Assembly (NCBI GenBank): GCA_964409365.1 | Contig: CAYPCX010000006.1 | Coordinates: 21,012 to 85,011, forward strand | Length of the DNA stretch: 64,000 nucleotides | Direction: 5' to 3' | Source of the DNA: an uncultured Planctomycetia bacterium | Lineage (GTDB): Bacteria; Omnitrophota; Gorgyraeia; Tantalellales; Tantalellaceae | Shown here: piece after piece, positions 1 to 64,000 of the stretch | Position numbering within the stretch: position 1 is the stretch's first letter | Layout of the letters: every line of letters starts with the position of its first letter | Position numbers and translations under genes: made by a program | Notes under the pieces: generated by a model | Seen by the model: only the letters and a program-made list of their open reading frames with translations | Told to the model about the DNA's origin: nothing | Database searches by the model: none

Positions 1-569
1 ACCGGCGTCACCGGCTGCAGGACGACGACGTTGTCCTTGCTAAGGCCCGAGACCATCTCGCTCATCATCTTGATGTCGTCCATGCCCGTCGAATCGGTAA
101 CAACGGCCTTGACTATAAGTTCCTTTCGCGAGGCGAGACGCGCGAAGGCCTTGTGGATACCCCAGAAATCGACCAGGTATCCCGCGGATGACGGCAGTTT
201 GACGTCCATGGATATTATGTCGACGTATTCCAGCACGCTTTCCAGTTCCTCCGGGAGAGTACCGTTCGTCTCAAGGTACACCTCGTGCTTCCTGTGCTTT
301 CTGAAAAGCGGCAGGAACTCCTTTAAAAAACCCGCGTAAAGAAGGGGTTCTCCGCCCGTAAGGGTAAGCTCGTTGTAATCGTCCTCGAAATCGAGGATCT
401 TTCCCAGCAAGGCCTCCCTCGTAAAAGACTTGTAGCTTTCCAGGTGCGTATCGCAGAACTGGCAATCCAGGTTGCACCCCCAGAAACGGATAAAGAGCTG
501 CTTGCTCCCCGCGAAGGGGCCCTCACCCTGATATGACAGAAATATCTCCGAGACTTTAGCCTGTGTCAT
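1..569 (-). CDS. queE: 7-carboxy-7-deazaguanine synthase QueE (radical SAM), 3'-partial (C-terminus lies beyond window start)
   Basis: Manual translation from ATG at 569 on minus strand: MTQAKVSEIFLSYQGEGPFAGSKQLFIRFWGCNLDCQFCDT..., which is the QueE N-terminal signature and Cys motif. No stop before position 1. Absent from the ORF track because it runs off the edge. Confidence 0.8.
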   Translation of the reverse strand, partial: MTQAKVSEIFLSYQGEGPFAGSKQLFIRFWGCNLDCQFCDTHLESYKSFTREALLGKILDFEDDYNELTLTGGEPLLYAGFLKEFLPLFRKHRKHEVYLETNGTLPEELESVLEYVDIISMDVKLPSSAGYLVDFWGIHKAFARLASRKELIVKAVVTDSTGMDDIKMMSEMVSGLSKDNVVVLQPVTP

Positions 570-621
570 TCTTCAAGTAACAAGTAACAAGTATCAAGTA
601 ACAAGTATCAAGTAACAAGTA

Positions 622-1287
622 TCAAGGACATTTTGCGGGGTCTTTGATCCCCATTTCCTCGAACGCTCTTTTACGGAAAAGACACGATTCGCATTTTCCG
701 CACGGTTCGTCACCGCCGGCGTAACATGACCACGTGCTCTCGAACGGAACTCCCAGCTTGATGCCGAGCTTGATTATTTCCTTCTTCGTCATGTCGATAA
801 GCGGTGCCTCAATTTTTATTTTTTCCCCTTCGACCCCGCGCTTCGTGCCGTGGCGGGCCGTTTCCTGGAAACTTTTAAAAAACACCTCCCGGCAATCGGG
901 GTAATTCGAGAAATCCATCTGCTGCGCCCCTATGAAGACCGCTTCGGCCCCGATGACCTCCGCGAAAGACACGCCATAGCTTAAAAAGATCATGTTCCGC
1001 GCCGGTACGTACGTCTCGGGTATGGACCCGCCTTCGCTTACCAGGCCCTCCGGGATAGTTTTTCCGACATCCAGCAGAGCGCTTCCCTCCCAGGGCAGCG
1101 ATATGTCAAGGACCCAGTAACTGCAGCCCGCTTTCTCGGCAACGTTCCGCGCGCAGTCGATCTCTTTCGCGGCTTTCTGCCCATAGTCAAATATGAGCAC
1201 GTGACACTCGTGGTCCTTCTTTGCCGCGTGAAGCGTGACCGCCGAATCCATCCCTCCCGACAACAGCACGACCGCTTTCTTGTTCAC
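622..1287 (-). CDS. queC: 7-cyano-7-deazaguanine synthase
   Basis: MNKKAVVLLSGGMDS PP-loop ATPase N-terminus and C-terminal Cys cluster (CGKCESC) typical of QueC. Confidence 0.9.
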   Translation of the reverse strand: MNKKAVVLLSGGMDSAVTLHAAKKDHECHVLIFDYGQKAAKEIDCARNVAEKAGCSYWVLDISLPWEGSALLDVGKTIPEGLVSEGGSIPETYVPARNMIFLSYGVSFAEVIGAEAVFIGAQQMDFSNYPDCREVFFKSFQETARHGTKRGVEGEKIKIEAPLIDMTKKEIIKLGIKLGVPFESTWSCYAGGDEPCGKCESCLFRKRAFEEMGIKDPAKCP

Positions 1288-1354
1288 CGTGGTACCCTTT
1301 TGTTAGTGTCAGAGTGTCAAAGTAAACTATGACACTTTGACACTTTCATTACTT

Positions 1355-1720
1355 TCACCCTTGTGTATACGTGGCAGACGAGGACCCGGTCTCCCACACC
1401 GTCACCTCTTTCAGTTTCAAGCCGGGCCGCCTTCTCGATATATCTTCATAGACATGCCGGGCTATGTTCTCCGATGTCGGGTTCATGTCCCTGAAACACT
1501 CCAGTTCATTAAGATGCTTATGATCAAGCTCCGCTATGCTTTCTTTGAGAAGGCCCTTCAGTTCCTTGAAATCTATCACCATACCGGTCGCGTCGAGCTT
1601 CCCGGACGACGCCACTACCTCGACCTGCCAGTTGTGCCCGTGCAGGTCCTCACACTTACCCTTGTAACCTTTCAGGTTATGGGCGCTGCTGAAATCCGAT
1701 CTTACCCGTACAGTATACAT
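1355..1720 (-). CDS. queD: 6-carboxy-5,6,7,8-tetrahydropterin synthase
   Basis: 121 aa, CEDLHGHNW zinc-binding motif of the PTPS/QueD family. Stop/start juxtaposed with kdsC. Confidence 0.85.
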   Translation of the reverse strand: MYTVRVRSDFSSAHNLKGYKGKCEDLHGHNWQVEVVASSGKLDATGMVIDFKELKGLLKESIAELDHKHLNELECFRDMNPTSENIARHVYEDISRRRPGLKLKEVTVWETGSSSATYTQG

Positions 1721-1721
1721 T

Positions 1722-2264
1722 TTAATCGTTAAAATACCTTGAAGTGACCTTGTCCCATGTTCCCTGGGCCTTAAGGATCAGATCGCACACCTCTCGTACC
1801 GCGCCGCGACCCCCCTGTTTCTCCGTGATCAGATGGGATATCTTCCTTACTTCGTCCATAGCGTTCGGAGGGGATACCGCCAGGCCCGCGCGCTTGAGTA
1901 TCGGAATGTCGATGAGATCGTCCCCGATGAAACATATCTCTTCGTCCGTCACCCTGAACTTCCTGCGTATCTTCCTGAGAGCCGTTATCTTGTAATGGAA
2001 ATCGTGATAAAGCTTGTCCACCTTCAGCTCCCTGGCCCGTCTTTTCACGCACCCGGAAGCCTTCGCCGTGAGAAAAACCACCTTCACGCCTGAACGTCTG
2101 ACGAGATAGATCCCCAGACCGTCGTTGACGTCGAAGAACTTCAACTCGTCCCCGAAACTGGAAAGGATCAGCCTGCGATCGGTCAGGACGCCGTCCACGT
2201 CCAGTCCGAGCAGTTTGATCTTCTTCGCCCTTTCAATAACATCAGAAGAATATTTGTTTAACAT
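1722..2264 (-). CDS. kdsC: KDO 8-phosphate phosphatase (HAD-IIIA, YrbI type)
   Basis: LLGLDVDGVLTD HAD motif I. Size and context match (kdsD and kdsA upstream). Confidence 0.8.
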   Translation of the reverse strand: MLNKYSSDVIERAKKIKLLGLDVDGVLTDRRLILSSFGDELKFFDVNDGLGIYLVRRSGVKVVFLTAKASGCVKRRARELKVDKLYHDFHYKITALRKIRRKFRVTDEEICFIGDDLIDIPILKRAGLAVSPPNAMDEVRKISHLITEKQGGRGAVREVCDLILKAQGTWDKVTSRYFND

Positions 2265-2354
2265 GATTACTCCAATTTAGTAACCAGTTACCCGTAACCA
2301 GTTACCAGATTATCTCTTCTGGTTACTGGAAACCGGTTGCTGGTTACAACTCTT

Positions 2355-3314
2355 CTACACAAGTCCCGCTTTGAGGATATCCTGGACGTCCAAAAGCCCC
2401 ACCGGACGACCCTTGTCGTCCACAACGGGTATCTCGTCAATGTGCTTGTCCCTGAGTATCTCAAAAGCTTCCGCGGCCAGCCGCGAGGACATTATCGTGA
2501 CAGGGTCCTTTGTCATCACGTCGTTCACCTTGCAATTCAACAGACCTTCGCCGACCTCGATGTGGCGCCTTAGATCGCCGTCCGTAAAGATACCTATCAA
2601 CTTGCCCCTCCCGTCGACCACGCTGGCGCTGCCGGCCCTCATCTTAGTGATCTTCAGAAGCACGTCCTTTACCTTCGTGTTCTTCGAAACTACCGGGGTA
2701 TGGGCCTTGGACCGCATGATATCGCCTACCCTGAGAAGAAGCCTTTTCCCCAGTGACCCGCCGGGATGATAGAACGCGAAATCCTTCGGCTGAAAGTTCT
2801 TTTTTTCGAGAAGCGCGATCGCCAGCGCGTCACCGAGAGCCAGCATGGCCGTTGTCGAAGTCGTGGGCGCCAGGCCCATGGGGCACGCTTCCTTGTCCAC
2901 GGAACTGTCGATGACGAAATCGCTGTTCACCGCGAGAGTGGACTTCCTGTTCCCGGTGATGGCGATCAACTTGGACCCTATTTTTTTGATGATGGGCAGG
3001 AGCTTTACCATCTCCTCCGTTTCACCGCTGTTAGAAAAGGCGACGATGACGTCGTTCCGCGTTACCCGCCCGAGGTCGCCGTGAAGAGCCTCCGCCGGAT
3101 GCAGATAAAGCGAAGGCGTACCCGTGGAGGACAGCGTAGCCGAGACTTTCTGGGCGATGAACCCGGGCTTGCCCATGCCGGTCACGATTATCCTGCCTCT
3201 ATTTTTGGCCAGAAGGTTCACTATTTTTTCGAAATTCCTGTCGACCCTGTCCACCAGACCGGCTATGGCCTTGCTTTCATTTTTCAGTACTTTTTTCGCT
3301 CTTGAAATGCTCAT
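2355..3314 (-). CDS. kdsD: arabinose-5-phosphate isomerase (SIS plus tandem CBS)
   Basis: SIS domain N-terminus (GMGKPGFIAQK) and a C-terminal CBS pair. KpsF/GutQ/KdsD family. Confidence 0.85.
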   Translation of the reverse strand: MSISRAKKVLKNESKAIAGLVDRVDRNFEKIVNLLAKNRGRIIVTGMGKPGFIAQKVSATLSSTGTPSLYLHPAEALHGDLGRVTRNDVIVAFSNSGETEEMVKLLPIIKKIGSKLIAITGNRKSTLAVNSDFVIDSSVDKEACPMGLAPTTSTTAMLALGDALAIALLEKKNFQPKDFAFYHPGGSLGKRLLLRVGDIMRSKAHTPVVSKNTKVKDVLLKITKMRAGSASVVDGRGKLIGIFTDGDLRRHIEVGEGLLNCKVNDVMTKDPVTIMSSRLAAEAFEILRDKHIDEIPVVDDKGRPVGLLDVQDILKAGLV

Positions 3315-3317
3315 GGT

Positions 3318-4139
3318 TTACCTTACCGCTTTTTCTATTTTTTTGATGTTACCTAAAAAGTCGTCAAGTTCCTCTATCGCCAGCATATTGGGCCCGTCGC
3401 TCCTGGCTTTCGCGGGATCCTCATGCACTTCCACGAAAAGCAGGTCGCACCCTATGGCGACGGCCGCTTTTGACAGGGGGAGCACATACCTCGAGTCACC
3501 GCCGCTCGCGGTGCCTTCCCCGCCGGGCATCTGGACGGAATGCGTCGCGTCGTAAACGACCGGGTAGCCGGTTTGGCCCATTTGCACGATAGCGCGAAAA
3601 TCGTTGACCAGCATATTGTATCCGAACGTGGTCCCTCTTTCGGTGAGCAGGATGCCGCGGTTACCCGCGGACTCTATCTTGGCGACCACGTTATCCATCT
3701 CCCCCGGGGACATGAACTGTCCCTTTTTCACGTTGATGACCTTCCCGGTGGACGCGGCTTTAAGTATCAGATCGGTCTGTCTGCACAGAAAAGCCGGTAT
3801 CTGCAGAACGTCCAATACTTCCGCGGCGGGACCTACTTCTTCCACGCTGTGAACATCGCTCAGGACCGGCACACCAAGTTCATCGCGCACGGCGCCGAGG
3901 ACTTTAAGCCCTTTTTCAAGGCCGGGCCCCCTGAAAGAGATCACCGAACTCCTGTTGGCTTTGTCATAACTGGACTTGAAAATGAACGGTATGCCGTGCT
4001 TGTCGGCTATCTTTTTTATCTTCGAAGCGTGCTCCATCGCGCTCTTTTCCGACTCGATCACGCACGGCCCGGCGATAAGCGCGAGGGGCTTGCCTTTTCC
4101 CACAACGATATCTTTTATTTTAACCGTCTTGGTCGCCAT
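3318..4139 (-). CDS. kdsA: 2-dehydro-3-deoxyphosphooctonate aldolase (KDO-8-P synthase)
   Basis: 273 aa DAHP/KDO8P synthase family. Sits between kdsD and kdsB. Confidence 0.9.
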   Translation of the reverse strand: MATKTVKIKDIVVGKGKPLALIAGPCVIESEKSAMEHASKIKKIADKHGIPFIFKSSYDKANRSSVISFRGPGLEKGLKVLGAVRDELGVPVLSDVHSVEEVGPAAEVLDVLQIPAFLCRQTDLILKAASTGKVINVKKGQFMSPGEMDNVVAKIESAGNRGILLTERGTTFGYNMLVNDFRAIVQMGQTGYPVVYDATHSVQMPGGEGTASGGDSRYVLPLSKAAVAIGCDLLFVEVHEDPAKARSDGPNMLAIEELDDFLGNIKKIEKAVR

Positions 4140-4899
4140 GTGCCTCCAGGATCTCTTTTACCTTCTCCAGGTCCTCCGGGGTATCGACCCCGACGGTATC
4201 ATACCGCGTCTCCACCGTCCGTATCTTGTATCCGTGCTCAAGCGCCCGCAGCTGCTCCAGGCCCTCTTCCTCCTCAAGGGTCGACTTCGGAAGGTTCGTG
4301 TACGTGAACAGGAAATCCTTCGTGTAGGCGTACATCCCTATATGCTTGAAATACCTGCCGCTCACGTCTTCCAGATCGGCCGGGCCCATTACCGCATCTT
4401 CGCCGGCCGTGCGCAAATAGGGTATGGGACTCCTTGAAAAATAAAGAGCGAACCCTTTCCTGTCAACGACCGCTTTTACCACGTTGGGATCGGTGATCTC
4501 TTCTTTCCTGTGTATCCTTTTGACGAGCGTGGCCATATGGACGTTCCTTTCGTACTCGAACACCTGCGCCAGCTCGTCTATCATCAGGGGATGCACAAGC
4601 GGTTCGTCCGCCTGTATGTTCACCACCACGTCGGCATCCACGGAACTCATCACCTCGGCCAGCCGGTCGGTGCCGGAAGGCTGCTCGGGCGAAGTGAAAA
4701 CGGCTTTCCCGCCGAAAGATTCCACCGCCTTGAACACCCTTTCCCTGTCCACGGCCACTATCACGTCGTCTATGTCATGCGCTTTACTGACGCGTTCCCA
4801 GACATGCTGGACCATCGGTTTCCCGTTTATGTCCGCGAGTACCTTACCCTTGAACCTGGTGGAATACCATCTTGCCGGTATTACAGCGATTATCTTCAA
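4120..4899 (-). CDS. kdsB: 3-deoxy-manno-octulosonate cytidylyltransferase (CMP-KDO synthetase)
   Basis: MKIIAVIPARWYSTRFKGK N-terminus typical of KdsB. Overlaps kdsA by 20 nt. Confidence 0.85.
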   Translation of the reverse strand: MKIIAVIPARWYSTRFKGKVLADINGKPMVQHVWERVSKAHDIDDVIVAVDRERVFKAVESFGGKAVFTSPEQPSGTDRLAEVMSSVDADVVVNIQADEPLVHPLMIDELAQVFEYERNVHMATLVKRIHRKEEITDPNVVKAVVDRKGFALYFSRSPIPYLRTAGEDAVMGPADLEDVSGRYFKHIGMYAYTKDFLFTYTNLPKSTLEEEEGLEQLRALEHGYKIRTVETRYDTVGVDTPEDLEKVKEILEAHGDQDG

Positions 4900-4903
4900 A
4901 TCT

Positions 4904-5917
4904 TCACTTCCCGGTTACCTGTTTTAATCTGCTCAGGAGCTCTTTCTGTTCGACAACGGCCGTACCCTCCCGTTCGACGACCATTCCGGCGGCGCAATTA
5001 GCTATACGTGCCGCCTGAATAGGCGATCCTCCGCTCACGGCCGAAAGCGCGTATACGGCGATAACGGTGTCTCCCGCGCCTGATACATCAAAAACTTCCT
5101 GGACGAGCGTGGATATCTTATGAGGCCTTTTCCCTTTTTCAAAGACCATCATGCCCCCTTCACCGAGGGTTATGAGTATAACGTCGGCCTTATGTTTCCT
5201 GACAAGTTTATCGCCGGCCTTAAATAACGCCTCTTTGCTGTCTATGGCAAAACCCACGTCCTTTTCGGCTTCATGGCGGTTGGGCGTTATCACGCTGACG
5301 TCCTTGTAGTAACCAAAATGGCTTTCTTTGGGGTCGACCGCGACGAACTTCTTATTCCTCTTAGCGAGGCGGACCACTTCACTGATAAGCTGGGGAGTGA
5401 TAACACCCTTGCCGTAATCCTCGATCACCAGCGCGTCAAACTCTTTTATACTTTTTTTCACGTATTTCAGGATCGTTTTCTGGTGCCTGAGGGGTATCTG
5501 GTGAATGTCCTCCCTGTCTATGCGGACGACCTGCTGGGGAGAAGGGTTGTGTGCAATGACCCGCGTTTTCAGGCTTGTAGGACGTTTGCCGTCGGAAATA
5601 ACACCATCCGTGGAAATGTTCCTGTTATGAAGCTCCTCGATCAGCTTTCTGGTCTTTTCGTCTCCTCCGCTTCCGACAACTCCCACCAGAGACACTTTTG
5701 CGCCTAAGCTCGAAAGATTGTTCGCGACGTTACATGCCCCTCCCGGCACATAGCTTTCTTTTTTTACCCATACCACGGGTACCGGGGCTTCGGGTGATAT
5801 ACGCGAGACCTCTCCCCATATATACTGGTCAAGGAGAAGGTCCCCGATGACCATGATCTTCTTCTGGCGAAACTTTTTTACTATATTGGCCAGAGTAGAG
5901 TATTTATATTGTTTCAT
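4904..5917 (-). CDS. D-glycero-beta-D-manno-heptose-7-phosphate kinase (HldE kinase domain / RfaE domain I, pfkB family)
   Basis: VIGDLLLDQYIWGEVSRISPEAPVPVVWV and GAGDT motifs. GGAGG SD 8 nt upstream of the ATG. Has its own consensus promoter (see regulatory feature). Confidence 0.8.
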   Translation of the reverse strand: MKQYKYSTLANIVKKFRQKKIMVIGDLLLDQYIWGEVSRISPEAPVPVVWVKKESYVPGGACNVANNLSSLGAKVSLVGVVGSGGDEKTRKLIEELHNRNISTDGVISDGKRPTSLKTRVIAHNPSPQQVVRIDREDIHQIPLRHQKTILKYVKKSIKEFDALVIEDYGKGVITPQLISEVVRLAKRNKKFVAVDPKESHFGYYKDVSVITPNRHEAEKDVGFAIDSKEALFKAGDKLVRKHKADVILITLGEGGMMVFEKGKRPHKISTLVQEVFDVSGAGDTVIAVYALSAVSGGSPIQAARIANCAAGMVVEREGTAVVEQKELLSRLKQVTGK

Positions 5918-5978
5918 CGATTTTACCTCCGAACTTTGCCCGCTAAAAATATTATTATAAAAGGGTATATCGGCGGGT

Positions 5979-6008
5979 ATTTTAGCATGTATGTCCTCAG
6001 GATGTCAA
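5979..6008 (-). promoter_or_regulatory. sigma70-type promoter candidate for the heptose kinase gene: TTGACA-N18-TAAAAT (minus-strand sense)
   Basis: Read on the minus strand: TTGACAtcctgaggacatacatgcTAAAAT, about 55 nt upstream of the ATG at 5917. An AT-rich 160-bp spacer follows trxA. Confidence 0.5.
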
Positions 6009-6076
6009 TTTCATTACACGCCAGCGTAAATCTGACTTTTCTCAGTTTAACTTTCTGCGTTGAGATGAACTGGTCT

Positions 6077-6394
6077 TCAGAGAGTAGCGTCTATCCTGGA
6101 TACAAGGTCTACTTTCGGGACCACGCCTATGATCTTGTCGACCGCCTCCCCGCCCTTGAATATTATCATCGTGGGGATGTTCATTATACCGTATTGTGAA
6201 GAAGTTTGCGGGGCTTCCTCCACGTTAAGTTTGCAGATCTTGACTTTGCCGTTATATTCCTCGGCTATCTCACCCAGGATGGGAGCTATCATCTTGCAGG
6301 GACCGCACCATTCGGCCCAGAAATCCACCAGGACGGGCAGTTCCGCGTCCAGCACTTCCTGTTTGAAGTTGACGTCATTTACGTTGATTTCCAT
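6077..6394 (-). CDS. trxA: thioredoxin
   Basis: 105 aa with the WCGPCK active site. Confidence 0.9.
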   Translation of the reverse strand: MEINVNDVNFKQEVLDAELPVLVDFWAEWCGPCKMIAPILGEIAEEYNGKVKICKLNVEEAPQTSSQYGIMNIPTMIIFKGGEAVDKIIGVVPKVDLVSRIDATL

Positions 6395-6411
6395 GATTTT
6401 TCTCCTTTATT

Positions 6412-7455
6412 TTATTTAACACCTGTCTGGTCCAGGACTTTTTCCGATGCCTCGATGACCTCCTCGACCGTGATCGCTTTCAAGCATTCGAAACCCTTAT
6501 CGCAATCGTGGGCAAGGCAGACTTCGCATCCCACATCCTTGTGAAGAATAACATCCCTGCCGCCGAGAGGTCCCCATCTCCCGGGAGAAAGCCCGGGGTC
6601 CTTCCTGCCGAAGATAGCGACCACCGGCGTATTAACGGCCGACGCGATATGTACCGGTCCGGAATCATTCGAAATAAAGAGCCGGCAACGTGAAAGGAAT
6701 TCGGCAAGTTCACCCACCAGAAGCATACCGGTAATATCTGCCACCCTGGTCTTCGCCATCTGCGTCACCCTGTCGCTGAAAGATCTTGTCTCATCACCGC
6801 CGACAAGCACTATGCTGTACCCTTTCCCGTTCAACTCATCGGCCAGCGCGGCGAACCTTTCGGGCGGCCACCTTTTAGAAGGACAGCTCGCTCCCGCGTG
6901 AAGGGCGATAATGTCGCCGCCGATCGCCTGATCCCTCATTACAGTGTCGACCAGTCGCCTGTCCCCGTCATCGGTGAACATGTACGGACGCCTGTCGGCG
7001 CCGTCCACGTCGAAGCCGGCACGCTCGAGAAGATCGAAGTTGTAATCCGCCTCGTGCATGCCGCCTTCCTGTTTAAAGTGGGCTATCCTTTTCGTAAGAA
7101 GCCATCCCGTCTTTTTGTCGTACCCTATTCTCTCGGGGATCCCGGCCAGCTTCAGCATAATGTGCACCCTGTTCGTCGGATGCAGCGCTATCGCCGTATC
7201 GAATCTTTTTTTCCGGAGCCCGAACGCGAACTTCACGGTGCCGGGGAAACTCTTCTGAAAACCGTATTTGTCGTAAAGTATCACTTCATTGAGATCGGGA
7301 TTGTTGTCCACGACGTCATGGTTCTCGGGCCTGACCATCATGGCGATGTAGGCGTCGGGGTAAAGCTTGCGAAGGTGCCTTATCACGGGCGTGCTCAGCA
7401 CCACGTCTCCGAGTCGATCAGTACGGGTTATTAGTATTCGCTTTGGTTCTTGCAT
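6412..7455 (-). CDS. ADP-heptose:LPS heptosyltransferase (GT9)
   Basis: GT9 family N-terminus (ILITRTDRLGDVVLSTP). I place the start at the ATG (MQEPKR...) at 7455. The track's longer version begins at a TTG inside a heptamer array. Confidence 0.75.
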   Translation of the reverse strand: MQEPKRILITRTDRLGDVVLSTPVIRHLRKLYPDAYIAMMVRPENHDVVDNNPDLNEVILYDKYGFQKSFPGTVKFAFGLRKKRFDTAIALHPTNRVHIMLKLAGIPERIGYDKKTGWLLTKRIAHFKQEGGMHEADYNFDLLERAGFDVDGADRRPYMFTDDGDRRLVDTVMRDQAIGGDIIALHAGASCPSKRWPPERFAALADELNGKGYSIVLVGGDETRSFSDRVTQMAKTRVADITGMLLVGELAEFLSRCRLFISNDSGPVHIASAVNTPVVAIFGRKDPGLSPGRWGPLGGRDVILHKDVGCEVCLAHDCDKGFECLKAITVEEVIEASEKVLDQTGVK

Positions 7456-7585
7456 GTTTAAGTTACAAGTTACAAATGAAAAATTAAAAATCAAAGTTAA
7501 AAGTTCAAAAGTAAAAGCTTTTGTTTGAAGAAGTTTTTTTGTCCATAATTTTTGACTCTAAATTTCAATCCTTGATTCTTAAATC

Positions 7586-8095
7586 TTAATTCTTCACTAA
7601 CTCCTCGTATACCTTCCGGTATATCTCGTAGTCACCCTCCGAAAAACATACATAAACGATCTTATCAAAGTCGTTGATCCGGCTGAGGCCTTCCTCGATC
7701 GCTATCCTCGTGGCGTCTTCGATAGGATACCCGTATATACCGGTACTTATAGCGGGAAAAGCGATAGAGCCCATGCCGTTCTCTTTCGCGAGGCTGAAAC
7801 TGTTCGCATAACAGCTCCTTAATAGTTCCGGCTCCCCGGACTTCCCCCCGTTCCACACCGGGCCGGGCGTGTGGATTATCTTCTTCGCTTTAAGTTCTCC
7901 CGCGCCGGTGATAACGGCATCGCCCGTTTTGCATCCTCCGATCTTCCTGCACTCATCCATAACGGCAGGCCCGGCCGCCTTGTGAATGGCCCCGTCCACT
8001 CCACCGCCTCCCCTGAGGCCGGTATTGGCGGCGTTTACGATCACATCGACGTCTTCCTTCGTTATGTCACCCCGTTTAATGACCATCTTACCCAT
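7586..8095 (-). CDS. macro domain protein (ADP-ribose / O-acetyl-ADP-ribose processing, YmdB-like)
   Basis: VIKRGDITKEDVDVIVNAANTGLRGGGGVDGAIH macro-domain signature. Start taken at MGKM (8095), which has an AAAGAGG SD. The track's N-terminal extension is unlikely. Confidence 0.75.
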   Translation of the reverse strand: MGKMVIKRGDITKEDVDVIVNAANTGLRGGGGVDGAIHKAAGPAVMDECRKIGGCKTGDAVITGAGELKAKKIIHTPGPVWNGGKSGEPELLRSCYANSFSLAKENGMGSIAFPAISTGIYGYPIEDATRIAIEEGLSRINDFDKIVYVCFSEGDYEIYRKVYEELVKN

Positions 8096-9089
8096 ATAAT
8101 ACCTCTTTCGCGGCATCGAACACTTTTTCCACGGAAAGCCCCGGGAGACATCCCTCATCGGGGCCTACCCGGCATAAAGCCCTCCCGCAGGGACGGCACG
8201 GAACGTCCGGGTTGAGGACCCTGCTCTTTTTCGACAACGGCCCGTATTTCTTCTCGTCCGAAGGCCCGAAAATAGCGATAACGGGTGTATCCACCGCGCT
8301 GGCCACATGCATCGGCGCGCTGTCATTCGTCACCAGGAGGTCCGCCCTCTTGATGAACCCGGTAAGCAGACCGAGCGAAGTCCTGCGGGAAAGGTCCGTC
8401 ACTTCCTCTTTTACGCAGGACATGAACTTTTCCACTACTTCCTTGTCGTCCTCGTTCCCTACTACCAGGATTTTACACCCGGTGTCCGAGACCAGTTTGT
8501 CGGAAAGAGCCGCGAAATTCTCCGCTCCCCACCTCTTGAGATGGCTTTTAGCCCCGGGATTGATGATCACGATCTTTCTGTCTCCGGCACTCTTAAGCGT
8601 CTCTTCCACGGTCTTCTCTTCCTGTTCGATCACGGGCATGAAGAACCTGTTCCCCGAGAACGGATCGATACCTAACCCCGCGAGTTTCGCGAGATGTTCA
8701 TCCTTTTTGTGACCTGTGTGTATTCCGGAAGGTCTTTTATATAAAGGGTTTACGTTAAATATCCCGGTGCGGTGCTTTGCCCCGACGATATAAGGGATGA
8801 GTGAATTCTTGAGATCCACGACCAGGTCGTATTTCGCGCGGCGCAGGTCACGGATATATTCGAAATATTCGCCCAGGGACCTGTCCTTCTTGTGTATGAT
8901 CACGTCCCTTACCGCGGGATGAAGGAGAAATATCTCATCGCCCGGCAGCCCGGTGACAACATCGATCTCGGCTCCGGGGAACTCATCGTGCAGCTTCTCC
9001 AGGACCGGGGTGGTCAATATTATATCACCGAGGTTGCTCAGCGTGATAAAAAGTATCGTTCTTACCTTTTCCTTGTCTATTTTCATCAA
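8088..9089 (-). CDS. LPS heptosyltransferase (GT9)
   Basis: GT9 family (ILFITLSNLGDIILTTPVLEKL). Confidence 0.75.
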   Translation of the reverse strand: MMKIDKEKVRTILFITLSNLGDIILTTPVLEKLHDEFPGAEIDVVTGLPGDEIFLLHPAVRDVIIHKKDRSLGEYFEYIRDLRRAKYDLVVDLKNSLIPYIVGAKHRTGIFNVNPLYKRPSGIHTGHKKDEHLAKLAGLGIDPFSGNRFFMPVIEQEEKTVEETLKSAGDRKIVIINPGAKSHLKRWGAENFAALSDKLVSDTGCKILVVGNEDDKEVVEKFMSCVKEEVTDLSRRTSLGLLTGFIKRADLLVTNDSAPMHVASAVDTPVIAIFGPSDEKKYGPLSKKSRVLNPDVPCRPCGRALCRVGPDEGCLPGLSVEKVFDAAKEVLYG

Positions 9090-9090
9090 G

Positions 9091-10110
9091 TCACCCCGAA
9101 AGTACCGCTTCAGCGGCGCCGAAGACTTCGTCGACGGCGATCGACCTCATGCACATGAACTCTTTGTCGCAGTCTTCTACGTAACACGGGACCTCGCACC
9201 CGACGTCCCTGTATATCACGACGTTCTTTCCCTTTCCGCGCGGGCCGGTCACTTTATGCGAGGTCGGACCGAAAAGCCCTATCGTGGTAACGCCCGCGGC
9301 CGAAGCCAGATGAAGCGGTCCGGAATCCGCGCTTATTACCAGGTCGCATTTCCTGAAAAGGAACGCCAGTTCGTTCAGGCCGGTCTTTCCGGCGAGCGTG
9401 TAACATCTTTCACTCCCTATCTTTAAGACCATTTCACCCGCCAGCTTCTCGTCCCCTGCCGCGCCTGTGATCATGATCTCCACTTCTTTGAAACGCGCCA
9501 GTATCTTTTTCGCCAGTTCCACGAAGCTCTCCACGGGCCATCTCTTCGGCTGCCAATTACCGCCCGGGTTCATCGCTACCATACGCCTCGACCCCCCGCG
9601 TACGTCATGGAGCAGCGCGTCGCCCCGTTCGGCGTCTTCCTCACTGTAGAAATACTCATAAGTGTTGTCGGCTTCGCTCACCCCCACGGCTCCCGCGAGG
9701 GCCAGGATCTGGTCGACCCTGTGCAATCCGCGCGGCATATCCACCTCTCTTGTAAGAGGGGCCGCTTTCTTCCCCGCAAAACCTATGCGTGACGGTATGC
9801 CCGCCAGAGCGGCTATGACCGTTTTTGTCCTCGACGGTTTAAGAAGAAAACAGGTGTCGTATTTTTCCTTGCGTATCATCCCGATAAATTCCAGCTTCTC
9901 CATAAGCGATGCGATGCTGTTATCGTCGGTGAAGGCGTGGACGAAGTTCACCCACGGATTATGGGCAAGGAGGTCAGCGTATCTCGGGACGACGGCGCAG
10001 GTGATAAAGGCGTCCGGGAACTTCTTTCTTATCGCCCTTATGAACGGGAACGAAAAAAGGATATCCCCCATCCAGTTAAGCTCAAAAACAAGTATCCTTT
10101 CGGGCTTCAT
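9091..10110 (-). CDS. LPS heptosyltransferase (GT9)
   Basis: GT9 family (ILVFELNWMGDILFSFPFIRAIRKKFP). Confidence 0.75.
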   Translation of the reverse strand: MKPERILVFELNWMGDILFSFPFIRAIRKKFPDAFITCAVVPRYADLLAHNPWVNFVHAFTDDNSIASLMEKLEFIGMIRKEKYDTCFLLKPSRTKTVIAALAGIPSRIGFAGKKAAPLTREVDMPRGLHRVDQILALAGAVGVSEADNTYEYFYSEEDAERGDALLHDVRGGSRRMVAMNPGGNWQPKRWPVESFVELAKKILARFKEVEIMITGAAGDEKLAGEMVLKIGSERCYTLAGKTGLNELAFLFRKCDLVISADSGPLHLASAAGVTTIGLFGPTSHKVTGPRGKGKNVVIYRDVGCEVPCYVEDCDKEFMCMRSIAVDEVFGAAEAVLSG

Positions 10111-11210
10111 CCGGCGATCACTTCCCTGTAGACTTCCATGGTCTTTGTCACGCTTTCTTCGATCGAAAAATTTCGCGCCGCTTTTTCCCTGGCCTTTTTC
10201 CCGAAGCTCTCGCGCAGGGAAACGTCATTCGTCAGGCGCGCTATACTCTCGCTCAGGGCGCGGGGATCTTCAGGCGGAACGAGGAGCCCGTCCTTTTCGT
10301 GCGTGATAAGTTCCGAAAGCCCCCCCACGTCACTGGCCACGCATGCGCGCCCCGAAGCCATAGCTTCCATCAGGGCAAGCCCCAGCCCTTCATGCACCGA
10401 CGGGAGACAGAACACATCCATGAGCCCCAGATACTTCCCTAAAGACGCGCCGCCCGGTACCATGAAAACATTCTCATCCAGACCCAGGCGCGAGACCTGT
10501 TCCCTGAGGATATCCTTTTCCGGGCCGTCCCCCACAATAAGAAGCTGCAACCGCCCCGGCCCGGAGGTAAGGTCGCCGAAAGCCGCCACAAGGTACTTAT
10601 ATCCTTTAACGGAAGAAAGCCTTCCCACCGAACCTATAACGGTCGCGTCCCTGGCCAGACCGATGCTGTCCAACAGGTCAGTATCCTTCTCCGGACCTCC
10701 GGAGGGATAATTTTCCAGTTCTATCCCGTTGAACACCAGCTTCACGCGCTCCGCGGGAAAACCAAAATCGTCGACAAGATGCCTGCGCACGCTCTCGCTT
10801 ATGGCTATTACCCTGTCCCCCCAGCACGGGAAAAGTTTTCTCCCCAACCTCTTGTACCGAAAAAAACCGTGGCAGGTCGATATATAAGGCCGTCCGGTGA
10901 TCTTACCGGACACGCACGCCAGGACCTGCGCGACACGGGTCTGGGCATGAAGGATGTCATACCCTCCGTCCCTCACCAGCCTGTTAAGCCTGGGCAGGGC
11001 TTTCCACACCGCGGGGCCCAGTTCGGTCTTCGTCTTTATGTCCAAATGGAAGTGCTCAACCCCCTCTTCCCTCAGCCGGCCCTCAAGATCGCCGCCGCTC
11101 GAGGCGACGGTCACCGAAGCGCCGGCTTTCGCGAGGTACCTGGCCAGGTTCACGGTATAGATGCCGATCCCGCCCATGTTCAGGTGTGTCGTCAGCAGTA
11201 ATATCTTCAC
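10107..11210 (-). CDS. glycosyltransferase family 4 (LPS core, WaaG-like)
   Basis: GT4 (GT-B fold) N- and C-terminal motifs, including the EGLGLALMEAMASG region. Confidence 0.75.
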   Translation of the reverse strand: MKILLLTTHLNMGGIGIYTVNLARYLAKAGASVTVASSGGDLEGRLREEGVEHFHLDIKTKTELGPAVWKALPRLNRLVRDGGYDILHAQTRVAQVLACVSGKITGRPYISTCHGFFRYKRLGRKLFPCWGDRVIAISESVRRHLVDDFGFPAERVKLVFNGIELENYPSGGPEKDTDLLDSIGLARDATVIGSVGRLSSVKGYKYLVAAFGDLTSGPGRLQLLIVGDGPEKDILREQVSRLGLDENVFMVPGGASLGKYLGLMDVFCLPSVHEGLGLALMEAMASGRACVASDVGGLSELITHEKDGLLVPPEDPRALSESIARLTNDVSLRESFGKKAREKAARNFSIEESVTKTMEVYREVIAG

Positions 11211-11211
11211 T

Positions 11212-13302
11212 TTAAATTCCCATTATCTCTACCAAAGCCTTGAACGCCTCTTCCACCTTTATCGACGAGACGCACTTACCCCTTCTCAAACATGTCGGCT
11301 TATAACAGGGGGAACACCTCATCTTTTTTCTCAGGATCCTGTGGTCCCCGGACGGAGGCACATGCAGACGGGGGTCCGTCGGGCCGAAAATGGCCACGAA
11401 AGGCGTGCCCACGGCGGAGGCGACATGCATGGGAGCGCTGTCACCCGTAAGCAGGGCGTCACAGCGCTTGATCAGGCTTACCATCTGTGAAATATCCGTT
11501 CTGCCCACGGCGTCGATCGGTTTCGCGTCGGTCTTTTTCAGGAATTCCTCCGCCCGGGACCGGTCCTCACCGGCACCCAGAAGGACGACTCTCACTCCCT
11601 TCTCCCTTGCCAGCGCCTCCGTAAGTTTTATCATGGACTGGACGGGCCAGTTCTTGGTCTTCCACCGCTGGCTCGCTGAGACGCTTATCGCCACGAGTTT
11701 CTGTCCCTCCTTGAGCCAGTTGCTTTTCAGGAACTTTTCGGCCCATTCCTCGCTTTCCCGGACGGGCCAGAGCTCAAGCCGATCATCCAGCTTGGTGATA
11801 CCCAGGAGCCCCAGGACACACGCCTGGTGTTTCACGGGCTCCATCGGTTTTTTCGGAAGGCTGATCTTCCTGTTCAGGAGAAAGCTCATCTTGCCGTTAT
11901 CGTAACCGTACCTTTCGGGCACTATGCTCAAAAAAGAAAGAAGATGGCTCCTGCGGTTGTTCTGCAGGTCTATGGTGATATCCATGTCCTCGGCGCGCAG
12001 TTTTCGCGCGAGCTTTAAGAACCCGACCCTTTTGTCCCTGCCGTCAAAATCACAGGTAATAAGTTCGTCCACGTACGGGCAGTTCTCGAGCACCTCCCTG
12101 AAACGGACATCCACCAGTACCGTTATGTTGGCGTTCGGGAACTTTTTCCTGACGGCACGGAGCGACGGGGTGCTAAGTATGATATCCCCGAGGGAACTGA
12201 TCTTGAAGATAAGTATGTTCTTCGTGTTGAGCGCGCGTTCGTAAGTCTGGAGGGTTATCTCCATGGTCTTGTTCAGGGAATAGTTCTTTTCGACGTTCTT
12301 TCTTGCCTTTTCGGCTATTTTCCTCATAAGGTCCGGGTCATTGGCATAACGAAGTATCTTATCGGCCATGTCCGAGGGGTTGACCGGCTCACACATGAGC
12401 CCCGTGACACCGTCGGTGATATTCTCTGCGACCCCGCCCACTTCGGTTGCCACAACGGGCACACCCCTGGCCTGGGCCTCGACGACAGATCGCCCGAAAG
12501 CTTCCTGCGCCCTGTTGGCGGAAACGAAAACATCGAGGCCCTTAAGCACCTCGGCCACGTCCTCGTCGCTGCTTTTATACTTGACGATCTTGTCGATCAT
12601 CAGCCGGCGCGTCGTCAATTCGATCTTTTTTATGTATTCTTCCTTCGCGGAAGCTTTGTCGCCCATCATTACTACCTCAAGCCTGGGTAACTTTCTCGAG
12701 ACGTACGAAGCGGCCTTCAAAAAATCCAGGTGCCCTTTAAGCGGAGTGAAACGCGATATCATCCCCACGCGAAAAACCTTGCCGTCGTCTTTAGGGAAAG
12801 GTATGAAAGAAAATTTTTTCAGGTCTATCCCTCTCGGTATGATGGCCATCTTCTTGGGGGGAGTGCCGAAATTGTCCTTCATGTACCTGGCCATCGTCTC
12901 GTTGGCCACGATCACTACCTTGCCCCAGCCCATTACCCGGCTGATAAGGTGTCTTTTGTACTGGCCATGGGCCGTGGTTATAAAAGTCCTGCCTGTTCCC
13001 CTCGCGGCGAAGTACCCCGTGACCGCGGGCACCCTGCTGCGCGCGTGGACGATATGGATATTCTCCTTTTTTATGATCTTTTTGAGCGCAAAATAACAGT
13101 AGATCATCACCAGGGGGTTTTTACGGTCCACGGGGAGCTTATAATGGCGCGCTCCTATCGCAGCGAGGTTCTTTTCGAACCTCCCTCCTCCCGAGACGAC
13201 CACGGCCTTGTGGCCGTTAAGCGTAAGATACCGCGCGACCTCCACGGTGCCTTTTTCGACGCCGCCTATGTTCAATCTTGGGACAAGCTGAAGTATGTTC
13301 AT
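11212..13302 (-). CDS. fusion protein: N-terminal GT4 glycosyltransferase plus C-terminal GT9 heptosyltransferase (696 aa)
   Basis: N-terminal half is GT4-like (MNILQLVPRLNIGGVEKGT...). C-terminal half begins ILIFKISSLGDIILSTPSLRAVRKKFP and continues through GT9 motifs. Confidence 0.7.
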   Translation of the reverse strand: MNILQLVPRLNIGGVEKGTVEVARYLTLNGHKAVVVSGGGRFEKNLAAIGARHYKLPVDRKNPLVMIYCYFALKKIIKKENIHIVHARSRVPAVTGYFAARGTGRTFITTAHGQYKRHLISRVMGWGKVVIVANETMARYMKDNFGTPPKKMAIIPRGIDLKKFSFIPFPKDDGKVFRVGMISRFTPLKGHLDFLKAASYVSRKLPRLEVVMMGDKASAKEEYIKKIELTTRRLMIDKIVKYKSSDEDVAEVLKGLDVFVSANRAQEAFGRSVVEAQARGVPVVATEVGGVAENITDGVTGLMCEPVNPSDMADKILRYANDPDLMRKIAEKARKNVEKNYSLNKTMEITLQTYERALNTKNILIFKISSLGDIILSTPSLRAVRKKFPNANITVLVDVRFREVLENCPYVDELITCDFDGRDKRVGFLKLARKLRAEDMDITIDLQNNRRSHLLSFLSIVPERYGYDNGKMSFLLNRKISLPKKPMEPVKHQACVLGLLGITKLDDRLELWPVRESEEWAEKFLKSNWLKEGQKLVAISVSASQRWKTKNWPVQSMIKLTEALAREKGVRVVLLGAGEDRSRAEEFLKKTDAKPIDAVGRTDISQMVSLIKRCDALLTGDSAPMHVASAVGTPFVAIFGPTDPRLHVPPSGDHRILRKKMRCSPCYKPTCLRRGKCVSSIKVEEAFKALVEIMGI

Positions 13303-13392
13303 AATATTCAGGTTTCAAGTTTCAGGTTTCAAGTCTCAGGGCCATGGATAAAGACATGCTTTTTCTTCCGCCTGACACCTGACACCCGACAC

Positions 13393-15339
13393 CTAAAATA
13401 ATCTGTACAATTTCTCGTATATTCTCCGGTTATCTTCAGGTACGGTAAATTCCGCTCTTCTTTCAAGGACGTCTGTCAACCGGTCCGGTATCTCTTCCGG
13501 TTTCACTACTTTAAGGTACTTTTTCCGGTCGAGATCGTCGACGAATTTTTCGTATTTGGTCGGCCCGGCGACCTTCTTGTCGGGCATGAACACCAACACG
13601 GGTTTCCCGGACGAAACCGCCTCGGAGACCATGGATATGCTCTCTCCGGAGACCATTATCACGTCGCTTGCCGCCATTATCTTTTCCACCGTGTGATCGT
13701 CCGTATCGTCCCTGCCTGAAACGTACATCGCGCACCTGGGATAGGACCCTAACATCTCCTTCACCGCTGCCTCGGCGCCCTCGGAAGTCCTCCTGGAAGT
13801 GGTCATGTAGAGATACCCGTCCCTTGCTTCGCAGGAACGCCGGACATTCTCCCCGAGGGATCTCAAAAGATCATTCCCGAACGTGTAATCAGGATTGTCC
13901 CCGCCGAGAAGAAGCCCCAGGCGGAATTTGCCCGGGAACGCCTTCCCCTCGCCTATCTTTTCCCTGAATGACGCCAACTCGCCGGAACTGATAAGGTTGG
14001 GGGCAAGGTCCGTAAAGATCAGGTTGTCCTTCGGCTTTCCTTTTACCTTATGCATGTCATGCCGCGGGATGATAACGAGATCGAACTTTTTGCGGCTCAG
14101 CGGGCCCGGGTCCATTACCGTGACGTTACGCGCGTAGTTCTCGATCTTCAGCATCCTGCTGACACCGAACAGTGAAGAGCCGCAGCTGACGATGATATCA
14201 GCGTACCGGTTGACCGCATTATCATAACTTTCCGCATCAAGCGCCCATCTCAAAAAGCCCATCCGGCCCTGGAAGTTATTGACGAAGAATGGGCTGAGCG
14301 CGTTAAAGACCGTTTTTCGAGCTTTGTTCCTGAAATTTATGCGAACGACTTCCGCTTCAATATATTCGGGCGCGTACCCTTCATCCTCCCGGAAGCGCCT
14401 CATCTGCTTCACGACGGCAAGAGATTGTTTGAGGTGCCCCTTCTTGCCGTCATCGAGCACCATGACCTTCCTGAGAGGGGTCACTTTCCATCTCTTGTGC
14501 ACCCAGAACCACTGATCGGGATGGTCGCGGACATGCTTTTCCAGCAACCTGCTGTATTCCTCCATGTAGGGGATTATGTCATCATCCTCGCCTATTTTCA
14601 TGGGCTGTTCCAGCACAAGCTCATGATACGGGCCTTTTTTCCTGTGTATGAACGCCGGCAGTACCCACGCCCCGCTCTTCTGGGCGAACCGGTACGGGCC
14701 CGTAACAGTGGATGCCGGGCGGCCGAAAAAATCTATGAGTTCGCCGCTGGAGCCGGCGTTCTGGTCCGCGAGAAGACCCAGGCTCTTGCCCTCATGCAGC
14801 ACGCGGAAGATCTTCTTTATATCAAGCCCCTTGCGTATCACGACGTTGCCTTTGGCCTCGCGCATCCCGTTAAAAAGCTCATTGACCCTTTGCATCTTCT
14901 GGTCCCTCGCGATGATATGCATCGGGAACCCTTTTATCACGCTGGCCGCTATGCTCAGTTCCCAGCTCCCGAAATGGGCGGAAACCAGTATCATCCCGTT
15001 CGGGTTCTTCGCGGCTTCCACTATTCTTTCAAAATTGATGATATCCACGTATTTTTCCACGAACCGGTCGTCCACCTTGGTAAGCAGCATTATGTCCGCG
15101 ATAGTACGGCCCAGGTGTTTGTACACCTTTTTCGTCAGGCGCTTGATCTCGGCGGGGCTCTTTTCCGAGCTGAACGCCGCTTTCAGGTTGGCATACGTTA
15201 CCCTCTGCCTTTTCCCGCTCAGGACGTACGCGAGTGACCCCAGGCCGCTCGCAAGCCACAGGCTGAACCGCATCGGCAAAAAATGCAGTATCCGGTTCAG
15301 CGCTTTAACCGCGTAAGACGCTATCAAGTCCAGAAACAA
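13393..15339 (-). CDS. fusion protein: lipid A secondary (lauroyl/myristoyl) acyltransferase LpxL/HtrB-like N-terminus plus ELM1/DUF1022-like GT-B C-terminal domain (648 aa)
   Basis: N-terminal about 300 aa matches the LPLAT LpxL family. The C-terminal domain starts VMVLDDGKKGHLKQSLAV and contains TTSRRT, which resembles the DUF1022/ELM1 family. Confidence 0.6.
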   Translation of the reverse strand: MFLDLIASYAVKALNRILHFLPMRFSLWLASGLGSLAYVLSGKRQRVTYANLKAAFSSEKSPAEIKRLTKKVYKHLGRTIADIMLLTKVDDRFVEKYVDIINFERIVEAAKNPNGMILVSAHFGSWELSIAASVIKGFPMHIIARDQKMQRVNELFNGMREAKGNVVIRKGLDIKKIFRVLHEGKSLGLLADQNAGSSGELIDFFGRPASTVTGPYRFAQKSGAWVLPAFIHRKKGPYHELVLEQPMKIGEDDDIIPYMEEYSRLLEKHVRDHPDQWFWVHKRWKVTPLRKVMVLDDGKKGHLKQSLAVVKQMRRFREDEGYAPEYIEAEVVRINFRNKARKTVFNALSPFFVNNFQGRMGFLRWALDAESYDNAVNRYADIIVSCGSSLFGVSRMLKIENYARNVTVMDPGPLSRKKFDLVIIPRHDMHKVKGKPKDNLIFTDLAPNLISSGELASFREKIGEGKAFPGKFRLGLLLGGDNPDYTFGNDLLRSLGENVRRSCEARDGYLYMTTSRRTSEGAEAAVKEMLGSYPRCAMYVSGRDDTDDHTVEKIMAASDVIMVSGESISMVSEAVSSGKPVLVFMPDKKVAGPTKYEKFVDDLDRKKYLKVVKPEEIPDRLTDVLERRAEFTVPEDNRRIYEKLYRLF

Positions 15340-16342
15340 GATCCTCCTTTCCGCTTACTATATCCATAACGACGTTAAGGATGAATAATTTGTCCTCTAT
15401 GCCCGAAAGATCCAGCTTTTTTATCTTCACATAATCTTTTTTTGTCACTATTATCATTTCGGCGTCCTTTTCCGCGCAACCGGCGGATATCCTGTTGATA
15501 TCATTCTGACCGTACGCGTAATGGTCAGTATGATCGAACCGTAACACGACGGCGGCGCCTGCCGCCTCTACCAGGGACGCGAAATAGTCCGGGTCGACTA
15601 TGCCGCTCGCGAGGCAGACCTTTTTGCCCTTAAGGCTCTCCACGGGGTAAGCCGATCCCGTGACGTCCGTGAGGAACGTCGGCTTATGCCTCGATAGTAT
15701 CACGCGCCTGCCCGGGGCGATGCTTTCCAGACGGTCCCTGACTTTCGCGAGCGAGGCCTCATCGGCCCTGTCCGCCTTGGTTATAACGAAAATGTCCGCT
15801 CTCCTTACCGAAGATACGGGTTCCCGCAATATCCCGCGGGGAAAAAGGCACCCGTTCCCGAAGGGCGAAGTACCGTCCAAAAGAAGCACGTTCACGTCCC
15901 TTGCCACCCGCCTGTGCTGGAACCCGTCATCGAGTATCAGCACATCGCTTCCTTCCCGCAGGGCCCGGCGCGCGCTTCTTACGCGGTCCTGTCCCACTAT
16001 GACCGGGACGTCCGCCAGTTCATCCTTTATCATCCTGCATTCATCTCTGCCGTAGCCTCTCGTGAGCACGGCCGGTTTTCTCGCACAGGAAAGAAAATGC
16101 TCCGCCAGGTATATCGACATCGGCGTCTTGCCCGTACCGCCCAGCGTTATGTTCCCCACACTGATGACGGGCACGTCCATCTTATGCGTCTTTCTCATGC
16201 CGGAGGCATAGCTCCAGTCGACGATCCTTATGCCCGCGGCATAGAACCAGGAAAGAACACGCAAGACCCCTTTCACAACAAGGGCCGTTGGCCCCTTGCG
16301 TTCATCCTTCATCAGCGATAACACGTACGATCTGAATGACAT
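15305..16342 (-). CDS. lpxK: tetraacyldisaccharide 4'-kinase
   Basis: P-loop ISVGNITLGGTGKTP. 345 aa. Confidence 0.85.
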   Translation of the reverse strand: MSFRSYVLSLMKDERKGPTALVVKGVLRVLSWFYAAGIRIVDWSYASGMRKTHKMDVPVISVGNITLGGTGKTPMSIYLAEHFLSCARKPAVLTRGYGRDECRMIKDELADVPVIVGQDRVRSARRALREGSDVLILDDGFQHRRVARDVNVLLLDGTSPFGNGCLFPRGILREPVSSVRRADIFVITKADRADEASLAKVRDRLESIAPGRRVILSRHKPTFLTDVTGSAYPVESLKGKKVCLASGIVDPDYFASLVEAAGAAVVLRFDHTDHYAYGQNDINRISAGCAEKDAEMIIVTKKDYVKIKKLDLSGIEDKLFILNVVMDIVSGKEDLVSGLDSVLRG

Positions 16343-16353
16343 TGCCAGTAAAA

Positions 16354-16420
16354 ATATATTCTGGGGACATGTTTGGGCACCTACATAACGTCTACGACAA
16401 ACGTGTCCCCAGAACCTCAG
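16354..16420. repeat. conserved intergenic hairpin element, family A (TCTGGGGACA...TGTCCCCAGA), single copy, lpxK/waaA junction
   Basis: atatattCTGGGGACATGTTTG-loop-CAAACGTGTCCCCAGaacctcag. Its stem differs from other copies by paired substitutions. The waaA stop codon (TAG, 16392-16394) lies in the loop. Confidence 0.85.
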
Positions 16421-17696
16421 TAATGTATGGTTCCATTTTTCTTATAGTTCTACTAATCGCTCCCGAATTCCGTTCGATGACCTTTCTCGCGTTAGCGCTT
16501 ATCCTTTTTCTTTTTTCCGGATCACGCAAAAGTTCCCGCGCCACCGATCTCAGCTGTTCCACGTTCTCCACTCCGACAGCGGCATCATTCTCCAGAAAGA
16601 TATCGGCCACTTCCCTGAAGTTATACATGTTGGGCCCGAAAAGCACCGTCTTGCCCCAACTTGCTCCTTCTATCGGGTTCTGTCCGCCTTTTCTGGCCAG
16701 ACTACCTCCGACGAATATCAGTGTCGCAACGCTATATATATCCTTCAGATGCCCTATCGTATCCACCAGCACCACATCCACTTCGGAAGTGGCGCCTTGT
16801 TCAACCCCGGGGGTTGAAAGTATCTCGGAAAAAAGGCGGTATTTCATGCCTGACCTCTCGAGAAAAGCTCTGACAACATCCGTCCTTTCGACGTGCCGGG
16901 GAGCAAGTACTAGCTTCAGGTCGGGATACTTTCCTTTGAGTTCACCGTAAACGTCTATTATCTCCTTTTCCTCGGGGGAATGCGTGCTCCCGGCCACAAC
17001 GACCCTGTCTTCACGGCCAAATCCAAGGTACTCGCCGCTGAATGCGCCGGACGAGGCCGAGCCGGCAGGATCGTCGAACTTCATATTGCCCGTGACAAAG
17101 ACCTTTTCCCCCGGGGCACCGAGCGTCTTGATCCTTTCGGCGTCCCTTTCCGTCTGCATGCAGAAACAGTCGACGCATTTCAGGATGCGTTCCGTTACGA
17201 ACTTTATCCTGCCGTAATTCGTGAAAGAAGAATCGGATATCCTGCCGTTGGCCAGGATGATCGGCACGTCCTTGCGGTTGAGCTGCCGCAGAAGGTTCGG
17301 CCAAAGCTCCGTTTCCATCATCACGTACACCGACGGGTGCACAAGAGCCACGACCCGGGACACGATCACGCTTATATCCAGAGGATAATAGAATATCGCG
17401 TCGACCACGCCCTCGCCCGCCTTACGGATCATCTTATTACCGGTCTTCGTCGTGGTGGAAACTATGACAGAAGTGCCCGGACACGTCTTCTTTATCCCCG
17501 AGGCGAGCCGCGCCGCGAGCTGCGCCTCTCCCACGCTGACCGCGTGTATCCAGACGGGCCTTTCCAGCTTCTTTACGCTATCCGGCAGAACGCCGAACTT
17601 CTGGGGGAAATCCCCGTGAAGCTTTCCCTTTACCAGAAGATAAGGAACGTACAAAGCCGCGAAAACCAGAAAAACAAGATCATACAGTAACTGCAT
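16392..17696 (-). CDS. waaA: 3-deoxy-D-manno-octulosonic acid (KDO) transferase
   Basis: WIHAVSVGEAQLA motif of KdtA/WaaA. The last 9 codons are encoded inside the family-A repeat. Confidence 0.85.
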   Translation of the reverse strand: MQLLYDLVFLVFAALYVPYLLVKGKLHGDFPQKFGVLPDSVKKLERPVWIHAVSVGEAQLAARLASGIKKTCPGTSVIVSTTTKTGNKMIRKAGEGVVDAIFYYPLDISVIVSRVVALVHPSVYVMMETELWPNLLRQLNRKDVPIILANGRISDSSFTNYGRIKFVTERILKCVDCFCMQTERDAERIKTLGAPGEKVFVTGNMKFDDPAGSASSGAFSGEYLGFGREDRVVVAGSTHSPEEKEIIDVYGELKGKYPDLKLVLAPRHVERTDVVRAFLERSGMKYRLFSEILSTPGVEQGATSEVDVVLVDTIGHLKDIYSVATLIFVGGSLARKGGQNPIEGASWGKTVLFGPNMYNFREVADIFLENDAAVGVENVEQLRSVARELLRDPEKRKRISANARKVIERNSGAISRTIRKMEPYITEVLGTRLS

Positions 17697-17707
17697 ATCG
17701 TTTCGAT

Positions 17708-18580
17708 CTATGCGCGGGGGTGCGCTTTCGAATAGATCTCCTTGATCCGCTGCGTCCCGAGGTGCGTATAGATCTGGGTGGTCGACAGGTTCTTGTGCCC
17801 CAAAAGTTCCTGCACGCTCCTCAGATCCGCTCCATTGTTAAGCATATGGGTCGCGAACGAATGCCTTATTGAATGAGGGGATATCTTCTGCTCTATACTG
17901 CACTGCCTTATATATTTATCTATTATACGCCTCACGCTCCTGTCGGTAAGCCGCTTGCCGTTCTTGTTAAGGAAGAGCGCCTGCTGCGCAGCGGACCGCT
18001 GACTTTTCCTCTCGTCGATATAACTGCGTATGGCCCTCTGGGCCTCTTTTCCCAGTAGAGTTATGCGTTCTTTCTTTCCTTTACCCCTGACCTTTACCGC
18101 GCCGGCGATAAGATCGACCTCATCGGTATCGATCCCCACGAGCTCGCTTACGCGTATACCGGTGGAATACAGGACCTCCAGTATGGCCCTGTCTCTCAGT
18201 CCCAGAAGGCTGTCCAGCGGGGGGGCGGTGATCAGCTTCAGTGTCTTGTCCGCGTCGAGGAACTCCGGTAATTTCTTATCAAGTTTAGGGGTGAATATCC
18301 CCTCGGTGGGGTTCCTCGTGATGTGTTTGTCCCTGAAAAGAAAACGGAAGAACGACCTGATCGCGCCCAGTTTCCTCACAACGGTCCTCTTGGAACAGTT
18401 CCTGTGCTTGAGCTCCGCGAGGAAACGCCTTATATCGAGATGGGTCACCTTCTTCGGTTCCTTATCTTTAAGGAACCCGGCAAGCTCCAGGAGGTCCGTC
18501 CTGTAACCGCGCAGCGTGTGCTCCGAATAGTTCTTCTCGACCTCAAGATATTTGATGAATTTCCCGACGAAACGTTCCAT
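17708..18580 (-). CDS. xerC: tyrosine site-specific recombinase XerC/XerD family
   Basis: C-terminal [38 protein letters not shown] catalytic region. Start taken at MERFVGKF (18580), 2 nt after the topA stop. Confidence 0.8.
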
Positions 18581-18582
18581 CG

Positions 18583-20679
18583 TTATCCTGTCTCCACCTG
18601 CTCGGCTTCGTTGTCGTTGTCCTCTCCCGGCTGCGGCAGTTTTCTGGTCGTGTAAGTACATTTCGGATAGTTAGTGCACCCGAAGAAAACACCCCTGCGG
18701 GATTTGCGTTCCACCAGCTCTCCGTCGCATCCTTCCATGGGGCACTTGACCCCGCTGGTTATGGATTTGGCGTTCTTGCAGGCCGGGAAACCCGAACAGC
18801 TCAGGAAACGGCCGCGCCTGCCCCACTTTATCACCATGGGCCTTCCGCATTTCTCGCATACCTGGTCGGTCTTTATCTCCTGGCGTTTCACGCTCTTCAT
18901 CCGTTCCCTGGCTTCCTCGAGCTTTTTAGAAAAAGGCGCGTAAAAATCCTTGAGGACCTGGACCCAGCCGATATTGCCTTCCTCGACACCGTCAAGTTCG
19001 CTCTCCATTTTAGCGGTGAACTCCTCGTCCACGATGTCGGAAAAGTTCTCGACAAGCAGCTTGTTCACCAGTTCGCCAAGCTCGGTCGGCTGCAGGTATT
19101 TGCCGACGCGTTTTATGTAATTACGGTTGACGACCGTACGTATGATGGGAGCGTACGTGGATGGCCTGCCTATCCCTTTTTCTTCCAGTATCTTCACGAG
19201 CGAAGCGTCCGAATAACGCGGAGGCGGTTTAGTGAAATGCTGCTCCGGCACTAATTCCTTAAGGTCCAGGGCCTCCGCCTTCTCGAGAGGAGGCAGCTCT
19301 TCTATCTCCTCTGCGTTTTCGCCGCCTTCCCTGTACACGCGCAAGAATCCGTCGAAGATCAGGTGGCCGCCCCCCGCTCTGAACCTGTAGTCACCGGCAT
19401 CGATATTCACCGACAGCACTGAATACAGGGCGCTCGTCATCTGGCTCGATAGAAACCTGTTCCATATGAGGGTATAAAGCTTGAGTTCATCCGGACTGAG
19501 ATACTTGGCCACTTTCTGCGGGTGCCTCAGCGGAAGCGTCGGCCGTATGGCTTCATGGGCCTCTTGTGCTCTTTTCTTGGACTTGTACTTAGGGGGTGTT
19601 GCGGGACGATATTTTTCCCCGTATTTGTCCACTATATATTCACGGACCTCTTTTTGCGCGTCGTTCGATACACGCACGGAATCCGTGCGCATGTACGTGA
19701 TGAGACCTTCGCTGCCTTCGGGCCCGAGCTCCACGCCCTCGTACAGCGTTTGCGCCACGCGCATGGTCTTGCTGGCGGAAAAGTTCAGCTTGTTGAACGC
19801 GTCCTGCTGGAGAACGGAAGTGGTATAAGGGGACCTTGGATGGCTTTTTTTGTCTTTCCTGTTTATATCGGTGACGATGAAATCCGCTTTTTTCAGGTCC
19901 TCTACTATTTCATCCGCCTTTTTCTTGTCGGACACCTGTATCTTTTCGCCCTTATATTTGGCGAGCTTTGCCTTGAAGGGCGGATACTCGCCTTTCTTCT
20001 TTTTAAGTATGGCGTCCACGCTCCAGTATTCCTGCGGTTTGAACTTTCGTATCTGGTCTTCCCTTTCCGCTATGAGCCGCACCGCCACTGACTGCACCCT
20101 GCCCGCGCTCAGGCCCCTGGTAACCTTTCCCCACAGGAGCGGGCTCAGCGAATAGCCTACTATCCTGTCCATTATCCTTCTGGCCTGCTGGGCGTTCACC
20201 TTGTTCATGTCCAGGTCCCCCGGATGTTCAAAAGCTTCTCTTACCGCCTTCTCGGTGATCTCCTCGAAGCTCACTCTGTATACTCCGATGGACTTCTTCT
20301 GGAGCTGGTTCCGCAGATGCCAGCATATGGCTTCGCCTTCACGATCCGGGTCCGCCGCCAGGTATATGGCCTCTACGTCTTTCGCTTCCTTTTTTAGAGA
20401 GCTCAGATATTTTTTCCGGCCTTTCATGATGGTGTATTCCGGCTTGAAGTCCTTATCGAAATCCACGCCCATCTTATCCTCGGGCAGGTCCACTATATGC
20501 CCCATGCTCGCCAGGACCTTGTAATCTTTCCCCAGGATCTTGTTTATAGTTTTGGACTTGGCCGGTGACTCCACTATCACCAGGTATTTACTGCCCTTAA
20601 ACCCGGCCTTCACGATTTTCGAAGCCTTTGCGGTCGTCGCCGGTTTAGCCGTTTTAGCGGTCTTTTTCTTGGCTGACAT
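18583..20679 (-). CDS. topA: DNA topoisomerase I with C-terminal Zn-finger repeats
   Basis: Toprim/TopoIA motifs and four CxxC Zn ribbons at the C-terminus. Start placed at MSAKKK (20679), which has an AAAGGAG SD. Confidence 0.85.
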
Positions 20680-20695
20680 ATAGTTCCGCTCCTTT

Positions 20696-21835
20696 TTAGA
20701 GTATTGAGTTTTGAGTATCACGTATCGAGTATCGGGATCCGGCCTCGGCCTTCACAAAACCCTTGATCTCCATCCTGAGAAGCTCCTCTGCCAATTCGCT
20801 CAGATCGATATTCGTAAGTTCCGAAATAAGATCTATATGTGCCGGGCCTTTCTCCAGCGCATCAAGGACCTTAAGCCCGTTTTTCCCGATCTTTCGCCGG
20901 TGTTCCCTGCGGTTTTCTTCGGTTTCACCCTTACCCCTGAGACCCGAGACCTGGAACCTGCGACCCGGATCAAGGTCCTCCAGAATATCATCGGCGCTCA
21001 TCACAAGCTTCGCGCCGTTCTGTATAAGCTCGTTAGTGCCTCCTGATGTAAGGGAATCCGCCCTTCCCGGAACGGCGAAGACCTCTCTTCCCTGGTCGAG
21101 AGCGAGATCCACGGTTATCATGGCCCCGCTTTTCCTTGTCGCTTCCACTACGACCACGCCTTTCGCCATGCCGCTTATTATCCTGTTCCTTCTCGGAAAA
21201 TTACCTCTTTCAGGAAACGTATCCGAAGTGTATTCGGTCAGTACCGCCCCGCTCTCGCATATGGCGGAAAAAAGCTTCCCGGACCCGGGAGGATAGACGT
21301 GCCCGAACCCGCTTCCCATGACCGCGACCGTACGCCCTCCGGCCCTGAGCGCGCCCCTGTGCGCGGCCGAGTCTATGCCTCTTGCCATGCCGCTTATAAC
21401 GGTAACGCCTTTCACGGCAAGAGCGAAGGCAAGCTGTTCCGCCATCTGAAGGCCGTACAACGAACAGCGTCTTGACCCTACAATGGCCACCGCGTTCGCC
21501 TCATCCCCCTGGAGCTTCCCTTTACAAAAAAGGACCGCCGGAGGATCGTATATATCCATGAGGACCTCAGGATATCCCCGTGTGCCGTAACACAGCAGGG
21601 TGATACCTTCTTTTTCGATATATTCCAGTTCCTCCGCTAATTTACGGGAATCCCTTGCCGCTTTTACCGCGGCCGTATCGGAAAAACGTCCGCCCGTCAG
21701 CTCCGCCAGGCGACGCGCCGGCATCGTGAACACCTCCTCGGTGTCATCTACGTCCCTGAGGATCTTAACTATGCTTCTGGCGCCGAGCCCCTTCGTAAGA
21801 GCGAGCGCCATTATGTCACGATCAACCTTATCCAA
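20696..21835 (-). CDS. dprA: DNA processing protein A
   Basis: DprA/Smf Rossmann-like domain (GIDSAAHRGAL...). Confidence 0.85.
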   Translation of the reverse strand: MDKVDRDIMALALTKGLGARSIVKILRDVDDTEEVFTMPARRLAELTGGRFSDTAAVKAARDSRKLAEELEYIEKEGITLLCYGTRGYPEVLMDIYDPPAVLFCKGKLQGDEANAVAIVGSRRCSLYGLQMAEQLAFALAVKGVTVISGMARGIDSAAHRGALRAGGRTVAVMGSGFGHVYPPGSGKLFSAICESGAVLTEYTSDTFPERGNFPRRNRIISGMAKGVVVVEATRKSGAMITVDLALDQGREVFAVPGRADSLTSGGTNELIQNGAKLVMSADDILEDLDPGRRFQVSGLRGKGETEENRREHRRKIGKNGLKVLDALEKGPAHIDLISELTNIDLSELAEELLRMEIKGFVKAEAGSRYSIRDTQNSIL

Positions 21836-22859
21836 CGCTCTTCCTTTTGAACTTTCCCTTTCTTACCATCTCCAGGAATATCTCCGTAACACGGGGATCG
21901 AACTTGCGCCCCTTTTCGTTCTCCATTATCGCCATGGCTTCCTTTCTGGAGAAACCCCTGCGGTACGGGCGATCCGCAGTAAGGGCCTCGAACACGTCCG
22001 CCACGGTCAGCACCCTTGACTCCAGCGGTATATTCTCTCCTCTGACGCCGTTCGGGTAGCCGCTGCCGTCGTAATTCTCATGGTGGTTCGACATTATAGG
22101 TATTATCTCGTCGAGGAAGTTCACCATGCTCACTACCTCGGACCCCCATCGGGGATGTTTTTTGATCTCGTCGAACTCTTCCTTGGTAAGCCTTCCCTCC
22201 TTGAAAAGTATCCTTTCGTCGATCGCGAGCTTCCCCAGGTCATGGAGGAGCGCGGCGATCTTGAGCCTTTCTATTTTCACCTTGCTCAGCCCTATCCTTT
22301 TGCCCAAGGCCACGGCGAACCTCATGACCCTGACGGAATGTTCGGCCGTCTCGGGGTCACTGTGCCTCGAAGCGCCGAACAATGTCTCGACTATCTCCTT
22401 GTACGCCTTTTCGAGTTTCCTCCGGGTAGGTGCGTGTATCTTTACCTTCCGGTCGAAACTGTATTTACCCTCGCGGCCTATGAACATGAAAAGATCGGAC
22501 CGTTTCTGCCTCAGGGGGATGCCGATCCAGTACATGTACTTTTCGCGGCCTTTCGATCTCACGGTGGTCTCGAACATGCAAAGGGTCTTGCTTTTTCTTA
22601 TGTTCGCGAACACGCCTCTTATGACCTTGTTCCATGGCTCCGGTATAATGCTCCGTATCCAATCTTTCCCGATGATAGACTTTTCCGAAACGCGGAAAAG
22701 TTCACGGTACCTGCTGTTCACGAACACCACGCGCGCCTTCGCGTCGGAGACCATCACGGAAGCGTCCATGTTCTCTATCAGCTTCCCGAAGAACAGCCCC
22801 CACAGGATCCTGTTCCGGTCGGTCTTTTTAGCTTTCTTTCCGCTCATCTTCTTTTTCAT
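21828..22859 (-). CDS. PAS-domain HD-GYP phosphodiesterase (c-di-GMP)
   Basis: HDLGK and HHENYDGSGYP motifs, with an N-terminal PAS-like region. Confidence 0.7.
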   Translation of the reverse strand: MKKKMSGKKAKKTDRNRILWGLFFGKLIENMDASVMVSDAKARVVFVNSRYRELFRVSEKSIIGKDWIRSIIPEPWNKVIRGVFANIRKSKTLCMFETTVRSKGREKYMYWIGIPLRQKRSDLFMFIGREGKYSFDRKVKIHAPTRRKLEKAYKEIVETLFGASRHSDPETAEHSVRVMRFAVALGKRIGLSKVKIERLKIAALLHDLGKLAIDERILFKEGRLTKEEFDEIKKHPRWGSEVVSMVNFLDEIIPIMSNHHENYDGSGYPNGVRGENIPLESRVLTVADVFEALTADRPYRRGFSRKEAMAIMENEKGRKFDPRVTEIFLEMVRKGKFKRKSVG

Positions 22860-23358
22860 CCGCCATTAACCCCTTTATCAATTTCACCACCCCGTTAACA
22901 TCCAGGTCGGCCGTGTTGATGTGAATATCGGCCTTTTCGTAAAAAGGGCTCCGGTACTCCATCAGTTCCTCGATCCGCTTTTTCGGGTCCTCCACGTTCA
23001 AAAGCGGCCTGTGCCCGTGCTTTACCGTGCGCTCATAAATAGTATCAAGGTCGGCCCAGAGACAAATGATAACGCCGTTCTTCCTCAAGTTCTCGATGTT
23101 CTTTTCGTCCAACACCACCCCGCCTCCGGCGTCTATCACCTGGTCCGCCTTTTCGCCGATCTGGCCTACGACCTCTTTCTCCACTTTGCGGAAATAAGGC
23201 TCTCCCTGGTCCTTGAAAATATCCTTGATGGGCTTCTTCTCCCTGGCTTCTATCAGGTCATCGGTGCTCACGTATTTCATGCCAAGGTCCCTTGCCAGGG
23301 CTTTCGCGACCACCGTCTTCCCCGTTCCCATAAACCCCACAATCGTTATATTTTTCAT
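22828..23358 (-). CDS. aroK: shikimate kinase
   Basis: MKNITIVGFMGTGKT P-loop. True start is the ATG at 23358. The track's upstream extension translates the repeat element. Confidence 0.85.
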   Translation of the reverse strand: MKNITIVGFMGTGKTVVAKALARDLGMKYVSTDDLIEAREKKPIKDIFKDQGEPYFRKVEKEVVGQIGEKADQVIDAGGGVVLDEKNIENLRKNGVIICLWADLDTIYERTVKHGHRPLLNVEDPKKRIEELMEYRSPFYEKADIHINTADLDVNGVVKLIKGLMADEKEDERKES

Positions 23359-23361
23359 AAT

Positions 23362-23477
23362 AATATATTCTGGGGACACGTCTGGTCGTCTACATGGCAT
23401 TTACACAGACGTGTCCCCAGAACCTCCGTTTTGTCAATCTACATGGCATTTACACAGACGTGTCCCCAGAACCTCCG
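23362..23477. repeat. family-A hairpin element, two tandem modules (one left arm, two loop plus right-arm modules, 49-bp period)
   Basis: aatatattCTGGGGACACGTCTG-gtcgtctacatggcatttaca-CAGACGTGTCCCCAG-aacctccgtt, then ttgtcaat-ctacatggcatttaca-CAGACGTGTCCCCAG-aacctccg, which abuts the aroC TAA stop. Confidence 0.85.
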
Positions 23478-24623
23478 TTACCTTTCTTTCAGCGTCTCCA
23501 TGTACGCGTCGTAATTCCTCCGCATCTCGCCTATCGAGTCCCTGCCGAACTTGTCCAGGAACGCCGAGGCCAGCTCTATCGCCACGGAGGCTTCCGCGAC
23601 CACCGCGCAGGCGGGCACGGCCGCGACATCGGCACGCTCTACCGCAGCTTTCGCCTTTTTCCCGGTGTCGACATCAACCGACGCCAGGGGTTTTCCAAGA
23701 GTGGCTATGGGCTTCATGAAACCCCTGACCACCACGGGCGCCCCGTTCGTCAGTCCGCCTTCTATTCCACCGGCATTGTTCGAGCCTCTGGTAAAAGTCC
23801 CCGTCTTCTCGTCATACCCTATCGGGTCATGCGTTTCGGAACCCTTCATGGAAGAACACTCTATGCCGCTGCCGATAGACACGGCTTTGACGGCCGGTAT
23901 GGACATCACCGCGCGGGCAAGCGCCCCGTCCATCCTCTTGTCCCACTGTGCATAACTGCCCAGCCCCGGCGGTACCCCCTCAGCGACTATCTCAAACGCG
24001 CCCCCGAGAGTGTCACCGGCTTCCCCGGCCTTGTCTATCTCTTTCTTCATGGCCTCAGCCGCTTTCTTGTCGGCGCACCTCACGTCGGAGGTCTCGGCCG
24101 ACTTGCGGATCTGGGCGACTGAAAGGCTTCCCGGGGCGGCTTTGACGGAACCGATAGCGGTCACGTGGCCGGCCACCTCTATCCCCAGCTCCCTGAGGAG
24201 TATCTTGGCCACGGCTCCCGCTGCCACGCGCGCTGCCGTTTCACGGGCACTGGCCCTTTCGAGCACGTTCCTGGCATCGGAAAAACCGTGCTTGAGCATG
24301 CCCGCAAGGTCCGCATGCCCGGGCCTCGGACATTTTATATCGGCAAGGTCCTCGATCTTGTAGTCCTTATTTTCTATGAGCATGGCGACGGGGCTGCCGA
24401 TCGTTATCCCCTTGCGGGAGCCGGATATTATCTCCGCCTTGTCGCTCTCGATCCGCATGCGGCCTCCCCTGCCATAGCCGGTCATTCTCCTGGCAAGCTC
24501 CCCGTTGATGAAATTTTCATCAAGCTTGATGCCGGCTGGTACGCCGTCAAGAATGGCCACGAGACCCTTCCCGTGTGATTCTCCTGCAGTCATGTACCTG
24601 AGCATGGTCAACTCCTTTTCCAT
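23478..24623 (-). CDS. aroC: chorismate synthase
   Basis: 381 aa AroC family. Confidence 0.9.
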   Translation of the reverse strand: MEKELTMLRYMTAGESHGKGLVAILDGVPAGIKLDENFINGELARRMTGYGRGGRMRIESDKAEIISGSRKGITIGSPVAMLIENKDYKIEDLADIKCPRPGHADLAGMLKHGFSDARNVLERASARETAARVAAGAVAKILLRELGIEVAGHVTAIGSVKAAPGSLSVAQIRKSAETSDVRCADKKAAEAMKKEIDKAGEAGDTLGGAFEIVAEGVPPGLGSYAQWDKRMDGALARAVMSIPAVKAVSIGSGIECSSMKGSETHDPIGYDEKTGTFTRGSNNAGGIEGGLTNGAPVVVRGFMKPIATLGKPLASVDVDTGKKAKAAVERADVAAVPACAVVAEASVAIELASAFLDKFGRDSIGEMRRNYDAYMETLKER

Positions 24624-24625
24624 TT

Positions 24626-24656
24626 ATACATCGGGTGTATAATACACCCGATGTAT
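24626..24656. repeat. family-B palindromic hairpin (ATACATCGGGTGTAT/ATACACCCGATGTAT) filling the pilD-aroC junction
   Basis: Perfect 15-bp arms around a single nucleotide. The same arms are seen at 60980-61005, with a covarying centre. Confidence 0.8.
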
Positions 24657-24658
24657 AG

Positions 24659-25426
24659 TTAAAACACGAACAAATGATCCAGTATCTTATATCCGTAAAA
24701 AAGACTGATAAGCGCGCCGAGCGCCAGATACGGCGCGTAAGGTATCGCGTCCTTCTGTCTCCTGAATTTCATGAAAAGACCTATACCCAGCCCCAGCACG
24801 GGCGCGATAAAGAACGTAAGAAGCACCAGCTTCCACCCGAGCAAAGCCCCGATCATGGCCATCAGCTTCATGTCCCCGCCGCCCAGCGCTTCCCTGCGAA
24901 ATATGAGTTCACCCACGACGCCGAGCAGGAACATGCTTCCTCCGCCGGCCAGTATACCGAACACCGAATCGACGAAAGACGCCAGGTAAGAAACGGAACC
25001 GTCCAGCCTGAACACGGTCATCAGCACCGCCGCTACCGCTATGCCCGGCACCGTTATCACGTCGGGTATTTCCTGGTGCTCGATATCGATAAAAACGACG
25101 GTTATCAAAGCGCACGTGAAAAGCCCGTACACAAAGAACTCGGCGCTGAAAGTAAAATAATATAAGAGGAGCATACCGCTCAGGGCGGTGATGAGCTCCA
25201 CTATAAAATACCTCACCGGGATGTGGTCACCGCAATGACGGCACCTGTTCTTCAGGACCACATAACTTATTAAAGGAATGTTGTCATACCACAGTATGGG
25301 ATGCTTGCAGCCCGGACAATGGGAAGGCGGCCAGATTATCGACTTCCCGAGCGGGAGCCTGTAGATGCAGACGTTCAGAAAACTTCCTACACAAGCCCCA
25401 AGAATAAATGCAAGAAAATACCCCAT
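24659..25426 (-). CDS. pilD: prepilin peptidase (A24 family)
   Basis: N-terminal CxxC...CxxC Zn motif and polytopic A24 peptidase architecture. Confidence 0.8.
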   Translation of the reverse strand: MGYFLAFILGACVGSFLNVCIYRLPLGKSIIWPPSHCPGCKHPILWYDNIPLISYVVLKNRCRHCGDHIPVRYFIVELITALSGMLLLYYFTFSAEFFVYGLFTCALITVVFIDIEHQEIPDVITVPGIAVAAVLMTVFRLDGSVSYLASFVDSVFGILAGGGSMFLLGVVGELIFRREALGGGDMKLMAMIGALLGWKLVLLTFFIAPVLGLGIGLFMKFRRQKDAIPYAPYLALGALISLFYGYKILDHLFVF

Positions 25427-26350
25427 CTACCTCTTCTTCAACTCCTCCAGGGCCGCTTCTTTCATGACCTTTTTAACCTCGTCAAAAGGCATTCCCGTCC
25501 AGATCTCAAAGGCCTTGGCGCCCTGATTCACGAGCATGCCAAGCCCGCCGGAAGCGACCAGTCCCTTTTCTTTCGTTTTCTTCACCAGTTCCGTCTCGCG
25601 GGCGTACACCAGGTCATAGACCACCGCCCCGTCCTTCAGATGAGCGACGTCCACGGGGGAAGGATCCCCTTCTTTCGTACCGAGCGGTGTAGCGTTCACG
25701 ACAAGATCGCATTTGGCGACGTTCACGGCCACATCGGCCGCGTCTTCAATAGCGAACAGCTTGACGCCTGAATCTCTGAAATGCTTTTCAAAATCATCTT
25801 TTAGAGCATTAAGAGCCGCCTTCGATATATCGTGGACATATATCCTTTTAGGTCTTTTTTCTTCGCGAAAAGCCAGATAAAGTGCTATTGCCCTGCCGGC
25901 TCCGCCTGCTCCGAAAATAAAAACATCTTTTCCCTTCGGGGCGAACCCGGTGTCATCCTCGAGAGAGGAACAAAAACCCTCGACATCGGTGTTGTACCCG
26001 GTAATATTTTCATCCTCCACTCTTACCGTATTCAAAGCTCCCGCTATTTTCACGAATTTCTTATACTTTGCCCCAAGAGGCGCTCCTTTTCCCTTGACCG
26101 CGACCTCCGGCCGCGACAACGCTTGTTTTACCCTTTCTTTATAAGGCACTGTAACATTGAAACCGCTTATCTCTCCGGCACGGACCCTGCTCTCGATAAA
26201 ATCAACAAGATCTTCTTCTGTTTCCACATCAAAAAGAACATACTCCGCCTGTATCCCGAAACGCCTGAACGCGGCATTATGCATCGCGGGGGACAGGGAA
26301 TAACCTATGTTCTTTCCCAGAAGGCCGTATAGCTTTTTCCCTTCCGCCAT
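25427..26350 (-). CDS. aroE: shikimate dehydrogenase
   Basis: 307 aa AroE family (GLLGKNIGYSLSP N-terminus, GAGGAGRA NADP site). Confidence 0.85.
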   Translation of the reverse strand: MAEGKKLYGLLGKNIGYSLSPAMHNAAFRRFGIQAEYVLFDVETEEDLVDFIESRVRAGEISGFNVTVPYKERVKQALSRPEVAVKGKGAPLGAKYKKFVKIAGALNTVRVEDENITGYNTDVEGFCSSLEDDTGFAPKGKDVFIFGAGGAGRAIALYLAFREEKRPKRIYVHDISKAALNALKDDFEKHFRDSGVKLFAIEDAADVAVNVAKCDLVVNATPLGTKEGDPSPVDVAHLKDGAVVYDLVYARETELVKKTKEKGLVASGGLGMLVNQGAKAFEIWTGMPFDEVKKVMKEAALEELKKR

Positions 26351-26443
26351 CGTATCCCTTTAAAGAGGCCAAAGGCCTGAACGCCGGGGAATACCCTTAA
26401 AGATGTCTTATCCCAGACGCCAGGCCCCCTGGACCCTGTTACG

Positions 26444-27991
26444 TTATTTTCCGCTTTTTTTTCTTTGCTTCAGTTTTTTCTTTCTCAGCGCCAGGCGGTT
26501 TATAGCGTTCACATAGGCCAGGACGCTCGCCTCGATGATGTCCGTGCTCGAGCCCCTGCCTATCACGACCTCGTCACGGAAAGCCACCTTCACGCTGACC
26601 TCTCCCAGCGCGTCCTTCCCGCTGGTGACCGCGTTCACCTTGTAATCCATGAGCTTTCCCTTGTGCCCTACCGCCTTGTCGATCGTTTTAAAACACGCAT
26701 CTATGGGGCCGTCACCGGTAGCGGACGCTTTTACGGGTTTTTTGTCTTTCACGAGTTCTACGCTCGCCAGCGGCACTATCTTGTTGCCGCTCGTCACCTG
26801 AAAGTTGCGGAGCTTGTAATCTTCGGGAATGGTCGCCAGCTCATCTTCGACGATCGTAGCCAGGTCCTCGTCGAAGACCTTCCTTTTTTTATCGGCGAGG
26901 GCCTTGAAACGCGTGAACGCCTGGTTAAGTTCCTTCTCCGAAAGCGAATATCCCAGCTCCTTCAACCTCGCTGAAAAGGCGTGCCTGCCCGAGAGCTTGC
27001 CGAGGACTATCTTGCTCCCCTTGAAGCCCACATCCTGGGGTTTGATGATCTCGTAAGTAACTCTTTTTTTGAGCACACCGTCCTGGTGGATACCGGATTC
27101 GTGGGCGAACGCGTTATCCCCTATTATGGCCTTGTTCGGCTGCACGGTGATACCCGTCAGCTTGCTCACCAGACGGCTTGTCTTATACAGCTCCCTGGTA
27201 TTGATGTTCGTGATGAGGCCCCCATACATGTCCCTGCGCATGTTAAGTCCCATAACGATCTCTTCAAGCGAGGCGTTGCCCGCCCTCTCGCCAAGGCCGT
27301 TAATGGTACACTCCACCTGCCGCGCACCGTTCATAACAGCCGCGAGCGAGTTGCTCACGCCGAGCCCCAGGTCGTTGTGACAATGCACACTGATGATAGC
27401 CTTGTTTATATTGGGGACTGTCTCCATCAGGTAGCCTATCAGGTCGCCGAACTCCTGGGGTATGGAATACCCCACCGTGTCCGGTATGTTGACAGTCGTC
27501 GCCCCCGCCGCTATAACAGATTCCGTGACCTGCGCGAGGAAATCCCTCTCGGTCCTGGAAGCGTCCTCGGGCGAGAACTCGACGTCCGGCAGTTTCTTCC
27601 GGGCGTACTTCACCGCTTCCACGGAGGCCTTGAGTATCTCGTCCTTCGCTTTCCTCAACTTGTACTTCATGTGTATCTTGGAGGTGGCGAGAAAAACATG
27701 GATCCTCGGCCGCCTTGCTTTCTTCACCGCCTCATAAGCGTCGTCTATATCCCGTTTGGTCGCGCGCGCCAGGCCGCAGATCACGGGTTTGGTGACATGT
27801 TTGCTCACTGTCTTTACGGCTTCGAGATCACCGGGGCTTGTCCTCGGGAAACCCGCTTCGATAATATCCACACCGAGCTTTTCCAGCTGGTAAGCTATCT
27901 TGAGTTTCTCGTTGGTGGTAAGACTGGCGCCGGGGGTCTGTTCCCCGTCCCTCAGCGTCGTATCGAATATCAGGACCTTGTTTTTTTTCAT
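26444..27991 (-). CDS. leuA: 2-isopropylmalate synthase / (R)-citramalate synthase family
   Basis: LIFDTTLRDGEQTPG DRE-TIM N-terminus, HCHNDLG motif and C-terminal LeuA dimerisation domain. 515 aa. Confidence 0.8.
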   Translation of the reverse strand: MKKNKVLIFDTTLRDGEQTPGASLTTNEKLKIAYQLEKLGVDIIEAGFPRTSPGDLEAVKTVSKHVTKPVICGLARATKRDIDDAYEAVKKARRPRIHVFLATSKIHMKYKLRKAKDEILKASVEAVKYARKKLPDVEFSPEDASRTERDFLAQVTESVIAAGATTVNIPDTVGYSIPQEFGDLIGYLMETVPNINKAIISVHCHNDLGLGVSNSLAAVMNGARQVECTINGLGERAGNASLEEIVMGLNMRRDMYGGLITNINTRELYKTSRLVSKLTGITVQPNKAIIGDNAFAHESGIHQDGVLKKRVTYEIIKPQDVGFKGSKIVLGKLSGRHAFSARLKELGYSLSEKELNQAFTRFKALADKKRKVFDEDLATIVEDELATIPEDYKLRNFQVTSGNKIVPLASVELVKDKKPVKASATGDGPIDACFKTIDKAVGHKGKLMDYKVNAVTSGKDALGEVSVKVAFRDEVVIGRGSSTDIIEASVLAYVNAINRLALRKKKLKQRKKSGK

Positions 27992-28188
27992 GTCATTTCC
28001 TTTTCTCAGAAGACAGAAGTCAGATGTCAGAAATCAGATATTAGGTGTTTGGTGTTAGATATTAGTTATTAGTTTTTAGTTCTTAGTCGTACAACTCATA
28101 ACTCATAACTAACAACTCAACACTTGATACTTGTTACTTTATCCTTTATCCTTGTTACTTGTCTCTGTCCTCTGTCATCTGTCCTCTA
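27992..28188. repeat. about 28-unit degenerate heptamer tandem array filling the ilvC-leuA spacer; the two halves are roughly complementary
   Basis: cagaaga cagaagt cagatgt cagaaat cagatat taggtgt ttggtgt ... gttactt gtctctg tcctctg tcatctg. The units drift gradually; the 5' half is purine-rich and the 3' half pyrimidine-rich. Confidence 0.85.
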
Positions 28189-29175
28189 CTACATCCACGG
28201 CATCATGCCGCGAAGTTCTTCGCCGATCTTTTCTATCTCGTGCATCTTTTCGTCTTCCGTGATCTTGTTGTACTTCGGCCGCCCGCTCTGGTTCTCTTTT
28301 ATCCACTCTTCGGCGAACTCGCCCGACTGTATCTCCTTGAGTATCTTTTTCATCTCCTTGCGCGTATCGGCGTTGATGACCCGTTTACCCCTGGTGATGT
28401 CGCCGTATTCCGCCGTATCGGAGACCCTCTTCCTCATGCCGTAGATACCGTACTTGTAAATAAGGTCCGTTATCAGCTTGAGCTCGTGCAGGCATTCGAA
28501 GTAAGCTATCTCCGGCTGGTACCCCGCTTCGACAAGCGTGTCGAAACCGGCCTTTATCAGTTCCGAAGCGCCGCCGCAAAGCACCGTCTGCTCCCCGAAA
28601 AGATCGGTCTCCGTTTCTTCCTTGAACGTGGTCTCGATCACGCCGGCCCTTGTTCCGCCGATGGCCTTGGCGTACGCCAGGGCCTTGTCCCTGGCCCGGC
28701 CCGAATAATCCTGGAAAACAGCGATAAGGCACGGCACTCCCTTGCCCTGTTCGTACATCTCGCGGACCAGGGCGCCCGGGCCTTTGGGCGCGACCATGAA
28801 CACGTCCACGTTCCCCGGCGGGACTATCTGCTTGAAGTGTATATTGAACCCGTGAGAGAACGCCAGCGCGTTGCCTTCCGAAAGGTTCGCCTCTATACAG
28901 CTCGCGTATACCTTAGCCTGAACGTGATCCTGGGTCAGTATCTGGATTATATCAGCCTGCTTAGCGGCCTCTTCCGCGGCGAGGACCTCAAAACCGTCCT
29001 TTACGGCCAGCTCGTGGTTCGGCGTCCCTTCCAGCTCGCTTACCACGACGCTGATACCGCTGTCCCTCAGGTTAAGGGCCTGGCCGCGTCCCTGTATGCC
29101 GTAACCTATGATGGCGACCTTGAGGTCTTTGATCAGGTCCAGATCAGCGTCTTCGTCATAATACATCTTTGCCAT
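28189..29175 (-). CDS. ilvC: ketol-acid reductoisomerase
   Basis: 328 aa class I KARI ([19 protein letters not shown]). Confidence 0.9.
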
Positions 29176-29192
29176 TTTTCCCCCTTTGATAT

Positions 29193-29681
29193 TTACTTTT
29201 GAACGTCCGACTGCAGGGCTATCTTGCCGGTCCTCACTATCTCCAATATCCCGTAAGGACGCAAAAGCTCCACAAGCGCCTTTATCTTGTGTTCGTCACC
29301 GGATTCCTCCACGGTAAGGAATTTCTTGCCCACATCTATGACCTCGGCCCCGGTGGAATCCACGACCTGGACTATCTTCTCCCGGGTCTTCGTGTTCTCC
29401 GCTTTCACCTTGATAAGTATAAGTTCCCTGTCCACGTACTCGCCTCCCGTGAGGTCCTGTACCCGTATGACGTTTATCAGCTTGTTCAGCTGTTTCTTTA
29501 CCTGCTCCAGTATCTTTTCGTCCGCTTCGACGACTATGGTCATGCGTGAAACCGACGGGTCTTCCGTTTCACCGACCGCGAGCGAATCGATATTGAAACC
29601 TCTAGCGCTGAAAAGGCCCGCTATCCTCGCGAGCACGCCGAACTTATTCTCGACCAAAGCTGATATTACGAACTTGGACAT
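29193..29681 (-). CDS. ilvN: acetolactate synthase small (regulatory) subunit
   Basis: ACT domain N-terminus ([32 protein letters not shown]). Confidence 0.85.
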
Positions 29682-29705
29682 GGCTCACTCCTCTGTCTTC
29701 TGAAA

Positions 29706-31400
29706 TTACGCCAACCCGTGTATCATATTGTTGATGGTGCCGCCGGCCGGGACCATCGGAAAGACGTTCTCGTCTCTTTCCACGACAAAATCCATGACCA
29801 CGGGGCCTTTTTCCTTTATGGCGGCCTTGATAGCCTTTTTCACGTCAGCTTTCTTCGTGATCCTCATGCCTTTAGCTCCGTAACTTTCGGCAAGCTTCAT
29901 GAAATCAGGGCACGTCGTGCATCTTTCCTCGCCAAGGATCGTGAAAGCGTAACGTTTATCGAAGAACAGTTCCTGCCACTGCCGGACCATACCGAGACAC
30001 CCGTTATTCAGTATCGCTATCTTGACGGGTATCTTATTGATAACGGCCGTGGCCAGTTCCTGGATGTTCATCTGGATGCTCCCGTCCCCCGCTATATCGA
30101 ATACCACGCTGTCGGGCCTTCCGACCTGCGCGCCGATAGCGGCGGGAAAACCGTATCCCATCGTGCCCAGGCCGCCGCTCGAAAGCCAGGTCCTGGGCTT
30201 CGTGTAAGTGAAATACTGAGCCGCCCACATCTGGTTCTGGCCGACCTCGGTGCTGATGATAACGTTCTTATCCCTGGTCAGCCTGCATATCTCCTCTATA
30301 ACGTATTGCGGGCGGAGCTTGCCGTCGTCTTTATACTTGAGCGGCAGATCTTTTTTCCACTTCTTTATTTTCCCGTGCCAATCCTTGTAGCTGCCTTGTT
30401 TGACGTGTTTCAGCAGCTCTTTGAGGATATCCTTAGCGTCGCCGATCACGGGGATATCGACCTGCACGTTCTTGCTGACGCTGGCCGGGTCTATATCAAT
30501 ATGCACGATCATCGCGTGAGGCGCGAAGGTGTCTATCCTCCCGGTGACGCGGTCGTCGAACCTGGCTCCGATGGCGATTATCAGATCCGCGTCCTGTACC
30601 GCGTGGTTCGCGTAGGCCGTACCATGCATCCCCAGCATGCCCAGGCTCAGGGGATCGTCCTCCGGAAAACTGCCCAAACCCATCAACGTAGTGGTGACAG
30701 GTATATTGGCCTTTTTCGCCAGCTTAGTAAGCTCTCCGCTCGCCTCGGAAAGTATGACCCCTCCGCCCACGTAAAGTATGGGCTTTTTGCTTTTCGCGAT
30801 AGCTCTGGCTATCTTCTTTATCTGGCCTATATGCCCTTTATACGTGGGTTTGTATCCCTTTATGTCCACCGACTTGGGATATCTGAACTCGGCCTCATGC
30901 AGCTGGACATCCGACGGCAGGTCTATGAGCACGGGGCCGGGCCTGCCGGTCCTCGCGATGTGGAACGCCTCCTTGACCACCTTAGCCAGCTCTTTAACGT
31001 CTTTCACAAGATAGTTGTGCTTTGTTATAGGACGGGTGATACCCACTATGTCCGCCTCCTGAAACGCATCGTTACCTATCAAGGTGGACTTGACCTGGCC
31101 GGTGATCGCGACAATGGGTATGGAATCCATGTGCGCCGTCGCTATACCCGTAACAAGATTGGTAGCCCCGGGCCCCGATGTAGCCAGACACACCCCTACC
31201 TTACCGGTAGCACGGGCGTACCCATCGGCCGCGTGGACCGCTCCCTGCTCGTGACGCGTCAGGATAAAATTGATATTCTTCTCCTTGAAGAGCTTATCCC
31301 CCAGCGTAAGAACGGAGCCTCCCGGGTAACCAAAAATAACTGAAACCCCTTCCTCGCAAAGGCTTTTAACCATTATCTCAGCACCAGTAAGTTTAGCCAT
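29706..31400 (-). CDS. ilvB: acetolactate synthase large subunit (ThDP-dependent)
   Basis: ThDP enzyme family. Start placed at MAKLTGAEI (31400), which has an AGAGAGGGA SD. Confidence 0.85.
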
Positions 31401-31475
31401 GATCCCTCTCTTTGCCATCATATAATAGTCATTTCCTATATATTATAATCAACATGTCCGTATATGTTCAATAAG

Positions 31476-31503
31476 TATATAACACTTGTAAAGGTTTTGT
31501 CAA
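31476..31503 (-). promoter_or_regulatory. sigma70-type promoter candidate for ilvBNC-leuA: TTGACA-N16-TATATA
   Basis: Minus-strand TTGACAaaacctttacaagtgtTATATA, about 75 nt upstream of the ilvB ATG, just downstream of the four-helix-bundle gene stop. Confidence 0.4.
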
Positions 31504-31513
31504 GAAACAGGTT

Positions 31514-31915
31514 TCAAGTCACAGGTTGCAGGTTCCAGGTCGCGGATTCCAGGCTTTTTAGAACCGCTTGCCGGAAACAATGCAGTTTCTTGCCCAAGTT
31601 TTCATATCTATTAAACAACGACTCGAATAATTCCCTTTGTTTTAGCGAACTGGTATCAAATAATAACTGAAGATGTTCTTTTGTTTCATCAACAGAAGCA
31701 AGCGCATATGTAAGGTATTTTACATATTCAAGTTTATATTTTTTCCGGCCAAAACCTTCCACGATCAAAGCAGGAATAGATTTCGAAGATCTTCTAACCT
31801 GACTTCCCCCTTCATACACTTCAAATCTAGGCAATCTTTTCAACGTCATTTCGTGTATTTCAACTGCCAGCTTATGGGAAAGGTCATATATTTCCAAATT
31901 TTGATAACTTTGCAT
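31514..31915 (-). CDS. four-helix-bundle protein (23S rRNA intervening-sequence protein family)
   Basis: 133 aa with the characteristic LEIYDLSHKLAVEIHEMT ... YALASVDETKEHL pattern. AGGAG SD 14 nt upstream of the ATG. Flanked on both sides by heptamer arrays. Confidence 0.7.
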   Translation of the reverse strand: MQSYQNLEIYDLSHKLAVEIHEMTLKRLPRFEVYEGGSQVRRSSKSIPALIVEGFGRKKYKLEYVKYLTYALASVDETKEHLQLLFDTSSLKQRELFESLFNRYENLGKKLHCFRQAVLKSLESATWNLQPVT

Positions 31916-31924
31916 AATATATCA

Positions 31925-32117
31925 AAACTCCTCGCCTGACTTGCGACTTGTGACTTGCGACCTGCGACTTGCGACCTGCGACTTGTGATACACACACATA
32001 TATAGACACCTTTTTTCATTTTTTCTTGAAAATAACTTAAAACTTGGGGCTTGCAACTTGGCGCCTGAGACTTGCGACCTGCGACTTGAGACCTGAGACC
32101 TGCGACCTGCGACTTGA
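31925..32117. repeat. heptamer tandem array (gacttgc/gacctgc units) with an AT-rich centre, between alr and the four-helix-bundle gene
   Basis: gacttgc gacttgt gacttgc gacctgc ... cttgcga cctgcga cttgaga cctgaga. The track ORF 31846..32121 is a translation of these repeats. Confidence 0.8.
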
Positions 32118-33239
32118 TCAATTTCTATAAACGCGGGGGACCCTGTCGGTCACGGAAGAAAGTATTTCGTAAGGGATAGTGCCGGCAAGCTTGGCTATTT
32201 TCTCTATAAGGATCTCCGCCTCGCCCTGCCTGCCCACCAGTACGACCTCATCCCCCACCCTGACGCCCTTGATATTGCCGACGTCGAGAAGCGTCTGGTC
32301 CATGGTCACCATGCCCACGACCCTCACGTACTGGCCTCTTACAAGCGCTTCGGCCTTGTTCGAAAGGATCCTTCCGTACCCGTCCGCGTACCCTATCGGT
32401 ATCGTGGCAATCCTGGTATGCCTCTGGGTAATATATGTACGGCCGTAGCTTATGGACCTGCCGGGCGGAGCCTCCTTGAGATGGACTATTTTGGTCTTCA
32501 GGTTCATCACGGGACGCAGTTTGAAATATCTGCGGAAACTTTCCTTGGGATACACGCCGTAGATAAGTATGCCGGGCCTTACCAGGTTAAGATGAGCTTT
32601 TTCCCAGTCAACGGTGGCTATACTGTTCGCCGCGTGCCTGTATTTTACTTTTATACCGGCTTTTTCCGTTCCGTCAAGGACCTTCTCGAAATCCCTGATC
32701 TGCATACGCGTTACCAGTTCATCTCGGCCGGCTGAGGAAAAATGCGTGTAAATGCCTTCCAGTTCTATCCCCTTGCGCGAGGCCGCTTCCTTAATGAAAG
32801 GAACGGCTTCCTCGTGCCACACTCCTATACGCCCCATGCCCGTATCGATCTTGACGTGGACCCTGGGCCTTATCTTCGACCTTTTAGCTAACTTTGAAAG
32901 TATCTCCAGAAGGTCGTCATTACACAAAGTAAGAGTTATATCCGCCCGGGAAGCCGCCTTCGCTTCTTCCTCGAGCACGGAACCAAGCACCAGTATGGGC
33001 GTTTTTATACCGGATGAGCGCAGTTTCAAGGCCTCGTCCACAGTGGCAACGCCCAGATAATCCACGCCGCCCTTGACAAGGACCTGGCTGATCCGGGAAA
33101 GCCCGTGCCCGTAAGCGTTAGCCTTTACAACGGCCATGATGTCCACACCGTCGGTGATCAGTTCCCTTATACAGGCCAGGTTCTGCCTTACGGCGCCGAG
33201 GTTTATCTCGGACCATGTGGGACGGTAGTGTTTATCCAT
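32118..33239 (-). CDS. alr: alanine racemase
   Basis: 373 aa. PLP-site AVVKANAYGHG motif. Confidence 0.9.
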   Translation of the reverse strand: MDKHYRPTWSEINLGAVRQNLACIRELITDGVDIMAVVKANAYGHGLSRISQVLVKGGVDYLGVATVDEALKLRSSGIKTPILVLGSVLEEEAKAASRADITLTLCNDDLLEILSKLAKRSKIRPRVHVKIDTGMGRIGVWHEEAVPFIKEAASRKGIELEGIYTHFSSAGRDELVTRMQIRDFEKVLDGTEKAGIKVKYRHAANSIATVDWEKAHLNLVRPGILIYGVYPKESFRRYFKLRPVMNLKTKIVHLKEAPPGRSISYGRTYITQRHTRIATIPIGYADGYGRILSNKAEALVRGQYVRVVGMVTMDQTLLDVGNIKGVRVGDEVVLVGRQGEAEILIEKIAKLAGTIPYEILSSVTDRVPRVYRN

Positions 33240-33292
33240 GTATATCTCTGTATTAGTTTCCGGTAACCAGATATCTGGTTACTGGTTACTGG

Positions 33293-33967
33293 TTACTTAT
33301 TAATATTACATTCCTTGGAATGCAAATACAAGGGTTCCAGGAACTCGGGGTCATCTGTCCCCGAACCTGATCTTTCCAGGCCCAGACGGCCTATGTCGGC
33401 CGCTCTGGGATGCCAGTCGATATCTTCGGAAAATCCTGCCAGATCACAATTTCCCAGCTTTTCCCTGTATTTCGGGACCCCGTTACCGAAAAACAGTACC
33501 CGCTCTTCCAGCCCGGCCAGGAGCTCTTCGATCGTCACGAGAAGATAGTCCGTCTTTCTGCTCGCAAATCCATCCGAACGTTCATAAATACAAGAATAGA
33601 CCTTCCCTTTATGCGCGTCCAAAAGCGGAGCTACCAGTTTCTTTTCCTCCCCATGAACGTTCATGACCATGGCATCCATACTGGGAACACCCAGTACCTT
33701 GACCGGAAGGACCGAGGCCAATCCCTTTACCGTAGCGGCCGCGATACGCAGCCCCGTAAAGGAACCCGGCCCCAGCCCCACGCAAACCAGTTCGATGACC
33801 TCTTTTCGCCACCCGGCTTCTTCCAGCAGGTTCTTTATGACCGGCACCAGTATCTCGCTGTGACGGATCCCCACATCCTCGTGGAACGACGCCCTTATTT
33901 CCCCTCCGTCGAGGCACGCCACGCTCAAATATCTGGTGGAAGTGTCAAACGCAAGTGCTCTCTTCAT
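33293..33967 (-). CDS. tsaB: tRNA threonylcarbamoyladenosine biosynthesis protein TsaB (YeaZ)
   Basis: Kae1/YeaZ fold N-terminus (LAFDTST...). 224 aa. Confidence 0.8.
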   Translation of the reverse strand: MKRALAFDTSTRYLSVACLDGGEIRASFHEDVGIRHSEILVPVIKNLLEEAGWRKEVIELVCVGLGPGSFTGLRIAAATVKGLASVLPVKVLGVPSMDAMVMNVHGEEKKLVAPLLDAHKGKVYSCIYERSDGFASRKTDYLLVTIEELLAGLEERVLFFGNGVPKYREKLGNCDLAGFSEDIDWHPRAADIGRLGLERSGSGTDDPEFLEPLYLHSKECNINK

Positions 33968-34434
33968 AATAACTTATCGATAAGATCCGCGAACCTTCCG
34001 TTATTCGAACGGAACTCGAACTTTCTTTCGGTACTATAGCCGTGAAAGATATCTATCTCGAGATAGTCCTCGGGCAGGACGTCCCGTATCTTTTCGGCCC
34101 ATTCGACCACGGTGATGCCATCACCGTAGAAATACTTTTCATAATCAAGGGTGTCGCAGAAACTTTTCTCTTCCAGGCGATAAACGTCAAAATGATACAG
34201 TTTCTTCACGCCCGGATATTCCTTGAGAACGACAAAAGACGGGCTGTTCACGTGGAGGTAATCTTCGACCCCCAGACCTTTCGCCAGTCCTTTAACGAAA
34301 ACCGTCTTTCCCGTACCCAGGTCTCCGACCAGGGCCACAAGATCCCCTTCGCGAAGTTCTTTTGCCACGTTAGCCCCTAATTCGATCGTCTCTTCCGGCG
34401 AAAATGTCCTCATCTCCTTCATCACGCCTGACAC
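33964..34434 (-). CDS. tsaE: tRNA t6A biosynthesis ATPase TsaE (YjeE)
   Basis: GDLGTGKT P-loop. 156 aa. Confidence 0.8.
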   Translation of the reverse strand: MSGVMKEMRTFSPEETIELGANVAKELREGDLVALVGDLGTGKTVFVKGLAKGLGVEDYLHVNSPSFVVLKEYPGVKKLYHFDVYRLEEKSFCDTLDYEKYFYGDGITVVEWAEKIRDVLPEDYLEIDIFHGYSTERKFEFRSNNGRFADLIDKLL

Positions 34435-34455
34435 CTGAGACCTGAAACCTGAAAC

Positions 34456-35352
34456 CTAAACATGCCTGTATCCCTCCATCTTCAACTTGCTGAGGCGCGC
34501 TTCCTTTTCTATCAGTACGCGCTCGTTCTTCCTGCCTGTTATTTCGCCTATGACAAAATACTCAAGGGCTTTCGCGCGGGGCTTCATGTCCCGGAAAAGC
34601 CTTCTCGCCTCTTTAACTCCCATGGTAAAAAGAAGCTCGAAACTCTCCCCGTAATAAAGCGCCTCCCTGAGAGAAAGCCCCTTTGAAAGAGGGATGGCGT
34701 CAGCGTATAAAACGCATCCCGCGCGGCTGAGAGAGCATATCCTGCCGATATCGGGCGCTATGCCGTCGGAAGTGTCTATCATGGCGTTTATCCGGTAATT
34801 TTCCGAGAGAAAACGCGCCTCGACAAGACGCGGGATAAAATCGAGATGTTCTTTTTTGCCGTTCCTTACGGGCCCCGTCACGAGGATAAGGTCGCCTTTC
34901 TCCGCGCCGGAGCGCGTTAAAAGACGTTCCTTTTCCACGATCCCCAGGATGGAAACGTCTATCACCAGTTTCCCCGAACGGACGGTATCCCCGCCTATGA
35001 CCTTGACGCCGTACTCCCTGCATATGCCGAAGATCCCGTCGTATATCTTATCGACTGCCGTCCGCGCCATGCCGCGCGGCACCCCGATACTGACGGTAAC
35101 GTACTTCGGGAGACCTCCCATCGCCGCTATGTCGCTTATGTTCACCGCGACGGCTTTCCTGCCTATTTTCGCATACTCCGTATCCCCGGTCCGGAAATGA
35201 GTGCCGGAGACGAGCATGTCGGCCGCCCATAAAAGATACTCTCTCTTCGTGTGCTCAAGGACAGCGCAATCGTCGCCTATGCCCAGTTTTACGCCTTTGC
35301 CGGGCCTTCCCGCGCGCTTGCGTATCTTTTCAATTAATTCCAACTCTCTCAT
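34456..35352 (-). CDS. thiL: thiamine-monophosphate kinase
   Basis: AIR-synthase-related fold. Start taken at MRELELIEK (35352). The track's extension reads into the repeat. Confidence 0.8.
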   Translation of the reverse strand: MRELELIEKIRKRAGRPGKGVKLGIGDDCAVLEHTKREYLLWAADMLVSGTHFRTGDTEYAKIGRKAVAVNISDIAAMGGLPKYVTVSIGVPRGMARTAVDKIYDGIFGICREYGVKVIGGDTVRSGKLVIDVSILGIVEKERLLTRSGAEKGDLILVTGPVRNGKKEHLDFIPRLVEARFLSENYRINAMIDTSDGIAPDIGRICSLSRAGCVLYADAIPLSKGLSLREALYYGESFELLFTMGVKEARRLFRDMKPRAKALEYFVIGEITGRKNERVLIEKEARLSKLKMEGYRHV

Positions 35353-35356
35353 AATA

Positions 35357-35520
35357 GTATATTCTGGGGACACGTCTGGTCGTCTACATGTCGTTCACAC
35401 AGACGTGTCCCCAGAACCTCAGTTTTGTCAATCTACATGTCGTTCACACAGACGTGTCCCCAGAACCTCAGTTTTGTCAATCTACATGTCGTTCACACAG
35501 ACGTGTCCCCAGAACCTCAG
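35357..35520. repeat. family-A hairpin element, three tandem modules (49-bp period)
   Basis: One left arm (CTGGGGACACGTCTG) followed by three copies of ctacatgtcgttcaca-CAGACGTGTCCCCAG-aacctcag(tt), separated by ttgtcaat. The mtnA stop codon TGA lies in the last aaccTCAg flank. Confidence 0.9.
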
Positions 35521-36551
35521 TCCCCTATCATTCGTACTACTTTGCTCCTATTGGGCTTCCTTATAACCCCTTTTTCCGTGATGATCGCGGTGATAAGCCT
35601 GGCCGGCGTGACGTCAAAAGCGGGGTTCACGACATCGACCTTTTTCGGCGTAATGAACTTCCCGTTCACTTTTTTCACCTCAAGCGCGGGCCGTTCTTCA
35701 ATAGGGATGGACTTCCCGTTTTTCAGCGAAAGATCAAAAGTGGAAGCGGGCGCGGCCACATAGAACGGCACACGGTGAAACGCGGCAATCACTGACAAAC
35801 TGTACGTCCCTATCTTGTTAGCCGTATCTCCGTTAGCCGCTATACGGTCCGCCCCGACCACTATAGCGTCTATTTTCCCTTCCGCCATCAGCGAAGCGGC
35901 CATGTTGTCGCATAAAAGGACCGTGGGGACGCCTTCCCGCATGAGCTCCCAGGCCGTAAGGCGGGCACCCTGCAGGACGGGACGCGTCTCGTCCGCGTAC
36001 ACCTTTTTTATCTTTTTCCTGGCCGAAAATATCACTCCAAGCGCCGTGCCATACCCGCCGGTCGCCAGGCCGCCGGCGTTGCAGTGGGTAAGGACCCGCG
36101 CCGCCCTCGGCAGGAGCTTTTTCCCGTTCTTACCTATCGCGCGGCAGATCTTCACGTCTTCCCTTAGAACAGCGTGAGCCTCGTCAAGTATCAGGCGCTT
36201 CAGTTCCCTGACGGGCCTGGCCCTGTTCGTGTCGACCACGAAAGCCATCCGCTCCAGCGCCCAGAAAAGGTTCCTGGCGGTAGGACGCGAACTGGAAAGG
36301 TACTTGATCGTCGCGGCAAGCTCTTTCCTGAACGGCCGGATATCCTTTGCCCGGCTTTTCCTTATTCCCAGGTACACGCCGTACGCCCCGGCTATACCTA
36401 TCGCCGGAGCGCCTCTTATCTTCATGTGCCTGATAGCCGCCCACATATCCCCGCGGGTCCGGCAAGTCACGTATTTAAGTTTACCCGGCAGGAGCCTCTG
36501 GTCGATAAGTTCCACCCTGCCGTTCTTCCACCTTATAGGTTCCACGTTCAT
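35517..36551 (-). CDS. mtnA: methylthioribose-1-phosphate isomerase / eIF-2B-related family
   Basis: MNVEPIRWKNGRVELIDQRLLPGKLKYV N-terminus typical of MtnA. Confidence 0.75.
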   Translation of the reverse strand: MNVEPIRWKNGRVELIDQRLLPGKLKYVTCRTRGDMWAAIRHMKIRGAPAIGIAGAYGVYLGIRKSRAKDIRPFRKELAATIKYLSSSRPTARNLFWALERMAFVVDTNRARPVRELKRLILDEAHAVLREDVKICRAIGKNGKKLLPRAARVLTHCNAGGLATGGYGTALGVIFSARKKIKKVYADETRPVLQGARLTAWELMREGVPTVLLCDNMAASLMAEGKIDAIVVGADRIAANGDTANKIGTYSLSVIAAFHRVPFYVAAPASTFDLSLKNGKSIPIEERPALEVKKVNGKFITPKKVDVVNPAFDVTPARLITAIITEKGVIRKPNRSKVVRMIGD

Positions 36552-36555
36552 ATCC

Positions 36556-37638
36556 TTACACTCCTATGTTCCTTATAAGAAATACAAGTATGACCATGCC
36601 CACATTATGGATAATATGCACGGTCATAGAGGGTACGAGCGATCCCGTCTTTTCGTAAAGGTACGCCAGAAGCATACCCAGGACCATTATCGGCAGGAAC
36701 CCGACTATATGCGTATGCAGGAACGAGAAGATGGCCGAAGTTATCACCATCGCCCAGAAGATACCTATACTCTTCTTGATGGCCTTGTACATGAAACCCC
36801 TGAAGAATATCTCTTCCGCTATGGGGCCGAAGACGGCCGCGAAAAGCGTGGAAAGCCATAGTATCGCCGTCTCCTTCTCCTCCATGAAGACCTGCACTAT
36901 CGGCTGGACGGGCGGTTTGTACGCCAGCCATTTCGTGACCAGGAAAGTCCCCACCATTATTAAAATAAGCACCGGCACCAGCGCCAGGTAGCCTATTACC
37001 GCGTAAAAGATCCCGCCGAGAACGCGCTTTCCGGTTATGCCTATCGCCTCTATATCCTGGCCGTGCTTACGGGTTATAAAATAAACGATGACGCTTATCC
37101 CCACCACGTTCATCATGGCGGTGTTGAAGATCATTCGGAAATTCTCGTTGCGCAGGATGGGAAAAAGGCCCGCGAAGAAGCTCTGTACGATAACGAATAC
37201 GTACCCGAAAGCAAGAAAGAGCAGCGTAACGCGCACGACGTCCCCGATCCCCCACTTCGGATCTTCCTGCTGCCGGATACGTATATCTACAGGCCTCTTT
37301 TTTACGAAACGTACGAGAAAATATACATCAAGACCGATCCCCACCAGCAACATAAAAATGATCGTAAGGTTCAAAAGGGCGAGGAACATATACAGGACAG
37401 GGTTCTCCTTGGCCAGCTTTTCGAGCTTCTCCTGGCGGGCTTCAGCGTCTTCCTCGCCGAACATCGCGGGCTTCTCCTGCGCGGGCTCTTCTTCGACCCG
37501 GACGGCGGCTTCCTTTTTTTCCCCGGCCTCCTGCACCTTCCGGTCAACGAAAACGAGCAGGTTTATCACCAGAATGAATACAACCAGCCAGAAATACAAC
37601 TTGTTATTTACTATCAGTTCCCGTATCTTACCTAACAT
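36556..37638 (-). CDS. CPBP-family intramembrane metalloprotease (CAAX protease-like) with long N-terminal membrane region
   Basis: EEIFFRG, FSFLH and HIIHNV motifs in the C-terminal TM domain. Confidence 0.7.
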   Translation of the reverse strand: MLGKIRELIVNNKLYFWLVVFILVINLLVFVDRKVQEAGEKKEAAVRVEEEPAQEKPAMFGEEDAEARQEKLEKLAKENPVLYMFLALLNLTIIFMLLVGIGLDVYFLVRFVKKRPVDIRIRQQEDPKWGIGDVVRVTLLFLAFGYVFVIVQSFFAGLFPILRNENFRMIFNTAMMNVVGISVIVYFITRKHGQDIEAIGITGKRVLGGIFYAVIGYLALVPVLILIMVGTFLVTKWLAYKPPVQPIVQVFMEEKETAILWLSTLFAAVFGPIAEEIFFRGFMYKAIKKSIGIFWAMVITSAIFSFLHTHIVGFLPIMVLGMLLAYLYEKTGSLVPSMTVHIIHNVGMVILVFLIRNIGV

Positions 37639-37737
37639 ATCTTCATAACCTCGTCGTCATCCTTGCACCCTGACACCGTCTTCTGTCTTCTGTCTTCTGT
37701 CCTCTGTCTTCTGTCTTCTGTCCTCTGAAACAAGCCG
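37639..37737. repeat. heptamer array (tctgtct/tctgtcc, about 8 near-perfect units)
   Basis: tctgtct tctgtct tctgtcc tctgtct tctgtct tctgtcc tctgaaa. Confidence 0.85.
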
Positions 37738-39114
37738 TCATCCAACAGCATCGTAATACCTCAGCCTGAAACTGGCCCCCATTTCCTGCGCCATGCGCCT
37801 GCATTCGGAGACGTCCTCCTCGCCTACCATATCAAGGCACGTTACTTCGACCCCGATACCGTTAGCACGGCAGTTCTTTATAAAGTCAAGGATAGCCCCG
37901 TGAGCCGTTTCTCCGAACACGGAACGGCACAACTTGTCGTATTTCTCGGGTTCCGGCTCGTTAAGGCTTACCGATACCCGGTCTATCAGTCCTTTAAGTT
38001 CGTTCGCGATCACCCGCCCGTTGATCATATCGCCCTCGCCGTTAGTGACCATCCTGAGCCTTCCACCGGCCTTTTTGACGTAAGCGGCAACTTCCTTCAC
38101 GATGCCGAGACGCAGAGTAGGCTCACCGTAACCGCAGAACACTATCTCGTTATAGCGGGAGACATCCCCGATAGCGTCTATTATCTCTTCGGCAGAAGGG
38201 TCCTTGTCGAGCCGTAAATTATGGCCCTTGACAAAACTGGAATAATAACGCACGCAGAACGTGCACCTGTTGGTGCACCTGTTCGTCACGTTGATGTAAA
38301 GAGAATCCCTTATGGCATAGGCGATCTTACCGCCGCCCTTCAGGCCGAGCCGGAAAAGCCGGTTCGCGTTAAGTGTGGTGGCCTCCGCTATATCCTCCGG
38401 CGCGCGGCCATAGGCCGAAGCATACACCTCAAGAAGGTACTTTACGTTCCCCGGTTCGTTCCTCTTGCCTCTCAGAGGTTCGGGGGATATATACGGCGCG
38501 TCCGTCTCCAGGAGCAGCCGGTCCGGCGGTATCTCTTTTATCATCCCGCGGAGCTTATCCGCTTTCTCGAAAGTTATATTGCCCGCGAACGAGACATACA
38601 TCCCGAGATCCAGGATATCTTTAGCGAGCTTTGCGTCCCCGGAAAAACAGTGGACGACGCCGCGGGGCGCGAGATCGTCGCTTTCTTTCAGTATGTTCAC
38701 AAGGTCTTCTCCGGCATTACGGTTGTGGAGTATGACCGGGAAGTCAAGATCTCTGGCTATGGCGAGGCATCTTTTGAAAAGCTTTCTCTGATTCTCGGGA
38801 TCCGAATAACCCTTGTAATAGTCCAGGCCTATTTCGCCTATGGCTACCAGTTTATCGCTTTTAAGGGCTATGTCGCGAAGCTCGGATATCTGCGGATCCC
38901 CGGCCTTGTCGGCTTCGTGGGGATGTATACCGGCCGCGGCGAATACCGGGGCGTACTTCTCCGCCAGCTTTACCGCCGCACGCGTGCTCTCGATACTCGT
39001 ACCGGGCACGATAAATCGTACCACCCCGCTAGAGGCGGACCTTTTCAGGACCTCATCCAGATCATCCTTATAATCGGGAAAATCCAGATGGCAATGAGTG
39101 TCTACTAACTCCAT
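37738..39114 (-). CDS. fusion: TatD-family metal-dependent hydrolase (N-terminus) plus TatD-associated radical SAM domain (C-terminus), 458 aa
   Basis: N-terminus DTHCHLDF (TatD). C-terminal half has CTNRCTFCVRY (CxxxCxxC radical SAM). Confidence 0.7.
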   Translation of the reverse strand: MELVDTHCHLDFPDYKDDLDEVLKRSASSGVVRFIVPGTSIESTRAAVKLAEKYAPVFAAAGIHPHEADKAGDPQISELRDIALKSDKLVAIGEIGLDYYKGYSDPENQRKLFKRCLAIARDLDFPVILHNRNAGEDLVNILKESDDLAPRGVVHCFSGDAKLAKDILDLGMYVSFAGNITFEKADKLRGMIKEIPPDRLLLETDAPYISPEPLRGKRNEPGNVKYLLEVYASAYGRAPEDIAEATTLNANRLFRLGLKGGGKIAYAIRDSLYINVTNRCTNRCTFCVRYYSSFVKGHNLRLDKDPSAEEIIDAIGDVSRYNEIVFCGYGEPTLRLGIVKEVAAYVKKAGGRLRMVTNGEGDMINGRVIANELKGLIDRVSVSLNEPEPEKYDKLCRSVFGETAHGAILDFIKNCRANGIGVEVTCLDMVGEEDVSECRRMAQEMGASFRLRYYDAVG

Positions 39115-39130
39115 GTTAACGCCTCATAGG

Positions 39131-39172
39131 TTTCAGGTTTCAGGTCTCAGGTTTCAGGTTTCAGGTTTCAGA
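39131..39172. repeat. heptamer microsatellite (caggttt/caggtct, 6 copies) between ogt and the tatD-rSAM gene
   Basis: ggtttcaggtttcaggtctcaggtttcaggtttcaggtttcag. Confidence 0.85.
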
Positions 39173-39461
39173 TCGTGAAAACTACACCTTCATCTTTAAG
39201 TATACGCCTCTTCTTTGCCACTCCTCCCGAATAGCCCCCGATGGTACCGTTGGACGCGATAACCCTGTGGCACGGCACCTCCGGCGCGAAAGGGTTCTTC
39301 GAAAGCGTCTGCCCCACGGCCCGGCTTGCCCCGGGCGAACCCGCTTTTTCGGCCACCCAGGCATACGACCGTGTTTGTCCTTGGGGTATCGCCAGAACGG
39401 CTTTGAGGACTTTTTTCTGAAAGGAGGTAAGGCCGGTGGCGTTATCGATCTTCTTTTTCAC
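39168..39461 (-). CDS. ogt: methylated-DNA-protein-cysteine methyltransferase (MGMT C-terminal domain only)
   Basis: PCHRVI active-site motif. 97 aa. Confidence 0.75.
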   Translation of the reverse strand: MKKKIDNATGLTSFQKKVLKAVLAIPQGQTRSYAWVAEKAGSPGASRAVGQTLSKNPFAPEVPCHRVIASNGTIGGYSGGVAKKRRILKDEGVVFTI

Positions 39462-41047
39462 TGTATCCTCGGGAATAACGGCTCTTCTTTGGCCACCTTC
39501 GTGCCGGCGGGGAATCTCCTCCAGTCGGATCCGTCTTTCGGCTCTTTGATCTCTTTCCTGATCTCTTCTTTCCCGAGGGCCTTATCCAGATCGCCTAACC
39601 CCAGTTGGGCCCACATCCTGCGCGCTGTCGTCGGCATGAAGGGGAAAAAAGCTATAGCGCATACCCTCAAGACCTCCAGTAGATCCGCCAGTATCAGCTT
39701 TATCGAACCCGTATCGCCTTTTTTCGAATATTCCCAGGGAGCGGAGACCTCGATATACTTGTTCGCCGCCCCGACCAGCAGCATTATATGTTCCAGCGCC
39801 TCTTTTATCTCGAGTTCCGGCCGGTCCACATACTCGCTCCTCATCTTCGGGAAAAGACCGGGTATACCCTCTTTCAGGGCGTTACTGCGCTTAACTTGCT
39901 CTCTGTCGGCTTTCTCGAGCGAGACCTCCGGAGCGGTGCCGTCGAAATATTTTTCCACCATGGTAAGGGTCCTGTTCAGGAGGTTGCCCAGATCGTTCGC
40001 CAGGTCGCTGTTATATAAAGTGACGAAGGCGTCCTCGCTGAATACACCGTCATTACCGAAAATAACGGCTTTTAGAAGAAAATACCGTATCGGGTCGACC
40101 CCGTATTTCGCCTTCAGTTCCAGGGGATCCACGATATTGCCTTTTGATTTCGACATCTTGTCCTCACCCATCTTCCACCAGCCATGGGCAAAGATCACTT
40201 CCGGCATCTCGAGGCCGGCGCTCTTGAGCATTATCGGCCAGTACACGGCATGGTGCCTCAGTATATCCTTCGCTATGACATGGAACTTAGGCGGCCACAC
40301 GTCGTCGAACTTCCTGCCGGCGGCCGTGATGCCCGAAATATAGTTGATCAGCGCGTCGAACCAGACATACAGGACATAATTCTTGTCGAACGGCAGCTCA
40401 ACCCCCCACGCCATCCTCTCTTTAGGCCGTGATATACAAAGATCGTTCAGCCCCTCTTTCAGGAATCCCAGGACCTCGTTCTTTCTGAACTTCGGCATTA
40501 TGAAACCCGGGTTGTCGTTTATATACTCCACCAGCCAGTCCTGATATTCGCTCATTTTGAAAAAATAGTTCTTTTCCTTTATGTGCTCGACCGGCCTCTT
40601 ACACTCGGGACATATGCCGTCCTCCGCCTGCGTCTCCGTCCAGAAGGTCTCGCAGGGAGTGCAGAACCAGCCGTCATATTCACCCAGATAAATGTCGCCC
40701 TTTTCATATATTCTCTGCAGGAACCGCTGCACCTGCTCTTCATGTTCCTTGTCCGTGGTGCGTATGAAATGATCATACTCCACGTCAAGCTCTTTCCAGA
40801 CCTTCTTAAAATTGGGCACTATCGTATCGACGAAATCCTTCTCTTTGCCTTTTTCGAAGCCCGCCGCCAGGCAGGCCTCTTCGATCTTCTCGCCGTGCTC
40901 GTCGGTCCCCGTGAGAAAAAACACCTCGTCACCGAGCATCTTGTGATACCGGGAAAGAGCGTCCACGGCGATCTGCGTGTACGCGTGGCCTATATGAGGA
41001 TTCGCATTGACGTAATAAATAGGGGTGGTGATATAGAACTTGCCCAT
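39458..41047 (-). CDS. metG: methionyl-tRNA synthetase (short form)
   Basis: HIGH (PHIGHAY) and KMSKS motifs and Zn knuckle. Start at MGKFYITTPIYY (41047), which has a GGAGGAGG SD. Confidence 0.9.
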   Translation of the reverse strand: MGKFYITTPIYYVNANPHIGHAYTQIAVDALSRYHKMLGDEVFFLTGTDEHGEKIEEACLAAGFEKGKEKDFVDTIVPNFKKVWKELDVEYDHFIRTTDKEHEEQVQRFLQRIYEKGDIYLGEYDGWFCTPCETFWTETQAEDGICPECKRPVEHIKEKNYFFKMSEYQDWLVEYINDNPGFIMPKFRKNEVLGFLKEGLNDLCISRPKERMAWGVELPFDKNYVLYVWFDALINYISGITAAGRKFDDVWPPKFHVIAKDILRHHAVYWPIMLKSAGLEMPEVIFAHGWWKMGEDKMSKSKGNIVDPLELKAKYGVDPIRYFLLKAVIFGNDGVFSEDAFVTLYNSDLANDLGNLLNRTLTMVEKYFDGTAPEVSLEKADREQVKRSNALKEGIPGLFPKMRSEYVDRPELEIKEALEHIMLLVGAANKYIEVSAPWEYSKKGDTGSIKLILADLLEVLRVCAIAFFPFMPTTARRMWAQLGLGDLDKALGKEEIRKEIKEPKDGSDWRRFPAGTKVAKEEPLFPRIQ

Positions 41048-41051
41048 CGCC

Positions 41052-41861
41052 TTACTTCTTCTCCTCCTCCTTGAGCTCATCCATCCTGATGTCCTTGATC
41101 TTGCCGTCTCCCAGGTCGATAGTGGCCGTTCTTTTCAGAGGGTTGACCGCCATCACCCTGCCTTTGCCCCAGGAGGTCTTGATCTCCTTGCCTATCCTGG
41201 GCATCCCTTTCGAACACTCCTTGTAGCATTCGAACTCGTAGCTCAAACAGCACATGAGCCGCCCGCAGAGCCCCGATATCTTGGAAGGGTTAAGCGGCAG
41301 GTTCTGCACCTTGGCCATTTTTATCGTGACGGGGTCGAAATCCTTGAGGAACGACATACAGCAGAGCTCCCTGCCGCACGGTCCGTGACCCCCCAGCATC
41401 CTGGCTTCGTCCCTTACGCCGATCTGCCTGAGCTCTATACGCACCCTGAATATGCTCGCCAGGTCGCGGACCAGGTTCCGGAAGTCCACCCGGCTATCCG
41501 AGGTGAAATAGAATATTATCTTTGACCTGTCAAAGGAATATTCCGCGTCCACCAGTTTCATCGGCAGTTTATGTTCGCGGATCTTTTTCTCGCAAAGGTT
41601 CATCAGGTCTTTCGTCTTGGCCTTGTTCTTGGCTATCTGCTTCTCGTCCCAGGGGTTGGCTTTCCTGATGATCTTCCTCAGCGGCTTCTCGATCGAACTT
41701 ATATCGATGACCTTTTCTTCCATGGAGACGATCTCGCCGTATTCAAGCCCCCTGTCGGCCTCGACGATGACCTTCTCGCCCGCTTCGAACTTCATCCCGT
41801 TGGTCAGAAAATACTTTATCTCTCCGGCAGCCCTTAGCTGCACCTGTATGATCTCGTACAT
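41052..41861 (-). CDS. ricT: PSP1 C-terminal domain protein (RicT/YaaT-like)
   Basis: PSP1 family, 269 aa. Position between holB and metG matches Bacillus synteny. Confidence 0.7.
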   Translation of the reverse strand: MYEIIQVQLRAAGEIKYFLTNGMKFEAGEKVIVEADRGLEYGEIVSMEEKVIDISSIEKPLRKIIRKANPWDEKQIAKNKAKTKDLMNLCEKKIREHKLPMKLVDAEYSFDRSKIIFYFTSDSRVDFRNLVRDLASIFRVRIELRQIGVRDEARMLGGHGPCGRELCCMSFLKDFDPVTIKMAKVQNLPLNPSKISGLCGRLMCCLSYEFECYKECSKGMPRIGKEIKTSWGKGRVMAVNPLKRTATIDLGDGKIKDIRMDELKEEEKK

Positions 41862-42012
41862 GTTAACTCCCCATCTATCTGTATCAGAAGTCAGATGTCA
41901 GAAGACAGAAATCAGATATTAGGTGTTTGCTGTTGGAGGACACTATAATCTTTTTTCTGTCCTCTGTTCTCTGTCTTCTGTTTTCTGTCCTCTGTTCTCT
42001 GAGACTTTTCGT
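41862..42012. repeat. heptamer array sharing a 5' module with the 27992-28188 array
   Basis: cagaagtcagatgtcagaagacagaaatcagatattaggtgtttgctgtt ... tctgtcctctgttctctgtcttctgttttctgtcctctgttctctgagac. Confidence 0.8.
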
Positions 42013-42984
42013 TCACTTGAGCGCACTCGGCAGTACCTGCGCCACGAGTTTCGGGTTCACGTTACCCGCCAGAGCCCGTCTGAGCCTTGTCAACTTTCCG
42101 ACTATATCGTAGATCTTTTCCAGGGAATATCCCCTGTAATACCCGTACATATCCGTGCTTCCCAGGCCCCTGTCCAGGGCCATCTCCTCAAGCCCTTCCT
42201 TTCCCAGGGCTATGTCACGGAAGAACATGGTCAAAAGTTCCAGGTCTTCCAGAAGAGAATTCCTGTCGTCCGTGTTCCAGTTCATGCAGGAAGCGTTGTC
42301 CTCTTTCGCTATTTTTCCCATGATACCCGCCAGTTCCCTTTTCTCGTCCAGGAGGCCCTCTTCTATCATCTCAAGCGCTTTCCCCGGAGATCCCTGGGAA
42401 AAACACGCGAGGAATTCAGCCGTATCCCTGTCGGTCCCCGATTCCCGCATGATCATATTCCGCGCTTCGTCCGTCCGGAGCGACCGGAACCTCACTTCCG
42501 AACAACGCGAAAGGACCGTCGGAAGAAGCATCTCCTTTTTGCTCGAGATAAGTATGAGCATGGACTGCGCCGGGGGTTCTTCCAGTATCTTCAAAAGCGC
42601 GTTCGAAGCTTCCACCGTCATCATATGGGCGTCCTCTATCACGCAGACGTTGACCGGAGCCTCGTACGGCTTGAGGCTCAGCGCTTCCCTGGCGCGGCGC
42701 ACTTCCTCTATCTTGATCTTCCTGTTCTTCTCCGGCTTTATCCAGTTGAGGTCGGGGTGGTCCAGGGCCCTGATCCTCCTGCATGACGGGCAGACGCCGC
42801 ACGCTTCGGCCGAGGTCTTATCAGAGCAGATAAGCTCCATCAGGAAGGCCTTTGCCGTAAGCGCGCGTCCCACGCCCTCGGGCCCGAAGAACAGGTAGCT
42901 TGAAGCCACCCGCCCGGCGGACAGGCTGCCGCGCAGATATCTTACGGCGTTATCCTGCCCTTTTATGTCTCTCAACAGCACCAT
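42013..42984 (-). CDS. holB: DNA polymerase III delta' subunit
   Basis: AAA+ clamp-loader fold (FFGPEGVGR Walker A-like, SRC motif). Confidence 0.8.
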   Translation of the reverse strand: MVLLRDIKGQDNAVRYLRGSLSAGRVASSYLFFGPEGVGRALTAKAFLMELICSDKTSAEACGVCPSCRRIRALDHPDLNWIKPEKNRKIKIEEVRRAREALSLKPYEAPVNVCVIEDAHMMTVEASNALLKILEEPPAQSMLILISSKKEMLLPTVLSRCSEVRFRSLRTDEARNMIMRESGTDRDTAEFLACFSQGSPGKALEMIEEGLLDEKRELAGIMGKIAKEDNASCMNWNTDDRNSLLEDLELLTMFFRDIALGKEGLEEMALDRGLGSTDMYGYYRGYSLEKIYDIVGKLTRLRRALAGNVNPKLVAQVLPSALK

Positions 42985-43603
42985 AAACCTCTTCCTTCAC
43001 CGAACGATACGTGCGGTCCTTGTCCTCGTGCACGTCTATTATCCTGAACCTGTCGGGGGACGCTTCAGCCATAGCAAGGTACCCCTCGCGGACCTTCTCA
43101 TGGAACCCGACGCTCCTTTTCTCCATCCTGTCGGCAGGCCCGACCTTACCGGCGCGCTCCAGGCCTGTCACGACGTCGACATCGAGCAGTATCGTAAGAT
43201 CGGGGGCAAGCCCTCCTGTCGAAAAACCGTCGACCTTCTTCACGAAATCCATGTCCATGCCGAGACCATATCCCTGATAAGCGAACGTCGCGGTATTATA
43301 ACGGTCGCATATCACTATCTTACCGGCTTCGATGGCGGGGCGGATGACCTCTTCGACATGCTGTGCCCTATCCGCTTCGAAAAGAAAAAGTTCCGAGCCG
43401 TTTCCCATCGCCAGGCCGTCCTTCATGAGAAGTATTTCCCGTATCTTCCCGCCCAGCGGCGTGCCCCCCGGTTCGGCCGTGTATACGGCCTCATAACCGT
43501 CGGAGGAAAGCTCCTCGTACACGCGCTTCGCCTGCGTACTTTTGCCGCAGCCTTCAGGGCCCTCGAACGCTATGAAAAGGCCTTTCGTCAGCTTCTTCTC
43601 CAT
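42950..43603 (-). CDS. tmk: thymidylate kinase
   Basis: FIAFEGPEGCGKST P-loop. 217 aa. Confidence 0.9.
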   Translation of the reverse strand: MEKKLTKGLFIAFEGPEGCGKSTQAKRVYEELSSDGYEAVYTAEPGGTPLGGKIREILLMKDGLAMGNGSELFLFEADRAQHVEEVIRPAIEAGKIVICDRYNTATFAYQGYGLGMDMDFVKKVDGFSTGGLAPDLTILLDVDVVTGLERAGKVGPADRMEKRSVGFHEKVREGYLAMAEASPDRFRIIDVHEDKDRTYRSVKEEVYGAVERHKRAG

Positions 43604-45060
43604 ACCGGTCCCTCCGGGGTATCTTCGACGACCACTCCCATATCCGCGAGCCGTCCGCGTATCCTGTCGGCCCCGTCGTAATCTTTTTCCTTTCTGGCCG
43701 TCTCCCTCTCCGCTACCAGGCGCTCTATCTGATCCGTGTCCTCTTCTTCAACCTGAACCGGCCTAAGGGACAGGCCGAGTATATCCGCGAAGCGCAGGAT
43801 ATAATTCTTCACCGCGCCGGCAAGATACGCTTTGCCCCCGGCGTCCAATCCTTCATCAGCGAGGGAATCGTTACCGGTCCTCACCGCCTCGAAGAGAACC
43901 GAGAGGGCCATAGGCGTATTAAAATCGTCGTTCATCGCTTCGTCGAACTTTTCCTGCAGGCCGTTGACCGTCTCCTGGGCTTTTTGCAAGATATCCGCGT
44001 CCCGCGGGGCTTTTTTTCCGGCCGTCTCTTTCATCAGCCGGTCGACCTTGCCGAAGAAGATCATCACCCTTTCCTTGGAACGCTTCGCCTCTTCTATTTT
44101 CGCGTCGGTATAATCCATCGGGCTGCGGTAATGGCTGTTCAGGAACGCCAGTTTCAAGAGGTCCGGGTCTTTGTGCCTTTCAAGAAAATCGGAAATCGTG
44201 ATGTAGTTACCGAGAGATTTTGACATCTTTTCGCCGCCGACGCTCAAAAGGCCGTTATGTATCCAGTAATTCGCGAAATCCCGGCCGGTAGCGGCTTCCG
44301 CCTGGGCTATCTCGTTCTCGTGATGCGGGAAAATAAGGTCGAGCCCGCCCCCGTGAATATCGAACTGCGCGCCCAGGAGGTTCGTGCTCATCACCGAACA
44401 CTCTATATGCCACCCGGGCCTCCCGTCTCCCCAGGGACTCTCCCAGGAAGGCTCGTAAGGCTTGGCTTCCTTCCATAACGCGAAATCCAGCGGATGCCGT
44501 TTTTTCTCGTCCACGTCTATACGCACGCCGTGCATCATCTCGTCCTTGTCCTGTTTTGACAGTTTGCCGTAATCGGGAAAACTTTCCACGCTGAAGTAGA
44601 CGTCCCCTCCGGCGACATAGGCGAAACCTTTGTCGATCAAGGTCTTTATGAACATTATCATCTGGTCTATGGCCTCGGTGGCCTTCGGCTCGACGACAGG
44701 CGGTTTTATCCCCAGGACATCCATCTGCTGGTGATATATGTCAAGATAGCGGACGGCGACCTCGCTGACCCTCTCCTTAAGCCTGCCGGATGACGCGTTC
44801 TCCCCTATTTCCGTGAGCTCCTCGGTGGCCTTCTTTATTATTTTGTCGTCCACGTCGGTCACGTTCCTCACGAACAGCACCTCGAACCCGGCGTACTCTA
44901 AATATCTCCTGATGATATCGAAGACATAAGCGCTCCTGGCATGCCCGATGTGAGGCACGTCATAAACGGTGGGCCCGCAGACATACATCCTTACATTATC
45001 CCGTTCTATAGGCCGGAACTCTTCCTTTTTCCTCGTAAGTGTATTGTATATCGTTATCAT
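43588..45060 (-). CDS. cysS: cysteinyl-tRNA synthetase
   Basis: HIGH (PHIGHARS) and KMSKS motifs. Start taken at MITIYNTLTRKKEEF (45060). Confidence 0.85.
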   Translation of the reverse strand: MITIYNTLTRKKEEFRPIERDNVRMYVCGPTVYDVPHIGHARSAYVFDIIRRYLEYAGFEVLFVRNVTDVDDKIIKKATEELTEIGENASSGRLKERVSEVAVRYLDIYHQQMDVLGIKPPVVEPKATEAIDQMIMFIKTLIDKGFAYVAGGDVYFSVESFPDYGKLSKQDKDEMMHGVRIDVDEKKRHPLDFALWKEAKPYEPSWESPWGDGRPGWHIECSVMSTNLLGAQFDIHGGGLDLIFPHHENEIAQAEAATGRDFANYWIHNGLLSVGGEKMSKSLGNYITISDFLERHKDPDLLKLAFLNSHYRSPMDYTDAKIEEAKRSKERVMIFFGKVDRLMKETAGKKAPRDADILQKAQETVNGLQEKFDEAMNDDFNTPMALSVLFEAVRTGNDSLADEGLDAGGKAYLAGAVKNYILRFADILGLSLRPVQVEEEDTDQIERLVAERETARKEKDYDGADRIRGRLADMGVVVEDTPEGPVWRRS

Positions 45061-45112
45061 ATCCACTATCCAGAATCGAACTTCAAGTTTGTAACCAGTA
45101 ACCAGTGAAAAA

Positions 45113-45190
45113 AGCATAGCTCAAAGGGCATAGCGCACAGCGTAAAACTGTAACACTTTGCTCTTTGCGCTTAACTCTTTGCAATCAAAG
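45113..45190. repeat. 78-bp repeat, left copy of an inverted pair bracketing cysE-ispF-ispD
   Basis: Its reverse complement matches 47134-47212 at about 72/78 positions. Built from gcatagc and ctttgcN heptamers. Confidence 0.85.
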
Positions 45191-45208
45191 ACCCAACACT
45201 CACCGGCG

Positions 45209-45940
45209 TTAATCTTTCTTTTCCCTTTCTTCCTTGGCCTTCTCGTGGTGGTCCTGGATCTCCGATTCGATATGGTCTATCTCATGCTGCAGTCTTTCCA
45301 GGGCCTGTTGAAGCGGGTCGGGGAGGGACGAATGGTCCAGGTTAACGCCGCCGGGCAGGCGCTTGCCCCGTCTTTTGGCTACCCTGCCGGGAACGCCGAC
45401 CACCGTGGAGTCGTCCGGGACGTCGCGCAATACCACCGCGTTGGCGCCGACCATGACGTTATTCCCGATGTTTATGTTGCCGAGTATCTTCGCGCCGGCT
45501 CCCACCACGACGTTGTTCCCGAGAGTGGGATGGCGTTTACCTCTCTCCTTGCCCGTCCCACCGAGCGTAACGCCCTGGAAAAGCGTCACGTTGTCGCCGA
45601 TCACGGCCGTTTCACCTATCACCACGCCCATACCGTGGTCTATAAAAAGGCCGTGCCCTATCTGCGCGCCGGGGTGTATCTCTATACCTGTCACCCACTT
45701 GACCAGTTGTGACAGGTAACGCGACAGGAACGGCATCTTCATCTTGCTGAGCCTGTGCGTTATCCTGTAGGCCGTGATGGCATGAAAACCCGAATAAGTG
45801 AAGACCACTTCCACATAACTTGTAGCGGCGGGGTCCCTATCCATGGCCGCTTTTATCTCGTCCTCGAAAAAAAGGCGCATCGTCATGTAATATATCACTA
45901 AAAACACCGCGATCCATATCAATACGGTCAAAAAGATCAT
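45209..45940 (-). CDS. cysE: serine O-acetyltransferase
   Basis: Hexapeptide-repeat left-handed beta-helix and SAT N-terminal domain. ATGA overlap with the ispF stop. Confidence 0.8.
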   Translation of the reverse strand: MIFLTVLIWIAVFLVIYYMTMRLFFEDEIKAAMDRDPAATSYVEVVFTYSGFHAITAYRITHRLSKMKMPFLSRYLSQLVKWVTGIEIHPGAQIGHGLFIDHGMGVVIGETAVIGDNVTLFQGVTLGGTGKERGKRHPTLGNNVVVGAGAKILGNINIGNNVMVGANAVVLRDVPDDSTVVGVPGRVAKRRGKRLPGGVNLDHSSLPDPLQQALERLQHEIDHIESEIQDHHEKAKEEREKKD

Positions 45941-46419
45941 CGCGTATCCTCCTCTTCCAGCAACACCACCACATACGCGGCTACGGCTTCACCTTTGCCC
46001 ACTGCGCCGAGCTTTTCGGCTGTCTTGGCTTTTATGCTGATGTTGCCTCCGGATGTTCCCAACATGTCCGCTATCACGCCGGCCATTTCCTCGCGATACG
46101 GACCGATCTTCGGCTCTTCGGCTATGATCACGCAGTCAAGGTTATGGACCGACAGGCCTTTATCGTCCATGAGCCCCTTGACGTCCTTCAAAAGTTCTTT
46201 ACTGGATATGTCCTTGTACTTCGGGTCGGTGTCGGGGAATCTCATGCCGATATCCCCCTTGCTCAGCGCCCCGAGAATGGCGTCGCATATCGCGTGAAGA
46301 AGGGCATCGCCGTCGGAATGGCCTTCGGGCCCCTTGGGAAAAGGGATGTTCACCCCTCCCAGGACCATCGGCCGCCCCTCGGCAAGCCTGTGTATGTCAA
46401 ACCCTATCCCTATTCTCAT
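45937..46419 (-). CDS. ispF: 2-C-methyl-D-erythritol 2,4-cyclodiphosphate synthase
   Basis: MRIGIGFDIHRL N-terminus. 160 aa. Confidence 0.9.
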   Translation of the reverse strand: MRIGIGFDIHRLAEGRPMVLGGVNIPFPKGPEGHSDGDALLHAICDAILGALSKGDIGMRFPDTDPKYKDISSKELLKDVKGLMDDKGLSVHNLDCVIIAEEPKIGPYREEMAGVIADMLGTSGGNISIKAKTAEKLGAVGKGEAVAAYVVVLLEEEDTR

Positions 46420-47092
46420 TCAATATCGCCTCGGCGACGGTAAGATCCGCGGGTACCGTCACTTTTATGTTCGTCACATCACCCATGACCATGCGTACCT
46501 TATGCCCCATGCGCTCTACAAGACACGAATCATCCGTGAGGGCCTTCCCCCTGGAAGCGCCATACGCCTTCTTTATGATACCGTACCTGAAAGCCTGCGG
46601 CGTCTGGGCTTCCCAGAGCTTCTTCCGGTCGGGCGTGCCTTCTATAACGTTGCCTTTTCCCACGCTTTTTATCGTGGCGGTGCACGGCACGCCGACCACC
46701 GCGGCGCCGTGGGCCGCGGCCGAATCGACCGCCGCCCGTATGACGGGTTCCGTGATAAAAGGCCGTACCCCGTCATGTATGACGACTATGTCATCGTTTT
46801 CGGCCTCTATCGCTTCTATGCCGTTGTTTACCGATCCCGTCCTGGAATCCGCGCCGGGAAAAATACCCGCGATCTTGCCGAACCCGTGCAGGGCTACCAG
46901 TTCCGCGGCCTTGTCGATATATTTCTCTTTTACTACAAGGACCACTTCGTCCACGGCGGCCGACCCGACAAAACGCTCCAGGACGTAAGCCAGTATGGGC
47001 TTCCCTCCCAGTTCAAGGAAGGGTTTGGCGTCCTGGCCGCTTTCCATCCTCTTGCCGGAACCGGCAGCGGCTATCAAAGCTATCGTCTTCAT
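46397..47092 (-). CDS. ispD: 2-C-methyl-D-erythritol 4-phosphate cytidylyltransferase
   Basis: IALIAAAGSGKRM N-terminus. 231 aa. Confidence 0.9.
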   Translation of the reverse strand: MKTIALIAAAGSGKRMESGQDAKPFLELGGKPILAYVLERFVGSAAVDEVVLVVKEKYIDKAAELVALHGFGKIAGIFPGADSRTGSVNNGIEAIEAENDDIVVIHDGVRPFITEPVIRAAVDSAAAHGAAVVGVPCTATIKSVGKGNVIEGTPDRKKLWEAQTPQAFRYGIIKKAYGASRGKALTDDSCLVERMGHKVRMVMGDVTNIKVTVPADLTVAEAILNENRDRV

Positions 47093-47133
47093 CTCTATAT
47101 TCTTGATACTCGATACTTGCTACAATGTTGAAT

Positions 47134-47212
47134 CTTTGATTGCAAAGAGCTAAGCGCATAGAGCAAAGAATTACAGTTTTACGCTGTACGCTATGCCCTT
47201 TGCGCTATGCGT
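47134..47212. repeat. 78-bp repeat, right copy (inverted relative to 45113-45190)
   Basis: ctttgattgcaaagagctaagcgcatagagcaaagaattacagttttacgctgtacgctatgccctttgcgctatgcg. Confidence 0.85.
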
Positions 47213-47259
47213 TTTCACTGGTACTTGTTACTTTTTCCTTGTTCCTTGTTACTTGTTAC

Positions 47260-48288
47260 TCACTGATGCCTTTTTTGCTCGGGCCTCTCGGGCCTTTCAA
47301 CAAGATTGGCGAATATCATCCTGCCGGCGGAGGTCTGCAGCACGCTCGTGACGGAAACGTTCACGGTCCTTCCTATACACTTTCTCGCGTTATCGACCAC
47401 TATCATGGTCCCGTCGTCCATGAAGGCCACGCCCTGGTTCCGCTCTTTTCCCTCTTTCTTGATGTAAGCCGTCATCTGTTCTCCCGGGAACACTACCGGG
47501 CGCAGCGCGTTGGCCAGGTCGTTGATGTTCAGGACCGTTACCCCTTCAAGTTTGGCCACCTTGTTGAGGTTGAAATCGTTCGTCAGGACCCGGCAATCGA
47601 GTATCCTTGCCAGGCGTATGAGCTTCGCGTCGACCTCCTTGACGTCCGGGAGGTTCTCCTCATGTATTATCACTTCCGTCTGGGGCATGCCTTTCAGGCG
47701 GTTCAGCATGTCCAGCCCCCTGCGTCCCCTGTTACGCTTGGTGTCATCGGAACTGTCCGCTATCTGGTGCAGCTCCTGCAGGACGAACCTCGGGATGACG
47801 AGCCTGCCCTCGAGGAAACCCGTCTCGCAGATACCGGCGATCCTGCCGTCGATTATCACGCTGGTATCCAGAAGAAGCAGCTGGTCCTTCTGGTCCTCGC
47901 GAGAAAACCGCACGTACGGTATCACCAGGTTGAACTCGTCCTTGCCTTTTAGCGCGATGACCATGCCCAGATAGCAGAAGACAAGCGTGAACGCTATCTG
48001 CAGCACGGAATAGATCACCTCATCCATGGGTATCAGGCGGACTATCAGGGTGACCATCCACGCCATGAAAAAACCGAAAACCAGGCCGAAAGCCGCCGCC
48101 GACAAGTTACGCAGCGACACGTGCTTCAACTTGACCTCCAAAAGTATCAGGAGCAACGCGCAGACGAACCCGGCACCGGCGCCGATCATGGCGCCCTCCC
48201 TTGAAAGATCTGTCAAGAGAGACCCGACGTAATACCCGCATACTACGCTCAGGATCAGAAAAAATGCCCTTATGAACCTTTCAGTCAT
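47260..48288 (-). CDS. yacL: PIN/TRAM domain membrane protein (YacL-like)
   Basis: N-terminal TM helices, central PIN (LLLDTSVIIDGR) and C-terminal TRAM domain. Confidence 0.75.
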   Translation of the reverse strand: MTERFIRAFFLILSVVCGYYVGSLLTDLSREGAMIGAGAGFVCALLLILLEVKLKHVSLRNLSAAAFGLVFGFFMAWMVTLIVRLIPMDEVIYSVLQIAFTLVFCYLGMVIALKGKDEFNLVIPYVRFSREDQKDQLLLLDTSVIIDGRIAGICETGFLEGRLVIPRFVLQELHQIADSSDDTKRNRGRRGLDMLNRLKGMPQTEVIIHEENLPDVKEVDAKLIRLARILDCRVLTNDFNLNKVAKLEGVTVLNINDLANALRPVVFPGEQMTAYIKKEGKERNQGVAFMDDGTMIVVDNARKCIGRTVNVSVTSVLQTSAGRMIFANLVERPERPEQKRHQ

Positions 48289-48329
48289 CAGTTATCACAC
48301 ATCCTTTCCTAAAAAAACATATAAATGGC

Positions 48330-49082
48330 TTAACGCGTACTTACATCCGTACCGCGTGATTCCTCTTCTCTTCTCTGTCTATCTATTCTTTCCCTCTCGC
48401 GCCTCGACGGCTTGCTCAGGAGCTTCCAGGGATGCGCTTTGATGTCCGCGACGAAATCCTCGAGGTCGTCATAGATCTTCTCTTCCACCAGGAGCTTCCC
48501 TACGGTGCCTTCGCCGTTCTTCAGCCGGCCGAAGATGACCTCCAGGTCGTTGTATATCGTGTCGTCCACGAGAAGCTTCCCGAGGGTGCCCTGGCCTTCC
48601 TTGACGTTCTTCATTATGTCCGTGAACGTGCTTACCAGCTCCGTCATCTTCTCCATCTGCTGTCCCACGTTCACCGGGTTCTTGCCTATTATGGTATCCC
48701 CTTCCTTGAGAAAACGGTCGGATGTGCCGGGAGTGAGCTCGAGGTACTGCTCCCCGAGCAGGCCCAGGGTATTTATCCTGGCGACCGCGTCCGTCTCGAC
48801 GCGGGCGTCGCCTTTTACCCATACCTCCAGTTTGACACGGGTCCTGCCGACTTCCTCGTCATAATAGACCTTTATGTCCTTGACCTCGCCGACATGCACG
48901 CCGGCCAGCCGCACCGGGGCGTTCTCGGTTATACCGTTAACGTAATCGAAGATGGTGCCTACGCGGTACCCTCTTTCGAACCCGTAAAAATCACTCACCG
49001 AAAAGACGATCAAGAACATGAGAAAGATACCTATCCCCATGAACAAACCCACTTTCAGCTCAAGTTTTTCGTCCCTGAACAT
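48330..49082 (-). CDS. mlaD: MCE-domain protein (MlaD-like)
   Basis: N-terminal TM anchor plus MCE domain. 250 aa with a charged C-terminal tail. Confidence 0.75.
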   Translation of the reverse strand: MFRDEKLELKVGLFMGIGIFLMFLIVFSVSDFYGFERGYRVGTIFDYVNGITENAPVRLAGVHVGEVKDIKVYYDEEVGRTRVKLEVWVKGDARVETDAVARINTLGLLGEQYLELTPGTSDRFLKEGDTIIGKNPVNVGQQMEKMTELVSTFTDIMKNVKEGQGTLGKLLVDDTIYNDLEVIFGRLKNGEGTVGKLLVEEKIYDDLEDFVADIKAHPWKLLSKPSRRERERIDRQRREEESRGTDVSTR

Positions 49083-49105
49083 ACGTCACCCCTTTTCTAT
49101 ATTAC

Positions 49106-49933
49106 CTAAACTCCGGCCGCCGGCCGCGGGGTGTGATGATCACCGATCGTAGTGATCGGCCCTTTGGCCTCACCGCTTATGAACTGTCTTACTATACTGT
49201 TGGACGAATTCCTGATCTCGTCCGGTGTCCCTATCTCGATTATGTTCTTATCGTACAGCATCGCTATCCTGTCGGCTATCTTGTACGCGCTTTTCATGTC
49301 GTGCGTCACAGTTATTGACGTCGTTTTCAGCGTGTTATGCAGGTGTCTGATAAGTTCGTTTATTATATCGCCCATTATGGGGTCCACGCCCGTGGTAGGC
49401 TCGTCGAAAAGTATGATCTTGGGCGTCATACTGATGGCCCTTGCCAGCCCCACTCTCTTTTTCATGCCGCCTGAAAGCGCGGCGGGCTTGGCATGCTCTA
49501 TGCCTTCCAGCCCCACCATCCTGAGGCTTTCGGCGACACACTCCTTTATCTCGTCAAGCGTCAGGTTAGTGTATTCGAACAGCCGGAACCCCACGTTCTC
49601 GAGGACGCTTAAGGAATCGAAAAGCGCCGCCCCCTGGAAAAGCATGCCGAAGTCCATCCTTATCCTGTTAAGTTCCTTGCTGCTCATATTGGTTATGTCC
49701 GTACCTTCCACCACGACCTTGCCGGAATCGGGCCTCAGAAGGCCGATGATATGCTTGAGAAGAACGCTCTTACCGCAGCCCGAACGGCCGATGATCACTA
49801 TGGATTCCCCTTTGTAGATCGTCAGGTCCAGGCCCTCGAGCACCTGGAGACCGCCGAAAGACTTGTACACGTTCTTCAATTCTATTATGGGCTCCCGTCT
49901 GGGCTCCTGTACCGGCTCTTTCCGTGTGTCCAT
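49106..49933 (-). CDS. mlaF: ABC transporter ATP-binding protein (MlaF-like)
   Basis: Walker A GRSGCGKS, LSGGMKKR signature and Walker B. Confidence 0.8.
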   Translation of the reverse strand: MDTRKEPVQEPRREPIIELKNVYKSFGGLQVLEGLDLTIYKGESIVIIGRSGCGKSVLLKHIIGLLRPDSGKVVVEGTDITNMSSKELNRIRMDFGMLFQGAALFDSLSVLENVGFRLFEYTNLTLDEIKECVAESLRMVGLEGIEHAKPAALSGGMKKRVGLARAISMTPKIILFDEPTTGVDPIMGDIINELIRHLHNTLKTTSITVTHDMKSAYKIADRIAMLYDKNIIEIGTPDEIRNSSNSIVRQFISGEAKGPITTIGDHHTPRPAAGV

Positions 49934-49940
49934 ATCCTCC

Positions 49941-50750
49941 TTATCTGAAAATAAAGTAGAACATCGCCGTGAAGAAACAGTCGGCGATTATTATCAAGAT
50001 GAAACTCCTTACCACGCTGGAGGTCGTCGCCCGCCCCACGCCTTCGGCGCCGCCTTCCGCGTTCATGCCTTCAAAACACGCTATCACGCATATGATCACC
50101 GCGAACGATACGCTCTTTACCAGGCCCGTCATCACGTCCTTTATTTTAAGCGGATCCCAGGTCATCTTCACGTACATCGCGTGCGTTATATTAAGCTTTC
50201 CCACTCCGACGAGGTACCCGCCTATGATCCCGAAGATATCCGCATAGATCGTCAAAAGCGGCACCATGACAAGAAGCGCGAGGAACCTCGGCACTACCAG
50301 GTATTGTATCGGGTTGGTCGAAAGCGTCTCGAGCGCGTCCACCTGTTCTGTGACCCTCATGGTGCCGAGTTCCGCGGTGATGGCGGCCCCGCAGCGCCCG
50401 GCGACTATGAGCGCGGTAAGCACGGGCCCCAGCTCACGGGTGAGCGACAGCGCCACGAGCGAAGCGATATACATCTCGGCCGAGACCTTCTGCATCTGGT
50501 AAGCGCTCTGCAGAGCCAGGACTATACCGGTAAAAAGGCTTATAAGCAGCACTATAGGCGCGCTGGCAACCCCTATACTGTTCATCTGCTCCAGTATCTG
50601 CCATTTACGGTGGGGCGGCGCGATGGTCCAGAAAATGGTCCTCGCCAGAAGTATCGCTACCCCGCCCATGTATACGAAAAAATTGCGGATCTTATTCCGC
50701 GTCAACCTGAATAGCTTCAGCAAAATATCTTTTATTGATACCGGGAACAT
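49941..50750 (-). CDS. mlaE: ABC transporter permease (MlaE-like)
   Basis: 269 aa polytopic permease of the MlaE/YrbE family. Confidence 0.75.
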   Translation of the reverse strand: MFPVSIKDILLKLFRLTRNKIRNFFVYMGGVAILLARTIFWTIAPPHRKWQILEQMNSIGVASAPIVLLISLFTGIVLALQSAYQMQKVSAEMYIASLVALSLTRELGPVLTALIVAGRCGAAITAELGTMRVTEQVDALETLSTNPIQYLVVPRFLALLVMVPLLTIYADIFGIIGGYLVGVGKLNITHAMYVKMTWDPLKIKDVMTGLVKSVSFAVIICVIACFEGMNAEGGAEGVGRATTSSVVRSFILIIIADCFFTAMFYFIFR

Positions 50751-50761
50751 ATTAACCCCTT

Positions 50762-52276
50762 TTAGAATTCCATTTTATGCTCCAGCCCGAGGAAATCGTC
50801 GTCCTCGTCCAACTGGAACTTGAGATGGTTGCCTTCTTTGTCAAGTTCGTACTCCATACCCAGCTCTTGCTGATCGGACCTCTCATCCACCGCCTTCTGC
50901 CGCCTCTTATCGTCCTGCATGTTCGTTATGATCGTCAGGCGGTCCCTTCGCGCCTTGACCTGGTGTTCGTCCTCTTCTTTCGTTATCTGCCAATCTTCCC
51001 AGACGGCCACCTTGTTGTCGGTATCAAAAACGACTCCTTCGAACACCTTGTTATCCTTCATCCTGCTGAAATCCATCTCGCCGCTGATAAGTATGCACCC
51101 GCCGTCTTTCACCACGCGGGAACCTTCCACCCCTATGACGGGCAGACGTCCCTTAAGGCTGGCCGAGACGGACTTGAATTCCATGGGCCCCAACACGCCT
51201 TGCCCGATGTAAAGCCGGCCTTGTACGTCGGCTTCTTCTATCGGACCTTCAAAATTTATTTCACCCTCCGCCTTTCCGAATATTACCGTCTGGTTGTCTC
51301 CCAGCATCTGGGCGAGCTCCGCGAGTTCCAGGTCTTTGAGCAGCACTTTCAGACGCGCGGGATAGGGCTCGACCGTCTTTACTTCCCCTATCAGCGTCAG
51401 GCCCTCGCCCCATTTCACGTTATCCAGGTGCAAGATCTTTTTCTCCGGGGAGAACCCGCCCCCGATGACGACCTTCCAGAACGGCCTTTTGTTGATAACA
51501 AGGTTCTCGGCCCTGGCCAGGAAAAGCGGCATGCCCGCGTCCTTGTATGAGATCCACACATCGCCTATTATCTCCGTACCGTAAATGCCTACCTTGTCCA
51601 GCCGCGCGTAAACCTTGACGTCATTGCCCTCCTCTATGGCCGCTTTGATCTTGACGTGCCCCTTTTTGCCCTTCAGAGGCAGGAATTCGAGCTCCAGCGC
51701 GCGCCCCGAAGGATCGAGCGTCCCCGTCACCTTCATGCTTCCGTCCCACAGCATATCACAGTCGTACCTGCCGTCTTCTCTTCTGGTGAAAAGGCCCTTC
51801 ATGCTCCTTTTCGTCCTGTCCCCGAAAACCACGGGCGAGATCTCGCCGTTCAGCTCTACTTCGTTCCGGCGTCTTTCCAGTTTTATGTCTCCCCGGACAA
51901 AGGGATTGCTGTCACTGAAATATACGTTCACGTACTTGAGCTCTTGCTCGTCTTCCGACAGTAACCCGAGCCGCTCCAGGACCACCCGCCACAGACGGTA
52001 GGAGATCTCCATCTTCTCGAGACCGAAGACCTCATTTTCCTTATCTTTCCGGGCGCTGAACCTCACGTCGCGAAGCACCATGTCGTGTATCACCCCGCCG
52101 CGGATCCCGCCTATATCCACCGACATCTTGTCGCCCAGAAATCCCGCGACCTTGCTCTCCACCTGGTATTTCATCAGGAACGGCTCCTGGGCGGCCACCG
52201 CGTAAACGGCCACACCCGCCAGGGCAAAGCCGAGGAGCTTTTTCCTGAAATAAGGATGGAACAAAAACCTTCTCAT
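50762..52276 (-). CDS. hypothetical exported/anchored protein (504 aa) leading the mlaEFD operon; start codon abuts the clpC stop (TAGATG... read on minus)
   Basis: N-terminal signal anchor (LLGFALAGVAVYAVAA), predicted beta-rich body and acidic C-terminus. No family recognised by eye. Confidence 0.5.
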   Translation of the reverse strand: MRRFLFHPYFRKKLLGFALAGVAVYAVAAQEPFLMKYQVESKVAGFLGDKMSVDIGGIRGGVIHDMVLRDVRFSARKDKENEVFGLEKMEISYRLWRVVLERLGLLSEDEQELKYVNVYFSDSNPFVRGDIKLERRRNEVELNGEISPVVFGDRTKRSMKGLFTRREDGRYDCDMLWDGSMKVTGTLDPSGRALELEFLPLKGKKGHVKIKAAIEEGNDVKVYARLDKVGIYGTEIIGDVWISYKDAGMPLFLARAENLVINKRPFWKVVIGGGFSPEKKILHLDNVKWGEGLTLIGEVKTVEPYPARLKVLLKDLELAELAQMLGDNQTVIFGKAEGEINFEGPIEEADVQGRLYIGQGVLGPMEFKSVSASLKGRLPVIGVEGSRVVKDGGCILISGEMDFSRMKDNKVFEGVVFDTDNKVAVWEDWQITKEEDEHQVKARRDRLTIITNMQDDKRRQKAVDERSDQQELGMEYELDKEGNHLKFQLDEDDDFLGLEHKMEF

Positions 52277-54739
52277 CTACGTTTTGGTCTGTCCAACCAT
52301 CTCGAACTTAAGTTCATTCCCATCTTTCAGGCTCGTCACCTTTATAATGACGCCTTCCCCGAAAGACCCCGACAGGATCTCTTCCGCCAGGGGATTCTCC
52401 AGGTACCGCTGTATGGTCCTTTTCAGGGGACGCGCCCCGAAGACCTTGTCAAACCCTTTCTCGATAAGGAACTCTTTCGCCTGATCGTCAAGCACCACTT
52501 CAAGGTCCCTGTCCTTGACGCGTTCCTGCACTTCCTTCACCTCTATCTCCACGATACGTTTGAGATCCTCGCGGGTAAGGGCCCTGAAAACGATGATATC
52601 ATCCACCCTGTTCAGGAACTCCGGTTTGAAGGTCTTTTTCACTTCTTCCAGGAGCCGTTCCTTCATCTCCTTGTAACTCTCTTCTTCCTTTTGCGTCTTG
52701 AAACCGATCGCGCCCGTTTTCTTGAGCAGGTTCGCGCCTATGTTGGACGTCATGATAAGAACGGTGTTCTTGAAATTCACCTTCCTGCCGTATGAATCCG
52801 TAAGTCGTCCTTCGTCCAGCACCTGCAAAAGTATGTTAAAGACGTCCGGGTGCGCCTTCTCTATCTCATCCAGAAGGACGACCGCGTAGGGCCTTCTCCT
52901 TACCTTCTCGGTAAGCTGGCCGCCCTCCTCATACCCGACGTACCCGGGAGGTGCACCGACCAGGCGGGAGACATTGAACTTCTCCATATACTCGGACATA
53001 TCTATCTGGATAACGGCGTCCTCGTCACCGAACATGACCTCGGCGAGCTTCCTCCCGAGCAATGTCTTGCCCACGCCGGTAGGCCCCATGAAGACGAACG
53101 TGCCTATCGGCCGGTTCGGGGCTTTTATGCCCGCGCGCGAACGGCGTACCGCATGCGCGATGGCGCTTATCGCCTCTTCCTGGCCTATGACGAGCTCTTT
53201 CAGGCTGTCTTCCAGCTTAAGGTATTTTTCCGACTCCTTCTCTTCGACCTTGACCAGCGGTATGCCTGTCCAGTTGGACACGATCGTCGCTATGTCCTCT
53301 TCGTCGACGATGACATCGGCGTTGGTCTGCCCGGTCTTCCATTCCGCGTGTTTTTTCTCCAGATCGGTCTTCGCTTTGCGCTCCAGGTCGCGGAACCTGG
53401 CGGCCTTTTCGAAGTCCTGGCCCTTAACGGCTTCCTCCTTTTCCAGACGGTACTCCCCTATCTTCTTCTCTTCCTCTTTAAGCTCCGACGGCATCACCAT
53501 CGTGGAGAGCTTGGCCCTGGAACCGGCTTCGTCTATGAGGTCTATGGCCTTGTCCGGCAGGAAGCGGCCGCTGATGTACTGATCGGAAAGCTTCGCCGCG
53601 GCTTCCAGTGCCTTGTCGGAGAACTTGACCTTATGGTGCGCCTCATATTTGTCCCTCAGCCCTTTTAGTATCTCTATGGTCTCGGCGACGGACGGCGGGT
53701 CGATCGTGACCGGCTGGAAACGCCTTTCCAGCGCGGGGTCCTTTTCTATGTTCTTCCGGTACTCGTCCAGCGTGGTCGCGCCTATGCACTGTATATCCCC
53801 TCTCTGGAGCGAGGGTTTGAGTATGTTGGAGGCATCGATGGCTCCTTCGGCCCCGCCCGCCCCGACAAGCGTGTGTATCTCGTCTATGAAAACGATAACA
53901 TCGGTGGACTCCTTGATCTCCTTCATCACCGCCTTGATCCTTTCCTCGAACTGTCCCCTGTACTTGGTGCCGGCTATCATCATTGCGAGGTCCAGTATGA
54001 GCACTCTCTTGTTGTTGAGTATCTCCGGCACGTCTCCTGAGTTGATCTTCTGCGCGAGACCCTCGACGATGGCCGTTTTACCCACACCGGCCTCACCGAT
54101 AAGGACCGGGTTGTTCTTTTTGCGGCGGCTGAGGATCTGTATGACGCGTTCTATCTCTTTGCCCCGGCCTATGACGGGATCCAGCTCGTCCTGGCGGGCC
54201 ATCTCGGTGAGGTCCCTTCCGAACGAGTCAAGCGCCGGCGTCCGCGTCTTCTTCTTGGCGCCCTTGGCCCCCTGCGAAACGGAGTATCCCGGTACGGAGG
54301 AACCCAGGAGGTTAAGCACCTCATCCCTCACGCTCTTCAGGTCAAGGCCGAGGTTCAAAAGCACCTGGCTCGCTATACCGTCGCCCTCCCTGATAAGGCC
54401 CAGGAGAAGATGTTCCGTTCCGATATAATTGTGGCCGAGGCTGCGGGCTTCGTCCATCGCCAGCTCTATCACTTTCTTGGCCCTCGGGGTAAATGGTATA
54501 TCTTCACCCATCACCTTGCCGGGGCCCGGCTGCACGAGTCGTTCGACCTCGACACGGATATTTTCGGAATCGAGCCCGAGGCTCGTAAGGACAGCGGCGG
54601 CCACCCCCTCGCCTTCCTTAACAAGGCCCAGCAATATATGTTCCGTGCCGATATAGTCGTGATTGAACCTCTTAGCCTCTTCCTTGGCCAAAAGAATGAC
54701 CTTTCTGGCGCGCTCGGTGAATCTGTTGAATGCAGGCAT
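52277..54739 (-). CDS. clpC: ATP-dependent Clp protease ATP-binding subunit ClpC
   Basis: Two Clp-N repeats, two AAA+ modules ([16 protein letters not shown]) and UVR motif. 820 aa. Confidence 0.9.
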
Positions 54740-54758
54740 CTTCTATTCCCTCCCCTAT

Positions 54759-55808
54759 TTAAACTTTCAGTTTTTCGCGTATCAAGTCCGACCGTTTGAT
54801 GTCCCTCTCATAGGGCCCGATCTCCTCCCCGCAGATCTTCTGCAGGTGAGCGGGCTGCGTCGTGAGAAGCACCTCGTTTATCATGTTGGTGTCCAGGTCC
54901 TTTAAAAGTCCCAAAGCGGTGCCCAGCCGCACGGCCGAAAGCAGTTTAATAGTCTCGCTCGAAGTTATGATCCTCGCGCTTTTCAGCGTGCCGTGCGACC
55001 TGAATACCCTGTCGGTCAGCTCTTCTTTCCTCTCCTTAAGGAGCATCTCCCTCGTCGACTCTTCCCTTGATATTATCTTGTTAATGACCCTTTCCAGGTT
55101 ATCGAGTATGTCCATCTCGGAATGTCCAAGACATACCTGGTTCGATATCTGGAAAAAATCACCCAGGGCTTCCGTGCCCTCCCCGTAAAAACCGCGCATC
55201 GTGAGCCCCAGCTTGGAAATGGCCTCGTAAACGTTCTCTATCTGCCCCGTCATGACGAGCGCCGAGAGGTGCAGCATGACCGAGGCCCTCAGGCCGGTGC
55301 CGGTATTGGTCGGGCACGACGTCAGGTACCCGAACTTATTGGAATAATCGAACTTCAGGTAATGCGCCAGGTCGGTATCGATGTCGTCCACTATCCGCCA
55401 GGCTTCCATTATGTTGAAGCCCGACTGCAGCACCTGCAGCCGGATGTGGTCTTCCTCGTTGAGCATGGCGCTCACTATCTCTTTCTGTTCGATGACCAGC
55501 CCCTTGTGCGCAACGTCCCGCATGTGCTCCTGGCTCATGAGGTGCCTCTCGACGAGAAATTGCCTGTCCAGTTCGCTGACGTCCTTCATCTTCATGATGA
55601 GGGCTTTTTTGAGATAACCGGTCTTCTTTATCGCGGCGGTTATCTTCTTGAGCGTTTTTTCGCGCTGTTCATCGTCGGCGTGGCTGAAGTAAGAGTGCCC
55701 TTCGATATTCCTCGCTATCCGTACCCTGGTGGAGATAGCTATTTCGCTCCTGGGGCCTTCTCCCTTGAGCCACTCGGTCTTACCCTTCAAAAGATCATCC
55801 AGTTTCAT
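54759..55808 (-). CDS. mcsB: protein arginine kinase McsB
   Basis: ATP:guanido phosphotransferase catalytic domain. 349 aa. Confidence 0.8.
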   Translation of the reverse strand: MKLDDLLKGKTEWLKGEGPRSEIAISTRVRIARNIEGHSYFSHADDEQREKTLKKITAAIKKTGYLKKALIMKMKDVSELDRQFLVERHLMSQEHMRDVAHKGLVIEQKEIVSAMLNEEDHIRLQVLQSGFNIMEAWRIVDDIDTDLAHYLKFDYSNKFGYLTSCPTNTGTGLRASVMLHLSALVMTGQIENVYEAISKLGLTMRGFYGEGTEALGDFFQISNQVCLGHSEMDILDNLERVINKIISREESTREMLLKERKEELTDRVFRSHGTLKSARIITSSETIKLLSAVRLGTALGLLKDLDTNMINEVLLTTQPAHLQKICGEEIGPYERDIKRSDLIREKLKV

Positions 55809-56325
55809 CGTTACCGGTATTTCCCTCTATCTTGTCCTCAAGCTCCTTGACCCTGTCGCGCAGCATGGCGGCTTTCTCGAACTCCTCGTTCCGCACCAGC
55901 TGGGCCAGTTCCTTCTTAAGACGCTGCAGGTCCTGCTGGGCCCTGTAAACCCCTTCGCCTTTGAAAGGCATCTTGCCCACGTGCTTGTCGGCCCCGTGTA
56001 TCTTGCGGAGAAGCTCGCTGAGGTTCTTTTCGAACGTCTCGTAACACTTGCCGCAGCCCAGCCTTCCCGTCTTCTGGAAATCGAAATACGTCGAACCGCA
56101 GCCCGGGCACTTTACGTCGATCTCTTCCTTTATCCGGCCTTCCGGGATGGCGGGTCCCATGTCCATCAGGCCCGCCAAAAGGTCCGTCAGGCCGAAATGG
56201 GAATGCATTTCTTCACTTTTCTCCTTCGCGCACTGTTCGCAGAGATGAAGCTTCGTCACCTCATCGTTTATGACCTCGGTAAGGTGTACCGTGGCTTCGC
56301 GCCTGCCGCATATATCGCATTTCAT
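55795..56325 (-). CDS. mcsA: McsA (activator of McsB; Zn-finger pairs plus UvrB/UvrC motif)
   Basis: CDICGRREA...CEQC and CPGCG...CGKC Zn knuckles. C-terminal UVR motif. Confidence 0.75.
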   Translation of the reverse strand: MKCDICGRREATVHLTEVINDEVTKLHLCEQCAKEKSEEMHSHFGLTDLLAGLMDMGPAIPEGRIKEEIDVKCPGCGSTYFDFQKTGRLGCGKCYETFEKNLSELLRKIHGADKHVGKMPFKGEGVYRAQQDLQRLKKELAQLVRNEEFEKAAMLRDRVKELEDKIEGNTGNDETG

Positions 56326-56420
56326 ATTGTCCTCGTAAAACGCTTGTTTCAGAAAACAGGAATCAGACGTCAGATTTCATACAATTCTGTCCTCTGTCTT
56401 CTGCCATCTGTCCTCTGTCT

Positions 56421-57293
56421 TTAATACTCTACGCCTTCCGTTTCCGTGACCTTCCTGAAATCCGCCAGGAGCTGTTTATATATCGGGCCCGGCTTGCCGG
56501 TGCCTATGGGCTTGTCGTCCATCTTGATCACGGGTATTATCTCGGCGGCGGTGCCGGTCAGGAAGCATTCGTCCGCTTCGAAGAGTTCTTCGGGATACAT
56601 CTTTTTGTATTCCGTCTCTATCCCCCTTTTCCGCGCCAGGCCTATGACGAGGTCCTGCGTCACCCCTTCAAGAGCGCCGATCTCCGACGGCGGGGTATAG
56701 AGCCTGTTATCTTTGACCAGAAAGATATTGTCGCCGGTACATTCGGCGATGTACCCGTCAAGGTCCAGCATCACGGCCTCCGGCGTCCCCGCGTCTATCG
56801 CGTCTATCCTCCCGAGGATGTTATTCAGGTAATTCAGCGATTTTATCCTCGGATCGACCGTTATGGGGTGATTGCGCCTGGTCTTCGCTATAGTGATCGG
56901 CAGGCCGCTCTTATAGAGCTCCGGGGGATACAGATCTATCTTGTCCGTGATTATGAAGACCGTGGGCTTTTCGCACTTGCGGGGGTCAAGCCCCAGATCT
57001 CCGATGCCTCTGGTGACGACGACGCGTATGTACGCGTTGTCCAACTCGTTCATTTTCAGCGTCTCGACTATTTTTTCCTCGAAATCCCACTTCGTGATGG
57101 GGATCTCCAATCTTATGGCGTCGGCGCTTTCGTACAAACGGTTGATATGCTCCTCCAGCCGGAAGACCTTCCTGTTGTACGACCGTATGCCTTCGAAGAC
57201 ACCGTCCCCGTAAAGAAGGCCGTGGTCGAACACGGAGACCTTCGCGTCTTTTTTTTCCACGAACTCGCCGTCAATATATATCTTAAGCTCCAT
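56421..57293 (-). CDS. ilvE: branched-chain amino acid aminotransferase (class IV)
   Basis: 290 aa class IV PLP aminotransferase. Confidence 0.8.
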   Translation of the reverse strand: MELKIYIDGEFVEKKDAKVSVFDHGLLYGDGVFEGIRSYNRKVFRLEEHINRLYESADAIRLEIPITKWDFEEKIVETLKMNELDNAYIRVVVTRGIGDLGLDPRKCEKPTVFIITDKIDLYPPELYKSGLPITIAKTRRNHPITVDPRIKSLNYLNNILGRIDAIDAGTPEAVMLDLDGYIAECTGDNIFLVKDNRLYTPPSEIGALEGVTQDLVIGLARKRGIETEYKKMYPEELFEADECFLTGTAAEIIPVIKMDDKPIGTGKPGPIYKQLLADFRKVTETEGVEY

Positions 57294-58011
57294 GTACTAC
57301 CCTTTCAGTTTGCATATATGAACTTGCGGACATCTTTTCAAGCGTCCCGTCCTTCATCAGGTATTCCGTATGATAAAAATCCCTGTTGAGGCCCTGGTGC
57401 GAGACCACTACGATGCTCATGCCGTTTTCCTCGCTGATCCTGTAGATAAGATCGTATATCCGGACGCTCATCTCGGAATCCAGGTTACCGGTCGGCTCGT
57501 CACAGAACAGTATATCAGGCGAATTGACCAGCGCCCTGGCTATGGCCGTCCTCTGCGCTTCCCCTCCCGAAAGCTGGGAAGGCCTGTGCTTTGAACGTTC
57601 TTCCATGTTCACGGTCCTGAGAAGCTCCATGGCCCTGCCCTTGATCTCCCTTCCCGATGATCTTCCCTTTATCATGGCCGGGAGCATGACGTTCTCCAGT
57701 ACGTTCAGTTCCGGCAGAAGATAATAGAACTGGAAGACGAAACCGAAGCTCGTATTCCGCAGGAAACTCCTTCTTCTGTCCGATAACTCATATATGTCCC
57801 TGTCGCGAAATGTCACACTGCCTTTGGTCGGACGGCTAAGGGCTCCCAGGACCTGCATAAGGGTGGATTTACCAGCCCCGGAAGGCCCGTGTATGTACAC
57901 CCTTTCACCTTTGCGGACGGTGAGATCAACATCTTTCACGGCATGGACCTTATCGGATCCCTGTTTGAACGTCTTGTCTAAATTTTCTACGGTCAGCATC
58001 TCGATCCTCAA
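57283..58011 (-). CDS. lolD: ABC transporter ATP-binding protein, LolD/MacB type
   Basis: Walker A GPSGAGKST and LSGGEAQR signature. Paired with an FtsX-type permease. Confidence 0.7.
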   Translation of the reverse strand: MRIEMLTVENLDKTFKQGSDKVHAVKDVDLTVRKGERVYIHGPSGAGKSTLMQVLGALSRPTKGSVTFRDRDIYELSDRRRSFLRNTSFGFVFQFYYLLPELNVLENVMLPAMIKGRSSGREIKGRAMELLRTVNMEERSKHRPSQLSGGEAQRTAIARALVNSPDILFCDEPTGNLDSEMSVRIYDLIYRISEENGMSIVVVSHQGLNRDFYHTEYLMKDGTLEKMSASSYMQTERVVHGA

Positions 58012-58036
58012 TACTCACTACTTTATACTCGATACT

Positions 58037-59248
58037 TTACTCGTATCTTATCGCTTCCACCGGGTCCAGCCGGGACGCCTTCCATGCCGGATAGATCCCC
58101 GCCGCCAGCGTGAGCAGCATCGCGACGGAGATTATCGCCGTAACGTCAGCCGTGCTGACATACACCGGTATCTCGCTGAAATAATATATATCGCTCGGGA
58201 ACATCGCTACTCCCGTCCACCGTTCCAGAAGGTCCGCTATGACGTTGACCCTGTGAGCCAGAAAGACCCCGCAGAACCCGCCGGCGGCTATCCCCAGAAG
58301 ACCTATGATGATCCCCTCCAGAAAGAACACGGCCCTTACCCCGAACGAATTGGCGCCGATGGCCTTGAGTATACCGATATCCCTCGTCTTCTCCATGACC
58401 ATCATGATCAGCGAACTTGATATATTGAAACAGGCCACCATGATTATCAGGGCCAGTATGATGAACATCATCTTTTTTTCCAGGGAAAGCGCCGTCACCA
58501 GATTGCGGTCGAGGTCCATCCAGCTCTTCACTATATAGGGATACCCCAGTATGACCTGCAGGCGCGCCTTCACCCCGGCGACCTCCATTTCATCCTTCAC
58601 TTTCAGGCCGATACCGGAAACGGTATCGCCGGAGCGGAAAAGCTCGCGCGCCGTATCTATCCCGACGATGGCTATGTTGGAATCGTAGTCGTATCTTCCC
58701 GAAGTAAAGCTGCCGATGACCTCGAGCTGGGCTTTCTCCATATCGAGGGCCGAGTACGGGAGCAGCAGTTCCACCTTGTCCCCTACCGATATCCTTTCGC
58801 TTTTCATCAGTTCGCTGCCGAGTACTATCGTTTTGCCTTTTAAGTCCTTGCCGGTCACCTGTGCGTATTCTATTACCCGGCTCACTTCCGATTCCTTTTC
58901 GGGATCTATCCCCTTAAGGAGGACCCCCGAGACGTTGTCGTCCGTCTTCAGGACGGCCTGGCCGGTAACAAAAGGGGTGGCGCTGACCACATCGGGCAGC
59001 GCTTCCATCCTCGCTATCAGTTCTTCGTGCCCGCTGATCCCGCCTTCCCTTATGATGACCGCGTGCGAATACGTGCCTATTATCTTGTCCTTCACTTCAC
59101 GATCGAACCCGTTCATTATCGACATCACGATGATGAGAGAAGCGACGCCGAGACCCACGCCGAGGACAGAGATCACCCCTACGAGGGATATCATCCCTTC
59201 TTTTCTCCTGGCCAGAAAATATCTCAAACTAAGGAATATCGTCCACAT
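58037..59248 (-). CDS. ABC transporter permease, FtsX/MacB-like (LolC/E-like)
   Basis: 403 aa. N-terminal TM, large periplasmic domain and C-terminal FtsX 3-TM bundle. Confidence 0.65.
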   Translation of the reverse strand: MWTIFLSLRYFLARRKEGMISLVGVISVLGVGLGVASLIIVMSIMNGFDREVKDKIIGTYSHAVIIREGGISGHEELIARMEALPDVVSATPFVTGQAVLKTDDNVSGVLLKGIDPEKESEVSRVIEYAQVTGKDLKGKTIVLGSELMKSERISVGDKVELLLPYSALDMEKAQLEVIGSFTSGRYDYDSNIAIVGIDTARELFRSGDTVSGIGLKVKDEMEVAGVKARLQVILGYPYIVKSWMDLDRNLVTALSLEKKMMFIILALIIMVACFNISSSLIMMVMEKTRDIGILKAIGANSFGVRAVFFLEGIIIGLLGIAAGGFCGVFLAHRVNVIADLLERWTGVAMFPSDIYYFSEIPVYVSTADVTAIISVAMLLTLAAGIYPAWKASRLDPVEAIRYE

Positions 59249-59343
59249 GTTTTTTCAGGTTTAACACTTCTTTTCAGAAGACAGAGGTCAGATGCCAGAA
59301 TTCTGTTTTCTGCTTTCTGTCTTCTGTTTTTCAAAACCACATA

Positions 59344-60774
59344 TTACTCGGGCCGCAGTTGAGGAAAGAGTATCACTTCCCTTATGCTCGCCGAATCGGT
59401 GAATATCATCGCGAGGCGGTCGATCCCTATCCCGAGGCCTCCTGCCGGGGGCATACCGTATTCGAGGGCGCGTACGAAATCCTCGTCGACCATCGCTTCC
59501 GGGTCGGCCTTTGCCTGTTCTTCGAACCTCTCACGCTGGTCGATCGGGTCGTTAAGTTCCGAATAGGCGTTCGCTATCTCCATCCCCCCGACATACAGCT
59601 CGAACCTGTCCACCAGTCCCGGCTTATCTTTTTTCGACTTCGCCAGGGGGCTGAGCTCCTTGAAGAAATCCACCACGAAGACCGGATGCGTCTCCGTCTC
59701 CGGCTCTACCAGCTCTCCCACGATATTTATGATCTGCGTCTTGCTTACCTTGTCGCCCTCTATCTCCACGCCTTTTTTCTTGAGCTTCGCGACCCACCCT
59801 TCCAGCGGTTCGTCTATCTCTATGCCGAAGTTCTTTTTCATCAGCTCCGCGAAAGACACCCTCTTGAACACGCTCAGGTCCACGTCCCTGCCCTGGTACT
59901 GGAATTTTTCCGTGCCGAGTATCTTCCTGGCGGCCGAACGGATAAGCTCTTCGGTAAGTTCCATCATGCCTTCACAGTCGGAGTATGCCTCGTATACCTC
60001 TATCATGGTGAACTCGGGGTTATGCCTCGTGGATATCCCCTCGTTCCTGAAAGAACGGTTTATCTCGTACACCTTTTCGAACCCGCCTACCAGGAGCTTC
60101 TTCAGATATATCTCGGGGGCTATCCTGAGATAGAGGTCCATGTCGAGCGTCTCGTGGTGCGTCTTGAAAGGTTTGCCTGCGGCGCCGCCCGGTATCGGGT
60201 GCATCATCGGCGTCTCCACCTCGAGGAATCCCTTGTCGTTGAGCGTCTCGCGCAGCGACTGTATCAGGTCTATGCGCGTCCTGAACTTCTCGCGCGCTTC
60301 GTCGTTCACGATCAGGTCCACGTACCTCTGGCGGTACCTTGTCTCCACGTCTTTAAGCCCGTGCCACTTTTCCGGCAGCGGTAGAAGCGACTTGGAAAGA
60401 AGCCGGTACTCCTTCACCTGGAGGGTATCTTCGCCCGTCTTCGTCCTGAAAAGCTCTCCGTCCGCTCCGATAATGTCGCCGATATCGAGCTTCTTCATGA
60501 CCTCAAAGGCCTTATCCCCTATGAGATCTTTTTTCATGTAAAGCTGTATCTTGCCGGTAAAGTCCTTGAGATCCATAAAAGCGCTCTTGCCGTGCTCTCT
60601 CATAGCCATTATCCTGCCGGCTACCCTGCATTCCTTGCCTTCGGAAAAATCATTCTTCACCGAACCTATGCTCTGGATACCCGTGAACTTTCCGCCGAAC
60701 GGGTCTATACCCGATTCCTTTATCGAATCCATGTTCTTGTATCGCTGCTCAATGAGATCGTTCTTCTCTTCCAT
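59344..60774 (-). CDS. lysS: lysyl-tRNA synthetase (class II)
   Basis: OB-fold anticodon domain and class II motifs. Start taken at MEEKNDLIEQRYKN (60774), which has a GGGGAGGAG SD. Confidence 0.9.
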   Translation of the reverse strand: MEEKNDLIEQRYKNMDSIKESGIDPFGGKFTGIQSIGSVKNDFSEGKECRVAGRIMAMREHGKSAFMDLKDFTGKIQLYMKKDLIGDKAFEVMKKLDIGDIIGADGELFRTKTGEDTLQVKEYRLLSKSLLPLPEKWHGLKDVETRYRQRYVDLIVNDEAREKFRTRIDLIQSLRETLNDKGFLEVETPMMHPIPGGAAGKPFKTHHETLDMDLYLRIAPEIYLKKLLVGGFEKVYEINRSFRNEGISTRHNPEFTMIEVYEAYSDCEGMMELTEELIRSAARKILGTEKFQYQGRDVDLSVFKRVSFAELMKKNFGIEIDEPLEGWVAKLKKKGVEIEGDKVSKTQIINIVGELVEPETETHPVFVVDFFKELSPLAKSKKDKPGLVDRFELYVGGMEIANAYSELNDPIDQRERFEEQAKADPEAMVDEDFVRALEYGMPPAGGLGIGIDRLAMIFTDSASIREVILFPQLRPE

Positions 60775-60852
60775 GCTGCTCCTCCCCGGAGACAAAAATA
60801 CCCGCCATATATTAGGGTAATTATAACCACTATAATTAAAAATTACCACACA

Positions 60853-60881
60853 ATTATAGCTTTATTAAAAATGGATGTCAA
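60853..60881 (-). promoter_or_regulatory. consensus sigma70 promoter for lysS: TTGACA-N17-TATAAT
   Basis: Minus-strand cgTTGACAtccatttttaataaagcTATAATtgtg, about 80 nt upstream of the lysS ATG in an AT-rich 240-bp spacer. Confidence 0.6.
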
Positions 60882-60979
60882 CGTAATTTGCGTTAGGAAG
60901 GACAAACACCCAGCCTATATATAGGTTTATACAGGTTTAGAGAGGTATAACAATGTTTATACATGTTCACCCATGTTAT

Positions 60980-61005
60980 ACATCGGGTGTGTACACACCC
61001 GATGT
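60980..61005. repeat. family-B palindromic hairpin (ACATCGGGTGTGT/ACACACCCGATGT) immediately after the ligA stop
   Basis: Same arms as 24626-24656, with centre gtgt/acac instead of gtat/atac (compensatory). Confidence 0.8.
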
Positions 61006-61014
61006 GTGTAAGGG

Positions 61015-63012
61015 TTATTTGAGGAGGGATTTGAACTCGGCTTCGGTGATGATCCTGATGCCTTTTTTCTTTGCCTGGTCGAGTTTTGATCCGGCTTTCT
61101 CCCCCGCCACGACAAGGTCGGTCGTCGCGCTTACGCTTGACTGGGCTTCGCCGCCTTCGGCTTCGACTATTTTTTTTGCTTCGGAGCGGCTTATGGTCTG
61201 GAGAGAACCGGTGAAGACGATCCTTTTCCCGAGGAGTTTTCCTTTTGTGGCCTTTTTCTTTTCGCGGACCTTTACGCCGTTTTTCTCTAACTTCCGGATC
61301 TCATCAACGTTCTTTTTCTGTTTGAAAAAATCGGTAATGCTCTCCGCTATCTCCGGCCCGATCTCGTTTATCGACATAAGGCTTTCCTGGTCGGCTGACA
61401 TTATTTTCCGCAGCGTACCGAATTTACCGGCAAGGAGGGTCGCTATGTGTTTGCCTACATTCCTTATCCCGAGACCGAAAAGAAAACGGTCGAGGGGAAT
61501 GTCTCTGGACCTTTCTATAGAATTCAAAAGGTTCTGCGTCTTCTTTTCTTTCCATCCCTCAAGCTTCAGGAGATCTTCCCCTTTAAGCTTATAAATATCG
61601 GAAATACTGCTTATCAAACCTTCTTCATAAAGAAGTTCGACCGACTTGTCGGAAAAACCGTCTATATCCACCGCTCCCTTGCTGGCGTAATGGCTGATCG
61701 CCTCTTTAAGCTGTGCCGGGCAGGCAAGTCCCGCGGGACAGCGGTAGAACACGTCTTCCTTCTCCAGGGTAGCGCCGCAGCTCGGACACTTCTTCGGCAT
61801 GTGGAACGCTTTTTCCCTACCGGTACGCCTATGGCTGATGACCTCGACCACCTCGGGGATAACGTCGCCCGCCCTCTGGACCTTGACATGATCCCCGACT
61901 TTCACGCCGAGGCGTTCTATCTGGTCCATGTTATGGAGCGAAGCGCGCGATACCGTGACCCCGCCTACCTCTACCGGCTGGAGGAGCGCGACGGGCGTGA
62001 TGGCACCGGTCCTTCCTACCTGTACGACGATATCCTCCACGCGCGTTACCTCTTTGCGCGGTTCGAACTTATAGGCGACGGCCCATTTAGGGTTATTGGT
62101 CCTCATGCCTATTCTTTCCTGGAGGGAAAGATCATTTACCTTGATCACGACGCCATCTATCTCATAATCCAGGTCATCGCGTTTTTTCTCGAGGTTACTG
62201 TGATAGGATACGGCCTCTTTTATATTCCTGCAGTGTTTAGCACCCGGCGATACCTGTATGCCAAGGCCTTCGATAAGGCCAAGCGCCTCTTTTTGCGTGG
62301 CCGGCAGCTTCTCGGAATAATCGAGTATCCTGTAACAGTAGACATGGAGTTTTCTCTGGCCCGTTATCCGCCAGTCGAGCTGGCGCATGGAACCGGCGGC
62401 GGCGTTGCGCGGATTCGCGAAAGTATCCTTACCGAGTTCCGTCTGTCTTTTGTTCAGCGCATTGAAATCCTTGATGTGCATCATCACCTCGCCGCGAAGG
62501 GCGATGCGCCCGGGCGGTTTCGCGCACTTGAGCTTCTTCGGGAGAGTGACGATCGTCTTGAGGTTCAGTGTTACGTCTTCGCCCACCAGACCGTCACCCC
62601 GGGTGGAGCCTCTCACGAATTTTCCGTCCTCGTAGACCAGTTCTATGCTCAGGCCGTCAAGTTTCGGCTCGCACACGTAGTCGATGCTTTCGCCGGTCTC
62701 TTTTCGGCATGTCTCGTCAAAATGCTCGGCGCCCTTTTCATCGTTCACGCTTTCCAGGCTGAGCATCGGCGCCATATGCTTCACCTTTACGAACTTATCA
62801 GGGATAGGCGCCCCCACCGTCTGCGTCGGGGAATCGGGTGAGATATATTCCGGGTGCTTGGCTTCAAGACCCTTAAGCTCCTGCATAAGCCGGTCATATT
62901 TGGCGTCCGATATCACCGGCTTGCCTTCCGTGTAGTAGAGCCTGTTGTGCCGCCTGATGTTCTTCCTGAGTTTGTTTATCTTTCTTTTCACATCTTCCAT
63001 ATTTACCTTCAC
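61015..63012 (-). CDS. ligA: NAD-dependent DNA ligase
   Basis: KxDG adenylation motif (EPKLDGLSI), OB, Zn finger, HhH and C-terminal BRCT. Track start is a GTG at 63012. An alternative ATG lies at 63000. Confidence 0.9.
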   Translation of the reverse strand: MKVNMEDVKRKINKLRKNIRRHNRLYYTEGKPVISDAKYDRLMQELKGLEAKHPEYISPDSPTQTVGAPIPDKFVKVKHMAPMLSLESVNDEKGAEHFDETCRKETGESIDYVCEPKLDGLSIELVYEDGKFVRGSTRGDGLVGEDVTLNLKTIVTLPKKLKCAKPPGRIALRGEVMMHIKDFNALNKRQTELGKDTFANPRNAAAGSMRQLDWRITGQRKLHVYCYRILDYSEKLPATQKEALGLIEGLGIQVSPGAKHCRNIKEAVSYHSNLEKKRDDLDYEIDGVVIKVNDLSLQERIGMRTNNPKWAVAYKFEPRKEVTRVEDIVVQVGRTGAITPVALLQPVEVGGVTVSRASLHNMDQIERLGVKVGDHVKVQRAGDVIPEVVEVISHRRTGREKAFHMPKKCPSCGATLEKEDVFYRCPAGLACPAQLKEAISHYASKGAVDIDGFSDKSVELLYEEGLISSISDIYKLKGEDLLKLEGWKEKKTQNLLNSIERSRDIPLDRFLFGLGIRNVGKHIATLLAGKFGTLRKIMSADQESLMSINEIGPEIAESITDFFKQKKNVDEIRKLEKNGVKVREKKKATKGKLLGKRIVFTGSLQTISRSEAKKIVEAEGGEAQSSVSATTDLVVAGEKAGSKLDQAKKKGIRIITEAEFKSLLK

Positions 63013-63024
63013 ACAAAAATAAAA

Positions 63025-63092
63025 ATATATTCTGGGGACACATCTGGTTGTCTACATGTCGTTTACACAGATGTGTCCCCAGAACCTCAGTT
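63025..63092. repeat. family-A hairpin element, single copy, PolX/ligA junction
   Basis: atatatTCTGGGGACACATCTG-gttgtctacatgtcgtttaca-CAGATGTGTCCCCAGAacctcagtt. The stem carries the paired change CG to TA relative to loci 2 and 3. Confidence 0.85.
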
Positions 63093-63098
63093 TCCGTT

Positions 63099-64000
63099 TC
63101 ATCGCTTCAGCGCTTTCACCAGTTTTTCATACGTGAACGTATTAAGTACGTCGTTTTTCTCCACCCAGCCCCTTCTGGCCGTTATGACGCCGTACTTCAT
63201 CTCGCCAAGCTGCGCCACTTCATGCGCGTCAGTATTTATAACGAACTTCGCGCCCATCTCTTTTGCCATCCTGCAATGAATGTCGTTCAGGTCTATCCTC
63301 TCTCCATGCGTGTTGACCTCGAGGTAGATATTCCGTTCAACGGCGGCCTCGAATATCTTCTCGAAATCGGCGAAGATCGAGCTCCGGCTGGAAATAAGCC
63401 GCGCGGAAGGATGCGCGAGCGCGTGAACGTATTTATTATCAAAGGCCCTCAGAATGCGCTCGGTCTGCCTTTCCCTGTTAAGAGAAAAATTAGAATGGAT
63501 GGATGCTATCACTATATCAAGTTCTTTCAAAACGGAATCCCTGATGTCCAGTTTCCCTTTCGCGAGAATATCCACCTCGACCCCGGCGAGGACCTTTATG
63601 CCTCTGGTCTTTTTTGCCGTTTTTCTTACTTTTTCCACGTGCCTCATGAGCTGTCTTTCATCCAGGCCATGAGCCACACGGACGTTCTTGGAATGTTCCG
63701 TTATAGCGATATACTGGTATCCCTTCTTTCTCGCGGCCTCGATAAGCTCTTCAACAGTAGCGCGTCCGTCAGTAGCCGTCGTGTGGAGGTGGAGATCCCC
63801 CTTGATATCCTTCAATTGAAGAAGGTTCTTAGGCAACTTGCCTTTCATCGCGGCCTCGACCTCGCCCTGCGCCTCGCGCAGTTCCGGCGGCGGCGGGTCC
63901 ATGCCGAGCTTCCGGTAAACCTCTTCTTCTGTCTTGCCCGCAACGAACCTTTCTTTCCCCTTGCCCACGGAAAAGACACCGTATTCGCTCACCTTGTAAC
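63099..64000 (-). CDS. DNA polymerase X family protein, C-terminal PHP domain (5'-partial; N-terminus beyond window end)
   Basis: EEEVYRKLGMDPPPPELREAQGEVEAA linker followed by PHP metal-binding motifs (HLHTTATDG...). The reading frame is open to the window edge. Confidence 0.7.
   Translation of the reverse strand, partial: YKVSEYGVFSVGKGKERFVAGKTEEEVYRKLGMDPPPPELREAQGEVEAAMKGKLPKNLLQLKDIKGDLHLHTTATDGRATVEELIEAARKKGYQYIAITEHSKNVRVAHGLDERQLMRHVEKVRKTAKKTRGIKVLAGVEVDILAKGKLDIRDSVLKELDIVIASIHSNFSLNRERQTERILRAFDNKYVHALAHPSARLISSRSSIFADFEKIFEAAVERNIYLEVNTHGERIDLNDIHCRMAKEMGAKFVINTDAHEVAQLGEMKYGVITARRGWVEKNDVLNTFTYEKLVKALKR

Follow-up and report, generated by a model that had tools for sequence, protein, structure and literature searches.

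Heptanucleotide tandem arrays in the intergenic spacers of a Candidatus Omnitrophota chromosome

We found that many intergenic spacers in a 64,000-nucleotide stretch of a Candidatus Omnitrophota chromosome (hereafter the window) are built from drifting tandem heptamers. These are heptanucleotide simple sequence repeats (SSRs), of the same class as the cyanobacterial STRR and the "long SSRs" of Mrázek, at very high density. On balance, we favour reading them as heptamer microsatellites driven by slippage, arranged in dispersed palindromic elements and tolerated only outside open reading frames.

Period-7 signal in spacers and coding DNA

Autocorrelation over 29 intergenic segments (2626 nt in total) gave a match rate of 0.430 at lag 7, against 0.268 ± 0.008 in shuffled sequence (z = 19.5). 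Multiples of seven were also raised (lag 14, z = 17.6; lag 21, z = 9.6; lag 28, z = 8.2). By the same method, coding DNA displayed only 3-nt periodicity (0.244 at lag 7). Fourier power in spacers was 2.17 at period 7 (0.73 ± 0.09 in shuffles, z = 16.4), while coding DNA reached 0.73 at period 7 and 1.95 at period 3. Both methods thus bear out the original prediction that a period-7 peak would occur in intergenic DNA alone. Tandem Repeats Finder (TRF), proposed as a further check, identified 29 period-7 arrays in the window, well above the average of 0.85 in 20 shuffles and the zero found in 50 kb of E. coli K-12. It is barely conceivable that the pattern arose by chance or as an assembly artefact: the signal lies at z ~16-20 over shuffles, the arrays are identical across four independent assemblies, dozens of independent MAGs show heptamer arrays, and we found no point in support of such a reading.

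No period except 7 and its multiples stands out in the spacers, and many arrays are purer when read as 14-nt rather than 7-nt units. With a TRF score of at least 40, 1.24 Mb of related loci yielded 118 arrays with period 7, 62 with period 14 and 21 with period 21, other unit lengths being scarce (9 arrays with period 8, 12 with period 10). This specificity, along with a 14-nt difference between assemblies described below, supports the proposal of a heptamer-specific repeat-generating process.

The claim that nearly every spacer is such an array was overstated: the arrays are real, but of the 25 spacers that reach 40 nt, 15 carry one, and arrays make up 33% of the spacer sequence (876 of 2670 bases). 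Array-free spacers contain promoter-like sequence or a separate 49-nt element, "family A". This 49-mer had been read as 7 x 7, but does not repeat internally every 7 nt (lag 7, 8/49 matches). Sixteen of 17 spacers listed as parsing into heptamers did so by TRF (period 7, 14, 21 or 28), the exception being 1288-1354, with its 8-nt units.

Arrays of the window

All arrays described here were called by TRF. Several have a single arm. The array at 570..626 (CAAGTAA/CAAGTAT, 7.6 copies, 97% pure at period 14) lies between queC and queE and ends ~6 nt ahead of the queE start codon. Others are CCTGAAA x5.1 at 34427..34461, GTCTTCT x7.1 at 37639..37737 (GACAGAA on the sense strand, 93% matches, family D3) and AGGTTTC x6.3 at 39115..39172 (94% matches, D8), which begins at the upstream gene's stop codon. 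Two are weak: GAGTATC x5.1 at 20695..20740 (score 37), upstream of topA, whose public gene call begins downstream of the array, and CTCAATA x4.3 at 57995..58039 (score 32-44). The spacer at 31916..32117 (family D2) contains two direct rather than inverted arrays of GACTTGC/GACCTGC (6.9 and 7.1 copies), separated by ~70 nt; we take a 91-codon ORF crossing it (31846-32121) to be spurious.

The remaining spacers hold complementary arms, with predicted folding energies (dG, in kcal/mol) in brackets. In the queD/queC spacer, the units at 1288..1354 are 8 nt long and lie as an inverted pair, AGTGTCAA x2.4 and ACTTTGAC x2.6, forming a hairpin with one mismatch per unit (-20.9). Inverted GTAACCA and TGGTTAC arrays at 2265..2354, called at period 14, form a hairpin (-36.9), and 7456..7585 consists of degenerate AT-rich heptamers of AAGTTAA type (75% matches), to which an upstream arm is partly complementary (-17.2). 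At 13303..13394, TTCAGGT/TTCAAGT x4.6 and CCTGACA x3.4 are imperfectly complementary, with one mismatch per heptamer (-28.6). The tsaB/alr spacer carries a hairpin of CTGGTTA x3.3 (100% matches) and its inverted partner at 33240..33297 (-15.3). CTTTGCT x3.9 with related units at 45118..45208 has a complementary arm (-30.6) that is also related to 47130-47210, and 47093..47260 combines CGCTATG x3.3, with a complementary partner, and TACTTGT x5.6 (D12, -33.3).

Ordered modules (families D3, D4 and D12) are shared among spacers. The 197-nt composite ilvC/leuA spacer at 27992..28188 (-49.9) contains all three, with six drifting arrays in the order TCAGAAG, AGATATT, TTAGTTA, AACTCAT, ACTTGAT and CTCTGTC; its outer part pairs with its inner part, and its modules recur in the spacers at 41862 and 47219. 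The hairpin at 41862..42012, which reads (GACAGAR)n - loop - (TCTGNNN)n on the sense strand (D4, -42.0), is 89% identical to part of the composite spacer over 54 nt, and a 38-nt module is common to 47093..47260 and 28125-28162. Hairpins of the GACAGAR/TCTGNNN family also occur at 56326..56420 (D3, -23.6) and 59249..59343 (D3 and D4, -26.1).

Hairpin organisation and strand asymmetry

Across the window and 80 related loci, 97 of 220 arrays (~44%) have an inverted complementary array nearby (at least two tandem complementary units within 150 nt), compared with 6/220 when units were shuffled. This corroborates the description of the arrays as imperfect hairpins, and the purine-rich 5' half also holds: the purine-rich arm comes first in 28 pairs and second in 5, and in viral contigs in 24 pairs vs 0. 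On the sense strand, arrays with a single arm are rich in purines as well (0.63 vs a background of 0.54). Together, these biases suggest a constraint beyond neutral slippage.

Of the array-bearing spacers, 73% have a folding energy below -0.2 kcal/mol per nt. The two strands do not differ in fold stability (sense -31.3, antisense -31.6 kcal/mol; Wilcoxon p=0.91, n=96), so there is no G-U signature of selection at the RNA level. The copy numbers of the two arms are uncorrelated (rho=0.05). Arrays sit between a stop codon and the next Shine-Dalgarno sequence within coherent gene strings (queD-queC-queE, ilvBNC-leuA), and no U-tracts follow the array hairpins, whereas family-A hairpins do carry them. 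From this position, the arrays are probably co-transcribed with the flanking genes. A stop-codon role was also considered, and was not supported.

Spread and turnover across genomes

The signal is not limited to the window: other Omnitrophota carry heptamer arrays, as do some phage-like contigs in IMG/VR. Within Omnitrophota the trait is patchy, and units differ from genome to genome. Unit families are common to several spacers of one genome, and an identical unit in separate spacers was found in 7.5% of comparisons within a genome vs 0.29% between genomes. Loops are conserved in two related loci (L040 and L079).

Turnover is fast. Where two loci share 85-88% nucleotide identity, their spacers are unrelated, and arrays occur in one and not in the other. 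At the syntenic junctions thiL/tsaE, tsaB/alr and ilvC/leuA, the window and loci L001 and L007 carry arrays with unrelated units; four loci of similar LeuA identity (L004, L005, L006 and L010) have no arrays. Between the ENA and JGI assemblies, two independent assemblies of the same organism, 59.9 kb differ by two indels and zero substitutions. One indel is 14 nt, a double unit missing from ENA in the array at 574-626, and the other is 98 nt within the 49-nt repeat. The former is the one heptamer copy-number polymorphism seen, in short-read metagenome assemblies possibly from related samples.

Relationship to known repeats

It had been suggested that no described bacterial feature matches these arrays. 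However, intergenic heptanucleotide tandem repeats are a described class (STRR, the SSRs of Mrázek 2007, TAACTGA and GGGAATC repeats), and since the window arrays fit it, that suggestion is wrong. As summarised in later papers (PMC4679880, PMC4692102), Mrázek et al. 2007 reported that in the majority of genomes the commonest long SSRs have heptanucleotide units, and put forward polymerase slippage as their origin. Those SSRs (Mrázek, Guo & Shah 2007) resemble the window's in being heptanucleotide-dominated, intergenic and phylogenetically scattered. The survey predates Omnitrophota genomes, and its summaries are silent on hairpins and dispersed families, both of which occur in the window.

The STRR of Calothrix and Nostoc/Anabaena are, in the accounts available to us, also head-to-tail 7-nt units confined to non-coding DNA, with several lineage-specific unit families per genome. 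The Nostoc hupS spacer even combines drifting variants and complementary arrays (ttgtcag x3, ttgttag x2, ccactgactactgac; PMC2408588), and the Hept_L (TTTTGAA) and Hept_R (TTCAAAA) repeats are of similar style. STRR differ in phylum (heterocystous cyanobacteria) and units; what distinguishes the window from these accounts is frequent inverted pairing with a measured purine-first chirality. The window is also much denser (29 arrays in 64 kb, 33% of spacer bases) than the Nostoc chromosome, with 89 GGGGAYT sets (38 plus-strand and 51 minus-strand; Fig. 2C legend, PMC4692102), or the BOGUAY genome, with 169 TAACTGA sets.

TAACTGA repeats of Beggiatoaceae, Cyanobacteria and Bacteroidetes (MacGregor 2015, PMC4679880) are likewise spacer heptamers with a patchy phylogenetic distribution, found immediately ahead of start codons, in essential operons among others. 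However, they share one conserved unit across phyla, with 2-6 copies per set, nearly all direct (one indirect set in 170), whereas the window's units are many and genome-specific and its pairs often inverted. The Xanthomonas GGGAATC and Nostoc GGGGAYT repeats (Rehm 2015, PMC4692102) are intergenic heptamers with some inverted pairs, varying widely in length and sequence between close species at the same junctions; they are G-rich and form G-quadruplexes, unlike most window units. Geobacter metallireducens has multicopy elements of 4-5 tandem heptanucleotides, among whose units MTYCTGA resembles TCTGNNN, although these elements are fixed in copy number, occupy a few dozen sites and lie in some cases within genes (PMC2700814). 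REP/BIME/REPIN elements are genome-specific, dispersed extragenic palindromic doublets forming intra-operon hairpins (Bertels & Rainey 2011, PMC3116915). REPs are built on invariant cores rather than on tandem heptamers, and no such core was seen in the window; REPINs are also tied to a RAYT gene, and none is listed in the Pfam annotations of window positions 1-59,933.

Origin and possible function

Replication slippage would make and remodel the arrays by one or two units at a time (7 or 14 nt), as the single 14-nt polymorphism directly shows in one case and as the higher-order period of 14 is consistent with. Point mutation would then decay them, giving the drift along each array. Spacer-confined period-7 signal, period-7 specificity, hairpin organisation, dispersed families, fast turnover and independent arm lengths speak for this reading. 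The 7-nt ruler itself is unexplained by any test run here, which counts against it, as do the purine biases, the single polymorphism seen and the lack of a mobilising enzyme in the Pfam annotations of window positions 1-59,933.

A less probable explanation, though the strongest competitor, is that inverted arrays are kept because long intercistronic hairpins (RNase III sites, 3'-exonuclease barriers or pause sites) set mRNA processing, stability or partial termination, with heptamer gain and loss tuning the relative expression of neighbouring genes. The stop-to-Shine-Dalgarno position and predicted stems of -20 to -50 kcal/mol fit this, as do the arrays in 96/393 co-directional spacers (5/48 divergent, 3/33 convergent) and the lower count of ATG in units on the sense strand (8 vs 17 antisense). 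The purine-first chirality would leave a pyrimidine-rich RNA 3' arm behind the hairpin, comparable with A-tract/U-tract terminators, and array-free relatives bear ordinary hairpins at some equivalent spacers. There are also precedents: a Haemophilus influenzae heptamer SSR with an RNase III-targeted 5'-UTR element (PMC12721329), and Nostoc heptamer repeats that affect recF/recO expression. However, the equal stability of sense and antisense folds, the uncorrelated arm lengths, the missing partner in about half of arrays and the poor conservation of arrays at individual junctions among relatives all argue against it, and it gives no reason for a 7-nt unit.

It is somewhat more doubtful still that the arrays are miniature REPIN- or MITE-like mobile elements, mobilised by a transposase whose gene lies elsewhere in the genome, with heptamer arms as recognised ends and slippage secondary. 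The genome-specific families scattered over many spacers would be explained, as would the loops conserved between copies (in both orientations in L079), the ordered unit variants shared by window spacers (D4, 89% over 54 nt) and the REPIN-like layout of inverted doublets forming extragenic hairpins (PMC3116915). The patchy on/off pattern in relatives is also what gain and loss of a mobilising gene would produce. Yet precomputed Pfam annotations of window positions 1-59,933 list no Y1/RAYT or other transposase, we recognised neither a conserved terminal motif nor a target-site duplication, and no insertion/excision polymorphism was seen. The arms also vary in unit number and sequence, while REPINs have invariant 16-mers.

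Tandem sites for a protein with a footprint of ~7 nt on RNA, as originally suggested, or on ssDNA seem improbable: the strict unit length over many unit sequences, the purine-rich one-arm arrays and the cold-shock or S1-type OB folds proposed as binders of TAACTGA repeats (PMC4679880) are outweighed by the many unrelated units per genome, their complete replacement between close relatives, the free drift inside arrays, the half of arrays that would be locked in duplex with their complement, the lack of sense/antisense folding asymmetry and the absence of an identified candidate gene.

Under slippage, arrays would persist in spacers only, because a 7-nt indel within an ORF shifts the frame. About half consist of an array and its inverted complement, giving palindromic elements of 50-200 nt that would form long stem-loops. 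The genome-specific families common to many spacers imply that whole elements or array segments may be copied from spacer to spacer, in the manner of REPINs or MITEs or by recombination. We found no evidence of selection keeping the arrays as intercistronic stem-loops; at most, they may act in these gene strings as such structures, perhaps as sites for RNase III or barriers to exonucleases.

Seven-nucleotide periodicity in the intergenic DNA

The heptamer pattern is genuine and very strong, and it is a general feature of part of the phylum Omnitrophota. Across 2626 nt of spacer in the window, the match rate at lag 7 was 0.430, compared with 0.268 after shuffling (z = 19.5), with extra peaks at lags 14, 21 and 28. 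Fourier power at period 7 was likewise higher in spacers (2.17) than in shuffles (0.73 ± 0.09, z = 16.4) or coding DNA (0.73). As the original prediction anticipated, the peak is restricted to intergenic DNA; autocorrelation in coding DNA shows a period of 3 only. Tandem Repeats Finder (TRF) gave 29 rows of period 7 in the window, with three or more copies in 26, while shuffled windows gave a mean of 0.85 and 50 kb of E. coli K-12 gave none.

Seventeen intervals had been proposed as heptamer arrays (tandem runs of 7-nt units between genes), and TRF found period 7 or a multiple of it at 16 of them; the other (1288-1354) is built of 8-nt units. The listed spacers hold 876 of the 1015 array bases. 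The claim that nearly every spacer is such an array was too strong, as arrays occur in 15 of the 25 spacers of at least 40 nt and cover 33% of spacer bases. Array-free spacers carry either promoter-like sequence (5918-6076, 31422-31513, 60850-61014) or members of an unrelated family of 49-nt hairpins. A single CAG/CTG-like motif common to all units fits many window units but fails in two related loci (L007 and L009). A 10-nt tandem repeat, TATACAGGTT, is also present at 60918-60967 (about five copies, 73% matches), in the spacer preceding the gene at 59344-60849 and directly upstream of a promoter-like TTGACA-N17-TATAAT.

The 49-nt hairpins, here called family A, are dispersed and terminator-like (16343-16430, 23350-23485, 35345-35530 and 63010-63145), with the structure GGTTCTGGGGACACGTCTG ... 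CAGACGTGTCCCCAGAA followed by TATATTTTTA. Their left arm and loop recur in tandem as 49-nt units, and 35383-35521 holds 2.8 perfect copies. It had been suggested that 49, being 7 x 7, fits the heptamer periodicity. However, within this unit only 8/49 positions match at lag 7, so it lacks a heptamer period of its own, and we therefore consider the number a coincidence. One related Omnitrophota locus (L029) has palindromes with a core like that of family A, TGTCCCC...GGGGACA.

Host and gene content

The window covers 64 kb of a bacterial chromosome, at a GC content of about 53%. Essentially all of its approximately 62 genes lie on the minus strand, GC skew is negative in every 2-kb bin (-0.07 to -0.20), and AT skew is negative in all bins but one. 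Nearly all relatives of its LeuA, in GTDB contigs with one genome per species, bear the label Candidatus Omnitrophota, and the best of them is 85% identical. A JGI metagenome contig (3300017989 Ga0180432_10000135) is 100% identical to the window. Housekeeping genes include those for lipid A and LPS-core glycosyltransferases, topA, leuA, ilvB, metG, cysS, clpC and ligA, to which public annotations add queCDEF, ilvNC, tsaBE, alr, mcsAB, mlaDEF and ispDF. A phage origin of the window was rejected, as its genes are housekeeping genes and megablast gave no match. The window yielded no tRNA, and nothing in it reached the gathering score of an Rfam 15 family.

Several enzymes are fused: TatD-radical SAM (37738-39114), lipid A acyltransferase-ELM1 (13393-15339) and GT4-GT9 (11212-13302). 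Between alr and ilvB, the minus strand carries a PF05635 gene (23S rRNA intervening-sequence/four-helix-bundle; 31514-31915), at a site where the related loci L001, L007 and L009 have the spacer alone. Its last 13 or so codons fall within a heptamer-like array (31522-31553). A link between this gene and the arrays was dismissed, given that only 1 of 80 related loci has a homologue (L057, 58% identity).

The arrays also affect gene calling, yielding spurious ORFs and over-extended start codons. One such ORF of 91 codons (31846-32121) is made by heptamer arrays. The longest-ORF starts of topA (18583-20721; 712 aa vs 698 aa in the public call) and cysS (43588-45117; 509 aa vs 490 aa) are both over-extended by heptamer arrays.

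Hairpin organisation and placement

On the sense strand, an array typically starts at the upstream stop codon or just past it and ends 10-25 nt ahead of the next start codon, a gap that leaves the Shine-Dalgarno sequence free. Because the arrays lie within functionally coherent gene strings, such as queD/queC/queE and ilvC/leuA, they are probably transcribed inside polycistronic RNAs.

Many arrays are arms, that is, one of two inverted complementary arrays that form a hairpin. At least two tandem complementary units occur within 150 nt of 97 of the 220 arrays (about 44%) in the window and 80 related loci, compared with 6 of 220 in a shuffled-unit control. Folding is better than -0.2 kcal/mol per nt in 73% of array-bearing co-directional spacers, and stems in the window reach -20 to -50 kcal/mol, several with one mismatch per heptamer. 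One-armed arrays in the window include 570-626, 34427-34461, 37639-37737 and 39115-39172, and 31916-32117 holds two direct arrays. The hairpins are not canonical intrinsic terminators: no array hairpin is followed by a sense-strand U-run, whereas those of family A are.

Inverted pairs follow a purine-first rule. In the Omnitrophota set, the purine-rich arm is 5' in 28 pairs and 3' in five (p = 6.6e-5), or 16 vs 2 when counted by genome. The same order was found in independent IMG/VR viral contigs (24 vs 0 pairs, 14 vs 0 contigs); these were retrieved with (GACAGAR)3, and among units unrelated to that search pattern the count is 10 vs 0 pairs. Since purine-first order reads alike on both strands, neither the direction of transcription nor that of replication can account for it. 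One-arm arrays have a sense-strand purine fraction of 0.63 vs a background of 0.54.

Occurrence in related and viral genomes

The signal is not confined to this window. In 80 related Omnitrophota loci (1.24 Mb), TRF at a score of at least 40 counted 118 period-7, 62 period-14 and 21 period-21 arrays, while periods 8 and 10 account for only 9 and 12 arrays, respectively, and the pooled spacer DNA peaks at lags 7, 14 and 21. The distribution of the trait is patchy: L001, L007, L009, L014, L030, L035 and L040, among others, show it strongly, yet L004, L005, L006 and L010 lack it despite a LeuA identity to the window about equal to that of the array-rich loci. Spacers of array-free relatives are shorter, some with ordinary palindromes.

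Six IMG/VR contigs (L128, L126, L104, L122, L121 and L102) carry very dense heptamer arrays with many units; arrays of the same kind are thus also present in phage or prophage DNA. The contig L128 (IMGVR_UViG_3300006566_000272) has 19 arrays in 11.5 kb, placed between phage structural genes, and its tape-measure protein, of 1321 aa, shares about 30% identity with Flavobacterium phage counterparts. Some units in the viral contigs resemble cyanobacterial or Bacteroidota heptamers (ACTAACC, CAACTGA).

Turnover and dispersal

Slippage is supported as the probable origin of array change. The array at 574-626 is purer at period 14 (97%) than at period 7 (89%), as are several others. Over 59.9 kb, the ENA assembly k141_1412183 and the JGI contig differ by no substitutions and exactly two length changes. 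One is a 14-nt double unit in the array at 574-626, which is direct evidence of slippage-type change, although a single event in short-read assemblies; the other is 98 nt, equal to two copies of the 49-nt repeat, which has fewer copies in ENA.

At greater distances the arrays have already turned over. At 85-88% nucleotide identity, orthologous spacers are unrelated, with an array in one genome and none in the other, and at the same gene junctions in the window, L001 and L007 the arrays are built of entirely different units. Strains 90-99% identical, as needed for indel spectra, do not exist in this material: no pair of loci exceeds 89% nucleotide identity, and the protein database held no relative at 77-99% identity, the next Alr homologue being at 76%. 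Two models of hairpin growth were rejected. Unit purity has no gradient by distance from the loop, as outward growth from the loop would give, and copy numbers of the two arms are uncorrelated, which argues against their coordinated expansion.

Units are also shared between spacers of one genome. When arrays from different spacers are compared, their units are identical in 7.5% of cases within genomes vs 0.29% between genomes (19.3% vs 3.5% when one mismatch is allowed). One locus (L014) repeats [AGGGTCC]n-loop-[CTGGACC]n across four to five spacers; another (L040) has TCGCATA-type arms with a loop conserved over three copies; and in a third (L079) TCGTAAC arms flank a conserved inner hairpin found in both orientations. 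In the window, [GACAGAR]n-loop-[TCTGNNN]n occurs in four spacers (at 27992, 41862, 56326 and 59249), which have ordered unit variants in common; for example, 28006-28059 and 41884-41937 are 89% identical over 54 nt. This shared order points to copying between loci rather than independent slippage, and we infer that the elements disperse between spacers. The Pfam annotations of window positions 1-59,933 include no transposase, RAYT (Y1 transposase) among them. Two spacers (24624-24658 and 60970-61014) contain another dispersed palindrome, ACATCGGGTGT(N)ACACCCGATGTATAA.

Tests of function

The function of the arrays is unproven. In phase-variation contingency loci of the hmw or neuO type, a heptamer repeat in the promoter, 5'-UTR or ORF of a surface or virulence gene switches its expression through copy number; the arrays are poor candidates for such loci, as they flank the housekeeping genes que, ilv/leu, tsa, alr, metG and clpC. 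Because 7 and 3 are coprime, an array could also act as a universal stop cassette with stops in all frames. This idea was rejected: a stop triplet is found in the sense-strand units of 76 of 184 arrays, compared with 71 on the antisense strand and an expectation of 80. ATG is somewhat rarer in units on the sense strand (8 vs 17 antisense).

Selection at the RNA level, one of the explanations in the original prediction, gave no sign of itself in the tests run. Folding stability is the same for the sense and antisense strands (means of -31.3 vs -31.6 kcal/mol, p = 0.91, n = 96), and hence there is no G-U signature of transcript-level selection. In the window alone, the summed folds are -378 (sense) and -368 (antisense).

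Relation to known repeats and significance

The short tandemly repeated repetitive sequences (STRRs) of cyanobacteria were reportedly first described in 1990. In the strict sense, their hosts are heterocystous cyanobacteria and the units of STRR1-3 are CCCCAGT, TTGGTCA and CAACAGT. The arrays described here have an Omnitrophota host and different units, and are therefore STRR-like rather than STRRs.

The statement that no described feature matches them does not hold, as heptanucleotide repeats are already a known class. As given in PMC4679880 and PMC4692102, a 2007 survey by Mrázek et al. ranked heptanucleotides first in abundance among the long simple-sequence repeats (LSSRs) of most prokaryotic genomes; polymerase slippage, with a contact of about 7 nt, was the mechanism they put forward. 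For Calothrix PCC 7601, three tandemly repeated heptanucleotides are on record (cited in PMC4692102). Nostoc spacers contain several drifting heptamers along with their complements (PMC2408588), with a loose tie to recF and recO expression. Xanthomonas GGGAATC repeats include some inverted pairs and vary widely at the same junctions between close species (PMC4692102), the TAACTGA repeats of Beggiatoaceae, Cyanobacteria and Bacteroidetes sit just ahead of start codons (PMC4679880), and in Geobacter metallireducens elements made of four or five heptanucleotides are present in multiple copies (PMC2700814).

With the heptanucleotide LSSR and STRR-like repeats, the window shares head-to-tail 7-nt arrays of at least three copies, concentrated in non-coding DNA, and unit families that recur in one genome and differ between lineages. 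With REP/REPIN sequences it shares an inverted hairpin doublet dispersed in extragenic space (REPIN: PMC3116915); however, the invariant 16-mer core is absent here, and the arms are heptamer arrays of variable length with drifting units. REPINs are the nearest model for genome-specific dispersed hairpin doublets. The window repeats are best filed as a new and unusually dense member of the known heptanucleotide-repeat (STRR-like) class, made up largely of palindromic dispersed elements. Several features are new: the phylum of the host, how dense the arrays are, the figures put on their hairpin organisation, the purine-first rule and the on/off difference among related lineages. Our literature search found no paper mentioning such repeats in Omnitrophota.

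Omnitrophota are ultra-small bacteria with compact genomes, and it is therefore unexpected that a third of the spacer DNA should consist of arrays. A bolder reading, which we think improbable, is that heptamer-armed hairpins form a distinct cross-phylum class, self-propagating or functional, under a dedicated 7-nt molecular ruler. Such a ruler may be a particular feature of the replisome or of repair, or else a protein with a binding or mobilising role, and purine-first chirality would be the signature of the class. If so, it would address the question of why heptamers, open since the STRRs and the 2007 survey of simple-sequence repeats, and the on/off Omnitrophota lineages of similar LeuA identity could point to the responsible gene. 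In any case, the phylum has two advantages: its very high density gives many arrays per genome to analyse, and a comparison of gene content between its on/off lineages at similar LeuA identity could reveal the determinant of the 7-nt trait, for which mismatch repair status, a polymerase variant and a transposase are candidates.

Follow-up and report, generated by a model that had tools for sequence, protein, structure and literature searches.

Correia elements (CREE) of Neisseria are transcribed with their neighbours and can be terminators, promoters, or RNase III sites. The transcription roles of Correia-type MITEs have been discussed (PMC4853749). REPs occupy spacers between ORFs that are unidirectional or convergent, lie no more than 20 bp from the end of the upstream ORF, and often provide the stop codon of that ORF (PMC3733652). 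Hairpins associated with class 3 TnpA-Y1 occur at high copy number in Planctomycetes, Acidobacteria, and Proteobacteria and bear a 5' CnGA motif (Quentin et al., 2018, PMC6006769). Heptanucleotide direct repeats (TAACTGA) are found upstream of start codons in Beggiatoaceae, Cyanobacteria, and Bacteroidetes (MacGregor, 2015, PMC4679880). The hairpin element described here, Family A, is best read as a dispersed palindrome of the REP/BIME type that is restricted to a lineage, previously uncatalogued and non-coding (probability about 0.55).

Family A Copies and Tandem Half-Units

The window, which is the whole 64-kb stretch of DNA analysed and belongs to a Candidatus Omnitrophota genome, contains four full copies of Family A and three extra half-units of 49 nt at gene junctions. 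All of them are on the minus strand, as is every gene of the window. Copy 1 (16346..16426; hairpin 16359-16414, arms 16359-16375 and 16398-16414) lies between waaA (upstream) and lpxK (downstream) with a covariance-model match of 90.8 bits. Copy 2 (23355..23434; hairpin 23368-23422, arms 23368-23384 and 23406-23422) lies between aroC and aroK (87.5 bits), copy 3 (35349..35428; hairpin 35362-35416, arms 35362-35378 and 35400-35416) between mtnA and thiL (87.1 bits), and copy 4 (63017..63096; hairpin 63030-63084, arms 63030-63046 and 63068-63084) between PolX and ligA (86.3 bits). The gene names are supported by Pfam (LpxK, WaaA, AroK, AroC, ThiL, MtnA, LigA, and the PHP domain of PolX). The initial annotation had described a hairpin element at these four junctions, and both the sequence reads and the 15-mer counts agree with it: in the window, the right-arm 15-mer TGTCCCCAGAACCTC has seven exact occurrences against 0.13 expected from shuffles, and the left-arm 15-mer TATATTCTGGGGACA has four against 0.10. 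As was also proposed, the copies sit at junctions and are not scattered randomly inside genes. No known family had been recognised, and the Rfam search likewise returned no match.

The 17-nt arms are perfect or near-perfect at all four window copies and form a 17-bp stem in each, and the hairpin folds on either strand with -27 to -40 kcal/mol (z-scores -2.5 to -7.8). In gene sense, the anatomy is a (TTGACR-N9) CnGAGGTT flank followed by the stem, the loop, and a AATATAWTTTTATTTTTGA tail. Across Family A the stem has 17-19 bp, of which the base (TTCTGGGGACA/TGTCCCCAGAA) is invariant and the upper part variable, and the loop has 17-28 nt. The element is ~80 nt in size, and a composite form of ~160 nt exists in JBDRNI01, another Omnitrophota MAG.

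The greater length of copies 2 and 3 comes from tandem repetition of the loop, the right arm, and the flank. The half-unit at 23438-23478 (minus strand), consisting of the 3' part of the loop, the right arm, and the CCTCCGT flank, repeats 23389-23429, to which it is joined via the linker TTTGTCAA; it is abutted by the aroC stop TAA (23478-23480). Two more half-units, 35432-35472 and 35481-35521 (span 35432..35521, minus strand), follow a 49-nt period, and the 49-nt unit is present in 2.8 copies at 35383-35521 with 100% identity. One-sided partial duplication of this type also occurs in JBDRNI01 and in other subfamilies of the hairpin. The tandem half-units and the T-rich 3' tail were absent from the initial description.

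Context at the Gene Junctions

The order in mRNA sense in the window is stop codon, GAGGTT, hairpin, AATATA-T-rich tail, and start codon. Co-orientation with the flanking genes is strict, being seen in 14 of the 14 Omnitrophota-type copies (GAGGTT, hairpin, T-rich AATATAWTTTT tail). In the window, gene orientation and replication orientation are inseparable, with one coding strand and a constant GC skew.

Family A donates a stop codon or a C-terminal tail to the upstream gene, which is read as a scar of insertion. For example, the waaA frame continues through the right arm of copy 1 and ends at a loop TAG (16392-16394), so that the last nine WaaA residues and the stop (TEVLGTRLS*) are encoded by the element. 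Similarly, the mtnA stop TGA (35517-35519) falls within ACTGAGGTT, the conserved flank of the last half-unit, and in the metagenome contig L228 the upstream gene too ends within the element. On the downstream side, the ATG of aroK (23358-23356, minus strand) and that of thiL lie 11 nt after CCCCAG, equal to 9 nt after ...AGAA; counted in the latter way, this is the 9-nt distance given earlier, and the GAGG/GGAGG reported 5' of the stem is also seen (GGAGG at aroK, in mRNA sense). There is no Shine-Dalgarno between the stem and the aroK ATG. At copy 4, the hairpin is followed in mRNA sense by AAUAUAUUUUUAUUUUUG, ligA's own GAAGGU Shine-Dalgarno, and the ATG (63000).

Half of the junction spacers in the window (14/28), inverted heptamer arrays included, fold far better than shuffles (z < -2), and therefore a junction hairpin is a general state in this genome. 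At three of the four window junctions, the genes on either side are linked in function and show tight coupling in relatives.

Stem Complementarity and Covariation

The inner stem is ACGTCTG/CAGACGT in copies 2 and 3 and ACATCTG/CAGATGT in copy 4, which differs from them on both sides. In copy 1 it is ATGTTTG/CAAACGT, with a single T.G pair that is a wobble on the plus strand only. Among 11 Omnitrophota-type copies, four of the 17 pairs are changed on both sides (10 cells) and 98.9% of the cells are paired, a level matched by 0/500 shuffles and lost on sliding the partner arm; RNAalifold independently recovers the same helix. In 114 distinct metagenome hairpins, the inner stem is 75% Watson-Crick, against 41% when the arms are re-partnered between copies. 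The earlier finding that the inner stems vary yet stay complementary is thus reproduced with the same pairs.

The initial annotation took this as selection on a folded nucleic acid. The kept complementarity stands, whereas selection on a gene-specific RNA is countered by the gain and loss at junctions, the waaA overrun, and a mismatch: the sole recurrent non-Watson-Crick pair is U.G on the plus strand, which becomes C.A in the mRNA of 7/11 copies and argues against tuning of an mRNA-sense hairpin. From paired changes in a palindromic repeat, RNA selection at these genes does not follow.

Presence, Absence, and Exchange in Other Omnitrophota Genomes

Homologous copies are found in JBDRNI01 (L001, L008, L023, L068, L090, and L102) and in two metagenome contigs (L222 and L228). 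These and the window copies are alignable through the loop, and their inner stems differ while still being complementary. In some Omnitrophota genomes, gene junctions have gained or lost Family A copies or duplicated them in part. At the PolX/ligA junction, the element is present in the window and in JBDRNI01 (LigA 68% identical), whereas L234 (LigA 75%) and L236 (72%) have a bare gap of 7-8 nt and L238 and L239 (72% each) show an overlap of the two genes by 1-4 nt. The junction is empty in these four relatives, three of them closer than JBDRNI01 by LigA identity. It holds an unrelated small hairpin in L235 and an inverted tandem array in L240 (LigA 67%). The covariance model detected no copy in ~130 kb from six relatives (L234, L235, L236, L238, L239, and L240). 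Upstream of topA, the element of JBDRNI01 corresponds to 7-nt repeats in the window; the reverse is seen at the waaA 3' end, with the element in the window and 7-nt repeats in JBDRNI01. Family A is not tied to particular genes. The absence at PolX/ligA, the heptamer exchange at two junctions, and the waaA overrun are the reasons for ascribing to it a dispersed, REP/MITE-like behaviour.

Possible Roles in Translation and Transcription

An unlikely explanation is that of a cis-acting RNA, either for translation of the downstream gene ('split ribosome-binding site', hairpin closure bringing GAGG/GGAGG beside the start codon) or as an RNase III site that uncouples the cistrons. A split ribosome-binding site has a precedent in phage T4 genes 38 and 25. 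Covariation is present, GAGGTT is invariant with the same orientation in 14/14 copies, and aroK and thiL start 11 nt past the stem with no other Shine-Dalgarno, although many window genes have one; closing the UU:AA pairs would put GAGG 9 nt from the AUG. The downstream gene of L228 likewise begins at an ATG inside the tail. The spacing varies, however: the starts of lpxK and of ligA in JBDRNI01 lie 18 nt past CCCCAG, or 16 nt from GAGG after closure of the UU:AA pairs. A Shine-Dalgarno of their own is present 30-45 nt downstream at ligA, L023, and L068. Further, the extra half-units bear GAGG copies with no start codon nearby, close relatives lack the element at the corresponding junction, heptamer arrays can stand in its place, and the mRNA strand of 7/11 copies carries the C.A mismatch.

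Somewhat less likely still is a portable, Correia-like terminator-promoter cassette, in which the hairpin ends upstream transcripts and the conserved TATAAT/TATATT/TATACT directly 3' of it is a -10 box from which transcription resumes for the following gene. TA(T/A)AWT does directly follow the stem in 13/14 copies. TTGACR stands exactly 9 nt before TTCT in copies 2 and 3 of the window, as it does in most copies of JBDRNI01; TAGACA/TAGACG is located 19 nt 5' of the -10-like hexamer in the window copies, and Correia-type MITEs with TATA ends have been discussed as promoters (PMC4853749). Yet no copy has a -35 at 16-18 nt from the -10-like hexamer, that position being GC-rich loop sequence in JBDRNI01, and the promoter scan was negative. 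A transcript starting 7 nt past the hexamer at aroK or thiL would hit or enter the ATG. The whole palindrome lies between TTGACR and TATAAT, which would be 17 bp apart only if a cruciform were extruded, a geometry that RNA polymerase is unlikely to bind.

Wider Set Sharing the Core and Candidate Mobilising Enzyme

Family A belongs to a wider set of hairpins with the same TTCTGGGGACA core, found on >100 metagenome contigs with a GC of 37-70%; the host range inferred for this set includes Omnitrophota, Acidobacteria-like, and gammaproteobacteria-like contigs and so extends to other phyla. By a rough count, their gene contexts are 37 tandem, 17 convergent, and 7 divergent. In many lineages, both arms are identical over the outer 11 nt and divergent inside, like the terminal inverted repeats of related insertion sequences. 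This, along with the presence/absence polymorphism and the nested and truncated copies, would suit a MITE of a DDE-type insertion sequence whose arms are bound as double-stranded DNA, the arm co-variation then reflecting co-evolution with the transposase and not a fold. Such an origin is improbable: no direct target-site duplication was found, the matching flanks outside the 11-mer being, in many copies, inverted complements; copies of the Omnitrophota type are bordered on both sides by flanks that are conserved and asymmetric; no transposase gene bracketed by these arms exists in ~600 kb of loci; and the conserved T.G wobble and the 1-nt bulge of some subfamilies fit single-strand recognition better. 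An IS4-like gene in L202 is not flanked by the arms. Very improbable is a duplex binding site (an operator, or a site for a nucleoid, partition, or replication protein) formed by a pair of TTCTGGGGACA half-sites in inverted orientation, since, although the 11-bp half-site is invariant against a varying remainder and recurs in distant taxa, the half-site distance (33-39 nt in Omnitrophota, 25-55 nt elsewhere) keeps no fixed helical phase, the variable sequence in between stays self-complementary, which a duplex-binding protein does not need, and the genes concerned are functionally unrelated.

For the REP/BIME-like repeat, we infer a spread as DNA via a single-stranded hairpin intermediate, whose conserved stem base may be recognised by a trans-acting enzyme, the leading candidate being a RAYT-type HUH-Y1 transposase. 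Propagation through such an intermediate is the proposed cause of the arm co-variation and the strand-specific insertion. A REPtron exists in the phylum: the Omnitrophota locus L240 encodes a Y1_Tnp (PF01797, E = 6.6e-18), and the hairpins that flank this gene are TCTAACCAGGTTA ones, different from Family A. Against this reading, no Y1-like ORF was detected in the window or adjoining any Omnitrophota-type copy, and the only RAYT-like fragment near a wider-set hairpin (L162) is not above the background rate of unrelated loci.

Once inserted, the element would be transcribed within the polycistronic message, where it may form a very stable stem-loop with a U-rich tract just past the upstream stop codon. 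In a REP-like manner, it could impede 3' exonucleases and, between cistrons, partly terminate or attenuate transcription, and the leader that it would leave for the following start codon is AU-rich and unstructured. Several features count against this part. The loop is long, the U tract is interrupted with two A residues between it and the G:C part of the stem, and the terminator scan did not call the element; a strong terminator would be costly at the three junctions between functionally linked genes, and the recurrent T.G is a mismatch in the mRNA strand.

Comparison with Known Systems

Correia elements and similar MITEs are also hairpin-forming intergenic repeats, of ~100 nt and with TATA-type ends. 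Correia elements, however, carry terminal inverted repeats of 26 bp and duplicate a TA target, whereas Family A has one TATA-like end and no duplication, and the sequences are unrelated. The heptanucleotide repeats share with Family A a spacer that ends a few nt before the start codon, often with the ribosome-binding site missing, and heptamer arrays take its place at orthologous junctions in these Omnitrophota genomes. They are tandem 7-nt units and not a unique palindrome, and in the window the unit sequence varies by junction.

The class 3 TnpA-Y1 hairpins are similar in their high copy number, in taxa close to the host range inferred for the wider TTCTGGGGACA set, and in the 5' CnGA motif, which most of the 14 Omnitrophota-type copies have as CTGA or CGGA immediately before GGTT and the stem. 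In Family A, however, CnGA is 4 nt from the G:C stem, and the published sequences (CnGAGCCGCGACCGTAAGGGAGCGG; Table S1, PMC6006769) do not resemble the TTCTGGGGACA hairpins and form weak, short structures.

REP/BIME/REPIN sequences are likewise short imperfect multicopy palindromes outside genes, mostly at co-directional or convergent junctions a few nt past the upstream stop, sometimes giving the stop or entering the ORF (PMC3733652). They too have a conserved stem foot, a variable upper stem, and species-specific sequence variants, form mosaic clusters with other motifs (as in the composite form of JBDRNI01), make no target-site duplication, and are present or absent at orthologous sites. 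In contrast, Family A lacks the unpaired tag (GT[AG]G or CGTC) by which the described REP superfamilies are defined, its conserved block CTGGGGACA being itself paired, and no cognate RAYT (TnpA-REP, HUH-Y1) was found near its copies. Its loop is longer, its flanks are conserved and asymmetric (GAGGTT; AATATA and then the T-rich tail), its copies are strictly co-oriented with genes, and partial arms recur on a single side. Among described forms, the 'double-foot' REP of RAYT subclass 2.4 comes closest (PMC6006769).

Structure and distribution of Family A

Family A is a real and uncatalogued element, which is best filed as a new dispersed palindrome of the REP/BIME kind rather than as a gene-specific structured RNA. 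The initial annotation had placed this hairpin repeat at four gene junctions of the window, and a direct reading of the sequence agrees with its description at waaA/lpxK (locus 1), aroC/aroK (locus 2), mtnA/thiL (locus 3) and PolX/ligA (locus 4), where the flanking genes match the Pfam families LpxK, WaaA, AroK, AroC, ThiL, MtnA, LigA and PolX. On the plus strand the element consists of ATATATT, CTGGGGACA with a variable inner stem of 6-7 nt, a loop, the complementary arm TGTCCCCAG and AACCTC(A/C)GT. The arms are 17 nt long and 94-100% complementary in every full window copy, and the folding energy of these copies is -27 to -40 kcal/mol on either strand, shuffled controls being far weaker. Exact occurrences in the window number four for the left-arm 15-mer (0.10 expected) and seven for the right-arm 15-mer (0.13 expected). 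The surplus of right arms is due to a tandemly repeated 49-nt unit, made of the 3' part of the loop, the right arm, its flank and the linker TTTGTCAA, with one tandem repeat at locus 2 and two at locus 3.

In gene sense, the order is the upstream stop, (A)CnGAGGTT, the hairpin, an AATATAWT-T-rich tail and the downstream start. All copies in the window and in the loci of JBDRNI01, an Omnitrophota metagenome-assembled genome carrying Family A, lie within spacers or overlap ORF ends; in the window the stop codons fall 0-13 nt from the conserved flank or within the element. Copy density is 4 per 64 kb in the window and at least 9 per ~40 kb of JBDRNI01 loci.

Covariation of the stem

The central observation of the initial annotation, that complementarity is kept while the stem sequence changes, holds on an alignment of the 11 regular copies that can be aligned end to end, including the loop. 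The 17-pair helix is 98.9% paired, with four pairs changed on both sides (10 cells), and none of 500 shuffles reached the observed covariation score. Pairing falls to 17-57% when the partner arm is slid by 1-3 columns, and RNAalifold found the same helix independently. The covariation is genuine. It is also what is expected of any element that needs a hairpin to propagate, or whose arms are mutually corrected. The sole recurrent non-Watson-Crick pair, at columns 25/64, is U.G on the plus strand in 7 of the 11 copies and hence a C.A mismatch in the mRNA of the flanking genes; unlike the rest of the helix, this pair speaks against a hairpin tuned in the mRNA sense.

Gain and loss at orthologous junctions

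The window LigA shares 60-75% identity with proteins named Candidatus Omnitrophota by NCBI; an exact-sequence look-up of the window AroK protein gave no match. In a 15-mer scan of the genome collection about 110 of 117 matches were chance single matches in unrelated taxa, and only those on six JBDRNI01 contigs were genuine. One of these contigs (L008) is syntenic with window 59-64 kb (AspS 77%, LigA 68% and PolX 62% identity) and also carries Family A between PolX and ligA. Among the other Omnitrophota relatives, this junction is a gap of 7-8 nt in L234 and L236 (LigA 75% and 72% identical to that of the window) and an overlap of 1-4 nt in L238 and L239 (72% each); an unrelated small hairpin stands there instead in L235, and an inverted tandem array in L240 (67%). 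A covariance model from the 11 copies recovers the four known window copies and finds none in ~130 kb from these six relatives.

The exchange of repeats is visible at further junctions. A second JBDRNI01 contig (L023), syntenic with window 16.4-20.6 kb, has Family A upstream of topA, whereas the window has 7-nt tandem repeats; conversely, the 3' end of waaA is followed by (ACTCTTT)n in L023 and by Family A copy 1 in the window. The waaA frame of the window enters the element, which encodes its last nine residues (TEVLGTRLS) and the stop codon, and the JBDRNI01 WaaA ends about where homology stops. Similarly, the stop of mtnA is the TGA inside ACTGAGGTT. The presence and absence at PolX/ligA, the swaps between element and heptamers, and the scars in waaA and mtnA lead to the conclusion that Family A is not tied to its genes: it bears the traces of insertion, duplication and loss rather than those of a conserved regulator.

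Orientation and signals at the junctions

The Omnitrophota-type copies have a fixed orientation. In all 14 of them (four of the window, eight of JBDRNI01 and those of the metagenome contigs L222 and L228) GAGGTT faces the upstream gene and the AATATA-T-rich side faces the downstream start, and any extra partial arms are on the upstream side, that of GAGG. Genomes ~30% apart in protein sequence share the tail consensus AATATAWTTTTATTTTTGA. On present evidence, Family A is not a new class of regulatory RNA. Two further readings, both improbable for the family, may apply to individual copies. One is a split ribosome-binding site: the starts of aroK and thiL lie 11 nt past the stem with no Shine-Dalgarno in between; ligA has one of its own. 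The other is a terminator-promoter cassette. As regards intrinsic-terminator features, the stem base is G+C-rich, the loop spans 17-28 nt, and the mRNA-sense tail is AAUAUAUUUUUAUUUUU at locus 4 and AAUAUAUUAUUAUG and AAUAUACUAUUAUG at loci 2 and 3; a scan with a terminator consensus made no call at Family A sites. For the promoter part, most JBDRNI01 copies have a TTGACR hexamer 9 nt ahead of TTCT, as do the linkers at loci 2 and 3 of the window. A promoter dependent on cruciform extrusion (TTGACR-N9-TTCT[palindrome]AGAA-TATAAT, giving a 17-bp spacer if the palindrome is extruded) was set aside as numerology, since no continuous helix is formed by stacking of the opposite arms in a four-way junction.

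Other repeats of the window

Family A is one of several folding spacers. Among the 28 junction spacers of the window with a length of 35 nt or more, 14 fold with z < -2, so that a hairpin-forming spacer is the usual state of a junction here; the well-folding spacers include those with Family A, with a second palindrome at two sites, and with heptamer arrays arranged as inverted blocks. The spacer sequence is interchangeable between relatives, and the pattern fits a generic transcript role (3' barrier, attenuator or insulator) for whichever repeat occupies the site.

The second palindrome, ACATCGGGTGT / ACACCCGATGT, has a 16-bp stem with a 1-nt loop at 24625-24657, directly upstream of the aroC start, and 13-bp arms without a loop at 60980-61005, just downstream of ligA; there are four exact half-sites and one chance-level near-match, against 0.7 matches expected. 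Tandem arrays of 7 nt fill many spacers (574-626, 2280-2347, 7460-7517, 13307-13394, 28006-28187, 31938-32117, 33252-33300, 34427-34461, 37678-37727, 39128-39171, 41884-42001, 47212-47260, 56386-56419 and 59275-59330), with a unit that differs at almost every site, and replace Family A at orthologous junctions between JBDRNI01 and the window. Several are an array followed by its inverted array, forming long imperfect hairpins (for example 41885-41922 / 41943-41980 and 2280-2309 / 2318-2347). The gene-sense end of the arrays is often only a few nucleotides ahead of a start codon that has no Shine-Dalgarno, much as in Beggiatoaceae and Cyanobacteria, whose TAACTGA repeats have a similar position (PMC4679880).

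A 90-nt inverted repeat pair (45109-45198 and 47126-47215; 90% complementary, 1927 nt apart) brackets three housekeeping genes, namely ispD, ispF and a serine acetyltransferase-like gene, and could be a long-range RNA stem or the mark of an invertible or once-mobile segment. The ~58 genes of the window are all on the minus strand, an unusually long co-directional run, and each 2-kb bin of 1-64000 has a negative GC skew. In the 20 kb covered by a scan for sigma-70-like promoters, the best matches (TTGACA-18-TATACT and TTGAAC-18-TATAAT, minus strand) are at 31442-31503, in the spacer upstream of the gene at 29706-31421.

Related hairpins in metagenomes

Hairpins with the same core extend beyond Omnitrophota. 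A metagenome scan for TTCTGGGGACA-N25-55-TGTCCCCAGAA found matches in at least 114 contigs. De-duplication of the matches listed leaves 114 distinct inner sequences, which begin with 53 different heptamers; Watson-Crick pairing over their first 12 inner positions is 75%, as compared with 41% (maximum 48% over 500 trials) when arms are re-partnered among copies. Recurrent subfamilies in this listed set are GACACCGAATTC in soils, CCATACTTAATTC and relatives in sediments, and CGATCCCGATTC in peat, and the G+C of the host contigs ranges from 37 to 70%. One host contig carries the Acido-Lenti-1 motif, which is typical of Acidobacteria and Lentisphaerae, and one low-GC host contig is gammaproteobacteria-like. 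Several contigs carry multiple or degenerate copies, or truncated arms arrayed on one side.

About 20% of the hairpins among the matches listed, from several subfamilies including the Omnitrophota type, read GGGGACAT...GTGTCCCC, which places a T.G wobble directly over the invariant foot, with a one-base bulge added in some. The T.G strand is antisense to the neighbouring genes in 11 of 14 judgeable cases, with a ratio of only 6:3 outside Omnitrophota. Rough ORF calls put 37 copies in tandem, 17 in convergent and seven in divergent gene contexts; such calling mislabels many copies as lying 'inside' ORFs, since these are perfect palindromes without stop codons. No neighbour protein recurs among 1653 ORFs from 120 loci, no similar DNA was found in 72,556 plasmids, and 2.9 million viral contigs gave a single match.

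Given the size of the metagenome collection, some singletons must be due to chance. The high-GC match L158 (Collinsella ihumii, 98% protein identity) is probably an unrelated palindrome holding the 11-mer by chance, and a non-hairpin group (L132, L139, L145, L151 and L216) probably consists of chance 11-mer carriers. In one metagenome lineage, four to five truncated copies of one arm, 15-30 nt each, lie before or after the hairpin and abut a putative transposase fragment (L144 1-240, L152 250-660 and L221 1430-1580). These arrays look like repeated abortive copying or nested insertion. Judged by eye from its motif, the fragment would be the C-terminal part of a transposase of the IS66 family; it looks more like an insertion target than a partner of the hairpin, and does not recur elsewhere.

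Search for a mobilizing enzyme

No Y1-like ORF was found in the 64 kb plus ~10 kb of the source genome and in six JBDRNI01 pieces of 3-8 kb, and no PF01797-type gene lies next to a Family A copy or elsewhere in the window. The phylum does possess a REPtron, near the conserved SpoVG-PolX-LigA region of L240. Its PF01797 (Y1_Tnp) gene (1070-1648), encoding 192 aa with HVH and Y..NP motifs, has a hairpin of 14-15 bp, TCTAACCAGGTTA-NNN-TAACCTGGTTAGA, on either side (1059-1089 and 1677-1709), unlike Family A, and a third copy is at a neighbouring junction (415-437). The core of these hairpins, TAACCAG / CTGGTTA, recalls the GTAACCA and CTGGTTA heptamers at window 2280-2347 and 33252-33300.

Two other candidates were discarded. 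A RAYT-like gene 750 nt from the hairpin of L162 gave no evidence of association, as one match in ~600 kb is the rate in unrelated control loci (L079). An IS4-like ORF in L202 is not bracketed by arms and was rejected as a parent insertion sequence because what seemed to be its left arm, at 6003, is a near-match due to chance. Apart from these, L214 has two Rfam Acido-Lenti-1 'sRNA' sites (237-282 and 10518-10563) with ...CAGCCGCGGAGCGGCGTTAGAG... on the opposite strand, which by eye resemble the class 3 Y1-associated repeats of Solibacter usitatus (CAGAGCCGCGACCGTTAGGGAGCG; PMC6006769, Table S1). Judging from this likeness, Acido-Lenti-1 may itself be the class 3 Y1-associated REP-like repeat of S. 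usitatus.

Possible mechanism and implications

As a dispersed palindrome, Family A would spread through a single-strand hairpin whose invariant foot would be recognized, perhaps by an enzyme of the Y1 type. Once inserted, its stem-loop and U-rich tail would act on the transcript as a stabilizer or partial terminator, and the next gene would be left with an AU-rich leader. A bolder reading, which we consider unlikely, is that the paired-foot hairpins CTGGGGACA(Y)...(G)TGTCCCCAG, often with the conserved T.G wobble right above the foot, form a third, undescribed REP-like 'tag' superfamily moved by a common, uncharacterized single-strand DNA enzyme and co-opted in Omnitrophota. The putative enzyme would be common to Omnitrophota, Acidobacteria-like and gammaproteobacterial lineages. 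In Omnitrophota the hairpin would have become an oriented intercistronic module that has a U-rich tail and puts the Shine-Dalgarno beyond the stem, and at genes like aroK and thiL this module would stand in for the original ribosome-binding region.

Almost nothing is known of how long single-strand gene arrays are expressed in Omnitrophota, as these bacteria are uncultured. At their junctions, hairpin-forming repeats that can take each other's place (Family A, the second palindrome and inverted heptamer arrays) fill the spacers and turn over between related genomes, and one of these repeats has an invariant 11-nt stem base that recurs in repeats of unrelated phyla. Should the shared core be the recognition site of a common mobilizing enzyme, it would provide both a handle for finding that enzyme and a marker for tracing the cross-phylum spread of repeats in metagenomes. 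In annotation, recognizing the element accounts for contig breaks, for extended C-termini as in waaA, and for starts without a ribosome-binding site (aroK, thiL).

Comparison with known elements

The initial annotation had recognized no described family in Family A, and Rfam gives no match in the window at the gathering score. At E up to 10 the element matches only generic hairpins of microRNA precursors, and Rfam over 20 related loci returned only tRNAs and an unrelated Acido-Lenti-1 site. The literature on Omnitrophota repeats and on MITEs in uncultured bacteria gives context and no description of Family A, and a literature look-up by its sequence returned eukaryotic primer matches only.

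Family A differs from MITEs in having no direct target-site duplication, its two flanks being TATA and CCTC. Inverted complementarity marks the flanks of other subfamilies (ggag...ctcc or ggta...tacc, for instance), and a model of AATT target-site duplication was rejected because the deviating flanks are inverted, not direct. The class 3 TnpA-Y1 hairpins were an attractive lead on account of their CnGA foot and of a host range that agrees with the one inferred for the wider hairpin set (PMC6006769); CTGA or CGGA stands 5' of GGTT in most Family A copies. However, those hairpins, GCCGCGACC...GGGAGCGG, have a weak structure, and Family A is wholly different in sequence and shape (PMC6006769, Table S1).

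REPs remain the closest kind. They are found where neighbouring ORFs point in one direction or converge, no more than 20 bp from the end of the upstream ORF, and ORFs take stop codons from REP termini (PMC3733652). Family A shares this location close to the upstream 3' end and, with a hairpin of 55-62 nt, is likewise a short (20-65 nt) imperfect palindrome that is multi-copy and extragenic. It differs in the unpaired 5'-foot tag GT[AG]G or CGTC of REPs, in place of which it is flanked by TATATT and AACCTCAG; GTAG, GTGG and CGTC are found at neither foot, the only CGTC of the element being within the stem of window copies 2 and 3, with none in JBDRNI01. The conserved block of Family A is instead paired, and in this respect its nearest counterparts are the 'double-foot' REPs (PMC6006769).

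What the first reader, a model, noticed from the sequence alone, without database searches (positions are those of the whole stretch)
27992..28188. A 197-bp spacer between ilvC and leuA built from ~28 consecutive degenerate heptamers forming a long imperfect palindrome
The units read cagaaga cagaagt cagatgt cagaaat cagatat taggtgt ttggtgt tagatat tagttat tagtttt tagttct tagtcgt acaactc ataactc ataacta acaactc aacactt gatactt gttactt tatcctt tatcctt gttactt gtctctg tcctctg tcatctg tcctcta. Each unit differs from its neighbour by 1-2 substitutions, like a decayed minisatellite. The outer units (cagaNNN versus tctgNNc) are complementary. There is no coding potential and no promoter consensus.
Basis: seen in the sequence. 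Interest (0 to 1): 0.55.

Follow-up and report, generated by a model that had tools for sequence, protein, structure and literature searches.

The report
Heptamer-repeat hairpin in ilv-leu operon
The gap between two amino-acid-synthesis genes of an uncultured Omnitrophota bacterium holds a real 26-unit seven-base repeat that folds back on itself; the genome carries many such elements, and this one's outer stem matches the stems of the 'intervening sequences' found in the ribosomal RNA of other bacteria, which RNase III cuts out in the case tested.

Summary
Positions 28007-28188 parse into 26 in-phase heptamers. Lag-7 self-identity is 0.69, against at most 0.41 in shuffles. Neighbouring units differ by 1.9 bases, against 5.05 after shuffling. 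The palindrome is only partial: an outer and an inner complementary arm pair (75-86%) flank an asymmetric unpaired middle.

The element is not a one-off. The 64-kb window, from an Omnitrophota-like MAG with all genes on the - strand, holds about 15 period-7 arrays. They lie in or at the edges of intergenic gaps, none with a strong promoter.

The spacer is a mosaic of segments homologous to other arrays. The closest relative has only a 20-nt ilvC-leuA gap, so the element fills the space between the stop codon and the RBS.

Unexpectedly, a PF05635 ('23S rRNA IVS protein') gene 3.3 kb away is bracketed by complementary heptamer arrays. So are 13 of 18 PF05635 genes sampled from Omnitrophota, cyanobacteria, Bacteroidota and Azospirillum. 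The spacer's outer arm is 20/21 identical to the stem of the Azospirillum 23S rRNA IVS and shares the GACAGAT unit of the Coxiella IVS, which RNase III cuts there.

Best reading: an ORF-less, IVS-like heptamer hairpin that grew by slippage and copying, is co-transcribed, and is probably processed by RNase III.

The parts
26444..27991 (-). leuA (2-isopropylmalate synthase), the gene downstream of the spacer
   Evidence: NCBIfam NF002086 / TIGR00973, E 1e-242. Called as a gene on the source contig.
27992..28006 (-). leuA translation-initiation region (sense: GAGAAAAGGAAAUGAC-AUG). It is not part of the array and is left unpaired in the MFE fold.
   Evidence: Sequence. Fold. Aligns with the AAAAGGAG RBS region of the closest relative L002.
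28007..28038 (.). Outer left arm: CAGAAGA-type heptamers (sense strand: 3' arm UCUGNNN). Homologous to 41884-41934 and 59274-59300.
   Evidence: I3, I5, I7.
28039..28052 (.). Two units (TAGGTGT TTGGTGT) with no partner in the right arm. They are shared with the array at 41.9 kb.
28053..28090 (.). Inner left arm: TAGTTAT-type heptamers
   Evidence: I1, I2, I4: 78-86% complementary to 28091-28124.
28091..28124 (.). Inner right arm: ATAACTC-type heptamers. The apex of the hairpin lies at 28090/28091.
   Evidence: The unit-to-unit distance jumps to 6 at the apex. A Logan contig from another run starts exactly at the apex.
28125..28163 (.). Unpaired direct array: TACTTGT/TATCCTT units (sense CAAGTAA-type). 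Homologous to 47222-47256 (91%) and to 574-613 (opposite strand).
28164..28188 (.). Outer right arm: TCTGTCC-type heptamers (sense 5' arm AGAGGACAGAUGACAGAGGAC). It abuts the ilvC stop codon. It is 20/21 identical to the stem of the Azospirillum lipoferum 23S rRNA IVS and contains the Coxiella IVS unit GACAGAT.
   Evidence: PMC4990558.
28189..29175 (-). ilvC (ketol-acid reductoisomerase), the gene upstream of the spacer
   Evidence: NCBIfam NF004017, E 2e-161.
31474..31503 (-). Sigma-70-like promoter of the ilvB-ilvN-ilvC-leuA unit (TTGACA-18-TATACT, 11/12). It is conserved in L002. This implies the spacer is transcribed inside the operon.
31501..32117 (-). IVS-like cassette. A PF05635 four-helix-bundle gene (31514-31915) is enclosed by complementary heptamer arrays: 3' arm 31501-31553, 5' arm 31937-31985 and an extra 5' array 32064-32117. 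It is absent from L002.
   Evidence: Pfam. TIGR02436. Inverted repeats 76-86% complementary. The MFE fold pairs the arms around the ORF, z -4.9. L002.
41878..42008 (.). Sister hairpin of the same CAGAAGA/TCTGTCC family, between holB and the PSP1 gene. It shares a 51-nt run of variant units with the focal left arm (90%, E 3e-12).
59274..59332 (.). Short hairpin of the same family (4 + 4 units), upstream of the LolC-like permease gene
56380..56429 (.). Array of the same family (TCTGTCC arm; complementary TCAGA units lie just upstream at 56345-56375)
37659..37738 (.). Direct-only array GTCTTCT x7 (sense GACAGAA), same family, no hairpin partner
47170..47276 (.). Array containing the TACTTGT/TTCCTTG run that is homologous to focal 28128-28162
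13297..13400 (.). Hairpin of the CAGGTTT/CAAGTTT family. It shares sequence with the arms of the PF05635 cassette.
39115..39186 (.). Direct array AGGTTTC x6, 88% identical over 33 nt to the 3' arm of the PF05635 cassette

Best explanation
The ilvC-leuA spacer is an ORF-less member of a dispersed family of heptanucleotide-array hairpin elements. That family has colonised intergenic gaps without strong promoters in this Omnitrophota-like genome.

Shown:
- It is a genuine 26-unit period-7 array.
- It fills the space between the ilvC stop codon and the leuA ribosome-binding site, where the closest relative has only 20 nt.
- It is a mosaic of segments homologous to other arrays in the same genome.
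- Its outer arms are near-identical to the terminal stem of a real 23S rRNA intervening sequence (IVS) that carries a PF05635 gene.

Inferred origin:
- The arrays grow and decay by 7-nt slippage within each arm. This gives the neighbour-similarity gradient and phased mismatches between the arms.
- They spread between loci by copying or ectopic recombination.
- They are the same kind of sequence that forms the inverted arms of PF05635 ('IVS protein') cassettes. The focal element is therefore an 'empty' IVS-like stem.

Inferred working:
- The element is transcribed from the ilvB promoter as part of the ilvBNC-leuA mRNA.
- There it folds into a long imperfect stem-loop that leaves the leuA RBS free.
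- Like IVS stems and the Haemophilus hmw1A heptamer hairpin, it is probably cut by RNase III, or acts as a decay barrier. Either would uncouple the stability of the ilvBNC and leuA segments.

The element is most likely selfish or near-neutral rather than a required regulator.
For: Periodicity and gradient.

Insertion between stop codon and RBS: the closest relative L002 (85% ilvC identity) has a 20-nt junction and no heptamer array in 9 kb. ilvC-leuA gaps in relatives range from 7 to 241 nt.

Family in the genome: 16 period-7 segments (about 15 arrays) totalling 1372 nt in 64 kb. That compares with 47 nt for period 8, 64 nt for period 10 and none for periods 4-6, 9 and 11. The density is about 7 times that of 1.08 Mb of related loci.

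Mosaic homology: focal 15-65 matches 41884-41934 (90%, E 3e-12). Focal 137-171 matches 47222-47256 (91%).

Operon context: every gene in the window is on the - strand. Strong sense-strand promoters (at least 10/12) occur only in three long gaps (92-165 nt) that carry no array, and no array-bearing gap has one. No terminator-like site was found.

Slippage within arms: in the inner stem the unit position 1 is T in 5 of 5 left units but G in 4 of 5 mirrored right units. In the L003 family, paralogous copies keep one loop but carry 4-10 units per arm.

IVS link:
- The PF05635 gene at 31514-31915 is enclosed by complementary heptamer arrays.
- Those arrays share sequence with ORF-less arrays at 39134-39166 and 13308-13340.
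- 13 of 18 PF05635 genes sampled have significantly complementary flanks, and tandem arrays of 7- or 8-nt units lie beside nearly all of them. The sample covers Omnitrophota, Nostocales, Chroococcales, Pleurocapsales, Riemerella and Azospirillum.
- At least 12 of 120 homologues carry 7-aa-periodic N-terminal extensions, which are translated upstream arrays.
- The repeat unit tracks protein relatedness.
- The focal 5' arm AGAGGACAGATGACAGAGGAC matches the Azospirillum arm AGAGGACGGATGACAGAGGAC at 20 of 21 positions (E 3e-4). That locus lies inside a 23S rRNA gene.
- The Coxiella IVS carries GACAGAT x3, with the RNase III cut at the first repeat (PMC4990558).

Precedent for mechanism: the H. influenzae (ATCTTTC)n repeat is transcribed, forms a long hairpin, and is processed by RNase III (PMC12721329).
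Against: No transcript or cleavage data exist for this organism, so RNase III processing is inference only.

The G-U strand test shows no sign of selection on the sense RNA: 60 of 572 pairs are G-U on the sense strand and 63 of 559 on the antisense strand. In L003 the hairpins fold much better on the antisense strand.

Stems are only 75-86% complementary and can pair in several registers offset by 7. Continuous helices reach at most 11 bp.

The focal element has no ORF. The arms of the window's own PF05635 cassette are a different unit family (CAAGTCG/CAGGTCG), so the link to IVS cassettes rests on similarity to elements in other phyla. A 20/21 match between repetitive sequences is weaker evidence than the same match between unique sequences.

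Some arrays in the window are direct-only and form no hairpin (573-621, 37639-37737, 39115-39167). The hairpin is therefore not a universal property of the family.

The element is absent from the closest relative, so any function is dispensable.
Confidence: 0.55

Rival explanations
1. A purely local minisatellite. A heptamer expanded in place by replication slippage and then decayed. The palindrome arose by a local inverted duplication. There is no relation to other loci or to any cassette, and no function.
For: The neighbour-distance gradient is typical of in-situ tandem duplication. According to the papers read, heptanucleotide repeats are reported as the commonest long simple-sequence-repeat (SSR) class in prokaryotes and are attributed to polymerase slippage. 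Period 7 is the top period not divisible by three in unrelated loci.
Against: Runs of 35-51 nt with the same order of variant units recur at other loci: 41884-41934 at E 3e-12, and 47222-47256. Unit families are shared among at least 5 loci in the window. The arms match IVS stems from another phylum. Slippage alone does not explain the complementary paired arms with roughly matched unit numbers.
Confidence: 0.15
2. An array of binding sites for a protein with a 7-nt footprint. One candidate is a cold-shock-type single-strand binder. Another is the PF05635 pentamer itself. Binding would control translation, mRNA melting or propagation of the element.
For: CspB binds heptamer repeats, one protein per 7 nt, with a preference for T-rich units (PMC4679880). 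The pyrimidine arms here are GTCTTCT/TCTGTCC. PF05635 genes and heptamer arrays co-occur and co-vary. AG (left arm) and CT (right arm) are invariant in nearly every unit. In L003 all five copies share one orientation relative to the genes.
Against: No unit sequence is conserved across genomes. The CAG/CTG core is present in 6 of 59 external arrays against 12 expected. Direct arrays occur in both orientations relative to transcription. No binding data exist.
Confidence: 0.15
3. A conventional miniature transposable element (MITE, REP/BIME or Correia-like), mobilised in trans by a transposase (RAYT, IS200/IS605 or other).
For: Dispersed homologous copies exist. The element is hairpin-forming and intergenic. 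The L003 family has a conserved core with copies in five consecutive gaps, all in one orientation. Correia elements are co-transcribed and are bound or cut by RNase III (PMC2649163).
Against: The element has no defined terminal inverted repeats distinct from the arrays. No target-site duplication is seen when the junction is compared with L002. Lengths and unit counts are variable rather than discrete. No transposase or Y1-transposase gene lies in the 64-kb window. Copies in the window share no loop.
Confidence: 0.1
4. A dedicated regulatory RNA for leuA: leader-peptide attenuator, T-box, riboswitch, or an intrinsic terminator or attenuator between ilvC and leuA.
For: Several relatives carry a G+C-rich hairpin followed by a U-tract in the same gap (L010, L015, L024). 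Some control at this junction may therefore be common.
Against: No Rfam family matches (best E 0.62, an unrelated lncRNA model). No U-tract or terminator-like site was found. There is no leucine-rich leader ORF. The element is absent from the closest relative. Arrays of the same kind sit in many unrelated operons.
Confidence: 0.04
5. An assembly artefact of a repetitive region.
For: Short-read Logan contigs break inside the arrays.
Against: The 3' half of the spacer and all covered flanks are 100% identical in contigs from other sequencing runs. The array is degenerate enough to be unique. The same contig structure was found in seven 50-200 kb contigs.
Confidence: 0.01

Closest known systems
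23S rRNA intervening sequences (IVS) carrying a PF05635/S23p ORF (Coxiella burnetii helix-45 IVS; Azospirillum lipoferum AZO_p2 23S rRNA)
   Same: The terminal arms are built of GACAGAT/GAGGACA-type heptamers and form a stem. The focal 5' arm is 20/21 identical to the Azospirillum IVS arm and contains the Coxiella unit GACAGAT. In Coxiella the stem is cut by RNase III at the first repeat, and the repeat number varies between strains (PMC4990558). A full cassette (arms plus PF05635 ORF) lies 3.3 kb away in the same window.
   Different: The focal element is not in an rRNA gene, has no ORF in its loop, and is longer and more degenerate. It also contains an extra inner hairpin and an unpaired array. 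RNase III cleavage is untested.
Haemophilus influenzae hmw1A 5'-UTR (ATCTTTC)n repeat hairpin
   Same: A heptanucleotide repeat is transcribed within an mRNA and folds into a long hairpin. RNase III processes that hairpin, with effects on expression of the downstream gene. Hairpin, transcription and RNase III are also needed for changes in repeat number (PMC12721329).
   Different: There one arm is a perfect repeat and the other is a G-rich non-repeat region. It lies in a 5' UTR downstream of a promoter and is phase-variable. Here both arms are degenerate arrays, the position is intercistronic, and no length variation has been observed.
Heptanucleotide tandem repeats of cyanobacteria, Xanthomonas and Beggiatoaceae (STRR; GGGAATC/GGGGATT repeats; TAACTGA repeats; long simple-sequence repeats of 5-11 nt)
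   Same: 7-nt units, intergenic, many loci per genome, often just upstream of start codons. Some occur as inverted pairs able to form stem-loops (PMC4692102; PMC4679880). The inner units here (TAACTAA/TAACTCA) are one base away from TAACTGA.
   Different: Different phylum (Omnitrophota-like). The arrays are far more degenerate, are mostly organised as paired complementary arms, and form several unit families in one genome. The papers read for these repeats describe no link to PF05635 genes.
Co-transcribed hairpin repeats such as Neisseria Correia elements and enterobacterial REP/BIME
   Same: Dispersed intergenic palindromic elements inside operons. Correia elements can be bound or cleaved by RNase III and alter the expression of neighbouring genes (PMC2649163).
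   Different: Those elements have fixed lengths, defined terminal inverted repeats and target duplications (REP: a cognate RAYT transposase), and no period-7 substructure. None of these defining features was found here.

Membership tests
Heptanucleotide tandem-repeat arrays (STRR / long SSR class) | Head-to-tail repeats of a 7-nt unit, longer than chance allows | tested here: met
   26 in-phase units. Lag-7 identity 0.689 against at most 0.411 in 2000 shuffles. Six TRF sub-arrays.
Heptanucleotide tandem-repeat arrays (STRR / long SSR class) | Intergenic, many loci per genome | tested here: met
   About 15 arrays in 64 kb, in or at the edges of intergenic gaps. Period 7 accounts for 1372 nt, against 0-64 nt for every other period from 4 to 11.
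Heptanucleotide tandem-repeat arrays (STRR / long SSR class) | STRR in the strict sense: the CCCCAGT / TTGGTCA / CAACAGT units of heterocystous cyanobacteria (units recalled from memory, not checked in a paper here) | tested here: not met
   The units are CAGAAGA, TAGTTAT and TACTTGT types. The organism is Omnitrophota-like by ilvC relatives.
23S rRNA IVS / PF05635 cassette | Complementary terminal arms that form a stem | tested here: met
   Outer arms 28007-28038 and 28164-28187 are 75-83% complementary. They are 20/21 identical to the Azospirillum IVS arm.
23S rRNA IVS / PF05635 cassette | PF05635 ORF in the loop | tested here: not met
   The interior is about 125 nt of heptamer arrays with stops in all frames. 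The neighbouring element 31501-32117 does meet this feature.
23S rRNA IVS / PF05635 cassette | Inserted in helix 25 or 45 of a 23S rRNA gene | tested here: not met
   It lies between ilvC and leuA, with no rRNA match.
23S rRNA IVS / PF05635 cassette | Excised or cleaved by RNase III | not testable with these tools
   Needs RNA end-mapping or an in-vitro cleavage assay.
MITE / Correia-type element | Defined terminal inverted repeats plus a target-site duplication; discrete length | tested here: not met
   Comparison with the empty junction in L002 shows no duplication. Copies differ in length and unit number.
REP/BIME | 20-40-nt imperfect palindrome with a conserved 5' tetranucleotide and a cognate RAYT gene | tested here: inconclusive
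   No such motif was seen, and no Y1 transposase gene was found among the window genes annotated. The rest of the genome was not available.
Intrinsic terminator / attenuator | G+C-rich stem followed by a U-tract; or a leader peptide rich in the regulatory amino acid | tested here: not met
   No terminator-like site on the sense strand. The spacer is 34% G+C. The only mini-ORFs are MTEDRDK* and MSYELYD*.
Curated RNA families (Rfam 15: T-box, riboswitches, leaders) | Covariance-model match at or near the gathering score | tested here: not met
   The only hit is NPPA-AS1_3 at 17.5 bits against a gathering score of 55, E 0.62.

The most novel reading that the evidence does not exclude
Short tandem heptamer arrays are the cis-acting arms of one cross-phylum class of selfish 'hairpin cassettes'. 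The autonomous members of this class carry a PF05635 four-helix-bundle (Avd-like) gene. 23S rRNA intervening sequences would be the special case of insertion into rRNA. The enigmatic intergenic heptamer repeats of cyanobacteria, Beggiatoaceae, Bacteroidota and Omnitrophota, including this ilvC-leuA spacer, would be ORF-less derivatives. These would be propagated or maintained through the PF05635 protein and/or RNase III-dependent transcription-coupled slippage.
Probability: 0.25. Interest if true: 0.85.

Novelty: new variant of a known kind. Interest (0 to 1): 0.6.

Why it matters
Intergenic heptanucleotide repeats have been reported in several bacterial groups, and the papers read here give them no agreed origin or function. 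They include STRR in cyanobacteria, TAACTGA in giant sulfur bacteria and GGGAATC in Xanthomonas. PF05635 'IVS proteins' likewise have no known role outside Avd of diversity-generating retroelements.

This window ties the two together. An ORF-less heptamer hairpin inside a housekeeping operon has the same arms as genuine rRNA IVS stems. PF05635 genes from five bacterial phyla are bracketed by complementary arrays of 7- or 8-nt units, and those arrays co-vary with the protein.

If the link holds, it gives a testable origin for both the repeats and the IVSs. It would also explain why PF05635 genes turn up inside cas, pilus and biosynthetic operons. It further predicts RNase III-dependent segmentation of polycistronic mRNAs in Omnitrophota.

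On the practical side, the arrays break short-read assemblies. They are also mis-translated into spurious N-terminal extensions and small ORFs in databases.

Tried and rejected
(1) A conserved CAG/CTG core across genomes. It is present in 12 of 21 window arrays but in only 6 of 59 arrays from other genomes, against 12.2 expected. Rejected.

(2) G-U strand-asymmetry test for selection on the sense RNA. No asymmetry in the window (60 against 63 G-U pairs). In L003 the antisense strand folds better. No support for an RNA-level constraint on the sense strand.

(3) Unit-number variation between strains. Every contig from other runs is 100% identical and ends inside the arrays, so this is not testable.

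(4) Exact 20-mer search (CAGAAATCAGATATTAGGTG) in JGI metagenomes found no hits. The ilvC-based metagenome scan found nothing closer than 74% identity.

(5) Promoter, terminator, leader peptide and Rfam family in the spacer: none found.

(6) My crude ORF map suggested + strand genes at 45995-47131 and elsewhere. The contig's gene calls show these are shadow ORFs and that every gene is on the - strand.

(7) MITE-like target duplication at the L002 junction: none.

(8) A shared loop among window copies, as seen in L003: none.

(9) Reading Ralph and McClelland 1993 for IVS repeat structure: the paper is not held.

(10) Two gene look-ups failed because my start codons differed from the called genes.
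Full report
**1. The observation**

The window's - strand carries ilvB-ilvN-ilvC-[spacer]-leuA-aroE. NCBIfam equivalog models name ilvC (28189-29175) and leuA (26444-27991). The same genes are called on the source contig, ENA ERZ27256770 k141_1412183, 128 kb.

The 197-nt spacer (27992-28188) is 34% G+C in a 53% G+C window. The first 15 nt are the leuA RBS region.

The period-7 signal is strong:
- Lag-7 self-identity is 0.689, lag-14 is 0.546 and lag-21 is 0.517. The best lag in 2000 shuffles never exceeds 0.411.
- TRF finds six overlapping period-7 sub-arrays.
- Adjacent units differ by 1.88 positions, against 5.05 +/- 0.23 after shuffling.
- That distance grows steadily with separation, with a single jump to 6 at the apex, 28090/28091.

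**2. The palindrome**

There are two nested imperfect stems:
- Outer arms 28007-28038 / 28164-28187, 75-83% complementary.
- Inner arms 28053-28090 / 28091-28124, 78-86% complementary.

Several registers offset by 7 nt are almost equally good. Between the stems the left side has 14 nt and the right side 39 nt that do not pair.

The sense RNA folds at -50 kcal/mol (z -3.66; 0 of 200 shuffles as good). The antisense RNA folds at -47 kcal/mol (z -3.38). Permuting the 26 units gives a mean of -38 kcal/mol, and only about 2% of permutations fold as well. 'Long imperfect palindrome' is therefore partly right.

No sense-strand promoter, terminator, leader ORF or Rfam family is present.

**3. A genome-wide feature, not a local oddity**

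A lag-7 scan finds 16 segments (about 15 arrays) in the window, and TRF agrees. Period 7 covers 1372 nt. Period 8 covers 47 nt, period 10 covers 64 nt, and periods 4-6, 9 and 11 cover none.

The contig's gene calls and the Pfam scan show only co-directional housekeeping genes: LPS core, queuosine, topA, ilv/leu/aro, tRNA synthetases, holB, ligA and others. All lie on the - strand. The arrays sit in or at the edges of the gaps between these genes.

Strong sense-strand sigma-70-like promoters (at least 10/12) occur only in three long gaps (92-165 nt), at about 60881, 31503 and 6008, and none of those gaps carries an array. No array-bearing gap has such a promoter. The ilvB promoter is conserved in the closest relative. 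The spacer is therefore almost certainly transcribed inside the ilvBNC-leuA mRNA. This last step is inference.

**4. Relatives**

By ilvC, the organism groups with Candidatus Omnitrophota MAGs. ilvC-leuA adjacency is conserved, but the gap varies from 7 to 241 nt.

The closest genome, L002 (85% ilvC identity), has a 20-nt junction: TAA TAG TTAAAAGGAGCGGTAAC ATG. It has no heptamer array in 9 kb. Aligned to it, the focal element occupies the space between the stop codon and the RBS, with no target duplication.

Other Omnitrophota carry unrelated heptamer hairpins in the same gap:
- L003: ATATCGC / GCGACAT units.
- L017 and L022: other units.
- L014: an array just downstream of ilvC, although leuA does not follow there.

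Others still carry ordinary G+C-rich terminator-like hairpins. In L003 five consecutive gaps carry heptamer hairpins. Four of them share one family, with a conserved loop (TGGGATTTTTAAAAG) and 4-10 units per arm, and the fifth has different units.

Contigs from other sequencing runs are 100% identical to the window and break inside the arrays. That excludes an artefact, but it also prevents any test of unit-number polymorphism.

**5. How the array evolved**

The distance gradient points to 7-nt slippage within each arm. So do the phased differences between arms. For example, unit position 1 of the inner stem is T in all five left units but G in four of the five mirrored right units.

Slippage cannot be the whole story, because the spacer is a mosaic:
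- Focal 15-65 matches 41884-41934 with the same order of variant units (90%, E 3e-12).
- Focal 137-171 matches 47222-47256 (91%).
- The right outer arm matches arrays at 37.7, 41.9 and 56.4 kb.

Copying or ectopic recombination between loci must therefore have occurred.

The G-U test gives no evidence that the sense RNA is the selected form: 60 of 572 pairs against 63 of 559. In L003 the antisense strand folds far better.

A cross-genome CAG core was tested and rejected.

**6. The unexpected link**

The gene 3.3 kb upstream (31514-31915, -) is a PF05635 / TIGR02436 'four helix bundle' protein, historically called '23S rRNA IVS protein'. It is absent from L002.

Complementary heptamer arrays enclose it:
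- 5' arm 31937-31985, plus a further array at 32064-32117.
- 3' arm 31501-31553, overlapping its C-terminus.
- Complementarity of 76-86%.

The MFE of the 501-nt sense RNA pairs these arms around the whole ORF (z -4.9). These arms share sequence with ORF-less arrays at 39134-39166 (88% over 33 nt) and 13308-13340.

The pattern is general:
- Three of four Omnitrophota homologues examined have CAGGnnn/CAAGnnn arrays upstream and their complements downstream. In the fourth, an IS lies between the gene and the nearest upstream arrays.
- At least 12 of 120 homologous proteins in the database carry 7-residue-periodic N-terminal extensions such as GYRLQAAGYRLQAA, which are translated upstream arrays.
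- All 13 PF05635 genes examined on plasmids have tandem arrays of 7- or 8-nt units beside them. The hosts were Calothrix, Nostoc, Geminocystis, Stanieria, Anabaena, Trichormus, Picosynechococcus, Oscillatoria, Riemerella and Azospirillum.
- In a shuffle-controlled test, 13 of 18 genes have significantly complementary flanks.
- The repeat unit tracks protein relatedness, so arms and ORF are inherited together.
- The genes sit co-oriented inside operons: cas6-X-cas4, cas10-X-cmr3, pilB-X-pilC, alr-X-ilvB. An earlier survey read such cases as a functional association with cas genes (PMC3936711).

I found no paper describing this general arrangement. The library is incomplete, so it may have been noted elsewhere.

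**7. Back to the spacer**

Its sense 5' arm, AGAGGACAGATGACAGAGGAC, is 20/21 identical to the upstream arm of the Azospirillum lipoferum element. The 3' arms share UCUGUCUUCUG and GUCUUCUGAG. Rfam shows that the Azospirillum locus lies inside a 23S rRNA gene, so it is a genuine IVS.

The Coxiella burnetii helix-45 IVS has AGAAGA followed by GACAGAT x3 and GACAGAA upstream of its S23p ORF. Its repeat number varies between strains, and the RNase III cut falls at the first repeat (PMC4990558). Trichormus variabilis uses TCAGAAT/TCAGAAG arms. An ORF-less hairpin of the same family lies between bAvd and the template region of a diversity-generating retroelement in L176.

The focal element is thus best described as an ORF-less, IVS-like heptamer hairpin.

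**8. Mechanism and confidence**

Shown:
- It is a real period-7 array.
- It is an insertion or expansion between stop codon and RBS.
- It has dispersed homologous copies.
- It lies within an operon and lacks a promoter of its own.
- Its arms are similar to IVS arms.

Inferred:
- It grew by slippage and spread by copying.
- It is co-transcribed and folds into a stem-loop that leaves the RBS free.
- RNase III cleaves it, or it acts as a decay barrier. This is by analogy with IVS stems and with the H. influenzae hmw1A (ATCTTTC)n hairpin. In that case RNase III processing, transcription and the hairpin are all required for expression and for repeat-number change (PMC12721329).

The element is dispensable, since the closest relative lacks it, and is probably selfish or near-neutral.

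The rival explanations are given with their own probabilities. They are a purely local minisatellite, a protein-binding array, a classical MITE/REP element, a leuA attenuator and an assembly artefact.

**9. Verdict**

By kind, this is a new variant of known things: heptanucleotide repeat arrays and IVS stems. It occurs in a phylum and a context (mRNA spacers) where I found no prior description.

The wider association of PF05635 genes with paired heptamer arrays is the part that most deserves follow-up.

Noticed in passing
window 31501-32117 (-): A PF05635/TIGR02436 four-helix-bundle gene (31514-31915) is enclosed by complementary heptamer arrays. The predicted RNA pairs the arrays around the whole ORF, which is the architecture of a 23S rRNA intervening sequence, but here it sits between alr and the ilvB promoter. 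The closest relative L002 lacks it.
   Followed up: yes
L174, L175, L179, L180-L192 (PF05635 genes of Omnitrophota, cyanobacterial, Riemerella and Azospirillum replicons): PF05635 genes from five phyla have a tandem array of 7- or 8-nt units upstream and, in most cases, its reverse complement downstream. 13 of 18 are significant in a shuffle test. The unit co-varies with the protein. The genes sit co-oriented inside operons (cas6-X-cas4, cas10-X-cmr3, pilB-X-pilC). No paper describing this general pattern was found.
   Followed up: partly
proteins P0002, P0010, P0013, P0025, P0031, P0056, P0061, P0080, P0116 and others: Database PF05635 proteins carry spurious N-terminal extensions with a 7-residue period (for example MLQVAGYRLQATGCRLQATGCRLQVAG...). 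These are translations of upstream heptamer arrays. Most homologues are also known only from very short contigs, which fits assemblies breaking at the arrays.
   Followed up: partly
window 35383-35521: A perfect (100%) 49-bp tandem repeat, 2.8 copies. In sense orientation each copy starts with TTGACA. It overlaps the called start of the AIRS-domain gene. It may be a recent duplication or a collapsed or expanded assembly.
   Followed up: no
window 45109-45198 and 47126-47215: A 90-nt inverted repeat, 90% complementary, lies in the two gaps that bracket the ispD-ispF-cysE block (1.9 kb between the arms). The arms contain short period-7 runs. It could pair over a long range in the mRNA or allow inversion.
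   Followed up: partly
window 60850-61014 (-): A perfect sigma-70 consensus promoter (TTGACA-17-TATAAT, 60853-60881) lies upstream of lysS. It is preceded by a period-10 repeat (60918-60967, about 5 copies) and a 13-bp palindrome (CATCGGGTGTGTACACACCCGATG).
   Followed up: no
window 20692-20746 and 37632-37751: Heptamer arrays run into coding calls. The last ~12 codons of dprA (20696-21835) are encoded by a GATACTC array. A 39-aa 'gene' is called entirely inside the GACAGAA array at 37.7 kb.
   Followed up: partly
L003 1498-1601, 3278-3394, 3884-3989, 4992-5170, 8437-8556: In this Omnitrophota MAG every gap of the ilv-leu operon carries a heptamer hairpin, and four of the five share one family (same loop, 4-10 units per arm). 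All five are in one orientation. Four of the five fold far better on the strand antisense to the genes (for example -67.7 against -48.1 kcal/mol), with A-C mismatches phased every 7 nt on the sense strand.
   Followed up: partly
L176 2440-2745: An ORF-less CAGAAGA/GACAGAG-type heptamer hairpin, the same family as the focal outer arms, lies between the bAvd gene and the template region/reverse transcriptase of a diversity-generating retroelement.
   Followed up: no
window 28055-28119: The inner hairpin units (TAACTAA, TAACTCA; sense TTAGTTA/TGAGTTA) differ by one base from the TAACTGA repeat of marine Beggiatoaceae, cyanobacteria and Bacteroidetes (PMC4679880).
   Followed up: no
window 26351-26443 (-): The next gap of the operon (leuA-aroE, 93 nt against 28 nt in L002) holds a G+C-rich imperfect hairpin (-34 kcal/mol) with no period-7 structure and no U-tract.
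   Followed up: no
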